From positions 2,701,765 to 2,765,764 of the forward strand of contig CAJINV010000012.1 of assembly GCA_905178155.1 (NCBI GenBank): a stretch of 64,000 nucleotides of DNA, read 5' to 3'. This document shows positions 1-64,000 of the stretch, one piece after another. The DNA comes from Amoebophrya sp. A120. Its lineage: Eukaryota > Protista > Dinoflagellata. Each line of letters opens with the position of its first letter. The stretch's first letter is position 1. Both the position numbers and the translations under genes were made by a program. The notes under the pieces are model-generated. The model saw only the letters and a list, made by a program, of their open reading frames with translations. It was not told the DNA's origin and did not search any database.

Positions 1-1355
1 TTTGCTCCGTGTCCCCGTGCCAGTTTGCGCGAGAAACCGGGCACCGCCCTCGCCCAATTCTGGGGAGGGAGCGGCTTTGCTCCGTGCGCCAGTGCGGCGG
101 ACGCTACGGCTCTGGCCGCGGCTTTGCTCCGTGTCCCCGTGCCAGTTTGCGCGAGAAACCGGGCGCCGCCCCCACCCAATTTTGGGGGGGGGGGAGCGGT
201 TTTGCTCCGTGTGCCAGTGCGGCGGAAGCGGAGGCTCTGGCCGCGGCTCTGCTCCGTGTCCCAGTCAGAGAGCCCGCGAGCCGTTTTGCCCACTAAATCG
301 CAGCTATTTTCTGCGGGATTTCTCCGACGCCCGCCGGGAGGGCGACGGGGTTTCTCCTCGGGCCTGGGAGGGGGCCGGCCCCGCAGGTCCCCGCGTGATT
401 CAGCCGCGCCCGGGGGGCCGGATTTTTTCCGTGTCCCGCCATCGGCCCCTTGTGATTTTCCAATGGGAAGGCGGGGGGGATTTAAAATTTAAAAATTAGG
501 GCTGTTTTGTAGTGTTTCTAGATTTCGCATCCCGCTTGTGTTTCTTTTGCCATTTTTGCGATTGGTGGCAAAGAAGGTCTCGGACTTGGGTTGGGGCTCG
601 TCTTTCGCGGTGGGTTTCGGGCTTTCATATTTATCCGGTTTGGCTTTCGCGACCTATTTGCCCGACTTTACCCGACTCAAAACCTACCCTGGGCCCGACT
701 TTTACCCGGCTCCCCACCCGACTCAACAGGTCGGGCTCGTTTTTTTCCCCGACCTGTCTCGGTCGTTTGGGGAGTCGGGTGGAGTCGGTTCCTGGGTCCG
801 GTCGGTTCCTGGGTAGGCTGTGCCCCCCTACCTGTTAAATCCAGTATCTCGCCCTGTTACCTACCCTGGAACCTACCCTGGGCCCGGGGTAGGAAACTCA
901 GACTTGGGCAGTTGCTGCAGTTTCAATAGGTAATAGCTTGCATTATAGTGGATCACGCAAAATATGCATGACAGACTTGGCCTCTTCCAGACCCACAGAC
1001 ACACATCGGCAAAGGATATCGCATCGGCTGGAGTCGGGTAGAGTCGGGTAAGGTCGCTTTGCCTCTCCCGGGCTATGTGCCCGACTTTACCCGACTCAAA
1101 ACCTACCCTGGACCCGACTTTTGCCCGACTCTTCACCCGACTCCACAGCTCGTGTTTGTTTCTTTACCCGAGCTGTATCGGTCGGCTGAGGAGTCGGGTT
1201 GAGTCGGTTCCTGGGTCGGTTCCTGGGTAGGCTGTACCCCCCCCCGTGTTAAATCCACTGTCCCCTCGTGTTACCTACCCCAAAACCTACCCTGGAACCT
1301 ACCCTGGAACCAGGGTAGGAATGCCATTTTTGGCTAGTTGCTGCAGTTTCAATAG
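1..1355. repeat. Nested repeat DNA: ~120-bp tandem units (1-260) and a ~280-bp direct repeat (654-929 / 1073-1355)
   Basis: tttgctccgtg recurs. Both copies of cccgactttacccgactcaaaacctaccctgg...gttgctgcagtttcaatag are visible. Confidence 0.8.
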
Positions 1356-1512
1356 TAATCTGTCTGGCATGACAGGAAAAACCTGTCATGCGCAGATAGT
1401 ACGGAAAAACGCCCTTTAATGAGCCCTACAATGCGGGCCAAGCATGACAGACGCAATCATCTAGCATGTTGCGCATCACAAATCTACACTAACAACGTTT
1501 TTTTCCTGGATA
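1356..1512. mobile_element. Right end of a family C TIR intron; left end outside the window
   Basis: Ends ...ACACTAACAACGTTTTTTTCCTGGATA next to exon 1513-1569; has GCATGACA/GCATCACA motifs. Confidence 0.65.
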
Positions 1513-4175
1513 GACAGTCGCCTTGGTCCCGCCGCGGGTCGGTTCTCGCTCGCCGCAGAGGAAAGAACCTATCAAATGCAAAAGTGTCTGGGTCTGGAAA
1601 CTTGTGACGCAAGTCCGTGAAAAGTAAGTGCCCGGTAATGCAACGCCAAGCATGACAAGTTTTTTCGTGCTCTTGTGCTGCGTATTTCGCATGAGAAACT
1701 GCGCCTTTGCATGACAGGCAAGAGGGCCTCTACTTGGTGGCCACGCAATACAGAGTGCAGAGTCATGCAAGACTAGCATGACAAACCTTGCAATCTTCCA
1801 GACCCAGACATTTTTGCATTTGATAGAACCAGAGGCGTTACCAAACTGTCCGAATTCTCTCCGCCATGCGCGTTGGACGTCGTAGTTGTCCCACCTGTTG
1901 CGGTACCCCCACCACGATCTCCAAGATCTTGTGGTGCGCTGTGCTGCACTTGCGCTGCATGATGACGACTTTGCTGCGCGGCCAACGACGAGCCGGCGTC
2001 TGCTAAAAATCCTGGAGCTCCTCCTGCGCTAGAAGTACTAGCACCTCCAGTGGCTGCCTGCCGCCGTCTGGGGTCTCGGTGGTCATCATCTAAATGCATG
2101 TTTTCTATCGCGGACGATAAATCGCGGCTTCCGCCTCGGGTTGGGACGCCAGAGGTTCTGGATGCTGTTTGGTCGCCCGCATGTTCCCCGCCAGGGGTGT
2201 AGTCCTGTTGACCACCTCCACCTCCGGCGACAATCTCTAGCGGCGATCGGTGTAGCGTGTCTATCAGACTGTCCACGCAGGTTGCCTGCGACTGCCCCGA
2301 CTGCTGCCGCGTCAGCCTCAAGGGGGACGCTTGTTCACCAGCGGCACCTTGCCCTTGGAGGAGCTGTTGATGTATACTAGCACCTTGTAGTTGATGCCCC
2401 ACCAGCCCACTTTCTAGCTGTAGTTCTCGTGCCTGCTGCTGCTGATCCCCCCGTCTGCTCCTTGGCGACGCGCCACTGCTTCTCGACAGCACAGGATCTA
2501 CTCCGGCTGTTATCCTGTGCAAAAGTAATATCGTACTCGTAGTAATTGCGCTCAATCTTGTTCTTTAGGTAAATCCGCATTACAAATTTTATTTCTGATG
2601 CTAAGGAAATTTGTATTGCATTTATACGAGTACGATACCTTTGCAGTTCATAGCTGTCGTGCCACGACTACTTAGCTCGTCCCCACAACTGCCACTCAGC
2701 AGACCACCACTTCCGTTCGGGTGGTGGTGGAGTCGCAACGGGCCGCCCCCGCCGGAGTTCACGCTGCGGCCGTTGTGCGAACTACATGATCCACCTTCTC
2801 GTTGATCCGTTTGAAGGTAACTTGCCGAACACGAATTCGCGGCCGTACCGCTGATCCCGCTGTTGCACAGACTGTTCGAGCTGGCGGTGAGTGCGCGGGT
2901 GGACTCGTTCGGACCCAACGTAGTGGAAGACCAATCCAACGGGTCTATCGGAATTTTTCCCGCGCCAGCAGTACTACTAGCTGAAGCCATACCTACACCG
3001 GTACCACGAAGTGGTGATTTCTCAACCCCGTTCACCACCAGTACTTTTGAAGAACTCGCTGCTGCCTCCCGCCTACTACACCCGACGTCCAGCTTCTGGT
3101 TTACTCCGTTCGAGGCACTGGACGCACCACCCGCACCTCCTGGTGGAGCCCCCCCGAACTCGGGCGTGGTCGACGTAGTGCCGTCGTCTGTTTTGCGCGC
3201 TCCACGCGGGTGTTGCGCGGGGGCCGCGCGCATCTGGGCCTGTCCGCCGCTGGTGGGCACGGTCTGGTCGCCGGGGGCAGAGGCTGATGACGATGTTTGC
3301 TGTAGATCATGTAGTTGTTCTTCGCCTGTGCTGTGGTTGGAAGCAGTAGAGACACCTGCTTCAGCTGTGGCTTTCGCTGTCGCGGCTCGCGGAGAGGACC
3401 TCCCGAACCACATGGCGCGCGCGAACACAATACCACCAGAAAAAGAGCGTGAAGTCGCACGGGAAGAGGAAGATCTTGCGCCGCCCTCGACTGACTCTAC
3501 TTCTGGTGGCAGGTCATCCTCTAATCCCGCTAGTTCGACGAAATTAAAATTATCGTCTTCGTCTGAAAAGCTTCGACGCGTGCTTCTCATTGAAGACGCT
3601 GTTCTGGCTGTAGTTCTAGCGCTCGCACTTATTTTTCGCTGGTCGTTCTTGTTAACGATGTTTCTCGTATAATCGAAAATCACACTCGATAGCAACGACA
3701 ACGACCCTGCGCCACCACCATTTCCTCCCCCACCTCCGAGCGCGAGACACAGCAAGCCCAGTCTCTTTCTCCACTGGTGAAACCTCTGCCTGCGCTTGTG
3801 CTTTTTCCGCGCGCCCAGGGGCAGGAGGTGGTCAACCACTAAATCCGGCTTTGTTCGTCCCGGCGCTATGTTGGCAGCACAAATTGGATTCGAGTTTCGG
3901 TCGACGATCCGCGAGGACCTGTCTAGCCTTACTGGCTCCTTCGTCTGCATTTTTGCGGACGACGAGAGCAGCATTTTTTTGGTCGTCGATTTGCTCCCTC
4001 TTCGTATGAAGATCTTCCCAGGTGCGAGGCCTCTTCCTGCGGTTTGTAGAAGATGATGAGGAAGTGATGCACTAGCGCCTCCGCCCTCGTTATACTGCGT
4101 TCGCAACTCAATTGGCTCCCTCTTTTTCTGCCGCACCGCAGGCAATGGGGCGGTAGAATTGAGGTGGACAAGCAA
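1513..4175 (-). CDS. Hypothetical low-complexity (S/A/G/T/Q-rich) protein; multi-exon, 3' end beyond the window, start uncertain (first ATG at 3974)
   Basis: ORFs 2622-4175 and 1773-2555 join in frame (GTT|AGVDPV) after removing element 2511-2652 plus one DR. Removing 1570-1825 continues as TPLV|LSSAASENRPAAGPRRL. No recognisable domain. Confidence 0.6.
1570..1825. mobile_element. TIR intron (introner), family A
   Basis: TATCAAATGCAAAA.TGTCTGGGTCTGGAA TIR; DR gaacc/gaacc. Confidence 0.9.
2511..2652. mobile_element. TIR intron, family B
   Basis: TATCCTGTGCAAAAG...TTGCAGTTCATA; DR gctgt/gctgt. Confidence 0.9.
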
Positions 4176-5847
4176 ATGACTTCCAGCAGACGAAGCGCTT
4201 CTGTGCTTCTGTAAAGGTAGTGCTATCTCCTAGCACGACGGACTACGTACCCTCTGGTGCGACCTCACAAGATAGAAGTCGCAACTAAGATGGAGCTGGC
4301 TGGACCTTGACGAGTCGGCTTCGTATCTCGGTTCCCCTTCATCACCCAGATCTTCACGATCCGTTAAAGAAACTCCTCCAGCAGGCCTCGGTAGCGCGGT
4401 TTTCGTTTTTGAACGGACGAGAGCAGGAGGACCGGATGTAATTTTTGTAAAACCGGTGGAATAGATGCAGTTAATCGTGCGCGGCTAGCATACGAAAGGT
4501 GTTGACGGTTCATAATTTGCGACCTTGGAAGAAGTTGTTTTGGTTTTCTGGTCAACATGACCCCTGTCCTTTTTGCCGTTCCGTGTGTGATGCGGAGATT
4601 ACATAGTTTCAGATAATTTCCTTCGGTAGTACTACAACTCGTATCCACGCCCGCCTGGTGCTTGTGCAGAAACATCGTAACAACCTGATTCCGCCTTGCC
4701 CTTGCTGCGATGTACTACAAGGATTCCTTTTCCATAAGGCAGGCACGACGAGGTCGTCGTACCTACTAGTATACAGTGATCATAGATCATAGACTTCGAT
4801 AGGTCGAAATCGGTCGGCGTCGGTCGCGAAAAAGTAGACAATAAATAATGTACGAATTATACAGAAGTTGGACTGACCTGGCTGACACTTCCTCGACTAC
4901 CAGAAAGACAAGAGTCTAAAGATTTCTCTTTGTCGCCTACAGATTCTTGTTTCAATGTTGAGAATGCAGCACGCAGCGACAAAAAGAACCCGCGTGGACA
5001 CAAGGATCTAGCACTGTTTGTATGTTGTATTGTACGAGTTAGTAGCAATACTTGTACCACGATTCGTCAATACAAACTGACTAATACCAGGATCTTCGTG
5101 TTTCCAGTTTTTAAACAGAGCCTGGAGCTAGACCCAACTACATGATCGCGCGGCAGCACCTGCCCTTCCTTTCGCCGGCATATCTTCATCAAAATTGAAA
5201 ATTCGCAATTTATAATATACGTAAAAGAGTAGCGCGTAGGATCCTGCATCGGAAAAAAAAGTAAACCGCCCTGGTCGCGATCTTGCTTCGTATGAGAAGA
5301 TTGATCGTTTTCTCAAAACCAAAAGTGATGAAACTACAATGAAGATTGAGATTCACGGTACGCTGCCACGAGGAAATAAAGGAGATCTTGATCTTCATGC
5401 GGAAGAAATGTGAAGATCTTTGCTCCTGGTGACCTACGGCGCATATTGAGAGAGACTTCCACCACGGTAGAAGAGTTCTAGGTCGTTCGAGAACCTGAAC
5501 TCCAATTGAGCAGCACGACGACTTTGAGCCACAACTCAAGGCAAGAACGGTGGTGCTGCAGGTCTGCTAATTCTGTTTTATTCATTTAGAAGCTCTACTA
5601 CGTTTATTGATTTACAACCTCCATTCATTGTGTTGGTCGTCCTACTCGAATCATTATCATACAGGTTCTTGGTTTTCAGAATTACCAATAGAGCCACGCA
5701 TCCGAAATATTCCTCGAAGTTTACATCTCTGTGCTGGCCTACTTAAAAGTCGAAAACAAAAAGCACAGAAACGACCACGCTCATGTTTATCAATTTATCA
5801 ACCTGTTGAAAATATTTTTGTGGAACGTTGCATGCAACTCGTAGCTA

Positions 5848-8800
5848 CTAATCCTGCAAGAACGGCGGCCGGCAGTCGCCATACTGAGCAACCCACTCTC
5901 GCCACGGCGCCGTAGTGGAGGCCGAGGTGCAGCTGCTCGTAGCTTCTTTTTCTTCGGCTTCACCGTTGTCAGACTCTTGTTCCACCACGCAACCGCGCAC
6001 AGTGTCTTCATTCTTCCCCATCAACAATGCTCTGTTCCCAAACACGACCACCATCTCCTTCGCCCTTGTCAGAGCCACGTTCATCCTTCTTTTGTCCTAT
6101 CCCACGAAAAAACTGTTTCACTGTGATGATTTTGCAATATCTGCATCACAAGTTTGCTACACATGACGCGGAAAACTTGCCATGCGCGCTTCCGAAGGGA
6201 ATAAAACACGCTTGAAACTCCAATGTTCTATGCAGGTGTAGCAAGACGAACACCTTGGTGCTTCGTTCTCTGCATCACAAGTTCACAGTGAAACAGTTTT
6301 TTCTTGCGATATGTCCGTCAGAAATCCCAATCTTTTCGTACGCACGAGAGAAAGCAAGACGATGTCTGCTTCCGAGCCCTGAAAGCCGTCGATGGTGGAG
6401 CAGGTGATTTTTGACGAGATCTTCGTTTTCTTGTTTTTCGGTACTTCTTCTGCAGCTTCTTGCTCTTCACGCAGCAGGAGACCTTGAATCAACTGCTGCT
6501 GTGCTACGTAAGGGGTGAGAATCGCGATTCTACCAGCAACCGCTGTAACAAGTCCAAGTTCGTCCATTCTCTCCACCAACAGTCTGGCGTATTGCACGAC
6601 TATCCGTGCTTCGCCTTGGTTTTTCTTACTGCCTGTGTGGAGGTTATGGCGTTCTCAAACGTTACATTCTCAACTGTTACATGAAATTTGTCATGCAAGA
6701 ACAGCAACAACCGAAGAGGCAAGATTGCTGCTTTCGCATCACAGATTTGGCAGAGATTTAGTTCCTGTTTAGCCCTTCGGAGGTTTGTCATGCGTGGCCG
6801 CTGGATCATCTGGAGGTTTTAGGTAGTTTTGCATGGCAAATCCGTGTAACAGTTGAGAATGTAACAGTTGAGAACGCCATAGAGGTCGACGGATTCTTGG
6901 AACAAGGTCGTCGTCGCGTCCTCCGTCTCTTTGCAGTCAGGGTCGGCTTTTTGTAGTTTTTTGCGCTCGCTTTTCCGAGAAGCAATAAAACCAAAAGTTG
7001 TAGTCTCAACTACATTATCGCTGCCGGTGTCGCCGTTGATGTCCTTTCGAGAAAAAAATTTTTCACACGAAGAGCAGGAGTCCACAAAGGCCACACGGTT
7101 AATAAGAGATTGCTCTTGCACCTCAGGTCGTTGTAAAAACGTGCCGGTCGTTCTTGATGTCGTTTCATCAGGTAGGTCACCTCGTTTCATCTTCAAAGGC
7201 GGTTCTTTCATGTCGCAGTACATTTTGCAGTCGTCCGCGTCGCTGATGGAAGATGAACTACACGACGTGGTTGTCGGAAGCGCCAGCACTTGCGCCGTTT
7301 TATTCTCACTTGTGCTACTAGTATCCTGAGGCTCGTCAACATCCTGAGGCTCTAAAAGTTCGTCCTGGCAGCAGCTGCTTGTTGCTCCTAGCACATCAGG
7401 ATTACAACTACCCTTGTCATCAACATCTTCAGCTGACCTCAGGCTTCCTCCGTAGAAGCACTGGTTTGGAAACTTCAGGATGTCCGGGTGCATGCGTCTC
7501 TGCGTCACTAGTTCCGTCACTTCAACAGAAGGTCCTCGCGGCGCAGTATCATTACAACCAGCGGAGGAAAAATCTATTTCTCCAGAACGGGCACTACTAC
7601 TTCTAGTAGACCCGGCCGGTCGTTCATGTTCTACCGCCACAAGTCTGTCGAAAAGAGTCGTCGCGAGGCTAAGTCTGTCGGATACAACTCCTGCCCCTCC
7701 TCTGCGCGGCGAAGCTGGCTGCAGCTGCTCAGAAACAACGACATTTTCTTGCAGCAAGACGGTCGGTGGCAACTGCATCGGGTCTCCGATCAGAACCAGA
7801 TCGTTGCAATTTCTACCCAGCGCAATCAGGGTGGACAGCTCCGTGGACTGCTATGAACTGCAAAAGTATCGTACTAGTATAAATTGCATTACAAATCAGC
7901 CCAGCATTACAAATTTGATTTGTAATGCTGATTTACCTTGAGAACGAGATTTGTAATGCATAAATGCAATTACTACGAGTACGATACTTTTGCACAGGAT
8001 AACTGCGTGGCTTCGTCGATGATCACACGCGGAAAAGACACATTTGCAAAAACCGGGTGTCCGACTCCGCAGCAAGTGGTCACAATGACCTGGACGTTTT
8101 CGATTTCATTCCGCCACTCCTGCAGCTTCTGGGCGTAGGACTTATTTTTTGCATTTATTTTGCGAGGAAAGGAGCTGAGTCGCATCGTGGAACTCGCCTG
8201 GGATGCACCCTTGTGCTTCTTGTCAGGTAAAACCAAAACCGCTTGCTGTAGTTCTTCCGGCGCCGAGTTGATGGAGCGAAACCGCAATGCCCCGATGTTG
8301 TGATGGGTTCGCAAGTGGTGGTAAAAGTTGTCGGCCGCAACGTTGCTGTCGGCGACGCACAGAATCTTCTTGTTGTTTCTCTGCTGGTGTCCTCTTTCGC
8401 CGGCAGGCGATACTTGGTAGTGGTCTATGTTATCCGGTTGTAGGTTTTGTCCGAATCCTTCTTGAAGATCTTGATTTTTCCATTCCTGCACAGTCGTGCA
8501 CGCTGTCCAGGTTTTTCCCGTTCCGGGCGGTCCAAACACCTTTCGCACCCTACAACTTGATGACCGGTCTGGCTTGCGAGACGACGTCTTCAAGTGCGGT
8601 GAGAAACGACCTCCGCAGGCTTTATTTTTTGCATTTGCTTCTTCGTCTTTATTCCCTGTGGTCCCCGTCCCGGCAGCAGGAGTTCTTAATGAACCATCAG
8701 GCGCACTGTGTTCCTCTGATACACTGTAGTTATTGCTTTGACGCAAGAACATTACCTCGTGCAAAAACCGGCGATCGTATTGGAGTTGCATCAAATTTTG

Positions 8801-11800
8801 CTGTTCCGCGAACGGGAGTGTAGCCCTCGTATTCCTGGACGACGAAAGTAAAGCTCCCGCACTGCATTTATCGTGCTCCGCAACTCCTGGTCCTACACCT
8901 GCTGAACCCCCACCGGACGAGCCCCCTCCCCAACCTACGCAACTCATTTCCAGTGTCATTCGCTTGTAGCTTTGCACGTTCAAACACGCGGCGCGCAGCG
9001 CAGCCACCTGTCGCGCGGCCGTGGTTTCCGACGAAAGAGGGTGGACCTCGACTCTTACGGTAGTACCTTTTGATGGGGTATGTTGTATTCTAATTTTTTG
9101 CGTGTCTACTGCTGTGTCGGAAAAGCACGAGCTGCCGAAAAGCGATATTCGATCCTCCTCCTCCTCGTCGCTAATTTCATCTCCCTGTGCAGCAGCGGAG
9201 GATAATATCTGGTCGAGGGATAAAGAACTATTTGCTTCTTCTACCGGGAGTTGTAGTTGTAATCCGGGGGTTCTGTGCTCATGTAAAACTTCCGTATTAT
9301 CTCGGCTTCTGTGACCTTTCAGAAGAACGTGGTCTTGGTGCGAAGAAGATTCATCTAGCAACTGCACGTAGAGCCTACCGGTTCTGATGTTCTGTGGCAA
9401 CATGTTGACACCACCTGCGACGTGTGCAGACTTGTTCCTGGACACGGCGACCCCTCGATCAGCATTTACTGTACCTGAAATCCCTCCTGATGTTGCATTT
9501 TCTTTCCGCAGTACGCGTGCTAAAACATTTATGCACATGCTGTTGGTTGTGGTCCCAGCACTCCTTGATGATGACGCAGAGGGGCTCCTGCAAGGCGAAT
9601 TTGTAAGTGGTGCTGGCGTCCTGGGGACAAGAGGCCCCTCTGTACTTTCCTCGACCATACAATTTCTGACCACGCGCAGCAACACAATGTCGTTTTTCTG
9701 GAACTGATTTTCAGGAAAGGAATAAGGCGTATTGGTTTGCGGATCGTTGTCCTCGACGTCCCCCGGCTTTCCGAAGCTGCCTTCCTCCTCCTGAGGCAAA
9801 ACGTTCAGGGAGAGAAATGGGGATACAAACTCGCCGACCGAAGTCTGCACAACGACTCCTCCTGTCATGGATGAATCACCTCCGACCAGATGATCATCTT
9901 CGTCCTCGCACGCAACTTCTACCGCTGAGTTTCTTGAAAGTGAAAGAGCACCAGATCTTCTCGGGTCCTCCTCGTCGTGTGTCAAAACTCGTTGTAGTGC
10001 AACGCCCATTTTGGCCTGCAACGCCAAGTCCAGTCCAGTTTTCCTTTCCAGCGCTGCCAAAACCCGAAACTTTCGGAAGTATTCCATCGCTGCCTCGTTC
10101 TCGAACTCTGTCACGAGCAGGTTGGCGCTGCGCAGCAGTGGAAGCAGTACAGCGACGGAAGGGTCGTTGCAGGACTTCCCGAAGGAGGAGTCGCTTACGT
10201 CCTTGCCATGATCTTGTTTCTCGGCGTCACGCGGCGGGTTCGTGATCTTCTCTATATCGGGGGCACTAGAACTAGAAGAGCTACCCATATCAAAATAAGA
10301 AGAAGAAGAAGAACTACGAGCAGCAGTCACAGTCTCAGGACGAGATACAACGTCTTCTAACAACATTTCCCACGTGCTCGGATCCAAGGCTATTGTACTT
10401 CGTGACACATCAGCAGAATCTGGTCGGTCGGAGCTTGATGTCGCTGTCTTTCTTGTCCGCCGTCGGCACAACTCATCGTCGTCTTCTTGCTGTAATACTA
10501 AGTCCCGCAGCACCTTCTCCCTGCACGATGTTGGGTTGTAAGCTTCTGCTGAGGACATCATATTGGCCCTGTTTTCGTTGAAGACATTGGCCTCCAAAGT
10601 AGAACCTCCGCCTCCCTCTCCGGCAGAAGTCCTACATCTATGATGGTAAAGCGCGGCAACCTCGTCACACCGCTTCGCCAGGCTCCAAATTTCGGGTAGG
10701 CAGAGAGAAAGGAAACCCGCGGACCTCTTCTGTAGTTGAACAGCTTCAGTGGCAGAGGTACCTCCAGGCGCCGGCCGATCCTGCTCCTGAAAAGTCGCAA
10801 TCCACTTTTCTGCAGACTTGAGAATTCTCTCAAAGTTGGAAACTAATCTAGTACGTTCTCGGTTCATATTCTCCACCTCGTCGCCCTGTCGTGCAGCGTG
10901 GCGCATTTTTTGTGCGATCAACATCCTGTCAACACGCTGCCTTGTTGCCCCGGCAAAAATGGTATCCGTCCCTCGGTCCTCTTCCTTCTTACACAGAGCC
11001 CGGATCTGCGCTCCTTTCTGGCGGTCGAGCAAGCTTATCTCCGAATTTATCAAATTCACTTTCTTCAGCATCTGCTCCACCGCACTGGTTCTCGCGAGGT
11101 CGGCGGTCTTCCCGAGCCCGCGGGTCATGAAGGACGGATTAGAAGTCTTTTTCATTTGTTCTTGCGCAGTCGCAGATGAAGTCGTCGTCGTTTTAGTACC
11201 GTTTCGGTCCTCGGCGCCACCAGGACGAGAAGCAGACACTTTCGGTTTCAGGATCCACTGGAGACTGTGGATGTAGGAGTGCTGCTGGTTCATCTTGCTG
11301 TCAAATGACTTTCTTGTGCACGAGCCCGTCGTTTCTTCAACAACATGGTCGTGCTGCGAAGCGGCAGCTGGGTGCTGCTCGGGTGTTGTTGCATAGAAGC
11401 TCGACGACATGTTGGTCGAAGCAAGAGTAGTAGAACTCGAAGTAGATGTAGTTCGTTGTGAAGTGAGAATCTTCACCGACGATTCCTTCACTTCGATACG
11501 ATTCGTTCCGCCCTTTCGGGGACCGGGTTTTGATGTTCTAGCTCCAACGATAACGTCGTGCATCTTCAGCAACATGCGCCGGTCTTCCTCAGGGTAGTTT
11601 GAAGATACCAGTGCAAGATCATGAGCCCCCAGTAGATCAACATTGGTAGAAGTTCCTGCACGACGTCCACCAGCTGCAGTGTCGACGGCCGGATCAGGAT
11701 CAGGATCTTCTCGTACTAATATACAACCAGTTTGATGGCGCCGCCCGGAAGGATGTTTCATCGCAGCAGATGCAGATGATGATGCGGGTACAAGAACTTG

Positions 11801-12163
11801 TTCTTTTGCACAAGAACCAACATGGAGGGGGCTGACAACTCTAACTGGTCGACGTGTAGAAGCAGATGAGGTGGCTGTGAAAGTTCTTGTGCCGACGTTG
11901 AACAACCTTGTGGTTCGACAAGAAGAACTACACCTGCGAAGATCTCCTCCATGAAGATCTCCTGGCGGACGAGCACCACTGCGTAGTTCGTTTCCTCGTG
12001 CCTGGTGTGCTGCTGGCACTGAAAGCACAGAAGTACTGCACCAACGACCACACGACCACCGTCTGCTGGCAGCTTCTGATGCAGGAGTAGTTGCAGCTAG
12101 AGGTACTAGAGCTACTCCATCGTCATACAACAAGCTTCTACTTGTTGTTTTTACACGTCGCAT
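5848..12163 (-). CDS. Upf1/NAM7/DNA2-like superfamily 1 helicase; 4 exons, 1899 aa, long low-complexity N-terminus
   Basis: Motifs: Walker A GPPGTGKT, ADSNVAADN, VIIDEATQ|STELSTLI, LIGDPMQLPP, TQRRMHP, SKKNQGEA, ILTPYVAQ, TIDGFQGSEADIV, FLTD|KRRMNVALTRAK. Exons sum to 5700 nt after removing three elements plus one DR each. Confidence 0.9.
6098..6311. mobile_element. TIR intron, family I
   Basis: TATCCCACGAAAAAACTGTTTCACTGTGA TIR; DR tgtcc/tgtcc; lies just before helicase motif VI. Confidence 0.92.
6645..6881. mobile_element. TIR intron, family D
   Basis: TATGGCGTTCTCAA TIR; DR gaggt/gaggt. Confidence 0.92.
7852..8001. mobile_element. TIR intron, family B (opposite orientation to 2511)
   Basis: TATGAACTGCAAAAGTATCGTACT...TTTTGCACAGGATA; DR actgc/actgc; splits DEATQ|S. 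Confidence 0.92.
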
Positions 12164-13039
12164 CCTTTCTCGTTGTGTTCTTTCCCAGGTTTATTTTCTG
12201 CTTTACCGCTGCTCGTTGCACCTCTGCTTCACGCTTGTGGACTCCTCGCCGCCACAGGGGCTGAAGGTTTATCACGATTGTTGTGTACAACGAAATTTAT
12301 AATTATTTCGTCATTGCGAGTTTATAATTCTTTTTTGCGACGAGAACACACAGACATTGATCATCCGGACTATGTATCCTTCATCATCGATCACAGAATC
12401 AAGCCAGCAGACGCACGTTACCCATCAACATTGCTGCCATGCTAATATCCCCTTTCACCATATTGGATCGCAAAACACAACTTCGCCGAAGATCTACTTC
12501 ACGGGAAAGAACAGGAAACGGAAACTCTACTCGCTTAAACCGACTTTGAAGAAAGTTCGCATTTTTATACTGAACATCTTTTTAATGCCATGGTTGGAGT
12601 TGTCTCTTGTAGGGCGACAAGAACGACGAGAGCAGTCGCGTGGTCCCTGAAGCGACATATTTGGCCGGATAATTTTTTTAGTCTTTTTAATCTTAAATTT
12701 AAAGCACGCATTATAGTCAACGGGGTTCAGGTTCATCTCCTCCATGATGAAGCAGCTGCAGGAGGAGCTGTTCTCCTCCATTTATTTCGACTACACCGCA
12801 ACAAACAACAAAGAACAGCTCCACATGTAGTTCGTACCTCCTGACTTTTTGTTTTCTCCCCCTGCTGCCGTTCTTCTTCATCTACATCTACTACTTCTTA
12901 GCATCGACTATAATTGTGCTGGGTGAGACTGAGTACGAGTACTAGGGTGAGACACAATAATAAAGGAATGGAATTGCATATGCGCTTCTCAAGGTCGTGA
13001 GCGGACAAGCCTTCCACATACTGTAATGTAGATCCCTGA

Positions 13040-13275
13040 TATGGCATTCTCAACTGTGACATTCTCAACTGTTACATGAATTTGTCATGCAAAAGTACCT
13101 TGAGCCGGCAGATGATCGAGCTGCTTCGCATGACAAATTTCGGAAGGGCTAGACAGCATCTAAATCTGCGCCAAACTTGTAATGCAAAAGGCGCAATCTT
13201 CCTCCTTTCACTTTTGCCAGTCTTGCATTACAAATTCATGCAACAGTTGAGAATGTAACATTTGAGAACTCCATA
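13040..13275. mobile_element. TIR element, family D, outside a confident CDS
   Basis: TATGGCATTCTCAA...TTGAGAACTCCATA; DR cctga/cctga. Confidence 0.88.
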
Positions 13276-13322
13276 CCTGAAGGTGAATGCTTGTGAAGTG
13301 GTGACGTACACCGCCGCACCCC

Positions 13323-13601
13323 TATCCTGTGTAAAAAAGTCCCCACCCCAGAGTTGTCATGCAAATGTGCAATGACAGGAACGTTTGTAATGCACATCTC
13401 CTTGAGAGGCATTTCCAGTCGTGTTTTGGAACTTGTAATGCTGTAAACAGAATGAGTAAATGGCTTTCTCATGCGGCTTTCCTTGCCAACCAGCATTACA
13501 CTGCACATGGAAACTTGTCATGCAGAACTCCCAAAACTTGGAGATTTGTGTTGCAGATTTCCCATCTTGACTATGGTGTGGCGACGTTTTTACGTAGGAT
13601 A
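13323..13601. mobile_element. TIR element, family E, outside a confident CDS
   Basis: TATCCTGTGTAAAAA...TTTTTACGTAGGATA; DR acccc/acccc. Confidence 0.88.
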
Positions 13602-14304
13602 ACCCCCGATGACGTTTCACCACCATGGTTTTAGCAGTGACTGGCCACCCGGGGGGAGTTTGCCTGCGGCGTCGCCTCTTGCCGCTAGCAATAGCATTCA
13701 AGAACGAGCGCCATTTAATATTACCTCCTCACGCATGGCACTAGTCCTAACCCCCGACGACCCAACCACCCGGCAGCGGCCCCTTCGCCTCCGGTAGCTA
13801 CCAGGTCGTGTCGAACAGGACTACAAAACAACCGGCCGGAGCCTGACCTCAGGGCACTAGTGCTCTGCGGGTATGCGAAATTATCCGCCGAGCGCCATAC
13901 ACAAACAAAAAGAAAAATATTATACAAATACATCGATAAGTAAATCGCACATCTACATGGTAAAGAATACTTATGTGCAGTAGCTTGATGACACTAGGAC
14001 ACAGATAAAACATGAAAACGTAAAACAAAACACTGTAAAGGTCAAGGTTGGAATGGGGAAATTCCTCATATACAAAAATTATAAGTGAAAAGTTTTGTAA
14101 TTTACAAATGTTTGTTTGTTTGTTGAGAGTGGTCACATGGAACCGCTTGAAAGTTGTTCTTTCTTCACATGTGTCTAGCGCTACTTCAACAAAAAGAGGA
14201 CAACTTGGTGGAGCTGCTTTGGCTCCAACCTTAGAAAAACTAGAAGGAACTGCTGCTGAGAGAGAGAGAGAGAGAGAGACTGGTGAAAAATGATAAGCAT
14301 TTAA

Positions 14305-14510
14305 CTTAATTAAACACTACCCGTAGTATTTTTGGCAAGCAGGGATAAATTGAGGCTTTTTAGCTGCCAATCTAAATGCTAACGAAGAGTGAATTCTGAG
14401 TCTTAGCGTGAATCTATCAGTATCAACTTAATTAAACACTACCCGTAGTATTTTTGGCAAGCAGGGATAAGTTGAGGCTTTTTAGCTGCCAAGAAGGAAC
14501 TGCTGCTGAG
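14305..14510. repeat. Local ~65-bp direct duplication
   Basis: ttaattaaacactacccgtagtatttttggcaagcagggataa.ttgaggctttttagctgccaa occurs twice. Confidence 0.85.
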
Positions 14511-15669
14511 GACGAGAAAAAGCTCTTTCTTATAAAAAGTTCGAAAGTGATTGGGGAGTACTGATGAAATTTACAAATGAATGCTGCGTGATGAAATGGA
14601 TCGAGAATTATGTATTTGTTAGCAGACTCATAATGGGTAAAACTGTGAATGAAGATGAACAAACAAGAAATAGAAAATCAATGAGAATAACAGGTGAAAA
14701 TAGATCGATCATGATAACAAAAAATGCACTTACACTATAGGAGTTGGGAAGTCTTGGAAGTTGTAGCAATCATCTACTTCTTACGGAGCTACTGCTCCTG
14801 CTCTTCATACTTTAAACAACTTCCTACCCTGCCGTGTGGTGCTGTGTTGAAGATATTACGTATCTTTTTGCGTTTCGTGACAACTGTGTATTTTTTTGTG
14901 TTTTTTTCATATGTAATTTTTTTTGCATTTTTCTCCAGCACCTAAGTAATTAGTCTTGATGTTGTGTACAACCAACTAAGTCCAAGGTGAATAACTCGAG
15001 CTGAATCATGTCAAAGAAAAAGAGAAAGAGGACAAATCCCGATGCCATTCGGTACTACACCTCCGGTCCTGTACGCCAACTCGCGAACTGATCAGAAGTC
15101 GTCCCATTTCTTCGTGCGTCGTGGAGGGATAACTCATAGACAGTACGGGAAGATCGATGCGTAGATCCTTCAAAATCAAAACTAAACAAAGGAATATATA
15201 AAACGGTACTACGATGCGTAAATTCATAGACTTCAGTACGGGACCTAGACCACGACGCGTAGATCTAGATCCTTCAAAAGTAAACAAAACGTGACAGATG
15301 CTGCAGTAGTACTTTGCGATTTTTTTCGTACGAGATTAGTGCCGAATGCTTATGCTGAACAAGATCGAAATGGATAGTAGATACCTTCATGACCACCACC
15401 TAGATACTAGGAACCCTAAACAAAACCCTGTAAAACAAACCCCATGATAATAGTCCCTTTCTCCCTCGGCCACGGGACTTGGACGGAGAAGGCACGGCGC
15501 AAGCTCGAGTAGACCTGACGAAATGAATACATTTTTCAGGATAGACATAGACATCAATGTGACTACATGCACCTCCTGATATAATCACGCTGCAAATGAA
15601 AGGCTGGGCTGCTATTAGCTCACTAGTGAAGATAAATACTCGACTCGACGTGGTCCTCGTAGTAAATAC

Positions 15670-18600
15670 CTACACTTCCGCCGGAATGGCGTCCGGCTCC
15701 TCGGCACCAGGGAGGTCAGCGTCATCTTGGATGCTCTTCATCCGGGATTCGCGCCGCGAGCTTCGCCGGGGCGGTGCGGCTTCCGCATCCTGCCGCCTCG
15801 AGCTTCGGCGCGGCTTGGCACTGCTGGAGGGCACGATCGCCGTGCCGCCGGCCTCGTCGTCCGGCACAGATTGCATCGACTTGTTCGCTATGGAGTGCAA
15901 AAATGTCTCCGTCTGGAACAGTGCAAGACTTGTCATGCAAATTTTACATGATGAAGACCCATGACGCCTGTAGTCGTGCGTGACCTAGCATCACAGATTT
16001 TTTTTTCTAGACAGCTTCCTGATGCCTAAGACTATTCCGCATGAGAAATTATATTGTCTCCATGTAGCTGCACAAAGTTGTGAAATCCTCTTGCTGGTCA
16101 TGATGCAATACAGTTTTATTTTTTTAAATGCAGAGACAGCATCACAAGTTGCAGTTGCATTCTTCCAGACCCAGATGACATATTTGCATTTGATATTCGC
16201 GCGCGACGACCGGCGGGACTTGCGACTCTGAGTGTCGTATCAAATGCAAATATGTCTGGGTCTGGAAGAATGCGAGATCTGTCATGCAGTATTTGCATGA
16301 GCCAGATCGTCTGGCATGCAAGCTTTCGCATCACAGATTCTGAGCGGGTATCCCAAGAATGCCTAATCCGCAGGACAAATCCCCTCTCTCGGAATAAACA
16401 AAAGGCGCGGCCTTTTGCTAGCCATGCATGACAGATTTTCTCATGATGTAGGACTTCGCATCACAAATTCGAATCCTCCTAGACTACCCGGACATTTTTG
16501 CATTTGATATGTCGTCGTAAACCGACAGCTTTTTCTCCACAAAAACCGGGTCTGTCACCACAACCATATGGAAGCGTCAGGATTGGAATCGTCAAAGTTG
16601 AATAAATTACTATCTATTATATTCATGCGAAAATATTGGTCTAGAGAGGGTAAACGAGAGGTGGCAGGGAGGCCAAAAAGAGGCCAAAAGAGGTACAAAA
16701 GAGGTCGACAGAGGTGGAGAGGTGGCGCGGGAGGTAATTCGAGAGGGTGGCCGAGAGGGGGCGCGAGTATAGCCCGCCGAACCGGTCGCCCTTTAGGGCC
16801 GCTAAGCGGCACGGAGGTGGCCGAGAGGTAAAAAAGAGGGCAAGCGAGAGGTGGGCAGAGGTGCCGAGATGTTGCGCGAATAAGGGGAGACCTCTCGCGC
16901 ACCCTCTGGGCCACCTCTCGGCCACCTTTGTAGACCTCTACCGGCGAGTATAGCCGGATTATTAGCAAAACCTCTCGGAAGAGGTGAAAAAGAGGGTCTG
17001 CGAGAGGGGTAAAAAAACCCGAATCCGCCCGGCACAGGGCTGAATTTTTTGCGGCCCTTTCATGCAAAAGCCCGAACCCTCTCGCGCCACCCTCTCGCGC
17101 ACCCTCTCGCGCCACCCTCTTGCGCCACCCTCTCGCGCCAACAGTTTTATTTCCGCGGGGAATCAGGTGGGCGGGCGCGGGGCGGTGATAAACAAAGAGC
17201 AGCGCCGGCCTCTGTCTGATTCTTTCGGCACGCACCTACGCCGGGGCGGCATCTCTTCGCCCCCAAAGTTTACTGCAGCTGCCCCCTGCGCATAGCGCCT
17301 AAAGGCGCGGGAAGCGCGCAGGAGGCCTTGCGGGTTGACCTCGCGCAAAATGGCGCCTGAAGTTCCCTCGGTCCGTCACGCTGTGCCCAAGGCTCTTGCG
17401 TCGCGGCCCGATCCGCAAATAGTCAAACCCCAGCACAACAGCCTTGCGCTCCGGCGGTAGCCGGAGCATGGCTGGTAGTTTGTAATGCATAAAATGCAAG
17501 GCATGAAGTGCCTGTCTTGCCGGGATGGCAAGTGAGGCAGATTCATTGCGAGCCTATTCAGGATTTGGGATAGAGCTGCCAAAGGAGCATGGCAAAAGCA
17601 GTCTTCTCCTTCTGTGCCTAAGTAAACAGCATGACAAATTGGATTCCCGTACTCCGAAAATTTGTCATGCGCCGCTTGGACACTGGGCTTCCAACTGGTA
17701 TCCATTTTATGCATGGCAAATTCTTTCAACTTTGTCGATTTCAAACCTGACGCTTCCATAAACCATCTCGCCGCCGTCGAACTGGGAGGACCGCGACGCC
17801 GAGTATGAATTACAAAAGTATCGCACTCGTAGTAATTCTAATTGCAGCCATGCATTACAAATCTCATCTCTTAAAGGCAAATCAGCATTACGAATTTCAT
17901 TTTTCACGCAGCTCAGGAAATTTGCAATGCAATTGATACTAGTACGATATCGGTTTTCTCAGTTCGTACCGAGACCCCGGCGACAGTGCCCGAAACCGAC
18001 TCGACGGGCTTGGTGACCAGCTCGATCGCCGTCGCCACGACGGACTTTTTCTCCGGCGGCGGCGGCGGGTGGTCACCCGTGGTCGCCCGCACGTGGTCTT
18101 CCAGCTGGGACTATCAACTGTAAAAGTGTCTGGGTCTGGAAACTTGTGATGCTAAAATGTGCATGATGAAAACATCACTTCCGAATGAAATCCGGCATGA
18201 CAACTTCCCAAATAAACGCTAACGCTTTCTCACAGGCAATCCGCATGAGAAACTGCGACTTTGCATGACAAAAGAGGCTGCGACTTTTGTTCGTTACGCA
18301 ATACAGACTTTCTAGGTATGGAAAGCTAGCATTACAAGTCCCAACCTTCCAGAGGATCCAGACATTTTTACAATCCATAGGGACACCCGCTCCTGGGCGT
18401 GGCCGTGCTGGTGAAAGAGGTAAAAGGCTATCCTGTGCAAAAGTATCGTACTCGTATTGCAGTCATGCATTGCAAATCCTTTTTGTTAAGGTAAATCTGC
18501 ATTACAAATTTTATTTCTCATGCTGAGGAAATTTGTAATGCATTTATACGAATACGATATTTTTGCAGTGCATAAAAGCGGCGAAGCAGCAACCGCAGAG

Positions 18601-21600
18601 ACACAAGCCCACGCCAACGAAGATGCCGATCCCGACCCCGATCCCCAGTCCGAAAAAGTTGTCGCCGTCTTCCTGATATCAAATGCAAAAGCGTTTGGGT
18701 CTTGTCATGCTGTTTTTCCATGACACAGAAGGTCTGGCATGGAAGCTCTAGCATCACAGGTTTAATATTCGAGAAGCGTCTGCAATGCCGAATCCGCAGG
18801 ACAAATGTCGCCCCATTTTGGTGCCAGAAAGTGGGAACTTTTGCTGCCTATGCATGAGAGATTTTTCTGTGCTCTGAAATGCGCATCACAAGTTTGTGTT
18901 TGTTGCATTCACATTCTCCAGAGGACCCAGACATATAATTTGCAGTTCATACCTGATCGCTCGGCGGGGCCGGGGGTCCGACCGTGATGGCTGCCAGGGG
19001 CCCGCCGATCCGCACGCCCGAGTAAGGGGGGCCCCCAAAAGTTTCCTTCGCTATCACAATGAAAAACAATGGCCCTACGACGACCCCGGAATATGCGAAA
19101 GTTTGTTTCTCATGCAGAAGGCTCTCAAATACAGAGCTCGTAATTATGTCTACTTCTATGCATGAAAGGACTAGCACGAGCCTTGCTGATGCAGAATCTA
19201 CTTCTAGGTGCGCAAGGTGATATCCTTTCCATAACAGATCCGGCTGCTGTTCTTGGGCTCCTTTGCAGCAAAAAATCGAGCTATTTAGCATGGAAATGAA
19301 TTTGTGATGCTGGTAGATGCAAGACGGGAAGTTATTGCCTTAAAGTTCTCGGGTCCTCGTTGTGGGGGCATAATTTTTCATTGTAATAGCCGGCGGGAGA
19401 AATTTTTTGTAACTTCCTTGACCGTATTCCATCCACTGGTGCACTCCGTCCACGAACATAACCATGCCGCCGTAGCCGCGACCCCTCGAATCATAACCGT
19501 GCGCGAGCTGGCGCTGTCCACCGGGCAGAGCGGCCAGTGGCGTGAAGTGCTGGTCTTGGGCATCCGAGGCGGGAAGCGCACCGAGCGGAACCCTGTAAAC
19601 GTTTATCCTGAGTAAAAACGTACCCACACCAGAGTCAGGATGAGGATTTTGCAACACAAACCTAGGAGTTTTGTGAGTCACGCATGACAAGTTGCGCTCT
19701 GCAGTGTAGTGCACGTTAGCAAGTGCAGCCGCGTCACAGATTCATCTGGTCATCCTGTTCACAGCATCACAAATTCCAAAACACGATTGGAATTGGCTCT
19801 CATGCGGATGCGCATTACGAGTCTTCCTGTCATTGCAAATCTGCATTACAACTCTGGTGTGGGTACGTTTTTACTCAGGATAACGTTTTTTTCAGACATA
19901 GTAGACACGGGGGCCTCGAAGCCGGCGTAGTAACGCGACGGGTTGTAGTAATCGGGATTGGCCAAGTGACGGGCCAGCAGGAACTGCGTAGTCGTGCTGA
20001 AAAACAGTCGCTGGGACCCTGCGTTGGCGGTCAGAATGGGGTCTGGGAGGAGCGTATCAAGTGCAAAAATGTCTGGGTCGTCTAGAAGAATGCCAGACTT
20101 GCCATGCAGGTTTTTCCTCACCCATCCGGCCTCGTCTGGTATGTAGGACGTAGCATGACAGATCATTCTGTGAGAGTTCTATCATGCCTACAGCTGCGCG
20201 AGTAGAAACCGCCTCTCGATTAGGTCAAAAGTGGGCAGCTTTTGGCAATCATTCGCTCGCTCGTTGTGGATCGGCTCTGCCGACCGGGTAACCCAACGCC
20301 TCGCATACAAGTGACCGACTTAGGCGAGCCCCGTTTTGGGACATACAAATGGCCGCACGGAAGGGCCCTATTTCTACATACATAGTTCACCCGAAGCGCC
20401 TACCACTTCGGTCGGGGCTGGGTCAACCTGGTCCAAGGGGTTCACAACGCACTGGCCCTTTGCTAGCATAAAGATGAACCGTTTGGGTTCTACAAACTGA
20501 TCCAAAATCTTATAACAGTAAGGCCATCATAAAGGTGCGCTAAAAAGCTTTCGGGGCGCTCTGTCCGGAAGGGAGCCCTTCGACGGGGCGCGCCCTCTCC
20601 TGTAGAGATTTACGCGGAACACGGATGGGCCGCGCACGCAACTCAGTCGAGGAAGACACGCGCTCCCTCAATAACAGAGGTGGCAACCACTCACGGCGGC
20701 TGGCCGGTCTGAAAACGGTAGACCCCGCCTCCCGTCTTCCCGGTTCGTCAATGACTCGGGCGAGCCATGTCGCAACGCAGATTTTTACATGATTCAGATT
20801 CAGCATGACAAGTGGCGTTGTTCCAGACCCCGACACTTTTGCGTTTGATAGAGCGCGGGGGTCCCGGTACTTTTGTACCCATCCTTGCCGGTGATTTCCC
20901 GGAAGAAATCATTGAGATTGGTGCTATCAAAAGGAAAAATCCATATCAAAACGAAGCTCCTGACGCTGGATTTCCGTACACAGAAGATCAGAGCTGTCTT
21001 GCAGTAGAGGACTTCTGCAGGTATGTGCCGTGCCTGAGTGCAGAGCTTCCGACGTGGGCCACGCTTAACATCGCAAATATCTATTGTGTGCTCGCTTCTT
21101 CAGGCGAGCGCCGAGTAACTGTTTGCCATACTAACTATGTTCCTGTTTGTAAATAGCTGGCAGCCAGTGTCTCAACCTCGCATCGCAAATATCTATGCCA
21201 TAGCGAAAGCTCAAGCAGCTGCATCACAAACCGTCCGCATAATGCGGCGGAGTGGACTGTAGAGTTGCAACGTGCAAGACAAAAAGATTTGTGGTCACAA
21301 ATCAGCATTACAAATTTTCTGAGGAGTACCTTTTAGATATGGGGAGGGGGGATTTTTCCTTACGATAGGTGTGCAGGGCCACTCCCTGTCCGAGGTCAGT
21401 GTTCATGACGAAACGGAAACCCGGGTCGAGGGGTTGCGGATCCGCGGCGTCTATCCCAAGTAAAAAGGTCCCCACCCCCTAGCTGTAACTCAACGTCGCA
21501 TGCTGCGGACGTTTGCGATTTTCATGCGGAGCCCCAACAACATGAGAAGCATTTTTTCTCCGTGCTGTTTCGGTGTTTGTCATTCATTCTCCAATCAGCC

Positions 21601-24600
21601 TGGTACGCTAGCTTTACGATGCTGGCGAATTAGCTAAACCGGACATACCAAATATAGCCGCCATGGCGGAGGTAGTGAGGTCGGTGGCGCTTTCTTGCCC
21701 AAACCTTGGCCCGCCGCGAGCCGGAAGGGCGCCTGCTTTTTGTGGGCCCTCCGTGCCACCGTGGGTAAGGTTATGCCGCGCGGTATGGCGGCCGGTTGAA
21801 AAACATAACAGATTTTTGGCAAATTTTCGGAATTCCCTTAAGAAAGCCAATCCCCACGCTATGGGCCCGATTCTGACGCCACGGGGGGCGCCCAAAAACC
21901 AAAGAAAAACCGGGCCCATAGCATGCGGATTGGCTTCGCGCGTCCGGCGCGCTTTTTCTTTTTTGCGTTTTTTTTTTTCGCGCTGGCGCTTTTTGCAAAG
22001 CTTCTCCCGCTTAGAAACGGGCGAAAAGGCGGCCGCTTTCGCGGCCGCCAAAAATGCTCCGAAATCGCGGCCGTGCCATGCGGTTTCGCTGTTCTGATTT
22101 TTGGCGCGTTTTTTTCGGGCGCCCTTTTGGGCACCCCAAATCGCCAGAAACTAAGGCGGTGGGCGCCTCAGAAGGGCGCCTCTTTTGCCGGCGCCCCTGC
22201 GTCGTTTTATCAAGCGGCGACCGATAGTTTCCGCAGGCGATTCGTTGATAACAAAGCCAAACAGGCTTGCACGCTGCGAGCTTTTTCATACAAGAAAACG
22301 CTTTACAGGCTTCAAAACTGCCAGTCGTTTTTGGCACTTCATGGCAAGAAAACTACCAGGTTAGAACCGTTCGGTGACCTCACTACATATTATGTACACG
22401 CTACGACGTCGCCAAAGAACTTGTCATGCGCAACAGCCGAAGCTTGTTGGTTTGTCTAGCAGATTTCCGACGTTGACTATGGGCGGGTGGGACGTTTTTA
22501 CACAGGATAGTGTCACTCAGTCGCCCCTGGAACTCCAGCTCCACCCCCTTCGTGACGTACTCCAACAGAGTGGCCAGCGCAAACGCCTCCTCCGTGGAGT
22601 ATGCAGCGCAAAAGTAGAAGTACCAATAGCAATAGTTTTTGCGTATATATGCATTTAATGCATATATACGCAATGACTTGTAATACAAGTCATCTTTTTC
22701 TCTAGTAGACAAAGCCGCATTACAAACTTAATTTGTGAAAATGTTAAGTCAAAAATTTGTAATGCAATTTCTACTGTTATACGATGCTTTTGCATTGCAT
22801 ATGGAGTTGAGGCCCACAATTTCCATGCGGAGGTTCCTCTGTTCGGTGCCATCGGACGTAAACGGGGTCGCGGATTTGCTAAAAAGGGGGTGCTTGAAGC
22901 CCCCGTAGCCCGCGCTGTTCGGGGGGAAGCAGCCGAATTGCAAGCTGCAGGTGTTTTCTCGACAAACACATTTTGTATTTTGCACAGACGACGAAAATCG
23001 GCACACCGCACTGCAGTCACGGTCCGACTCGGGCTCGTTTCTGTACCGGGCCAGCCATCCGCCGCAATTCCCATCGAGGACTTTCACGTGCTTCAGGGAC
23101 AGCTCGCGCTGCAAGAAAAGTTTCAGGCTTTTCGCGGGCGTGGACCGGCCGCACATGTTTGTGCGGCCATCCGAACAGGCTGCGGCCCTCATGTCGTCGT
23201 CCGGGTTCCAGTACGAAAAGCGATTATGGGAGTGTCAGGATCGAAATCGACAAAATCGGAATGATCTGTAATGCATGAGATGCTACGCAAAAAGCGACTG
23301 TATTGCAGAGGATGCAAGGAAGGCGGATTGTAGTCCTGGTAGGGGTTAAGTCTAAGTGTTGGGCCGCTGACTAGCATGACAGAAGGCAGCTCCTTTGCAC
23401 TAAACCGCGTGACAGATTCGCTTCCAGGACGAGGAGAATTTGTCATGCGCCGACTACAAAGAAACTGTGGGTCTAACTGGCATCGATTTTGTGCATCACA
23501 AGTTTTTCGATTTTGTCAATTTCGATTCTGACACTTCCATAGCGATCCAGTTGCCCGTAGAGGTTCTCGGTCTCGAGGGCGGGATTCTTGCCAGCTTCCT
23601 TCAGGTGATGGTACACCAGGTAGCGCACCGCCGGGCCCAGCTGATTCTTGATGAAGGCCGAGGTGCAGTTATCGTAAAGAAAAATCTAAATCCCCCCTCG
23701 CCATAAAAATACTTATCAAAAAGGCACGCCTCAGAGCAGAGTTTGCGATGCTGATTTCTTTGTGCTGACCGCAAGTCGACGTGTCTGTCTTGCAAGAAAT
23801 AATATGCTCCGCCCCATTATGCAGGCGGTTTGTGATGCTATTGGACCACCTACAGCATAGACGTCCCTCATGCCAAGTGCCCAGGAGGCCAAAACCTCTC
23901 TACTCTACATTGGCATGGTATAATGGGCCTGCAGTCCTCTACTGCAAGACACATCTGATTTGTGTGCGCAATAAATCCAGCATGCATGATCAGAAATTTC
24001 GTTTTGATGTGGATGTGGGGAGGGGGAATTCTTCATTTGGATAGCAGTTTTTCATGGTAAGCCCGAGTGCGACCGCGAAACGCACCCCGTGCGAGTTTTC
24101 CGAAGTGAGTTCGGTGCTTATAGTGTTCTCAACTGTTTTTACATTGTTCTCTATTGTTTTTACAACCTGGATTTGTGAAGATGCAAGAATGGCAACGGTC
24201 ATAGGGGCAAGCTAAGCTTGCTGCTTTCACCTTTCGCATCACAGATTTGGCACATATTTAGATGCTGTTCAGGCTGCTCTCGGAGATCATTTGTCATGCT
24301 TAACAGACTGCGCTACCGAGCCCGGGGGGGTGCGGGATCCGAGGGGTGCACATTCCAACGCCCGGAACACCCGAACACGCCCCGCGACTGGCACCGGACC
24401 AGCTTCGGAGAATAATATTTATATTGCCTGACTTCCGGGCTCCCTCTGTGATCACACACCCCAGACGCACGACAGGTGACGGCGACAGGTGACGCCATGA
24501 GGTGACGGCGACAGGCGAAGCGACAGGTGAAAGGAGAGGCCAAACGACAGGCGAAAGGAGAGGCGAAACGACAGGCGAAAGGAGAGGCGAAACGACAGGC

Positions 24601-27600
24601 GACGACGACAGGCCAAAAAAGGCAACTTCTCACGCGGTTCAGAACCAGCAGCACGCAGCAACAAAAAAAAAGCAAAGAGTCATTTATTTCCGAGAAGAAA
24701 AACGCAACCCTTTTATTTTCAATATTCATGTGCACAAAATAAATCAATTTACTCATATCCGAAGCATGATAATTACAAGGCCGCAGCTTATGTCGCGCAG
24801 CGGGGGGGCGAACGAGTTGACAGGGGGGAAAGAAAAACGTCAGAGGGTGGGCAAGGGAAAAGATTTTTGATGCAGGGTGGGGCCAAGCCCCTGCGCCGCT
24901 TCGTGCTGAAAGAACGAAGGCGGAGCGCCATGGCGCCCGTGGTTCCCGTCGTTGTGCGAGCGCGAGGACCCCGCCCGCATTGGGCGCGCGTTTCTGAGGC
25001 GGCAAGCCTTAGGCCCAACAACGCTACGCAAAGCGTGGCAGCGGGCGGGCGCCAGAGGACGGGGGAAGGAAGCAGGAAAACAGCCCGCGCAATGCACGGC
25101 GCTGGCGCGTGACGCCCCGCCCGCGCGTCTGTTGTGTGGGCGCGTCCGTGAAGCCTGCCGGTGCGCCCCGCTCCTGCACGCCTTGGCGCCGCCGCCCCTT
25201 CTTCTCCCGCGCGCAGCCTTGCAGAACAGAGGCTGACTGGCTCGCTGTGGCCCCTGCCACGCGCGTGGATAGAGGGCGGGCGCCGGGGCGGGGCATTTCT
25301 AGCCAACTCTCCAGGCGCAGGGGCCCGCCACCCTCTCCCCGCACCCCCGGACAACAGCGGCGCCCCACACGTTAGCTCGCGCGCAATCTCTTCCGCCCCC
25401 GCCTCTTCTCGCGCGCAGCCAGCCAGCCTCGCTCCAAGGGGCGGCGGGCGGCGGCGCCCTCGGTCTGCCCGTCTCGTCGTGAACAGTGGGACGGCGCCGG
25501 GGGAGGGTGGTGGGCAGCTGCTCGCCTGGTGCTTGGGCGCGGCTTTCCCCCTGGGCCGGTGCTTTCGCTTTCCAACCATCTCCGCGCCCCCCGGCTTCCC
25601 CGCGCTTCCCGGCCGCTTCCCCGGTGTTTCCCACCTTCTCCGTGCCCCCTGCCTTCCCCGTGCTTCCCGCTTTCCCCGTGCTTCCCGTTTTCCCCGTGCT
25701 TCCCGCTTCCCCCGTGTTCCCCGCTTTCCCCGTGCTCCCGCTTTCCCCGTGCTTGCCTGCCTCCAAGAGGCGGCGGACGGCGGCGCCCTCTGCCGGTCTC
25801 CTCGTGAACAGAGGGAGGGCGCCGGGGATGGGTGGTGGGCAGCTGCTCGTCTGGTGCTGTGGCGCGGGCGGGCGGCTTTCCCCGTGGGCTGATGCTTCCC
25901 GCCTTCCCCGCGCTTCCCGTTTTCCCGTGCTTCCCGCTTTCCCCGTGCTTCCCGCTTTCCCCGTGCTTCCCGCTTTCCCCGTGCTTCCCGCGTTCCTCGT
26001 ACTTCCCGCTTTTGCTGGGCTTTCAGTCTTCCCCGTGCTTCCAGTCTTCCCCGTGCTTTCCGTTTTCCCCGTGCTTCCCGCTTTTCCTGTGCTCCCCGCC
26101 TTTCCTGGGCATCCCGCTTTTCCTGTGCTTCCAGCCTTCCCCGTGCTTCCCGTTTTCCCCGTGTTTCCCGCCCTCCCCGTGCCCCCCGCTTTCAAAGCTG
26201 CAAAAACGGAAGAAGCGGCTTCGTTGGAAGGTTGTTGCGAGATATTTCCTGGCCATAATATTTTGCGAGGGCTGCAAAGTATTTCGACTTGCGAAATGCT
26301 TCGACTTGCGAAATTTTTTGGCTTGCAAAATATTCCGACTTGCAAAATGTTTCGACTTGCAAAATTTTTTGGCTTGCAAAATATTTTGCGTTGCAAAATG
26401 TTTCGAGTTGCGAAATATTTTGAGTTGCGAAATATTTTGCGTCGCAGAGTATTGCGCTGCGCAAAGTATTTTAATTGGCAAAACGTTTTGCGTTGCAAAA
26501 TAGCTGCGAGCTAAGCGATGGGGGTTGGGCGATGAAGGTTGGCAGGCAATCGAGCGACGGAAGTTGGGAGCCCGTGTCTTCTGCTCTCCCCATGCCCCCC
26601 GCTTTCAAAGCTGCAAAAACGGGGGAGGCGGTTTTTTCGGGGGTTGTTGCGAAATATTTTCTGGTCAGAATATTTCCCGAGGGTTGGAAAATATTCGGAG
26701 TTGCAAAATATTCCGACTTCCAAAATATTTTGCGTTGCAAAGTATTTCGAGCTGCGAAAAATTTGGAGTTGCAAAATATTTTGCGTTGCAGAGTATTTCG
26801 ATTCGCAAAATATTGCGAGGCGCAAAATATTTTGCGTTGCAAAATAGTTGGGCGATGAGAGTTGAGCGATGGGGGTTGGGCGATGAAGGTTGGGAGCTGG
26901 TAAGTGGGTGGCGGGAGTTGGGGGCTAAGCGATGGGGTTGGTGGCGGGTTTGGCGATGGGATTTGCGAATTGGGCGATGGGAGATGGACTTTGCGAATTG
27001 GGCGATGGGGGTTGAGCGGTGGGCGGTGAGCGGTTTCGCAAGTCGCGAAATTTTTGGAAAGTTTGAAAAGTGTGAAAAAAGTTTCGGCGTGGACGATTTT
27101 CCTCCCCGTCGCAAAGTTTTAAATGCCCCCGCTCAGCAATAGGAGTTCTATATCTTTGCGTGTGAATAAAGATAAAAGAGCTGCGTTTTCCTTCCCGGAA
27201 ATAACAAGGGCTCTCGGTTTTTTTTGTTGCTGCTGCTGGTGCGGAACCACGTCAAAGGTTGGCACTTTTGGCCTGTCGCCGCCGCCTGTCCTTTCGCCCG
27301 TCGTTTCGCCTGTCGTTCTGCCCGCCGCCTCACCTGTCGCCGTCGCCCCCACCTGTCGCCGCCCCCTGTCGCCTGGGGTGTCTGATTACAGTTACAGAGC
27401 CCGGGCGTCTAGTCAGATTGGTTTTTTGTTTTTCGTCTCAGAAATAAGCCATAAAGTGACTTCCACTGCAGTGAAGAAGTTCGAAGCTATTTCGAGCCTG
27501 TTTGCCATGCGCAAAGAGTAATTTGTTGCGCAGCTCTCTATTTTTCAAAAATAGAGAAGCCTTCCGGGTTCTGGTAACGCATACCCCCCGACAGGGTGAC

Positions 27601-30600
27601 CGCGACAGGTGGCCGCGACAGGTGACCGCGAGAGGTGACCGCGACAGGTGTCTGCGGCACGCAGGTGGCCACGACAGGCAAAGACCCTCCCCCCACTAAC
27701 GCGCCGCAAACTAAGTCACTAGCGACGCGCGCCGCGCCTGGTGTGAGGCGAGGGGCGGACGTTACTGGTCAAGAATTCCTACTTACGCCGCGTCCTGCGG
27801 GGGCCAAGGCAGGGGCGTAGAAATGCCATACCGCCCTGGAAAAGAAGTCCGGTCCCAAAGTTGCTTTTGCGCAACACAGATCGGAGATTTCTTTCCCCGG
27901 GCGGTATGGACTTTCTACGCCGCGTCCTGCAGGAGCCAGGGCAGGGGCGTAGAAATTCCATACCGCCCTGGAAAGGAAATCCGGCCCCGAAGTTGCTTGT
28001 GCGCAACACAGATCGGAGATTTCTTTCCCCGGGCGTTATGGACTTTCTACGCCGCGTCCTGCGGGAGCCAAGGGAGGGGCGTCATGCGACTGGCACCCGA
28101 ACATGCCCCGCGACTGGCACAGGACCAGCCACGGAGATTTGTCCTGCGGAGCAACTTGATCATCTCGCGGCTTCAGGTACTTAGTCTTGCATGACAAATT
28201 CATGTAACAGTTGAGAATGCCGTAGTGCTCTCCGCCTCCGTGTTGCTCAGAAACGCCTGGTAGACCGGGTTCCGCGCTGGCAACAGGAGCCTCTATCAAA
28301 AGGAAAAATCTCCCCTCCCCATGTTTACAAGGCACGTTTTCGAAAATCTGCGTTGCTGATTTGTGACAACAAATCGTCTCCGTGTTGCATGAAGGCAACG
28401 GCAACCACCCCACAGGCTCCGCCACATAATTCTACGGGCGGTTTGTGATGCTGTTGTACCTTACAGCGTGGACGTCTGGCATCCATGCAAACAAAGCGCC
28501 TAGCCCGAAACCTGTCTCCTCAGGCTGCAAGGCAGCCTGAGGAGGAGCGCACCCATATGCAGCATATGGGTCTGCAGTCCTCGCCAACAACACAAATCTA
28601 ATTTGTGTACGCAAATCCAGCATCACCAACTTCGTTTTGATATCTATGGGGAGGGGTGATTTTTCATTCTGATACCGTGGTCGCGCCACCCACCGAGACG
28701 GGGGGAGCCATGGAGGGAGCGACGTGCGTCAAGTCGCCCTCATGCAACCCTTGTGTTATCCTGTGTAAAAACGTCCCCACACCAGAGTCAAGATGGGAGT
28801 TTTTTTTTGCCCTGCCCCCAATTTTTCATCATTCAGCTATTCTAGTCGGGGCGGTGGGCGTTTCCAAAAATGTGAAGAACCCCTCCCGCCCACCATGCTA
28901 TTCACATGTAAGGAATTGCGCGGGTATACGGAGTCAAGATGGGGAATCTGCTAGACAAATCAGCCAGCTTACTTTGGTTGTTTGGCATGACAAGTTTGTC
29001 CTCGTAGTGTGATCCTGTTTAGCTAGTTCAGAAGCATCACAGATCTAGCAAAGCATGCTGATTCTAGCATGACAAATTCCAAAACACGAACAGGAAACGC
29101 TTCTCATATGGCTCCGCATAAGAAACTTTTTTGGCATGCAGAATTGCATGACAACTCTGGGGAGGTCGAGGTGGGGACATTTTTACAAATGATATGTGTC
29201 GGGGTGTACTTCTCAGCATTTGCTGCGTAACCGAACCGCGGGTGTGCCGGGTGGTAAGGGTAGTGCACAATTTGTTCCAAATATCCAAGAAAAAAACTGT
29301 GTTAGTGTAACTTTCATCTTGGAGGACGAGGAATAGCATCACAAGTTTGCAGCTCTGCATGACAGAGAGAGCCTGTGGTCATGCGTGGCTAGTACGTGAA
29401 ATAAACACGTTCGAAGTAGAGAGCTTCTGATGCATGATGTCCAGCATGAAAAGTGTAACTGTTTCATCGCATTTTCTGCATCACAGACTTACACTTCTTA
29501 CACAGTTTTTTTCTTGCATACCAAAGCGCCCAAAGACGGATTGTCGTAGTCGGTGGCAGCTTTCCGCTTCAGCATCGCGTTGTATGAGAGTGCACAACCC
29601 CCCCCCCTCATTTGTCATGCAAAATACCAAATCCAAGCGCCGCTGCGTGGTACTGTTTGCATGACAGATTCCGGTGGTGGAGGCCTGAACAGTAGTAAGT
29701 AAGTAAGTACTTACTTACACTAGGCGCATGAACTTGTTGTCACATGCACAGGATCTACAGCCACAGGTGGTGGGCGTGTCTGCAATATTTTTGCTGTTCA
29801 TGCAAGACAAATGAGGGGGAGGGGGAGTTGTGCACAGTCATATGTTGAAGCGGCGCTGGAGTAGCCGCTGGTGGTGGGCCGGCATGGTGGCGTAGTTCAA
29901 GTCTATGCATTGCAAATATCGATCTGGGTCTGGAAGGATCCGAACTTCTTGTGAGGCGTATTTGTTCGGATCCTCATACTACATCAAAGATCTGTGAAGA
30001 TGCACCATAACGTGCCAAAGGTGCCCACCTGTTCTGCGGGCCATGCTGAGAGGGCATTTCTCATGCAGAATACGCATCTATCACCATGGAGCTGCTGCAG
30101 AACCTGTGATGCTAGGCCTTGCATGATTCCAGACGTGGGGGAGCTGGAAAAAACTGCATGACAAATTTCGGAATCTCCCAGACCCAGACACTTTTGGTTT
30201 TGCATTTGATAAGGTCCGGCGGCGCGCCATTCTCGAAATTTCCGTAGATGTCCACAAAAAAACCCGCGCCCGTCGCAAACTGGGGGAACGCGTCCAGTGG
30301 GAGCTGGGGAAATTGTAGCAAGGTACCTTGCCACAGATTGTGTTTGTCTCCGGGAAGTGATATCAAATGCAAAAGTGTCTGGGTCTGGAAAGTAGAAGTT
30401 GCAAGATTTGTCATGCATCTCGCGGACCACAGCACTCAACATGGTCTGGAATGCAGACAGAAGCATCACAGATTTTTTGAGACCTTGTTCGTGTTCCTCA
30501 TGGATGCCTCTTCCGCATGAGAAATTCCCGTTATTTTAGTTTTACCTAGCGAGAATTCGTTAACTGTTGGCGTTCATCATGCAACACAGACTTTCTCGTG

Positions 30601-33600
30601 ATCCAGCCTTCGCATGACAGGCTTCATTCTTCCAGACCCAGACACATTTGCAATGCATATAGGATTCCTTGCCACCAATATCCAAGAAAGAAACTGTGTT
30701 AGTGTAACTTTCTTGGAGGAATAGCATCACAAATTTGCTCTGCATGAGAGAGAGAGCCTGTCACGCGCGCCTAGTACGTGCAAACACGTACGAAGAGAGC
30801 TTCAGACGCATGTCCAGCATGACAAGTGTAACTGTTTTGCACTTTCTGCGTCACAGACTTACTCCCGCAGAGGGAGCGAAAGAGCACGGCCCGAGAAAGT
30901 GAAACTTTCTTGATTTGCATGAAAGGGGCCCGAAAATGAAACGCGCAGCGCTCCCCGAAATCGATTCAAATAAAACGCGAACGCTTGCCGGGGCGGTTGG
31001 CAAAAGAAAGACAGGGAAGCGATCAGAGGCCGGCGCCTTGGGGACGGCGACTGCCCTCCCGGCGCCTGCGCTCCCAGACCGTGACAAATAGCAGGCAAGG
31101 TGGCCGCCGCGGCCGGTTCTATCTTCCTTGTGTCCGTGCCGCGGCCGCTGCGTCGTTGTGTTGCTCCGCGTTTCATATTTATCGCGCTGCCCCGCGGGAA
31201 TTTGCGTGGCCCTGGGCGAGCGGGCCGGACGCCCGTGGTAGAGGGCGTCGAGTCTCCGCGCCCTTGCCTGGGCGCTGCGCTTTTGCCTTGGCTGGCTCGC
31301 CTCTGAGTTGCATGTCGTGCCGCCCCACGGGAATTCGCCTGGCCCTGGGCGATTGGGACGGGCGCCAGTGGTAGGGGGCGCCGCGTCTCCGTGCTCTGGC
31401 CTGGCCGCTGTGTCGCTGCTTTGGTTGGTTCGTGTCTCTGAGTTGCGTTTCGCGTCGCCCCACGGGAATTTGCCTGGCCCTGGGCGAGCGGGCCGGGCGC
31501 CAATGGTAGAGGGCGCCGAGGGAGTTTCCGCGCCCTCGCTCGCCTGGCCGCTGCGTCTTTTCGCTGGTTGGTTCGTTGCTCTGAGTTGCATGCCGCGCCG
31601 CCCCGCGGGAAAGAATTTGCCTTGCCCTGTCGTATTCGGTCGGGTCGAAGATGAGTCGCAGATCGAAATGGTGCCGCCCAATGACGAAAGGCCGGAAAAG
31701 TCCGCCAAAATAGTGCGGCCGGGGTTTCTTGCGTGAATGATTTCGCGCCAGCTGCTTCGGTTTCGATCGGCCCCGGGCACGCCAGTGCTATGCCCGAAGC
31801 AAGTTTTGCACCGATGTGGCTAATAACGTCGAGAGGCATGCAAAGCCAAAGGGCTGAACGCTGCAACCCGCGCACCCGCTTGCCGCCTTCTTCGCGTGCG
31901 ATTGCGTCCCATTTCGTCACGTTTGCGCCTGTATTAGGCCTAGCCGGCGCCTGTGGGCCAGTTGTTTTGCTACCGCTCCAACATGGGGCACCGGTGTGGT
32001 TTGGATTGCAATGCAAGCTCATTCCGCTGCCTGTTGCGCTGTTTGGACGTTTTTCTGCCCCTTCGTCGCTTGCTGCTATACTTGGCGAGATCCTTGCGCT
32101 TTGGGCTCGTTTGATTATCAACCGCGCCGACTTCCCTTGCTTTATTTTCTTTGTGCCCCCACTTTGCTCCGTGTGCTAATGTACCAAGCCAAACGAGTGC
32201 GCTCGTGGCTCATTTGATTAGCTACTGTCTGCATTCGTTGCCGTTTTGCGGGATTGGGCTCGCATTCGCGTCGCCTTGGCTCTGTTTTGATCAATTTGAG
32301 GAGTTTGCGCTGTCAGTTTGTGGTCTTTTGCTAACTACTGTCGTGAGTTGCGCGCATTTTTCCCCATTTGATTAACAAGTAAGCAAGCCGAAACCGCGAC
32401 AATTCGAGAAATCCCGGCACATGTTTGCGGGTTTTTTTCCGTCGCACTTTTTTCCATTTGGTGCGCTGCGCGCGACTTTGGCAACCGTTTTGGCGTTTTT
32501 GGTCTGGTTTCTGTGTCATTTTTCGCGTTTCTGTGCCTTTTGTTTCGCTTTTGCGGCTATTCTGCTCCGTTTGCTAATGTACCAAGCCAAGCGAGCCGCT
32601 TTAACTAATTTGGTGCGTTTTCGGTTTCATTTTGCACCATTTAGCAAACTACTGACCTAATTCGCGCGCATTGATTTTGTCCCATTTGATTCACAAAAAC
32701 GCAAACCCGAACCGCGACAATTTGAGAAATCGCGGCGAATATTCGCGGACGTTTTTCCGTCGCGTCTTCACCGATTCGAAGCGTTTTGCTGTGGCTTTTG
32801 CCATCAGTTTACGGGCCACATTTGCCAGTCGCTCGCGCGGATCTGCTAACCCATTCATTGCATGCGGTTCCGTTTTTGAAAAAAACCCTTCGCAGGGCTT
32901 CACCAATTGGACAAATTAGGGCGAAAAAACGCCAACACCGAACAGAGCTGGGCCGATTTTGTCGAAACTTTGGCGACGGAATCGCAGGAAATTGGTTTGC
33001 ACAGGTTTGAGCACGTTAACAAAATAACAGCCGCAGAGCGCGTCGTCTTATCACCACGCGCGCAAATTTCAGCCGCTACGCATCGCCAGTGCCGTCGGTG
33101 GAGCAAACTCGCTCGCAAAACGCATCGCGCGTCTAGCCCCAGAGCTAAAGCAGTGACATATCGCGCGGAAGGGCGCCGCGGGTGTGTTCCTCGTGAAAGC
33201 ATTTGCGAAACAGTACCCGGAAACGATTGCCCGCCCATCGCCTTGGAGCTCGTCGAAGGGTCTCGCGTGGAATTTTGCCGGCGTTATGGGTCCGCCGTGA
33301 AGCACACGAGAAGCATCGCGCGCGATGTAGGGCGTGACTTCGTCTCGCCCGAAGTTGAAATCGAAGGCGAAAGCGACGCACTTGACGCAGAGCCACTCAC
33401 CAGCATGCTGCTCGTGCCGCGTCTGCCTATTCAGATGGTCGAAGCTTATGGGGAACAGCGTCGGCCTTTGCAGTTTCCCTTGCGGTTAGCGTATTGCAAA
33501 ACGTTCCTCAGGCGGAAAGGCCCGGGGCGGTTCCGCCTTCTAGTCTACTTCTAATTTTCCCGGTTTTTCATTTTTTTCGGCAAGCCGCCGTCGGGAATGG

Positions 33601-36600
33601 GGAGGGGAACAACAATGCCAGCAAGCAATAGGGGTGACCGCGGCGGCCACCCCGAATGCCTGCTGGCAAAAAAACCGGCATCATAAAGATCCCAACTGCC
33701 CTGTGTTGCGCAACCCATGCAAACACCGCCCCTTCGGTGGGGTTGCGATAAATGAAAACCCCACGCAACCCAACCCGATTCACAAGACACCCCACAGGCG
33801 CTCTCCAAAGAAGATCCCAGAGCCCCGGCCCCCGAGCGAAAATCAGAGCGCAGGCTGCGACGTCATTCCAGAAGCGAATCCTAGAAGTCATCTCCCCACA
33901 TGACTTCTTGCCGCAGGTTTTCGCTTCTGGAGTGGCTTTTAATTTTCCTTCTAAAAAACCTTCTAATTTTCGCTTCTAAAATGGGCTTCTAAAATGGGCT
34001 TCTAAAATGACCTTCTAAAAGTGGCTTCTAAAAGCCACTTCTAAAATGACCTTCTAAAAATGGCTTCTAAAAGCCACTTCTAAAAAACTTTTAATTTTCC
34101 GTCCGAAGACGAAAAATCCGGGAACCTGCCCGGCTTCTAAAAATCTTCTAAAATGCCCGGTAGCGCAAAATCCCGTGGAAAATCCGAGTTTTCGGATTTT
34201 AGAAGGACCGCGGCCGGCATTTCGGAAGCATGATTGACCAGTTTTAGAAGGTCGAAAACAGGTCTTTCCGATCTTCCGGAACTTGGCTGTCAGAGATTTC
34301 GCGCCCTGAAATCTCTGACTGCAGGCGACGTCGGGAGATGGTGCTCGACATATATCGAACATCATGTCCCTGATGTACAGCCTCTCCCTCTCCCCAAAAA
34401 AGACACAGACCAACACGACGTCACGACCTGAAATGGTAACGCGCAGAATCATGCGCAATGTCGGATCGGCGGATCCAAGGCAAAGACAACCCCAACGACG
34501 TAACCCAGAGGAAACAACAAATGGCCGGCAAACCAACCACGCCAGACACCAACGCGAGCCCACCAAATTGCGCGGCCCGCTTTACCCCGGAAAACGACCC
34601 AAATTTTTAAATTTTAAAAGCCTAGAAACCGCGGAGGCCGCCTGGCTTCCGCGGCTTCTGGCCTGCGCGCAGGCTAACCACGGACAGATAATGACGCAAC
34701 ACACGACCGGCCGACCGGCCTCACCCGACGGGCTCCGGACGGGGACGGACGGGGTCACCCACAAAGGGCGGCCGGAATTTTTGGAATACCGGGAAAATTA
34801 GCCATATTTCAGAAAAAAAATCCGCCCGGGGTGCTCCCGCCTGACGTTCCACGCCGTTCAAGGCGTGACAATATCAGGCGAGTTGTTGCATGGCTCAGAT
34901 GTCGACGCGCTTACGCATGGGACGGGCTATGTGGTATCTGGTCGAGTTGAAGACGCGTCGCAAATTGCAACGGTTTCGCTCAATGATGAAAGGCCAGAAA
35001 AGCTTACCAACATGAAGGCCAGAAAAAGCTTGCCTAGCGTGGCCGGAATTTCTCGCGTGAGTGATAGACTTCGCGCCAGAGTCGCTCATATATGAAGAGC
35101 GGAGCAAGTTACTCAGCAACGTGGCGCGCTTGGACTTTTTTCGCAAGCGTCAGGTCACGCCACACGCCCTGGCCATGGTTGTGGATGCGCCAACACCGAG
35201 CCCGTCTGATTTATGCACCGAGATGCACACAGCAAAACTCCAAACGCGGCAACCCACGCGCCCGCGTGCTGCTTCTTCCTTGCGCGACTCTGTTCCAGGA
35301 TGCCTCGCCGGTTTTTTGTTGTGTTTTGCTTACCAAGCCACAACCGTAACAATTTGAACAAACGTGGCGCATATACGCGGGCGCGTTTTCTTTGATTTAT
35401 TGGAGCGCTTTTTGTAGTTTTTGCCATCGCTTTGCCGTTTTTGGTCTGATTTTTGCACCATTTTGCGCGTTTTGAAACAAAACAGCCCGACTTCGCTGCC
35501 ATTTTGCACCGTTTCGCAAATTATTGACGCAATTTGCGCGCATTTTGATCCATTTGTAGCAAAATAAGGCAAGCTTTGCGCGTTTTCGTGCTTTTTGATT
35601 CGCTTCTGCGGCCATTTTGCTGCTTTTGTTATTGTACTAAGCCAAAACGGTGCCACTTTTGCCCGCTTGCTATACTACTGGCCTCATTTGTTGCGTTTTT
35701 GACTAATTTGGTGCGTTTCCGGTGTCATTTTGCGCGATTTCGCATGCTATTGACTCAATTTGCGCGCATTTTGTCCCATTTCATTTACAAAAACGCAGGC
35801 CCGAACCGCGGCAATTTGCGAAATCTCGGCGAATATTCGCGGACTTTTTTTTCGTCGCATTTTATCCGATTTGTAGCGTTTTTCGTGGCTTTTGCCATCG
35901 TTTTGAAGTTTTTGAGTCGATTTTTACACCATTTTGCGCGTTTTGGAACGACAAAAATTCAGCGACTTTCGGTGCATGCCGTGCGTGTTTCGTAACATAA
36001 TTTTATGCAGTTACCGCAGACGGGCCACCCAATGGATGGCCGCTCGGTGGGAGCAGTCCCCCACCGCGTCGTCGAGGCGCCCAGGGAGATGGAGCACCTG
36101 ACCCGCGATGGAAGACATGGACCTCTGTCACACCCCGTAAGAAAAGGGCGGCGCGAGGTCTTAGCGGCCCATCCGTGGTAACGTAACCACCTAGAAGCAA
36201 ATGGGAGGGGGGGCGGGCGAAACAAATACCACCCCGAAAGTCGGTGGGCTGTCCTGACTAATCTTCTCAAGTCCTGGCTACCGTAAACTAAGGGCTGAGG
36301 GCGGACACGGGCATAAAATACCGCCCGACCATCCTCAGCCTAGGCTCACAGGCTCGCTAGCCTGTTGCTACCCGGGCATACATTTTATGCAGTTACCGCA
36401 GACGGGCCACCCAATGGATGGCCGCTCGGTGGGAGCAGTCCCCCACCGCGTCGTCGAGGCGCCCAGGGAGATGGAGCACCTGACCCACCGGCGGAGGCCG
36501 GATACGCCGAAGCATCCCAAAGAACCCGCTGTGGCGCTTGCGGCCAGTAGATGAATTTGGGAAACCGGTGCGCCCCATCGATGAAGGCGTAGCAACGAAC

Positions 36601-39600
36601 GACGACGGGCTGAAAAGTGGGCCGATAGACTAAGACGCGGGCCTATCAGAAGGGTCCGCCAAATAGAACGAAAAACCGCGATCGCCCAGGCTTAGCATAG
36701 CCCCATTACAAACCAATCGGACGAGTCTCGGTCTCGCATAGCGATGGGAGGGGAAGTCCGGATATTTATCTCAAAGCAGATCCAACGAAGTCCAGCGCTC
36801 TAGTCAGGGAGAAAGTTCGCAAGGGTAACGGGTTCGAACCGCCAGTGCCAAACGACCCCTCCTCCCATCGCAAAGCGAGACCGACCGCCGTTCCTCGTCC
36901 CGAGGACAGAACGGCCAGACAACACCTATCCCGCATAGATAGCTGGCAACGAGACGTTTCCGACCTTCGGAGTCCAAAATTCCCGCACAGCGGACCAAGC
37001 TAGACCTTCGGACAAGCGAAAGCCAGAACTTGCGAAAGGCGGAAGCCAAATTTCCCGACAAGCGGAAGCCAAAGTTCGAGGCTCCGAAAAAGCGGAAGCC
37101 AAAATTTCCGACAAGCGGAAGCCAAATTTTCCGACAAGCGGAAAGCCAAAATTTCCGACAAGCGGAAGCCAAAATTTCCGACAAGCGGAAGCCAAATCAT
37201 CCGCAAAGCGGGCCAAACAATCATCCGCAAAGCGGGACTAACGATCATCCGCAAAGCGGGCCAATCATCCGCAAAGCGGGCCAATCATCCGCAAAGCGGG
37301 ACTAACGATCATCCGCAAAGCGGGACTAACGATCATCCGCAAAGCGGGACAAACGAGACTTACTACCAACGGCAGGGGCGTTACTCCCTGGGAACAAGAG
37401 AAGGCGAACAAATACCACCCCGAAATTCGGTGGGTTGTCCTGACTAATCTTCTCAAGTCCTGGCTACCGTAAACTAAGGGCTGAGGGCGGACACGGGCAT
37501 AAAATACCGCCCGACCATCCTCAGCCTAGGCTCACAGGCTCGCTAGCCTGTTGCTACCCGGGCATACATTTATAACACTTACACAGTTTTTTTCTTGCAT
37601 AACCAAACTTGTCCGACCAGAGTTTGGCGACGCCGTTGCTATCCTGTGCAAAAGTATCGCACTCGTAGTAATTGCATTTATGCATTACAAATCCACTTGT
37701 CAAAGTAAATCACCATTACAAATTCAATTTGTAATGCTGGGGGTGGAATTTGTAATGCAATTTAATATACTAGTACGATTATACTTTTGCATTGCATAGT
37801 TGTCGCTCCCCGTCGACACCCCAACTTGGGTCCCATATTTATGAAATGCAAATGTGTCTGGGTCAGGAAGATTCATCTGGGACTTTTGTCATTCACGTTT
37901 TGCGTCAGCCATCGTCAGCCATGATCATGTCTAAGGTGCATGCCCTAGCATCACAGATTCTTGAAGGGCTTCTTGATGATGATGCCCATCTTTCCGCATG
38001 ACAAAATTTCCCACCTCTCAGTATAGCAAAAATGAAAATCCTTTTGCTGCTCATGCACTGCAGATTCTTGTTTTGGAATCCAAATGCAGCATCAAAAGTT
38101 GCATTCTTCCAGACATCCAGAAAGTAAGATATTTGCACTCCATACTTTTCGGTCCAGTGCCATCTGGTGTCCTCACTCACGGTACACAAGTGAAATATGC
38201 CCCCGCCCCCGGAAGTCAGCAACTCTGGGGTGCTTAGGAGGCACCTCATCTGGTGCTTCGGAAGCATCCCATCTGGTGCCTAAGAGGCAACCATCTTGCA
38301 TTATTTGGCTCCCAAGTCAGGCTCCGGATTTGTGACATTTTGCAGCACGCATGTGAAGTTTTTGCATGCAGGCGCCAAAAGGTGGGCGCTGCACTCGCCC
38401 GATGCGGCAAGTCCGGCGATCCAGGTGTCAAATGGGGGAGCATTTGACACCCGATCTGCCGGGATCTGGCGCTCAAAAAGATTGCGGCTTTTCTAAAGAG
38501 AATCCGCATGCTACAGGCCCGATTCGGCAGCCACAAAGCCGGCTCCTTCTGCGCCGCCGGATTCCGGCAGATCGGTTGTCAAATGCGCCCCCATTTGGCA
38601 GCCGGATCGCTTGCATTCACCGACTCATAATTGAAGTCGCCTGTCGAGCTTTTCCCAGATTTCGTTTTTGTGCATGACCGCGCCAAAAGCTTCCGGAGCC
38701 CGACTCGGGTGCCAAATATTGCAAGACGAATGCCTCTCAAGCACCAGATGGGTAGCTTCCTAATCACCAGATGGGGCGCCTCCTAAGCACCCCAGAATTG
38801 CTGACTTCCGGGGGCGGGGGCATATTTCACTTGTGTACACGGCGCAGTAGTCGGTATGGGAGTGTCAGGATCGAAATCGCCAAAGTTGAAAAAGTTTGTC
38901 ATGCATAAGATGCAACGCATGGAGTGCCTGTCTTGCTGGGATGGCAAGTGAGGCCGATTGCAAGCCTGTTAACGGTTTGGCATAGAGCTGCTGAAGGAGC
39001 ATGACAAAAGCAGTCTTCTGTTTGTGTTCCCAAATAGCATGACAAAGACAAATTGGATTCCGGTGCTCAGAAAATTTGTCATGCGCCACTTGATGAGTGG
39101 GCTACTACTGGTATAATTGGCTTTATGCATTCCAAATCTTTTCAACAACTTTGACGATTTCAATCCTGACACGACTCCCATAGTCGGCCTTGTTTTTGTA
39201 GAGGCGGTACATGAATTGCATGTAAACGTTTCCTTCGCTCTCAGGCATGACTTCGCTCTTCTTGAAAAGACTCCCACGCGCTGGGCAACGGTAGTAGCAC
39301 ACCGCGCTACGCAGTTTGAACATGTCGAGGTATTGAGAGGAAAAATGCCCCCGCCTCCCCATATCGAAAAGGAGATTTGTGATGCTGTATTTGCATAAGC
39401 ATATAGACAAATCGAATTGTATTGCTAGGAGGCCAAGAGACCACGCAGTTGCGGCCTCGTTATTGCAGGTACTAGTCTGTCATGCTGTTTGCCGCTTGTC
39501 TAGTTGCTTCCTGTCATGCTGAAGACGCAAGGCTTTCCACAGCCAGCCAGTACTAGAGTCCGCGTCTCTACTTCCCTTCTAGCATGACAACGTGATTTTT

Positions 39601-42600
39601 GATCACAAATCATGCTACACAAATCCCCGTTTTAATATGGGGAGGGGGGATTTTTCATTTTGATACGGGGTGCGGCTTGTTTCCGTCCGCTGCAGATGTA
39701 GTTGCGTAGGAGCTCGCCGCTTATGCAATGCAAACATGTCTGGGTCTGGAAACTTGTGTTGATGCTGTTTGGCGAATCATCAAGTGCTGGACGCCTTCAT
39801 TGACAGCCAATCATGACATCAAGTTTTGAAGTTGCTTAAGTATAGAAGTGTTCTTGCCTATCTGGATGACAAACTGCGTTTCATCTGCATGACAGGGAAG
39901 CGTGGCTTTTGGGTGGCGTGCAAGAAATGCATGACAGACTTGAGACGAGCCATGCTAGCCGTCGCCGTGCATGACAAATGACATTGCATTCTTCCAGACT
40001 GAGATCGATATTTGCATTTGATACCGTTCGGCTTTTCGCGAAATACTCGATGTCGTCCACGAGGAAGTGGTAAAGGGACGCCAACACCTTGTAGCCGAGG
40101 CCCCCCGCCTGCCACAGTTTTTGCTCTGTGCAATCGGTCCCGTCCAGGGTGGCATTGAAGTTCAGCTTATGGCGTTCTCAGCTGTTACATTCTCAACTGT
40201 TACAACATGAATTTGTGATGCAAGAATGGAAAAAGTGAAAGGAGGAAGGTTGCGCCTTTTGCAATACAAATTTTGCGCAGATTTTGGTGCTGTTTAGCCC
40301 TTCGCGAATTTGTCACGCGAAGCAGCTTGATCTTGTGGATGATCATGGTACTTTTGCATGACAAGTTCATGTAACAGTTGAGAGTGTAACGCTTGAGAAT
40401 GCCATACAGCTCGAGGGGCACGTACACCGAGATCTTTTTCGCGGTCGGAACGAGGGACATGGCGGGCGGGTCCGAACCCTGCGCCAGCTGCATTTCATTC
40501 ATCAGTTTTCTCATGTCTGCGACTGTGGGCGCGGCGTATCAAAAGGAAAAACGAATCCCCCCTCCCCATATCAAAGTGGCAATCTGTGCTGCGGGATTTG
40601 TGTACACAAATCAGCTTTCCCCTGTAGTAGAGGACTGTAGGCAGATACAAAGCCGGAGTGGGAGCGTTTTGATGGTGTAGGCGCCTAGCGCGGCACGCTC
40701 GCATATCCCCCGTAGGCCATACAGCGTGACAAATTGCCTGCAGAACGCGACGAGTTTTTTGGCTTTGCCTTCTTGCAATACAGAGACGATTTGTGGCCTC
40801 AAATCAGCATCACAAATTTTCGGAAGTCACCCGTATCACGTTAGGCAAAATCAGGAATCACGTTTACTAATCGAATCAAATTAACGGAATCAGGTTTGCT
40901 ATGGGATCGCGTTTGCCGAATCGAGTTGATACAACTGGAAGGAAGCGAAACAACTTAGGCAACGAAATGTCTACAGCCTAAACGTCCGCCGGAATCAATG
41001 TTGCGCCCAGCCGACCAAGGAGCTGACCGAGGGAAGCAACGAGAACCACGGCGGACAACTAACACAGCCACAACCAAGGGCGGGCAGGGCCGGGCGCGGG
41101 GCCACAGCGGCGGGCACAACAACGGGACAGCGGAGAGAGTCGCCGGCCAGGGCAGCTGCCCTGGCCGACGACCAGAAACCCCGAACCCTAGACCCCAAAC
41201 CCTAAACCCAGACTCTGCTAACTTGATTCCATTAACTTGATTCTATTGCAAACGCGATTCCACTAACGTGATTCCAAGTTGATAACGTGATTTGGAATGT
41301 AACCCAAATTTTCAGAAGTGTCCCGCTTTGGAGGTATGGGGAGGGGGGATTTTTCATTTTGATACGGCGACGGTCTGCTTCACAAGGAACTCCGCGCCGG
41401 TTCGGTAATCCAGCATGGCGGCGGTGCTATGGAGCCGTCAGGCTTGAAATTCATTACAAAGTTAAAATGATTTGCCATGCATAAAATGAATGCCAGTTGA
41501 TTTTCCAAGGAGCGCGTGACAAATTTTGGTGGTTCTTATTGTATCCAGTTTGCCATGCTGTTTGGGCACAGAAGACTGCTTTTGTCGTGCTACTTTAGCA
41601 GCTCGAGCTCTAACGCCAAACAGGCTTACAATCTGCCTCACTTGCCTGCTCTTCGTTCGTTGTGGGTCGGCTCTGCCGACCGGGTAACCCAACGCCCTGC
41701 ATACAAATGACCGACTTAGGCGAACCCCGTTGCGGGACATACAAATGGCCGCACGGAAGGGCCCGAAGCGCTACATACATAGTTCGCCCTAAGCGCCTAC
41801 AACCACTTTGGTCTGCTCTGCAACGCACGTACCTCGCGTCATGCATTTTCTGCATTGCAAACTATTTCAACTCTGGCGATTTCGATCCTGACACACCCAT
41901 AGGCGCTGCTAGCATTGTAGTCGTTGTGGACACCCGGACTCAGAGGCGCCGCCAGCATCTGGATGATGGGCCCCGTTTGGTACCTTTTCCGCGAGGAGTA
42001 CCGTCCTGTAGCGAGGTCCCACGCCCCCGGCTCCCCCACGGCTTTCTCTCCCACCATTTCCTCCAACAAGTACAGTCCGTTGCGCATGTGCGTCCGCAAG
42101 TTCGACGCGCCGGTGGTCCCCGGATCCTGGTACGAATGGTGACCGGCATAGAGCATGTTTGTCACTTCGTTCACGAGGTCGCGCGCAGCGTCGGCCTGCA
42201 CGCTGACAGGGAACCCCGTCGATTCCTGTCCGCCGAAGGAAAAGGCCCCCGCGGCGGACAGCAGCGTTTTGATCCGGTCCGCGGTTGCTTGGTCCTTGAC
42301 GTTGTGCACGGTAAACTGGAGTTTGTGCGGGTGCTTGAGGAAGCTGTCGATGTTATTACAGTGAAAAAAGCCCCCACGAGGACCCCATTATATCGGAAAC
42401 GGAAGATGCGCGATGAATTTGTGATGCTGTAAAGTATTTGAGTACACAAATTATCGTTTTGTATTGCTAGAAGGCCAAGAGACGTAGCTGCGCCATAAAT
42501 TTTTGCAGGTAATCTGTCATGTTGGAAGGCTAAGGGCAGGGCGTCCCATTTCTTTATAAAAGCTACAAACGGTAACCACCTACTCAGCAGACTCTGAGCG

Positions 42601-45600
42601 GAATAAGCACGGACAAAGCGATCTCTACCGAGAGACAGCTACAAAAGCTCCTGGGACGGCTGCGGGACGAGCTTTGTAGCTATCTGAGTAGGGATAATTT
42701 TGCCGGCAGACCCACCAGCGCCGAGGGATAAAAGAAAGGTAAAAAAGCGGTAAAGGATCTACTATGGCACAGTCCCAACTACGAAGAAACCCCTCTTAAA
42801 AAGTGAAACAAGATATAATGTAGTTGCTTTCATGGCGAGCAGCCGCAAACAAGGCGAACTGTCGCAGCGGACAAATGCAAAAACGTCCGCAACCGAGGGA
42901 GCAGAGATGGAACCGCATACGCCACCGACCGAGACAGCATCAGATCATGCAAAAGGTCGGAACACGCCCGAAAAAACAAGGGCGGGGCAACTACATTACA
43001 AACCCCAAGACGGGAAAGAAACTATCTAACCCAAGCTAAACTCAATATAATTTTCCTGCACTAGCACTACATACTAGCGCGCGTCTAAACCGATCCACTT
43101 CTGCCCGTGCCGTCTTTAGCCTGACTTTCTCGACCACCCTAAGAAGTGGCTCGAAATTCATGACCAAACAAGAGAAAGCCAAGGACCAAAGTGCTCTCTA
43201 TTTTCCGCGTCTTGGATGGTTGTCCATAGGTACGGGTGCTAGCTCACCTAGGACAACCACGCGAAAAATACGTGGATTACAAAACTACCGTTACTACTTC
43301 TACGTCGAAGTCTCTCATAGACCCATGGCACAGACAGAGGAACACGAAAGCCACAAGGAACGAACAAGCTCTACTCGGGCTGGCCACTGTAGTGTCAGTT
43401 CCGACACACGTCAAAACTGAAAACGTTCGCCGTCTGTTCAGTCTCAGTCCCGTGCAACCACATCGACATACAAATTTTTCACATGCATAGCAGACAATCA
43501 GGCGCGAGAAAGTCTTCTTGTTGAAGAACGCCGGCGGCACAAAAGAAAGCGACACAAGAAGAAAACCGACCCGAGGGAGATCACAACTCTAAGTGTATGC
43601 TGACTCCCATACACGTAATCACCAGGCATGTAGCAACCTCAGGCCCCGTAGGGTGTGAAGTGCTGGCACCGAGAAAAGGAGTCTCGGCACGAGCAAAGCG
43701 AAAGGTAGGGACAAGGAGACGTAAGGAAACAGAAAGCAGAAGCGGGCGGCGTGCAGGTAATCTGTCATGCAGTTTATTCCCCCTTCCAGTTGCCTCCTGT
43801 CATCCTGGAGCTGCAAGGCTCTCGTCCCACGCTAGGCAGCACTACAGTCCGCATCTTTTGCCTTCTAGCATCACAAAGCTGATTTGTGACCACAAATCTG
43901 CATCACAGATTTCCGTTTTGATATGGGGTCGAGGCGGCATTTTTCATTGTAATAGACGTTCCACCCCGACGAAGCTGCATTTGCGAGCATCGTAATCCTT
44001 GTTTCGGTATCAAATGCAAAAATGTCTGGGTCTGGAAACTTGTGATGCTGGGTGGCGTGTCATCATGATGGGGCTACAAATGCTGGCTCAGCATGAAAGG
44101 TTTCTGAGCTCCTAGGCGTTGCCTATTCTGTTTCTGCATGAAGACAAACTGCGCTTCTGCATCACAGAAGAGCGGAGCTCTTGGGTAAGAACGTGCATGA
44201 CAGATTTAAGATAGCGTCATGCCAGACAAGCATGAGAAACCTCGCAATCTTCATCCAGCGGCCCCAGACATCTTTACACTTGATAGTCGGACGGACTTTC
44301 GGGCGTTGTTGGCGCGAACCCGCACTGCATGGAATTGATGCGGAAGTGGTTCAGAGTCAGCCCGTATCAAATGTAAAAATGTCTGGGTCTGGAAGATTCT
44401 GAGATTTGTCATGCATATTTCGGATCACGCAAGTGGCGTCTGATGCAGGCAGAAGCATCACAGGTTTGAGCACGCCTCACGTTGCCTGTCCCGCATGAGG
44501 AACTTCCTACTTGCGTGCCAAGAAACGGACAGCTTTTGGCGCTCATGCAACACAAATTTTTGTGTGTTCCAGAGTTTGCATCACAAGTTCCAACCCTTCC
44601 AGACCCAGACATTTTTACATTTGATAGCCCGGTGCTGCGCCACTGGTTGGCTCCGGTAACCTATGCAAGAAAAAAACTGTGTAAGTGTAGCTCTGTAATG
44701 CAGAACATGCATCAGAGTTACACCTGTCATGCCAGACAACCATGAAGTCCTCTTTTCACGTGTGTTTTCCCTTACAAGCCGCGCATGACAGGCTTTCTCT
44801 GTCATGTAGAGCAAATTTGTGATGCTGTCAACCAAAGAAAGTTACACTAACACAATTTTTTTCTTGGATATCACCGGGTCCGTGGCCCAGTTTTTCGCGA
44901 GGTAGTTGTGAAATCCTTCCATGAACAGCGGCCCGAGATTTTTGGCCATGCCCTTGGAACACAGCGCTTCGAAGCAGTCCTGGTTGCAGCCCCAGGTGGT
45001 GATCAGGATCTGCTGGCAAGGAAGATTGTTCCACTTGGTCCCCTATCCAGCTGGTGTGCAAAAGTATCGTAGTCGTACTTCTAATTGCAAATTATATGCA
45101 TGACGAATCTCCTTCCTAAGGTAAAACAGCATTACCAATTCCACTTTTCTTCTTGCCAATGAAATTATTTGTGATGCAATTTATACTACTACTAGTACGA
45201 TACTTTTGCAATGCATATACCCAAGAATCCGGTATGTTGTTTTCCAACCAGCGAGCCCTCCCCGAAAAACCGTACGCAGCTCCCCCCAGACATCGCCAGC
45301 GTGTCTTCCGAGATGAACCCGATGCATGGAAATATCAAAATGAAAATAAATGATTCCTCCCATATTGAAAAGCAAATTTCTGTTGCTGGGTTCTTTGTGG
45401 GTAAGGGCGAAGAATAAACTGGTACCGCTAAGTAGAGGAAGTGGAACATCAGCCAGCAGCCCGAACTCATCGGCTTTCTTGCCAGTTCCATAACCCCCCG
45501 TCGCAAGAACCCCCAGCCCGAACTCATCGGCTTTGATGCCAGGTTGCTTCTGGTGGATCTTCTGTGTAGTACACAAATCAGCTCTCTAGTCTTGCAGCGA

Positions 45601-48600
45601 GGCATCGCAGGCAAAGCCAAAGCCTGTGCAGGGGCGGTCTGGTGTGGGTGCTTAGAATAGCAGAGGCCTCCTGCGCTGCCACGAAGCAGGTCGTGAGACA
45701 GCATTTTTACAAAGAAATCGCCTCCATAAAAAGTCGGCGGATTCATCTTCGGATTATTTGCCTCCTACTTGCAAGAGAGATGACAGGATTTGTGGTCACA
45801 AATCAGCGTCAGAAATTTTGAGGAGCATGTGCATGGTACCTTTTCAATATGGGGAGAGGGGACCACTTTGCCTCACAATAGGAAAGCCGCCGTTCTTCCG
45901 AATAGACTGATCCTCACAACTTTTTATGCACTGCAAAAATGTCTGGGTCTGGAAGACTGCAAGATTTGTCATGCTAAACCGAAGTGCGACACACTGTGCA
46001 AGATTTGTCATGCATATTTCTCATGACCCATGATTGTCTGTGATGTATGCCCTAGCATCACAGGTTTTTAGAACCAATCCTGATGCACCTTCCGCATGAG
46101 AAATGCCCTGTCCGTGTAGCCCAAATCGCACCCCTCTTGCTGGTCATGCAATGCAAATCTTTATCTTTTCAGAGTCCTACCCTTCTTGCTGGTTCACATG
46201 CAATGCAAATTTTTTTACCGTCCAGAAACAGCATTACAAGTTGCAATCTTCCAGACCCAGACATTTTATTTGCGGTTGATATTTCTAACACAGTCATCAT
46301 ACGTCACCGCCAACTGTTCCTCGGATCCCTTGATCCCCTCGCCGGTACAGTAACCCTTCCCTACATTGATAAAGTCCGTGCTGCTGTAAGCGCCGCGTAC
46401 CCGAGCGCTGCCGTACACGGGGTCGTTTTCCGTTACGGTATTGGGAACGGTTCGCGCCGTCAGGTTCTTCATTCCCATGCGCACCTCCCAGTTACTGGTC
46501 ACCTCGAACTGGTTCTTGTCCAGCTGAAACAGGTCCACAGGCTCATAGGGCGCCGTGCTCACCCGCGCCACTTGTGCTGTCTTGAACAGCGGGTTGGTGT
46601 CGATATGGCGAGAAAAAAGTTTGTCACAGTCACTACCTTGCAGGTTTTGCATTGCAAATTTTTTCAGCATGCCAACTTTTCCTTGTATTGCAGAAATACT
46701 AGGGAAATCCCTTATGAAGTTTGGCTGTGATGCATTTTTACGCATGACAGAAAGTTTTGTATTGCAAAAACGCGCATGAGTGATCGTGACGAACTTTTTT
46801 TGTTTGATAGTCGAGCCCCTGGTTGTAATTGGTCGTCTTCAACGCCTATGGATTGCGAAAGTACTATCGTGGTACTCGTCGTATAAATGCATTACAAATT
46901 TTCACTTTCTCAGCATGCTGAAAAATAAAATTTGTAATGCGGATTTAATATCTTAAGAGCAAGATTTGTCATGCATGTTCGCGAATTATTACTACGAGTA
47001 CGATACTTTTGCACAGGGTAACACCGTGAGGCTTGTCGCGTCCATCATGCCACTCTTGGTGTCCTCCCGGCATCGGTCGGTCATCTTTATAACCTGCTCA
47101 GGTGTTACAACAATCTCAAATCGGTTACCATAGAATATCGAAATCTGTGATGCAAGAGGTGCATTATGTAGCCAACTGACTCTCTCTCATAGGATTGCGC
47201 ATGACAAGTTCCGGAGTCCCAAACCGCACTACAACAAGCCGGCGAAATTTGTATTGCAGAAAGTGGCGTGCTGTTGTCCACGTCTGTCATGCTCATCCCG
47301 CAACACAAAATCCAGACTCTATTGTAACGCTCGAGATTGTAACGTTTGAGCAGGTCATAATCTTCACAAAGGTTTTCGTAGAATCAGACACCATGGGAAT
47401 ACGCGGTATGGCGTTCTCAAACGTTACGTTCTCAACTGTTCTTACACGATTTGTCATGCAACATCCACGGGGTGAAGCGACTTCACATGACAAATTCCCG
47501 GACGAGGGCTAAACAGCATTTAAAATCTTCTGTGCGGAATTTGCAATGCTAGGGGCGCAATTCATTCTTGTCCACCCCCTTTGAGTTTTGCTATTCTTGC
47601 ATTACAAATTCATGTTGTACCAGTTGAGGATGTAACAATTGACAGTCCCATATTCGGCGCAGTACTGTTGCGAAGGGAACACTCCGGCACTGAGGTGCTG
47701 TTTGTGAAAATATCGACACAGTAAATTGCCACTTAACTTTCCGCAGCACACTGATGAAGATGATGTCCTCAACGTACAAATATCACAAATCTCGCCAATT
47801 TTTTAGGTGGTCATGTTGCAGGAGCGGCCCTTTGTCATGCTAAGAAACTAGGATCGAAGGCATCAAGTCTTCTTGTCATGCAGAACAAACCGCATTTCAT
47901 CTTGTACAGTGTGTAGTTGTAATACAGGAACAATAAATTTACTGTGGATAGAAAACGAAGAAGGTGCATTTCGCCTCATTCGCGCATTGCTATTAGAATG
48001 AAAAATGCCCCCAATCCAGAACTTGGGAACATTTGTATGTACTTGTAATGCGCATCAACCCTTTCCAATAGAAACATTCCACCCCGTCTCGCATAATATA
48101 GCAGCATCACAAAAAATTGCCCATACTGAATGGCTCTAGGAAATTTTTTTTGCAAAGAGCCCGGCACCGGCCGGATCTACTCTTGTACAAAAGATATTGC
48201 CTTGTTGCTCGCCTAGGTTCTGTACCAGAGAGACTCGTAGTGGTGGTCCTTTCATGCAACAAGACGAAGCGTTTTCATTTGGAAAGAACTTTGCATCAGA
48301 AACTTTTGCAAATAATTCTATCTGAGGTGGGGGGGCAAGGGCATTTTTCATTGTAATAATCGTTGCAAACAGACTTCGAAGGTGTAAAACGCACCCGCAA
48401 GCTATCAAATGCGAAAGTGTCTGGGTCTGGAAGATTCTGAGACTTGGTTGGTTGGTTGGTTGGATAGCGCCTGTCGCCGGTGCAGGTCCCGCCCTCCATC
48501 GATTGCGATCCGGAGTAGCCGGAACTCAAGGCCCTAGTGGCACAATCGATCGACGAAGCCCTTTCTAACCAGGTCACGGCCATCCGGCTGCCCTGGAGTC

Positions 48601-51600
48601 ATTCGCGGGCCAGGCAACGTCTAGGAGCTCGGGACTATGGATCTTGATGGGCGAGACAGGTCACAGTCATCCGCCTGCCCATCGAAGACGAGCCAGGTCA
48701 CAGTCATCCAGCTGCGTTCACAGTACGAGCCAGGTCACAGTCAATCATCCAGCCGACTGCATAAAGAACGTCCCCGGCAGCAATCATCGAAGTGAACCCA
48801 TGGGAGGAGTCGGGAAATGCCAAAGACAGGGATCCCCTGACACACGCCAACAAAACCCAACAACCACATGTGACGACGTGGAGAGAGGGTAGACCCCGAC
48901 TGGCCTACGAGTAAGCCTGATTGCCCCGCTGAGTGTTATTTTCCCGGGCAAATTCATTTAGACTGAACCCCGGGCACGCCACCCGGAGACGGACGAAGTC
49001 CGGTTTTTACAAAACTCCCCGGGCACGCCACTTGTGACGCACGTCTTGCGTGAGCCATGATGTCTGTGATGCACGCCCTAGCATCACAGATCTTTTGAGG
49101 GCACCTTGATGCTTATTCCGCATGACAAATGCCCTATCCTTGTAGCAAAAATTATATACATACTCCTTTTGCTACTCATGCAATACAGATTTTTTTGGAA
49201 TCCAAATGCAGCGTCACAAGTTGCATTCTTCCAGACCCAGACACTCTTGCAATCCATACAAGCGTCCCGAGAACATATTCTCCCGCTTGCAGTGCGTGAC
49301 CCTTTCCTGGGAAGTAATTCATCCAGTGCACACAGTCGCTCGCGACGGACGGGCGAAAAGCGTACATGTATTGGTAGGTCGGGGGAGCGGGAGACCGGAC
49401 CGTCTGTCCGGGCATCACTCCCGTGATCCCGTACACGGGCACTTTGTCGGTAAATGACGGATGGTCCCCACCGAGGATGTGCAAGGGATTCGTGATGCGG
49501 TGGGTGGAATCCATATCGCCAGAAAAAACTGTTCTTTCACTGTGAACTTGTGATGCAGAAAATGGAACGCACAACTATTTGTCTTCTTGCTACACCTGCA
49601 TAGAACATTGGAGTTTCAAGCGTGTCTTCATCCCTTGGGAAACGTGCATGGCAAATTTATTTTCTGTGTCAACATGTGTAACTAACAAACTTGTAATGCG
49701 GTTCTTGCAAAATCATCACAGTGTTGAAACATTCCTTCGTGGGATAATCCAGCTTGTTGGTGTACATGAACCTGCAGGGAGCCGTCGAGGATCCGATTCG
49801 GAAACACGGCTATCCAAGAAAAAAAGATTTTTGTAGGTGTAACTTTATTTGATTTGGATTTGGAGGTATCAAATGCATCAAGTATCAATGTGTCTGGGTC
49901 TGGAAAGGAGGTAATTGAGCGTGTACCTACTGCGTGTTTCGCACCACTGCTAAAAAATTTGTATTGCAGAGGCAGCAAATTATAAAAGCACCACACTTCT
50001 TTCGTCATGCAAATAAAACGCAGTTTGCAATGCGTCCAGCGCATGACAGAGCACGCTTTGTCATTTGTCATGCTGCACTGCACTTCTTAAAGGCGCGCTC
50101 AATCATGGCCGTTCAGCATTACAAGTCGTTTCCAGACCCAGACATATTTGCATTTGATAGAGATAGGAGGACGAGCATTACAATACAAATCAATATCTCT
50201 GGCATGACAGCAAAAACCTGTCATGCGCGGTCAGTACAACGTGAACAAAACGCCCTTGAATTATGGGCTCTACAATGTTTGCCCACCATGACCACAGACG
50301 CAAGCACCTTGATTCTTGCATGTTACGCATCACAAATTTATTACACCAACACCAACAACGTTTCTTTTTTGCATAACGGCACATCGGCGTTGATGGCGTG
50401 CGTCATGGCTCTGGACAGCCGGGATGTCCCGACCGCACCGTCAAAACCAAGCAAAATCCGAAAGCTATCAAAAGGAAAAATCCCCGCTCCCCATATCGAG
50501 ACGAAGTTTCTGATTTTGGAAGGCTAAGGGCAGGGCGTCCCAGTATCAGTAACGAAACATGCTATAAACCTTGAACCACGTGCAACCCGGTAAGCGTCAT
50601 GAAAGAATTTTGGACAGCGCGATCGCTACCGAGAGCAGAGACAGCAGTGCCAAGGCCAACTCCTGGGACGCAGTTTCTGATGCTGGATTTCCGTACACAG
50701 ACAAAAAACGCGCCCTGTCGTGCAGTACGGCATCGCAGCCAGATCCTCAGCCTAGGTCGGGGCGTGTGGGTCTAGTTGTTTAGCATTACAAACGGCTCCT
50801 GTCTACTAGGTGGCCCAGCCCCAGCAGCATGCTAAATCGCTTCCATAATGGCGCGGAAGCCTCTACTGCGCTTGTCTTCTTCCAAGGCACGCGCTATCTG
50901 CGGAGGTCTCGAATCAGCAACACAAATTTTCGGAAACATACCTTTTCGATACATATGTTGGGGTCGACGTGGGGGGATAGGGATTTTTCCTCTCAATAAA
51001 AATTCGGGTCATAGGTAAGCTGTTGGAAATGGCCCCACGAGCTGGGCAGTGCCCAGTCCACAAAAGACTTGCAGTAGTTGGCCATCTATCAAATGCAGTT
51101 TTGTCTGGGTCTCGGTCTGGAAAAGAAGTGCGAAGGGGCTTTTTGTGCATGCGCCCTCGTTTTATATTGCCCTGGTTTTGTCCGACTGCGACACGTGGCT
51201 GCGTAACCAAAACAAAACAACCACTCAGTGAAAAACATTGAGAAAGGAACTACGCCTCGGTCTTTTCCGCTTTCAGTAGACTCTGCAGCAAGAGTGCTAA
51301 GCAGGTGCGAGAAAGTTCTGTTAGCTACCAAAGCGCGCACGCGAAACAAACTCGGTCCCTGTATGTTTTCGAAGCGCCGCCTGCACTAACAAAATATCGG
51401 CCTGCACTAACAAAATATCGATCCGCAATAGGTCCTCACCGCGCGCGCGCCGCTAGTTTTGTTCGTAATTCTGCTGGTGGAATACACAACGCAGCCAGGT
51501 CCCAAGCGTAGCACACAGTTATCAGAGAGCAACAGCTCGCACCCCACAGCTATCAAGCATAATTTTATTCGCGCACCCGTAGACAAGGAAGGTAGAAACA

Positions 51601-54600
51601 CACTAAAAGCAGGCACTGGAGGTCAAGAAAAGGCATTATTTCATACACAAGTAGTATCTAGGCGCCGGCTCCCCCGGTTTTCCCGGCCGGCGCCGGGGAG
51701 CCGCGGCTGGTCACCGAGACCAGTGCGCAAAAGTTTCAATTCTGGTATGTGGTTGGCGCACCGCCCGGGGAAGCCGCCGAACAGGTGCGGCAGCAGCTGT
51801 ATGCTGACACTGCTGGCGTGGACGCCTCTGCCTGCCAGCGGGGGCAGGCCGGTCGCGTCCCACTGACGACAAACCCAAAACCCGCGGCGGGTGGTTTCGT
51901 CTGCAGGAAGCGACTGGCGCAGGGCGTGGGCGAGATCGAAGTAGCGGGCTACCTTCGATCCCGCCGCGGGTTCACGCCCGGCCAACTAGCCATTTACGCC
52001 GCCCTGGGACAAGCCCCGCCGGCAGTTCCTCTGGGGTCGCCGCTGCCTAAGGAGGCCGCAGTTTTGTCTGGGTCTCGGTCTGGAAAAGAAGTGCGAAGGG
52101 GCTTTTTGTGCATGACACAGAAGGTCTAGCATGTGAAGCAGCACACGAAAGGCACCCGGGACGCGAAGGGTACCTAGAACAGAAAAAAGCTTAGAAAACA
52201 GACAACAAAACCTATAACCAGAAAAGCTTGGTCTGACAACGCCCAGTATTTGTCTGTGCTGCGCGGAACATACAGCTTGTTTGTATGTGGAGCGAAAGTG
52301 GTGCGGCTGTGATTGAATGTTCATTGTGGCATGAGAAAAACTCGTACAGAAACGGCGCGCTGCGGCTTTGCGGTTACCACAAGCAGGAGCGCGCGCGCGC
52401 GCGCGCGCAGCACAAGGGATCTGGCTGCGGGACGTCTTGCTTCGCACAAAGGTTGACTGAAGCTAGCGCGCGCGCGCGCGTAGTTCGAGGGCAAGGGCAA
52501 ATAATACGCGGCACGCATACAACAACGACCGAGAGGCCGCGCCTGAGGAAGTGCAGCCCTGCACGCAGGGCGAGGGAAAACACTCACACAATGACCGAGG
52601 AAGCGGCAGTGCTCTTTGGCCACTGCTCACATGGACATTTGCTCTCAATGGCGTCTGTATTTTAGCTAGCAGTCCGCGGGAATACAGATGACCGAGCGAC
52701 TGCGGACTGTGCGTAGTCGTAGTGCGGCGTAGCGCGGCCGCCGCTAAGCGGAACGCCGCGGGGCTAGCGCGGAACCATACAAAACAACGGCGCAGGGGCA
52801 TTGTAGGTCCCTTCCCGCACGGGGGGCCCGGGAAGTCCTGGGGGCCCCGTACGGGACGGTAGAACCAGTTTCGCAAGGGTCCGCAGGGAAAACTGCGGAC
52901 CATAAAATACGAAGAATTTGTATGTCTGGGTCTCGGTCTGGAAAAGAAGTGCGAAGGGGCTTTTTGTGCATGACACAGAAGGTCTAGCATGTGAACCAGT
53001 ATTCCTGAGACCCCCCATATTATATTTGTATGTCGGGACACGAAGGGGCCTGCCCCTAATTGTCCTAGAAGAAAGCGTGCCTATAAATCGCTTTCTCATA
53101 CAAATTTGGTATGTTTTATGGTCCGCTGCTTTCCCGGCGGACCCTTGCGAAACTGGTTCTACCGTCCGGTACGGGGCCCCCAGGACTTCCCGGTACCCCC
53201 GGACGCGAAGGGACCTACAATGCCTCTGCGCCGTCGTTTTGTATGGTTCCGCGCTAGCCCCGCAGCGTTCCGCGTAGCCGCGGTCGCGCTACGACGCACT
53301 ACGCGCCGCACTACGACGATGAACAGTCGGCAGTCGCTCGGTCATCTGCATTCCAACGGACTGCTAGCAGAAACAGAGTGGCCATAGAGAGCGAGTTTCC
53401 GTGTGAGCAGCAGCCAGAGTGCGCTGCAGTTCGGTCCTTGTAAATTCTCCCTCGCCCTGCCTGCCGGGCATCACTGCCCCGTATGCGGCCCTTCGGTCAT
53501 TGTAATACACATTCCAATCCTGCGCATTATTCGCCATTGCCCTCAAACGCGCGCGCGCGCGCTAGCTTTTATCACCATGTTTCTGGCGGAGTAAAATACG
53601 CAGTCAGGTCCCAAGCGTAGCACACATCTAACAACAAATCAGTAGGCAGCACAGTTCTAACTCCACACAGTAGCTTAATCGTTTTAAATCAATCGCGTCC
53701 ACTACATTCCGCACGCGCTTCCCTAATCAAAGATCGATCCAAGCAATACCTGTAAAACCGCATCAATTCAAAGTAGTATAATCATCGGCAGCACTGTAGC
53801 AGAGCAGTTTTTTGGTTTTGAACAAGCAGAGACAACATTGACAGTTTAGCTGTATTAGTATCTACGCATCGGCAGCAGTACAGGGCAGCTTTTTGTGCAT
53901 GAACAGTCTCGGTCTGGAAAAGAAGTGCGAAGGGGCTTTTTGTGCATGACACAGAAGGTCTAGCATGCAAGTCCTAGCTGCAGCACAGGTTTTGAGCAGG
54001 TTAGGCGATGCCTAATCTTCCGCGTGAGGAGGACAAGTGCCCTCTTGTTATGGTCGTGGCAAGAAATGAGCAACTTTTGCGGTCCATGGGTGAGAGATTT
54101 TTTTCTGGTCTCAAATACGCTGCATCAGAAGTTTATTACATGTTTCCAGACGACCCAGACATTTTTGCATTTGATATCGTCCCGGTAAAAACGTCCCCGC
54201 AATGCGAAGACCAGTCGTCAAAACTCAGAAACCTGCGCAACGCCTCGGCCTCGCTGGCACCGCTCAGGTTGCGCACCTGCATCAGAACGCCGTGGTGGTT
54301 GTCCTGGGCTTGAGGGGAATTTTGGAATTCGTAATTGCTTTTGGCCAGGTTGAAATTCGCGGCCGTAATCTTCACGCTGTTTATCAAATGCAAATATTAT
54401 CCCTGGATCATGTCTGGAAAGAACTTGTAATGCTGGGTGCCGTAACATTCATCAGGAGGCCACAAGTGCTGGCTCAGCATGACAAGTTTCATCTGAGCTT
54501 CTAGGTGCTATGCCTATTCTGCATGACAGACTGCCTTTCTGCATGACAGAAAAATGGGTCTCTCTCTCTTGGGTAAAAATGTGCATGACAGATTTAAGAG

Positions 54601-56004
54601 TCATGCGAAACAAGCATGACAAATCTTGCATTCTTCCAGACCCAGACATTTTTACTTTTGATACTGTTCGTGAAGTTTCCACTCGGGCCGTAGTCGTACG
54701 TATGGAAGCGTCAGGTTTGAAATCGTCAAAGTTGAAATAATATATTTGTAATGCATAAAATGCATGGCCCGAGGTGCGTGTGTTGCAGAGCAGGCAAGTG
54801 ATGTCGATTGTGAGCCTGTTTGGGGTTACAGCTCGAGCTGCTAAAGTAGCATGAGAAAATCACTCTTCTTTGCCTAAACAGCATGACAAACTGGATCTAG
54901 GGACCACCGAAATTTGTCATGCGCCACTTGGAAGGAAACAGGGTTCCAACTGGCATCCATTTTATGCATGACAAATTATTTCAACTTTGTCGATTTCAAC
55001 TCTGACACATCCATAGTACGCGGGCTTCTCGTATCCCCCCCCGGACAGCATTGCGTAGTAATTGTTGTCGGTCTCCTGCATGTATCTGCGCAGGCCGTCC
55101 TTCAAAGGCCGCCCCAAAACGTTGTCCACCGCCGTGTCCGTTTGCAGTTGGTCCTCGATCAGAAACATGTCCGGCTCCGTGACCTCCCCGGCCTGGTTGT
55201 AATGCGAGTCCATGAAATTCATGTGCAGGCCGTACTTGAGGAGCAGCACGGTTTCCGTTTTGGTAGAATCGTACCAAGCACAGTGGTTGTTGTACAGCGC
55301 GTCCAGTTCCTGGTTCGTGCGAACGCCGTTCCCGTCCCGATTGTCCACGCCGGATATCAAATGTAAAAATGTCTGGGTCTGGAAAAGTGGAGCTTGTAAT
55401 GCGTGTCGTGCATTCCTGGAAAATCTGTGTTGCATGAGCAGCAAAAGAGCGGCTTTCTTTGTCATGCAAAAACGCAATTTGTAATGCGTGCTAGGCATCA
55501 GAAGGCCTCTACTCAAAAACTTGTCATGCTTGGCTGCCATTGGAACCGCTTCAATCATGCGCAATTCAGCATCACAAGTTTCCAGACCCAGACATTTTTG
55601 CATTTGATACCGGACATCCGGGCGCACTTCTCGTAGGCCGCGAACGCCTCGAAGCAGCCGGGCTTGCACAGGTAGCTGCCAAAATTGCTGCGATCGAATT
55701 GGGCACCCGCGTGCAGTCCCACAACCGACGAGTCGCTGTTCCGCATCATCCCGAAGCAATTCACGTAATAATCCGCGCACCGGTACATACAGGAATACAC
55801 TCGCCGCGAGTTCCCCGCGTCCTTAAAGTCTTCCAGGCATTCCTTGTGCACCGTCCGCGGGCTCATGGTGTACAGTGTCGCCAACACGATCTTCGCCGCC
55901 CCTTGCAACGAGAACAGTAGGAACATCCTTCGCAGCAGCCCGCGGCCCCTGCAGACGGCTTTGTAGTTCGTCGTTGTGTCAAAGACGTCCAGCATCTTCA
56001 TCAT
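15670..56004 (-). CDS. Large type I membrane/surface protein (~1997 aa, 54 exons) with a Cys-rich ectodomain, PAN/apple-like modules, one TM helix and a ~175-aa cytoplasmic tail
   Basis: Hand-spliced across 53 TIR elements into one stop-free frame (5994 nt). Possible signal peptide MFLLFSLQGAAKIVLA (ATG 55926). PAN-like CLQRCANEAKCTFFVF...ECSLR. TM FFGLGIGVGIGIFVGVGLCLCGCCFAAFYLF (~18411-18660). Confidence 0.85.
15889..16195. mobile_element. TIR intron, family A
   Basis: DR ttcgc/ttcgc; frame SSRA|NKSM. Confidence 0.88.
16238..16509. mobile_element. TIR intron, family A
   Basis: DR tgtcg/tgtcg. Confidence 0.88.
16567..17760. mobile_element. TIR intron, family F, with a nested insertion
   Basis: TATGGAAGCGTCAGG...CCTGACGCTTCCATA; DR aacca/aacca. 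Confidence 0.88.
16603..17475 (+). mobile_element. Nested non-autonomous element, possibly Helitron-like
   Basis: Interrupts the family F sequence at A|T. Ends with hairpin gctccggc-ggta-gccggagc followed by CTGG. Internal gagaggtggc/gccacctctc repeats. Confidence 0.45.
17804..17968. mobile_element. TIR intron, family B
   Basis: DR ccgag/ccgag; right end CGTA. Confidence 0.85.
18112..18379. mobile_element. TIR intron, family A
   Basis: DR gggac/gggac. Confidence 0.88.
18429..18574. mobile_element. TIR intron, family B
   Basis: DR aaggc/aaagc (the difference is synonymous). Confidence 0.85.
18677..18951. mobile_element. TIR intron, family A
   Basis: DR cctga/cctga. Confidence 0.85.
19052..19388. 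mobile_element. TIR intron, family H
   Basis: TATCACAATGAAAAA...TTTTTCATTGTAATA; DR degenerate (ttcgc/gccgg) but the frame is restored. Confidence 0.78.
19604..19882. mobile_element. TIR intron, family E
   Basis: TATCCTGAGTAAAAACGTACCCACACCAGAGT TIR; DR acgtt/acgtt. Confidence 0.9.
20055..20850. mobile_element. TIR intron, family A, with a nested retroposon-like insert
   Basis: DR gagcg/gagcg. Confidence 0.87.
20253..20770 (-). mobile_element. Nested SINE/non-LTR-like insert (same family as 41653-41812)
   Basis: First ~160 nt closely match 41653-41812; short tetranucleotide tail at the left end. Confidence 0.6.
20925..21367. mobile_element. TIR intron, family G
   Basis: TATCAAAAGGAAAAATCC...GGATTTTTCCTTACGATA; DR ggtgc/ggtgt. 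Confidence 0.85.
21452..22509. mobile_element. TIR intron, family E, with a ~0.8-kb nested insert
   Basis: DR gcgtc/gtgtc. Confidence 0.82.
22600..22801. mobile_element. TIR intron, family B
   Basis: DR tggag/tggag. Confidence 0.85.
23225..23541. mobile_element. TIR intron, family F
   Basis: DR gcgat/gcgat. Confidence 0.88.
23670..24043. mobile_element. TIR intron, family G
   Basis: DR gcagt/gcagt. Confidence 0.85.
24430..27410. mobile_element. Foldback/long-TIR element with minisatellite cargo
   Basis: ~24430-24730 is a diverged reverse complement of ~27155-27410. The interior has an 18-bp ttcccgctttccccgtgc array (25600-26190) and gcaaaatattttgc palindromic arrays (26260-26850). Confidence 0.65.
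27780..28080. repeat. ~131-bp tandem repeat (about 2.3 copies)
   Basis: tacgccgcgtcctgc recurs at ~27785, 27917 and 28048. Confidence 0.8.
28294..28674. mobile_element. TIR intron, family G
   Basis: Clear TIR; DR degenerate (gcctc/ccgtg); frame restored with a 5-nt overlap. Confidence 0.78.
28757..29194. mobile_element. TIR intron, family E
   Basis: DR tgtgt/tgtgt; small nested insert at 28798-28930. Confidence 0.85.
29282..29520. mobile_element. TIR intron, family C
   Basis: TATCCAAGAAAAAAACTGTG...CACAGTTTTTTTCTTGCATA; DR ccaaa/ccaaa. Confidence 0.9.
29583..29842. mobile_element. TIR intron, family L
   Basis: TATGAGAGTGCACAAC...GTTGTGCACAGTCATA; DR cgttg/tgttg. Confidence 0.85.
29904..30211. 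mobile_element. TIR intron, family A
   Basis: DR aagtc/aggtc. Confidence 0.85.
30361..30659. mobile_element. TIR intron, family A
   Basis: Clear TIR; DR degenerate (agtga/tagga). Confidence 0.78.
33200..33530 (+). pseudogene. Degenerate PIF1-type helicase fragment (Helitron-derived)
   Basis: LVEGSRV...LLVPRL...RRPLQFPLRLAYCKT resembles the PIF1 C-terminal LxNGTR / PRI / RxQFPLRLAYAxT motifs. KSQG and the upstream motifs are lost. Confidence 0.6.
33940..34260. repeat. ttctaaaa-based minisatellite with inverted ttttagaa copies
   Basis: Repeated cttctaaaa units of ~13-14 bp. Confidence 0.8.
35996..37572. mobile_element. Non-autonomous element with split direct repeats (A-B-A-B)
   Basis: A at 35996-36104 and 36377-36486; B at 36216-36385 and 37402-37571; internal short tandem arrays at 37010-37350. 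Confidence 0.65.
37640..37798. mobile_element. TIR intron, family B
   Basis: DR gttgc/gttgt. Confidence 0.85.
37840..38144. mobile_element. TIR intron, family A
   Basis: DR degenerate (atatt/ctttt). Confidence 0.78.
38183..38837. mobile_element. Long-TIR foldback MITE acting as an intron (family N, TAC...GTA ends)
   Basis: ~150-bp inverted arms starting TACACAAGTGAAATATGCCCC; DR cacgg/cacgg; frame DYCAV|SED. Confidence 0.88.
38855..39182. mobile_element. TIR intron, family F
   Basis: DR gtcgg/gtcgg. Confidence 0.88.
39331..39665. mobile_element. TIR intron, family G
   Basis: DR cgagg/cgggg. Confidence 0.85.
39722..40023. mobile_element. TIR intron, family A
   Basis: DR ccgct/ccgtt. Confidence 0.85.
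40168..40406. mobile_element. TIR intron, family D
   Basis: DR cagct/cagct. Confidence 0.88.
40537..41364. mobile_element. TIR intron, family G, with a nested insert
   Basis: DR cggcg/cggcg. Confidence 0.87.
40828..41304. mobile_element. Nested insert with loose inverted ends and telomere-like repeats
   Basis: 15-bp duplication caaattttc[g/a]gaagt; aatcacgtt/aacgtgatt inverted motifs. Confidence 0.6.
41428..41901. mobile_element. TIR intron, family F, with a nested insert
   Basis: DR ggtgc/ggcgc. Confidence 0.83.
41653..41812 (-). mobile_element. Truncated SINE/non-LTR-like insert
   Basis: 7-bp TSD ctgctct (41646-41652 / 41813-41819); homologous to the 20253 insert. Confidence 0.65.
42354..43954. 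mobile_element. TIR intron, family G/H-like, with a 1.2-kb nested insert
   Basis: TATTACAGTGAAAAA...TTTTTCATTGTAATA; DR gatgt/gacgt. Confidence 0.83.
42522..43751 (-). mobile_element. Nested non-LTR/SINE-like insert
   Basis: 18-bp TSD tgcaggtaatctgtcatg; shares the end ttggaaggctaagggcagggcgtccca with 50515-50671. Confidence 0.7.
44008..44285. mobile_element. TIR intron, family A
   Basis: DR ttcgg/gtcgg. Confidence 0.85.
44365..44626. mobile_element. TIR intron, family A
   Basis: Perfect ~30-bp TIR; DR gcccg/gcccg. Confidence 0.9.
44662..44870. mobile_element. TIR intron, family C (opposite orientation to 29282)
   Basis: TATGCAAG...TTCTTGGATA; DR taacc/tcacc. Confidence 0.86.
45044..45217. 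mobile_element. TIR intron, family B
   Basis: DR tcccc/taccc. Confidence 0.83.
45333..45880. mobile_element. TIR intron, family G
   Basis: DR ggaaa/ggaaa. Confidence 0.83.
45925..46281. mobile_element. TIR intron, family A
   Basis: DR ctttt/tttct. Confidence 0.8.
46604..46809. mobile_element. TIR intron, family K
   Basis: TATGGCGAGAAAAAAGTTTGTCAC...GTGACGAACTTTTTTTGTTTGATA; DR gtcga/gtcga. Confidence 0.87.
46847..47020. mobile_element. TIR intron, family B
   Basis: DR acgcc/acacc; right end GGTA. Confidence 0.83.
47088..47359. mobile_element. TIR intron, family M
   Basis: TATAACCTGCTCA...TGAGCAGGTCATA; DR atctt/atctt. Confidence 0.87.
47407..47652. mobile_element. TIR intron, family D
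   Basis: DR cgcgg/ttcgg. Confidence 0.8.
47711..47950. mobile_element. TIR intron, family J
   Basis: TATCGACACAGTAAATT...AATTTACTGTGGATA; DR gaaaa/gaaaa. Confidence 0.85.
47991..48358. mobile_element. TIR intron, family H
   Basis: DR attgc/atcgt. Confidence 0.8.
48403..49258. mobile_element. TIR intron, family A, with a nested insert
   Basis: DR caagc/caagc. Confidence 0.86.
48444..49030 (-). mobile_element. Nested insert with a (TTGG)4 / (CCAA)n tail
   Basis: Interrupts the family A sequence; tetranucleotide tail at the left end; possible acttg duplication. Confidence 0.5.
49514..49746. mobile_element. TIR intron, family I (opposite orientation to 6098)
   Basis: TATCGCCAGAAAAAACTGTT...TTCGTGGGATA; DR atcca/atcca. 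Confidence 0.86.
49811..50375. mobile_element. TIR intron, family C, containing a second TIR element
   Basis: DR acggc/acggc. Confidence 0.86.
49867..50165. mobile_element. Family A-like TIR element nested inside a family C intron
   Basis: TATCAAATGC...GCATTTGATAGAGATA; DR ggagg/ggagg. Confidence 0.8.
50466..50998. mobile_element. TIR intron, family G, with a nested insert
   Basis: DR aaagc/aaaat. Confidence 0.8.
50515..50671 (-). mobile_element. Truncated copy of the 42522 family
   Basis: 10-bp TSD agtttctgat; same 27-nt end. Confidence 0.7.
51087..54176. mobile_element. TIR intron, family A, expanded to 3.1 kb
   Basis: DR ccatc/tcgtc; the left subterminal segment is present four times. 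Confidence 0.8.
54382..54663. mobile_element. TIR intron, family A
   Basis: DR ctgtt/ctgtt. Confidence 0.87.
54701..55015. mobile_element. TIR intron, family F
   Basis: DR gtacg/gtacg. Confidence 0.88.
55355..55609. mobile_element. TIR intron, family A
   Basis: DR ccgga/ccgga; frame RMSG|VDNR. Confidence 0.9.
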
Positions 56005-58016
56005 CTTAGTTACTCCGGTGCTGACTACACGTCTGTCTCCTGTGAGACAGAACCAAGGGTGTAGTTGAGTAGTGAAATAGAAATGAGATGTGAATGATTT
56101 GGATGGCGTGTTCTTTCACAAGCAAGTAGCAAGAAGAGGTTAGTTTAGATTTTTTGTTGTGGAAGATGAGGTTGAAGATAAACTTGATTTAACGATAAAA
56201 ATTTTTATTGATTTGTTGACAGAAAAGTAGTCAGAATTTGCAATTTTTGATACGTGGAGTTATTTCATATACTTTGCTGCAGTTAAAGTTATCAGGAGAG
56301 AAATGGGGGTCGGACTATCGACATAGAACGACAGCTCTCCTGAAGGTGTTGCGAAAAGACGTGAAGATGTCAGACATTCTGTTGAAGTAAGTAGCTCGAA
56401 ATTAGAGTCACGAGATAATGCCTTAATGCCTTAGAAGTGTTAGACTCGGCCACGCCACGCTTGCCTTGTTGAGGGCGTTGTAGTCACGACAGCATGCGGA
56501 ATTAGAGATAATACTGCTAGCACTAGTGTACTACGTCGACGATAGGTAGCAAGTGCGCACGAGCTAGATATGTACGATGCCGACGATAGCAAAGCGATTG
56601 ATGTGCGACCGATGACTTCGTTCTATTCGGAGTATGTACGAACGGATTACCGATCTTCGGGAGGCTTTGGAGTTCGAACTACCGACATGATTCGTGCAGA
56701 GGGTTGTACAACTACTTCTACGCCAAAATAAGTCATTCGTCTGCGTTTCACCTTTCTTTTACACTACTTCTCCAGGGCACGAACATCTAGAAGGACGAAA
56801 ACCGAAGTAATGCTGTAGTCAACATCCGGCGCGCCGGCAACCGATCATTCCTCTACTAGAAGGCCGGCGGCCCTCTACTTCTTGACCATGCAAAAATGCT
56901 CAAGAACACCGATTTTTTTCACCAAACGGGGCGTACTAGATCATGACATGCAACCGAGTATCTTCAGGGTCGAATTACGATGAAATATTTTTTTCCTCGG
57001 GGACATCCATTACAGGAGCTACAACTACTGATTGATGTATTTCTATATTTTCTCGACAGCGGGCTTGTTCTTTCCAACCGAATATTATAAAAGCAGCGGC
57101 GTCCGCACAACTATTGTTTACCACAAGAACCGATCATGGATAATATTTCTTCAACGCGAGATACCTCTACCTGCTCTGGACGTAACAAGTAAGTAGCACC
57201 AACTAGGACGGGAAAGTTGTCAAGACCACGAAGCTGCAAATAAATTATGATCTTCACATGTTCAGCTAGCTAGTTGCACTTCGTTATGCAGGAGTTGTAG
57301 TCGCATCATGTAATCTATTTTTGACTTGGATTCTACTTCACTGATCAACACCGAAGTAGAATTTCCACGATCAGACACGGCGAAGAAGTAGAGGAAGAAC
57401 ACCACAACGCTGGCGCTGCTTGAGCTTGTACTTCGTTCTGGTGAGATTATAACGTCAATCATGAAGTAGAACGCGAGAGGACCGACCTCCTAGTTAGTAG
57501 CCACCAGACCTTGAACTTTATCTTCTCGTGTCGCCCCTTGTTCTGACTGTCGTCTTCATCTCCTCATCAATCGACTGACAGGACACTGACCTAAATCGGA
57601 AAAATTATTTCCGCAGTATGATATCTACTCGTGGTGCCTTTGAAAAATAATTCGTAGTTTCTTCTATCACTATCTGTTCTAGTGGTTCTTGCTGGTCACG
57701 ACCTCCAAGCCTGGCAACATCCTAAAAAATCGATTAATCGATAACTTCAAATTTCCGAATCAAGAAAAAAAGGACGCATATTTCCCCAAGTCGTACAAGT
57801 TCTTGCACCATGTAATTTTTAGCTCGAGCTCGGTTCATTACGTATTTGTTTTTCACACTCCTTTGCGGTGCAAACCTCACACATTCTTTGAAAAAGTTTC
57901 TCCGGCGAAAATCTTGGAAAACAGTCTGTAGGTATTGATGCCCAGGATCGACGATGCACTCCTGCCGACGCCGGGTTCTACTTGGTTTACTCCTTGGTAC
58001 TAACAAGTATTTTCAA

Positions 58017-58166
58017 TATGAAATGCAAAAGCATCGTACTAAGTATAAATCGCATGACAAATTCCCTCAGCATGACGAATAAAATTTGTAGTGCGGGTTT
58101 CCCTTAAGAAAAAGATTTGCAGTGCTGACTGCGATTACTACGAGTACGATACTTTTGCACAGGATA
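58017..58166. mobile_element. TIR element, family B, in non-coding DNA (possibly the PI4K 3' UTR)
   Basis: DR ttcaa/ttcaa; no long minus-strand ORF crosses it. Confidence 0.85.
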
Positions 58167-58555
58167 TTCAAAGTAGCTTGTTTATAATTCCCAGCATCAT
58201 GGCCGTCTTCTACTTAATATTTGTGTTTCATTTGGTGCTAGTAGCTTGTCTGTGGCAACTCGTCCTGCTCCACCGAGGATGAAGAGCTCGTCCTTTACCT
58301 CGTACGATGGCTTGGTGCAGGAGCGTCGTCCCAGCCGGGGTAGTTGCAGCTCTTGATCGAAGTAGATCGAAGAAGGATCCTCCAGACGGTACAACTTCTA
58401 CTCCACGGCAAGAAGACCCAAAAATGCTGCTGAAAGTGGATTAAGAAGTCATCTAACGGCACTGGCTGTGATCATCAGGAGGATCTTCAGGGAGGACCAC
58501 TACGCTGATTTGTTTTCCATCCTCAGCAACCGGTTATAGTACTTCTCCTTCTTTG

Positions 58556-61500
58556 TCACAAAATCCCGTTCGTGATGCGCTGGTAGTTGTCGTACTGCCT
58601 GGTGTATTGCGAGGAAAAATCCCCCGTCCTCATATTGAAAACGTGCTGTCTGCTGGAAATTTGTGACGCAGATCTGTGGCCACAAATCCTGTCTGTCTTG
58701 CTAGAAGGCAGCGCCGGGCTCTCTGCCACACTATAATGCGGGCGCTTTGTAATGCTGGAAGGACTACAGGGCAGCCGTCTACCATGCTAGGCGCCTACAC
58801 CAAAAAGGTCCCTCTCTAGCCTCGCGATCTGCGTGCAGTCCTCTACTGCAAGACGCATCTGATTTGTGTACGCAAATCCAGCATCACAGATGTCCTTTTC
58901 GATATGGGGAGGGGGATTTTTCTTTTTGGTATTGTGCGCCAGTTGTTCACGGAGTTGTCGATTAAGTGATGATATGAACCGCAAAAGTTTCGCAGCACTC
59001 GTAGTAATTGCAGTCATACATTCTTACGAAGTCTTTTTCATTTATTTTCTTGAGGTAAACCGCATTACAAATTTAATTTCTCACGCTGGGGACGTTGTTT
59101 GTATATGCATTTGTACGACGAGTGCGATACTTTTCTTGCAATTCATAGATGAATTTGTTCGATGCAGGCGTCGTCGGGAATGCCACGGAAAAACCTTTCT
59201 TCCAGCTCCGTGATGATCAACGAGCACGGCTTTCCGCTGAAGCACGGTTATTGTGAGGAAAAACGTCCCCACCCCGGAACTACTTGGGAGCATTTGTATT
59301 GCAAGGCTTTCCAATGGAAACGCTCGCCGTCTTGCATGTATCAGCATCACAGATTTTCAATCGTGAATAGCAAAAATTTGCACTGCAAAAGATCCCAGCA
59401 AGAGCGGCGCGCATCATGCAAGCGAGGATGCTCTATACGACTAGCCTCTGCATCAGGAAGACGAAGAGGAAGATTCGTAGTCCTTTCATGCATGACAAAA
59501 GGTTCTCATTTGGAAACTTCGCATCACAAATTATTCAAACTTTCGGGGTCGTGGGGGCATTTTTCACTCTGATAACGGCAGGTTACTGTTCGCCAAGGAC
59601 TGGATCAGGGTGGAAATGCGCTCGATGTGCCGCCGCGCCTCCAGAAAGCCGCGAGTTATCAACTGCAAATATGTCTGGGTCTGGAACAAACTTGTGATGC
59701 GGGTTCTTGGCGAATCATGAGGGTGCCGCAATTGCCAGCCCAGCATGACAAAACTCTCCGTCGGTAGGTGTAGTGGTCTATTCCGCATGACAAATTGCGT
59801 TCTTTCCGCATGACAGAAAAGCGAGACTGTCTTGGGAAACTACGTGCATAACAGACTTGAGAGCTATGCTAGCCGAGCATGGCAAGCCTCGCATTCTTCC
59901 AGACCCAGACATATTTGCAATGCATACGAATCAGGAGCGTACAAAAGTACTGGTACTGCTCGGATTCTTCCCCGTCCATAATGTCCAGGAATTCCTGCGT
60001 CAGTTTGAACGGCGAGGTTTCGAACGCGATGTTGCCCGGGGAATTGCTCAGCATGAAACCGAAATCGATGTGGATGATGTGTCCGTTGCGTATGGAAGTG
60101 TCAGGATCGAAATCGTCAAAGTTGAAATAGTTTGCGATGCATAAAACGGATCCCCGTTGGCGCCTAGTTTTCAAGTGGCGCATGACAATTTTGCGTAGAA
60201 CTGAAATCCAGTTTGTAATGCTGTTTGGGTAAGGACGACGCCTTTTGTCATGCTACTTTAGTAGCTCAATTTCTACCCCCCCAACAGGCTTACAATCTGC
60301 ATCCCTTGCGTCCTCTGCAATAGTGGCAATTTTTACGTTGCATTTTATGCATCACAGGCTATTTCAACTCTGTCAATTTCGATCCTGACAGTTCCATAGT
60401 GCGGTCGAGCAGCATGTTCCCGTTGTGCCGGTCCCGAACCTGCAGAAAGTAGCACACCAACGAATAGGCCGCCGTCGACTCGGTGAAGGCCCGCTTGGCC
60501 TGCAGCAGCCGGTCGCCGAAAGCCGTGTTATGAAGGCCTCAGAATGGAAATCCTCAAAATGGAAATAATTTGTGATGCATGAAATGCGACGCAAAAAAGA
60601 CTGTATTGCAGCGGACGCAATGGAGGCCGACTGTTGTCCTTCTACGGGGGAAGAATTGTAGTGCTGATTAGCACGAGAGAAGGGCACCCTTTTGCCTTAA
60701 CCAGCATGACAGACATGCTTTGAGTGCCCGGGAAATTTGTCATGCGCCGCCTAAAAGTGGCGCTTCAACTGGACTGGTTTTTTGCATTACAAACTATTTC
60801 CGCTTTGAGGATTTCCAACCTGAGGCTTTCATACGTGTTGAAGACTTCGGACAGTGACTTGTCCGGGAATTTCCGCTTGAGCCGGTCAATCGAAATGGAG
60901 TCCGGCACCATCTCAATGAACCCCGAGCGCGCGCCGGTAATCAGAACCTCGATCGGGCGGAGGTACCTGAGCAAATAAAATCACAGGGAGTCGAAGATAC
61001 AGTCTTAGTTTTACTGGTGTTTCATCATACTCTGTCTAGTATCGAGTTCTTGCACCGATCGACAACAGGTGGCGCACTCTCGGGGCTTGCAGATGTTGAA
61101 CCCACATGATCGCTCTTGATGTCTTTGCTTTTTACACAGGAGAATAGCGGGACGAAGAACCGGTCTCGACTTTGAAACAGATACAAAAAGATAAAGATCA
61201 CTTCAGCCCTAAATTAAACTACAAGTTCAGGCCGGGCGCCTGGTCAAAAATCCACTTGAACTGGGAGATCAGCTATGAATCGCAAAAATATCGTACTCGT
61301 AGCAATAGCAGCTATGCATTACAAATCAAAATCAAAATCTAGGTGCGTGTCAAGGTAGATCCGCATTACAAATTTAATTTGTCATGCTGAGCTAAAAACT
61401 TGTAATGCAATTCATACTAGTACGATCGTTTTGCAATGCATATCAGCTGGCTGGCTAACACTTCCTGTCGCACGTCGTCGCCGGATTTCACTATAATGCT

Positions 61501-64000
61501 CCGCAGAGACCTATCCCGTGTAAAAACATCCCCACCCCAAAGTTGTCATGCCATTCTGCATGCCAAAAAAGTTTCTCATGCGGAGCCCTATGAGAAGCAT
61601 TTTCTACTCGTGTTTTGGGATTTGTGATGCAGCTAGGATCAGCATGCTATGGTAGATCTGTGATGCTTCTGAGCTAGCCAAACAGGATGACACTACGAGG
61701 GCAAACTTGTCATGCCAAGCAACCAAAGCGGTGTGATTTGTCTAGCAGATTTCCCATCTTGACTCTGGTGTGGGGACGTTTTTAATCAGGATAAGACCAG
61801 GACTTCAGCTTTGCGTACTTGGAAGTCTGTTCGATGCGTTTTTTCTTGTTGTCCCAGGGCTCGCTCCAGATTTTCTTGCGAAACTTGGCCGCTTGCAGTT
61901 TTCGGTGCAGCAGCTTCTTGTACGGCGCAAAGCCATTCTGATTGTTGCTCACCGCCATCCCGGCCCGAATGGCGCGGAGCTCCGCTTCGCCACACCCGGA
62001 AATGGTGTTGGCATAATTGGTACTACCAGTTGTGTTAGCCTCGTCAAGAAAGACCGATGAAAACGCCGAGTCAAAGTCGAACTTGTCCGGATCCTTGCCG
62101 AAGCTGACGGGCAGGGATTTCGAGGCGCGCAGGGGTGGTTCGAAGTAGTGCGGGTCTTGCTGCTGCGGGGACAAAATGTTTTTGCTAGTTGATGTAGTTG
62201 TACCAGAAGTTCTTGTTGCACCGATATTATTGTTCATAAGTCCGCTCGGCTTACTTGGCAGCGAATTGGACGCCGCGGAGCCCCCGCCTTGCAGGTTCTT
62301 ATTTCTGGCGCCGCCTGCCATGGGAGACGTTTCATCATCCGCAGCGGGGGACGCTTGTGCATTTACGCCGCCTATCCTGTCGTGGTTCTGGCCTTGCGGT
62401 GGATCTACTTCGCTGGGAGCTCCGCCGGCTGCATTTCTATCTCCGGCGTTTTTCCCAGGGGGTGCCGAGAGCGTGTGGGCCATTACTACTTGTCCTGTCT
62501 CTTGTTCTGTAGTACCTGTGGCGCTTGTCGCGGTCTTTGCTCCTGCAGCTCCATCTGCGCTACTAGCAGTGACTGCGCCTCCCAAAGACGGTGCTGCCAC
62601 GGGAACAACGGAAGAAGAGCTGGACGCAGGCGCAGTGCCGACTTGGAGAACAGTTGTGATGTCATTTGCTTGTTGACTTCCTAAAGAGGATGGCTCTGGT
62701 TGTACTCCCGGAAGAGGTGCAGCTTCAGTGCCCGCATTATCATCCCCCAAAGCGGTATCCACAGCATCAAACTTCGCACCAACTCCTTCCTGCATTGTAC
62801 CGTCAGTGCTGTTGCCAACAGTCGACGTAACTCCGCCTTCGTTGCTGGCTATTTGATTCTGCCCCTGTGGCTGATGCTGTAGTGCCAGCAACTCCGAGGA
62901 CGTCAAATCTTCATCGTAAATATCGTCCCCGATCGACGCCTCCTCCGCCGCAGCGGCAAGAACCACCTTCATCGCAGCCGTTTGCGCTGTCGCTGCTGCT
63001 GATGTAGTTGGGCCACTCGTAGTACTCGCCGCCGCCGCGGACGATGTTGGCTTGATATTACTAGTTCCCGCTTGGGCCCCGAGCGGGTTCATCTTCGTCG
63101 CAGCAGCAGTACCAGCTCCTCCCACGACTTCGTCGGAGGTCAATTGTAGTAGTTCCGTGGAAGATTCGTGGCTCATCGCACCGGGGGCTCCTCCGAAGGA
63201 AGAAGTAAATCCAGGATTTAGTATCTCCAGCTCCGTATCGGAAACGTAATCTACCTCGTCCGCCTCGGGAGTGTCATCCCGCTGGTAGACCTTCGCTACC
63301 CATTCCGGCAACGAGATTTTTTGCAAGAGCTTTTCCATGGTATCCGAACTGAAGTCGTCAAACAGCGTCTGCATCTCCTGGTAGACCAGGTCCCGCCCGC
63401 TGATGTGCTGTTTCTATGACAGTGCATAACCCCCCCTCCCCCTCATTTGTGTTGCATGAACAGCAACACAAGCGCTGGCAAAGATGCAGCTTTTGCATGC
63501 CAAATTCCTAGGGGATTGTAGTGCTGTTGCGGATTCCGGAACCTGTCTTGCAAACAGTACTAACAGGCAAAGGGTGGATTTGAAATTTTGCATGACAAAT
63601 GAGGGGGAGGGGGAGTTGTGCACTTTCATAGTTTCGTCTCCTCGTCGTCAAGCTCTTCATCTAAGTCGCCAAACTCGCAAATGAGCAGAAAAGGAGCGCG
63701 GGTTTTCGTGGAAAAAACTCGGCAATCGTGGGCATGGACCTATTTTGATACTGATTTTTTCTCCGTCATGTTGGTGGCTGTGGCTCCTTCGCTCTTCAGA
63801 TTAAGAACATCAACAGAGCGGCCCTACCTTTTTTTATTCGAAGAACCTCTCAAGGAGAAGAACAAGTAGGACCTTAGGCTTAGCCATACCACGAATACGA
63901 TGGTGGATAGAAGTACTTAAATGCATTATCTTACCTTCAACAGCTGCAACCTAGTGTCCCAGCCGTGCAAAGGAACGTGCAGTCCGATCATTTGAAACTC
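58556..64000 (-). CDS. Phosphatidylinositol 4-kinase (type III beta/Pik1-like), 5'-partial
   Basis: Spliced protein contains [81 protein letters not shown] and [19 protein letters not shown]. Nine TIR introns and two GT-AG introns. Confidence 0.93.
58605..58931. mobile_element. TIR intron, family G
   Basis: DR tggtg/ttgtg; frame NNWRT|RQYD. Confidence 0.85.
58973..59147. mobile_element. TIR intron, family B
   Basis: DR gatga/gatga. Confidence 0.87.
59249..59574. mobile_element. TIR intron, family H
   Basis: DR acggt/acggc; frame NLP|CF. Confidence 0.85.
59657..59926. mobile_element. TIR intron, family A
   Basis: DR cgagt/cgaat; frame LIR|GFL. Confidence 0.87.
60091..60398. mobile_element. 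TIR intron, family F
   Basis: DR ttgcg/gtgcg; lies between the DRHNGN and HIDFG motifs. Confidence 0.9.
60529..60833. mobile_element. TIR intron, family F-like
   Basis: DR cgtgt/cgtgt. Confidence 0.88.
60967..61222 (-). other. Canonical GT-AG intron in the PI4K gene
   Basis: Minus strand aactt|GTAGTT...tttatttgctcAG|gtacctc restores GLNLYLRPIEV. No TIR or DR. Confidence 0.8.
61274..61442. mobile_element. TIR intron, family B
   Basis: DR tcagc/tcagc. Confidence 0.88.
61512..61793. mobile_element. TIR intron, family E
   Basis: DR agacc/agacc; frame KSWS|LRSIIVK. Confidence 0.9.
63415..63630. mobile_element. TIR intron, family L
   Basis: DR gtttc/gtttc. Confidence 0.88.
63740..63934 (-). 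other. Canonical GT-AG intron in the PI4K gene
   Basis: Minus strand ttgaag|GTAAGA...aaatAG|gtccat restores LQLLK|VHAHDCRVF. Confidence 0.8.

Follow-up and report, generated by a model that had tools for sequence, protein, structure and literature searches.

Introner elements of Amoebophrya sp. A120 were described by Farhat et al. (2021, BMC Biol 19:1; PMC7789003) as introns with TAT-N7-AAA ends, 5-bp repeats (their Fig. S19), hairpins and non-canonical borders; they form strain-specific multi-copy families, were read as MITE-like and have RNA-seq support genome-wide, while the machinery was left open and the exact intron border was called unknown. In strain A25, the elements begin with TTA. 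The nonconventional introns of euglenids and diplonemids, a different eukaryotic supergroup, share with these elements variable non-GT-AG borders and short direct repeats at the junctions (PMC11282704, PMC12501133, PMC6221363), pairing near the ends at fixed offsets that leave a longer unpaired tail 3' than 5', and a suspected MITE origin. The euglenid pairing triplets, however, are CAG/CTG at +4-6 / -8 to -6, whereas those seen here are UAU/AUA at +2-4 / -7 to -5; circular products have been demonstrated for euglenid introns; and clear high-copy families with terminal inverted repeats (TIRs) and target-site duplications (TSDs) are evident in Amoebophrya, in contrast to euglenids. In Fritillaria borealis, MITE-derived introns (Henriet et al. 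2019, via PMC11282704) are likewise insertions tolerated by non-GT-AG splicing, but they follow one dominant pattern, AG-AC/AG-AT, with the U2 spliceosome credited, whereas the A120 elements have no fixed positions beyond +2/+3 and -6/-5. For Fritillaria and Euglena, such insertions have already been interpreted as a phenotypically silent transposon lineage (PMC11282704, PMC12501133). Canonical introners of Micromonas, Aureococcus, Polarella and other dinoflagellates are also intron-creating DNA transposons with TIRs and TSDs (Huff 2016; Gozashti 2022, 2025; Roy 2023), and the Gozashti 2025 survey includes A120, in which it reports an integrase-like TIR family. These introners carry or co-opt GT and AG, whereas the Amoebophrya elements do not. 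Ciliate IESs are transposon-derived, TA-bounded and excised by PiggyMac, and their precise removal restores the gene; they leave the DNA, whereas the Amoebophrya elements stay in DNA contigs.

The window analysed here is a stretch of 64,000 nt from Amoebophrya sp. A120. An earlier note on these letters had stated that introners occur in Amoebophrya genomes, and rightly so: the elements in the window are those published from the same genome (PMC7789003), with no difference in kind, and the phenomenon itself has been known for A120 since 2021. The sole addition over the published work is that, in the informative cases, the border appears to fall in one fixed register (-1/+4). A strict scan, which demanded a 5-bp direct repeat without mismatches and complementarity at 11 or more of 14 terminal bases, gave 47 matches in the window, compared with 4-6 in shuffles, and TAT...ATA ends predominate among them. 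Curation with the gene model CAD7965417.1 and a transcript contig (X3) led to 70 elements, all of which begin and end with TA, have TIRs and are flanked by a 5-bp repeat (Table 1). The 71 complete elements of the earlier note were thus a real observation, with 70 counted after curation, while the number of families, put there at about 14, varies with the threshold: comparison of the terminal 22 nt gives 5 groups, and internal similarity among 55 elements gives 8 multi-copy clusters and 20 singletons.

Of the 70 elements, 65 start with TAT and 5 with TAC in the sense orientation, and at the 3' end 69 have ATA and the remaining one GTA. The two copies of the 5-bp repeat are identical in 43 elements and differ at one position in 18 and at 2-3 positions in the other 9. 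Terminal position frequencies show T, A and T at positions 1-3 and are A-rich at positions 11-15. The signature described by Farhat et al. (TAT, 7 variable nt and an A run, with inverted repeats at both intron ends) is therefore present, as is a direct repeat of 5 bp spanning both exon/intron borders (70/70 elements). Also found are the other marks of the A120 introners, namely absence from RNA (in X3, guessed to be RNA), non-canonical borders and genome-wide families. TIRs combined with a target-site duplication of constant length, the features of a MITE, are likewise present.

Table 1. Genes, elements and introns in the window. Numbered introns are elements of the CAD7965417.1 gene; TSD, target-site duplication (both copies where they differ).
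Feature	Positions	Strand	TSD	Remarks
Element, 256 bp	1570..1825	-	GAACC/GAACC	in ORF 1479-4229; TIR 15/16; ORF fuses
Element, 142 bp	2511..2652	-	GCTGT	in ORF 1479-4229; TIR 11/16; ORF fuses
Superfamily-1 helicase gene (AAA_11/AAA_12)	5851..12190	-		at least 4 exons; 1908-aa ORF with 3 elements removed
Helicase intron element	6098..6311	-	TGTCC	AAA_12 173/174 contiguous
Helicase intron element	6645..6881	-	GAGGT	ORF continuous
Helicase intron element	7852..8001	-	ACTGC	AAA_11 224/225 contiguous
Element between helicase and P0001 genes	13040..13275	.	CCTGA	TIR 13/16
Element between helicase and P0001 genes	13323..13601	.	ACCCC	TIR 13/16
Gene of CAD7965417.1 (P0001, 1997 aa)	15673..56004	-		54 exons, 53 introns
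Intron 53	15889..16195	-	TTCGC	
Intron 52	16238..16509	-	TGTCG	
Intron 51	16567..17760	-	AACCA	1194 bp, internal insertion
Intron 50	17804..17968	-	CCGAG	TAC start; MFE fold without end-to-end helix
Intron 49	18112..18379	-	GGGAC	
Intron 48	18429..18574	-	AAGGC/AAAGC	
Intron 47	18677..18951	-	CCTGA	chance GT-AG at real register
Intron 46	19052..19388	-	TTCGC/GCCGG	decayed TSD; single solution; pins register
Intron 45	19604..19882	-	ACGTT	TIR 16/16
Intron 44	20055..20850	-	GAGCG	
Intron 43	20925..21367	-	GGTGC/GGTGT	
Intron 42	21452..22509	-	GCGTC/GTGTC	j of 3 or less excluded
Intron 41	22600..22801	-	TGGAG	
Intron 40	23225..23541	-	GCGAT	
Intron 39	23670..24043	-	GCAGT	
Intron 38	24119..28224	-	GTGCT	swollen to 4106 bp; TIR 12/16
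Intron 37	28294..28674	-		decayed TSD; j=5 excluded
Intron 36	28757..29194	-	TGTGT	
Intron 35	29282..29520	-	CCAAA	
Intron 34	29583..29842	-	CGTTG/TGTTG	j=5 excluded
Intron 33	29904..30211	-	AAGTC/AGGTC	
Intron 32	30361..30659	-		decayed TSD; pins register
Intron 31	30679..37601	-	ACCAA	swollen to 6923 bp; TIR 14/16
Intron 30	37640..37798	-	GTTGC/GTTGT	
Intron 29	37840..38144	-		j=5 excluded
Intron 28	38183..38837	-		long-TIR, TAC..GTA, 147-nt arms
Intron 27	38855..39182	-		12-nt exon separates introns 27 and 28
Intron 26	39331..39665	-	CGAGG/CGGGG	
Intron 25	39722..40023	-	CCGCT/CCGTT	
Intron 24	40168..40406	-	CAGCT	
Intron 23	40537..41364	-	CGGCG	
Intron 22	41428..41901	-	GGTGC/GGCGC	
Intron 21	42354..43954	-	GATGT/GACGT	1601 bp
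Intron 20	44008..44285	-	TTCGG/GTCGG	j=5 excluded
Intron 19	44365..44626	-	GCCCG	TIR 16/16
Intron 18	44662..44870	-	TAACC/TCACC	
Intron 17	45044..45217	-		ungapped TIR 6/16, yet fold has helix
Intron 16	45333..45880	-	GGAAA	
Intron 15	45925..46281	-		j=5 excluded
Intron 14	46604..46809	-	GTCGA	
Intron 13	46847..47020	-	ACGCC/ACACC	TAC start in sense
Intron 12	47088..47359	-	ATCTT	
Intron 11	47407..47652	-		decayed TSD; single solution; pins register
Intron 10	47711..47950	-	GAAAA	
Intron 9	47991..48358	-		
Intron 8	48403..49258	-	CAAGC	
Intron 7	49514..49746	-	ATCCA	
Intron 6	49811..50375	-	ACGGC	
Intron 5	50466..50998	-		
Intron 4	51087..54176	-		swollen to 3090 bp; GC-rich long inverted repeat inside; j=5 excluded
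Intron 3	54382..54663	-	CTGTT	
Intron 2	54701..55015	-	GTACG	
Intron 1	55355..55609	-	CCGGA	inverted vs family mates
Element in PI4K 3' UTR, also removed	58017..58166	-		X3 contig skips 58012-58166
PI4-kinase (PI4K) gene	58168..63410	-		834-aa ORF after splicing; X3 transcript contig; catalytic loop rebuilt
PI4K intron element	58605..58931	-	TGGTG/TTGTG	contig piece ends 58599; k at most 1
PI4K intron element	58973..59147	-		contig resumes 59148
PI4K intron element	59249..59574	-		contig skips 59244-59574
PI4K intron element	59657..59926	-		contig skips 59652-59926
PI4K intron element separating DRHNGN and HIDFG	60091..60398	-		contig skips 60087-60399; k at least 1; inverted vs 60529
PI4K intron element	60529..60833	-		contig skips 60524-60833
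Ordinary GT-AG intron in PI4K pre-mRNA	60967..61222	-		3-nt sliding ambiguity; deduced from contig piece lengths and sequence; two short exons not among listed contig pieces
PI4K intron element	61274..61442	-		deduced from 113 unlisted contig letters
PI4K intron element	61512..61793	-		contig resumes 61794
Element, 5' part of PI4K transcript	63415..63630	-		contig piece ends 63409

The gene of CAD7965417.1 ('unnamed protein product [Amoebophrya sp. A120]', GSA120T00007340001.1; referred to as P0001) bears directly on the position of the cut. Each of its introns (53/53) consists of one TA..TA element and 5 nt, and the spliced CDS of 5994 nt has a translation 100% identical to P0001, the CDS of the model being genome letters read at junctions chosen by the aligner. 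The 53 consecutive in-frame junctions that the earlier note had claimed for one gene are thus exact, as this model has 53 introns. The direct repeat hides the border, so it is elements with unequal repeat copies that make it readable, and they give one register: at all informative junctions, the first intron nucleotide is the one directly before the element's first T, and the last is the fourth one beyond the element's final A. Read in this register (j=4), the gene shows 0 differences from P0001 in 1997 residues, while other registers give 4-46 (4 for j=3, 9 for j=5, and 12, 14 and 18 for further ones). The mismatched repeats of the X3 contig lead to the same register as j=4, by combining k of at least 1 (60087-60399) with k of at most 1 (intron at 58600), the latter limit depending on a 36-nt contig piece inferred from record coordinates and not listed. 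The register is based on one gene model and one contig, with about 12 discriminating junctions, every one of them in minus-strand genes of one window. Among the introns so delimited, U+2/A+3 and U-6/A-5 are invariant and the flanks vary.

In the PI4K gene, the X3 contig, which is 4777 nt long at a depth of 44.5 and comes from a public run whose RNA nature is only guessed, skips each element together with 5 nt and has 0 other letters within its listed pieces. The X1 DNA contigs cross element borders and retain the elements at every covered site. Contigs of both kinds drop rare variants, and minor alternative registers or retention are not visible in them; the RNA-seq runs X9 and X10 had 2 and 0 reads placed, too few to serve as a test. 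Element removal also rebuilds the protein motifs named in the earlier note, DEATQ/S and FLTD/KRRMNVALTRAK in the helicase and the catalytic loop (DRHNGN..HIDFG) and NWRT/RQYD in PI4K (slashes mark junctions), and Pfam profile coordinates are contiguous over junctions at 224/225 of AAA_11, 173/174 of AAA_12 and 157/161 of PI3_PI4_kinase. A protein homology search with the 1405-aa helicase exon returned no matches, its own gene included, as low-complexity words had likely swamped the candidates.

For 40 of 47 elements, folding predicts pairing between the termini (median z -6). As in introns of the euglenid type, the predicted helix stands at a fixed offset, starting at +2 and ending at -5, with variable borders; an end-to-end helix is absent from the MFE fold of one spliced element, 17804-17968. 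Copies of one family that lie in opposite orientations are both lost from a single transcript. Genome-wide, a 30-nt family terminus has 11,582 matches in forward and 11,466 in reverse orientation, against 0 for the control, and counting by terminus puts this family at roughly 11,500 genomic copies. A strand bias of the family-A terminus, suggested by nearly all '+' matches in C1 and C2 among the first 100 perfect matches listed, was rejected: because the kinase genes on C1 alternate in strand and there is no bias in the window, we treat the '+' excess as a listing effect. Strand calling from 90-nt flanks was correct for 34 of 46 window elements (74%) and is too weak for wider use. With tens of thousands of transposon copies in coding sequence and removal from RNA without GT-AG, this is among the oddest intron systems known.

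We consider it highly probable that these are the published A120 introners and that they are removed from pre-mRNA at one fixed place relative to their ends. They would be short non-autonomous TIR transposons of 146 bp up to 6.9 kb, the larger ones swollen by nested insertions, whose insertion into exons and UTRs would create the 5-bp target-site duplication; the DNA retains them and the pre-mRNA loses them at a fixed position. A 5' cut 1 nt upstream of the first T makes intron +2/+3 always U and A, and a 3' cut 4 nt downstream of the last A does the same for -6/-5. Since the removed piece is the element plus 5 nt, the pre-insertion frame is restored whatever the flanks, even where the repeat copies have drifted. 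A register fixed from the element ends indicates that recognition is anchored on those ends. It would probably proceed via their self-complementarity (UAU[C/G]...[C/G]AUA plus the TIR helix), a role for the helix that we infer, and would be independent of GT-AG, of internal oriented signals and of exon sequence. If the register holds genome-wide, it defines a splice signal, N/N-UAU...AUA-NNNN/N (slashes mark cuts), explains the minority of 'canonical'-looking elements as chance flank matches, and makes spliceosome versus endonuclease-ligase testable, as the ends of the excised product would be known to the nucleotide.

Ordinary spliceosomal introns might give the same appearance if cryptic GT-AG, GC-AG or AT-AC sites were masked by sliding along the direct repeat, which permits six equivalent placements; indeed, for 14 of 55 elements a canonical pair is possible in at least one register of one strand or the other. 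However, 41 of the 55 elements in the first curated set offer no such pair (GT/GC-AG or AT-AC) in any register of either strand, and at the inferred register the ends of the 70 elements are GT-AG in 2, about what chance would give for variable flanks, GC-AG in 0 and AT-AC in 5. The elements thus do not show the 5' GT/GC and 3' AG of a U2-type intron, the absence of shared canonical ends reported in the earlier note holds, and cryptic sites are already refuted for most junctions and scarcely credible as a general account. Elimination at the DNA level, with elements cut from the DNA of transcriptionally active nuclei as are TA-bounded IESs in ciliates, is very improbable. The TA...TA ends and single restored repeat copy do resemble precise IES excision, and X3 is not proven to be RNA, but at all covered sites the elements are present both in the assembly and in X1 DNA contigs, and no precise-excision joint is found among the best-supported X1 joints listed, from contigs that drop rare variants. 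Moreover, the introns of Farhat et al. rest on RNA-seq versus DNA (PMC7789003), and transposase excision and repair would not be expected to leave one uniform cut between positions 4 and 5 of the repeat.

As to the machinery that cuts the introners from pre-mRNA, we give roughly even chances to a U1-less spliceosome whose rules for +1 and for the 3' site are relaxed. A dedicated non-spliceosomal pathway, in which a structure-measuring endonuclease and an RNA ligase act as in tRNA/HAC1 splicing or as suspected for euglenids, would cut at 1 nt on the 5' side of the terminal helix and at 4 nt on its 3' side, releasing a linear or circular product, not a lariat. Such a pathway, which we regard as rather unlikely, would account for the ruler-like register from the helix ends, the free nucleotides at +1 and -1/-2, the irrelevance of element orientation, and removal at lengths of 146 to 6923 nt and beside 12-nt exons; euglenid introns are similar in layout, with the helix at +4-6 / -8 to -6 and circular excision (PMC11282704, PMC12501133). 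On the other hand, neither an intermediate nor a product nor an enzyme came to light here; being identical copies, the flanks are not complementary and form no bulge-helix-bulge; and a GT-AG intron lies next to ten elements within the same PI4K pre-mRNA. Intron positions +2 to +4 (UAU) also agree with the same positions in a canonical 5' splice site of the GUAUGU type. Nearly all spliceosomal proteins are present in Amoebophrya (PMC7789003). Covariance searches of the genome for U1 (RF00003) and U2 (RF00004) were both blank, hence uninformative: as U2 was reported from transcripts by Farhat et al., the blank U1 search is without meaning. Removal that is 'end- or structure-guided', as proposed in the earlier note, is supported by the fixed register, orientation independence, invariant U+2/A+3 and U-6/A-5, and terminal helices predicted in most elements; its description stands with this part of its interpretation, while its 'dedicated' pathway is one candidate, a modified spliceosome being at least as likely. 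A register set from invariant UA...UA, indifferent to orientation, length, exon size and cut-site nucleotides, could nevertheless reflect non-spliceosomal machinery. That a myzozoan possesses a helix-measuring excision-ligation machinery, convergent with or related to the euglenid system and neutralising one transposon superfamily genome-wide, is a still less likely extension of this idea.

An autonomous partner with a transposase was not found among a 3.94-kb copy and the rve loci examined. The TSD and TIR of the 3.94-kb TA..TA element are clean, but it contains neither a Pfam domain nor a host-like coding signal; each of four identical-scoring rve (integrase) matches proved to be a copy of a 7-kb LTR retrotransposon whose LTRs measure 366 bp; and around ten further rve loci, scanning for TIRs and TSDs gave nothing convincing, with no TA..TA TIR accompanied by a 5-bp repeat. 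An empty-site test on the swollen copy at 16567-17760 found no clean nested TA..TA insertion. A nested copy (TSD GTCTC) is present inside a family-A copy in L002, and its removal restores the family-typical 261 bp.

The 150-aa exon at 41902-42351 (minus strand), used as a query, matched one public protein, CAD7965417.1 (here P0001), which is recorded as 'unnamed protein product [Amoebophrya sp. A120]' under Genoscope model GSA120T00007340001.1. Spliced alignment resolved its gene into 54 exons separated by 53 introns; the spliced coding sequence of 5,994 nt translates with 0 differences from P0001; the 53 in-frame junctions that an earlier note had claimed for one gene are thus borne out. All 53 introns consist of a TA..TA element plus 5 nt, whereas a chance TA..TA pair with the right spacing would, by a rough estimate, fall within the search range in ~7% of introns. 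The intron elements are 146-6,923 bp long, and the intron phases are distributed 19/15/19. As micro-exons of 12 and 14 nt separate adjacent elements, exon definition cannot hinge on exon length. Three swollen elements are kept as introns in the gene model; some contain GC-rich ORFs without Pfam matches or a GC-rich inverted repeat (see table).

Coordinates of features (window positions unless a contig is named; C1, C2, C8 and C18 are contigs of the A120 assembly)
Feature	Position	Remark
P0001 gene	56004-15673	minus strand
Micro-exon	38838-38854	12 nt, introns 27/28
Micro-exon	30660-30678	14 nt, introns 31/32
Swollen element	24119-28224	4.1 kb
Swollen element	30679-37601	6.9 kb
Swollen element	51087-54176	3.1 kb
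GC-rich ORFs	24791-26191, 30862-32175	inside swollen elements
GC-rich inverted repeat	52522-53503	inside swollen element; arms up to 207 nt
Intervals absent from X3 contig	58012-58166, 59244-59574, 59652-59926, 60087-60399, 60524-60833	PI4K region
GT-AG intron	60967-61222	GTAGTT...CTCAG
Inverted pair	60091-60398 vs 60529-60833	PI4K region
Inverted pairs	58017-58166 vs 58973-59147 and 61274-61442	PI4K region
Inverted family member	55355-55609	P0001 intron 1
Palindromic units	7885-7960, 37681-37759	76-79 bp, within 150-bp family
Motif-rich copies	about 640-900, 1075-1320	~420 bp
Tandem-like units	1-260	120 bp
LTR retrotransposon copies (L016-L019)	C2:4.74 Mb, C8:3.69 Mb, C18:1.07 Mb, C1:15.60 Mb	

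A strict scan of the window, which accepted only candidates flanked by an exact 5-bp repeat and with 11 or more of 14 terminal bases complementary, returned 47 matches, most with a TAT start and an ATA end, against 4-6 in shuffled sequence. Further elements were gained by looser criteria and an end-signature matrix, and curation guided by the P0001 gene model and by a transcript contig (X3, below) gave 70. In the sense orientation these begin with TAT (65) or TAC (5) and end with ATA (69) or GTA (1); the two copies of the 5-bp repeat are identical in 43 elements, differ at one position in 18 and at two or three positions in nine. No target preference was seen in the 5-bp repeat sequences of the window elements.

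Removal was also followed in the PI4K region, where a contig of 4,777 nt (depth 44.5) from public run X3, only tentatively taken to be RNA, was compared with 57750-63700 and has 0 differing letters in the listed pieces. Five intervals are absent from it, the remaining elements of the region being explained by its unlisted letters. Element borders in this region are spanned by contigs from X1, a DNA run. One of the missing elements (58017-58166) is a 3'-UTR insertion, located past the stop codon of PI4K, so removal is independent of the reading frame. Arithmetic on the contig pieces further places a lone ordinary GT-AG intron in the PI4K pre-mRNA, amid ten introns that are elements. Two RNA-seq runs of 2026 under the same species label, X9 and X10, yielded 2 and 0 reads for this region, too few to bear on removal; they may stem from a different strain within the species complex or hold little parasite RNA. 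The earlier note's reading that removal rebuilds conserved motifs in the helicase and PI4K is upheld by junction peptides, including DEATQ|STEL, FLTD| and NWRT|RQYD, and by Pfam profiles searched with each exon singly: AAA_11 reaches position 224 where one helicase exon ends and continues at 225 where the next begins, AAA_12 is continuous (173|174) over another helicase junction, and PI3_PI4_kinase runs 157|161 over the element separating DRHNGN and HIDFG.

A perfect repeat masks the cut site, whereas an imperfect one makes it readable. We therefore set all 53 P0001 introns to one value of j, defined as how many nucleotides of the repeat copy upstream in sense the mRNA retains, and compared the translations with P0001. 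Residue differences numbered 0 at j=4, 4 at j=3, 9 at j=5 and 12 at j=2, rising through 14 (j=1) and 18 (j=0) to 41 (j=6) and 46 (j=-1). In ten distinct introns j=4 can be told apart from j=3 or from j=5, and for introns 11, 32 and 46, with decayed repeats, j=4 is the sole solution. The X3 contig agrees within its limited reach: in terms of k, the plus-strand counterpart of j, the left copy's first letter is retained at 60087-60399 (TTGCG/GTGCG), giving k of at least 1, and a piece ending at 58599 before the 58600 intron (TGGTG/TTGTG) gives k of at most 1, the latter leaning on an unlisted 36-nt piece; together these limits set k to 1, the equivalent of j=4. The intron is therefore N + TAT...ATA + NNNN, a register read from few junctions. 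Across the 70 elements placed in this register, T at +2, A at +3, T at -6 and A at -5 are invariant (70/70 each), while +1 (A 15, C 24, G 16, T 15) and -4 to -1 are unconstrained. The cuts are asymmetric, lying 1 nt beyond the helix at the 5' side and 4 nt beyond it at the 3' side.

Outside the TIRs, family members align in a single orientation only, yet all five oppositely oriented PI4K elements are absent from one X3 contig, and a P0001 intron is likewise inverted relative to its family; oriented internal signals are thus dispensable. Of 47 elements folded by minimum free energy, 40 have nine or more of their first 14 bases paired with the opposite end (median z of -6 against mononucleotide shuffles), and elements with low ungapped TIR scores mostly still form a closing helix a few bases inward; the fold of 17804-17968 showed no end-closing helix. 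The likely removal signal is the pair of self-complementary element ends. Of 55 elements, only 14 permit GT/GC-AG or AT-AC ends on one strand or the other when the border slides within the repeat, and at j=4 GT-AG (2/70) and AT-AC (5/70) occur at about the chance expectation from variable flanks, in keeping with the earlier view that no such ends are shared. Of its proposal of a dedicated end- or structure-guided pathway, guidance by the ends is supported by the end-anchored register, orientation independence and predicted helices; a dedicated pathway is no more likely than a modified spliceosome.

The system as first noted is already known for A120, since Farhat et al. 2021 (PMC7789003) report the same features for this genome: non-canonical introns at >60%, MITE-like introners with hairpins, IRs of 8-20 nt starting TAT-N7-AAA, DRs of 3-5 nt (text) or 5 bp (Fig. 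S19), and 29,850 repeated introns forming 17% of the assembly. They found U1 missing and proposed a distinct splicing mechanism; the intron border position 'remains unknown' there, with IRs 1-5 nt from called splice sites. The fixed register, for which few junctions were available, is a refinement not found in the literature searched. Chance flank matches may explain why some introns with this IR/DR layout look 'canonical' in that study.

Excision at the DNA level is unlikely, as the assembly and the X1 DNA contigs retain the elements, though contigs may miss rare excised alleles. A U1-less or modified spliceosome would fit the UAU at intron +2 to +4, which occupies the same positions in the canonical, GUAUGU-type 5' splice site. 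It would also fit the processing of a GT-AG intron within the same PI4K transcript, and nearly all spliceosomal proteins have been found, with no U1 (Farhat et al., PMC7789003); our genome search for U1 came back blank, which is uninformative because that for U2 did as well. A separate endonuclease-ligase would account for the ruler-like register and the unconstrained nucleotides at both cut sites, and gains from a likeness to euglenid nonconventional introns, which have a circular excision product and machinery described as unknown (PMC11282704, PMC12501133). The euglenid helix lies at +4-6 and -8 to -6; in the A120 introns the helix starts at +2 and ends at -5.

In the 115.5-Mb assembly the 30-nt terminus of family A has 11,582 forward and 11,466 reverse matches (reversed control, 0). 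Among the 100 perfect matches listed first nearly all are on the plus strand (C1, C2), probably a listing effect, as the totals are balanced and gene strands alternate. Within one family-A copy (locus L002) sits a 3,940-bp TA..TA element with TSD GTCTC; once it and one of the repeat copies are taken away, the family-A copy is back at the 261 bp typical of its family. Neither a Pfam domain nor a host-like coding signal was found in this 3.94-kb element. A multi-copy integrase match was rejected as mobiliser, the one examined being an LTR retrotransposon of 7.05 kb (four copies, 98.7-99.7% identical, 366-bp LTRs, one 1986-aa ORF with an rve integrase domain). Gozashti et al. 2025 reported an A120 TIR family with integrase-like ORFs. 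A duplication of 5 bp may point to an enzyme of the integrase type.

GCATGACA/TGTCATGC motifs are repeated inside many element families, and the 150-bp family carries palindromic units (TGCATTACAAAT...ATTTGTAATGCA). The sequence 5' of the first element (1-1330) has a distinct repeat landscape, with tandem-like units and two copies rich in CCCGACT/ACCTACCCTGG motifs.
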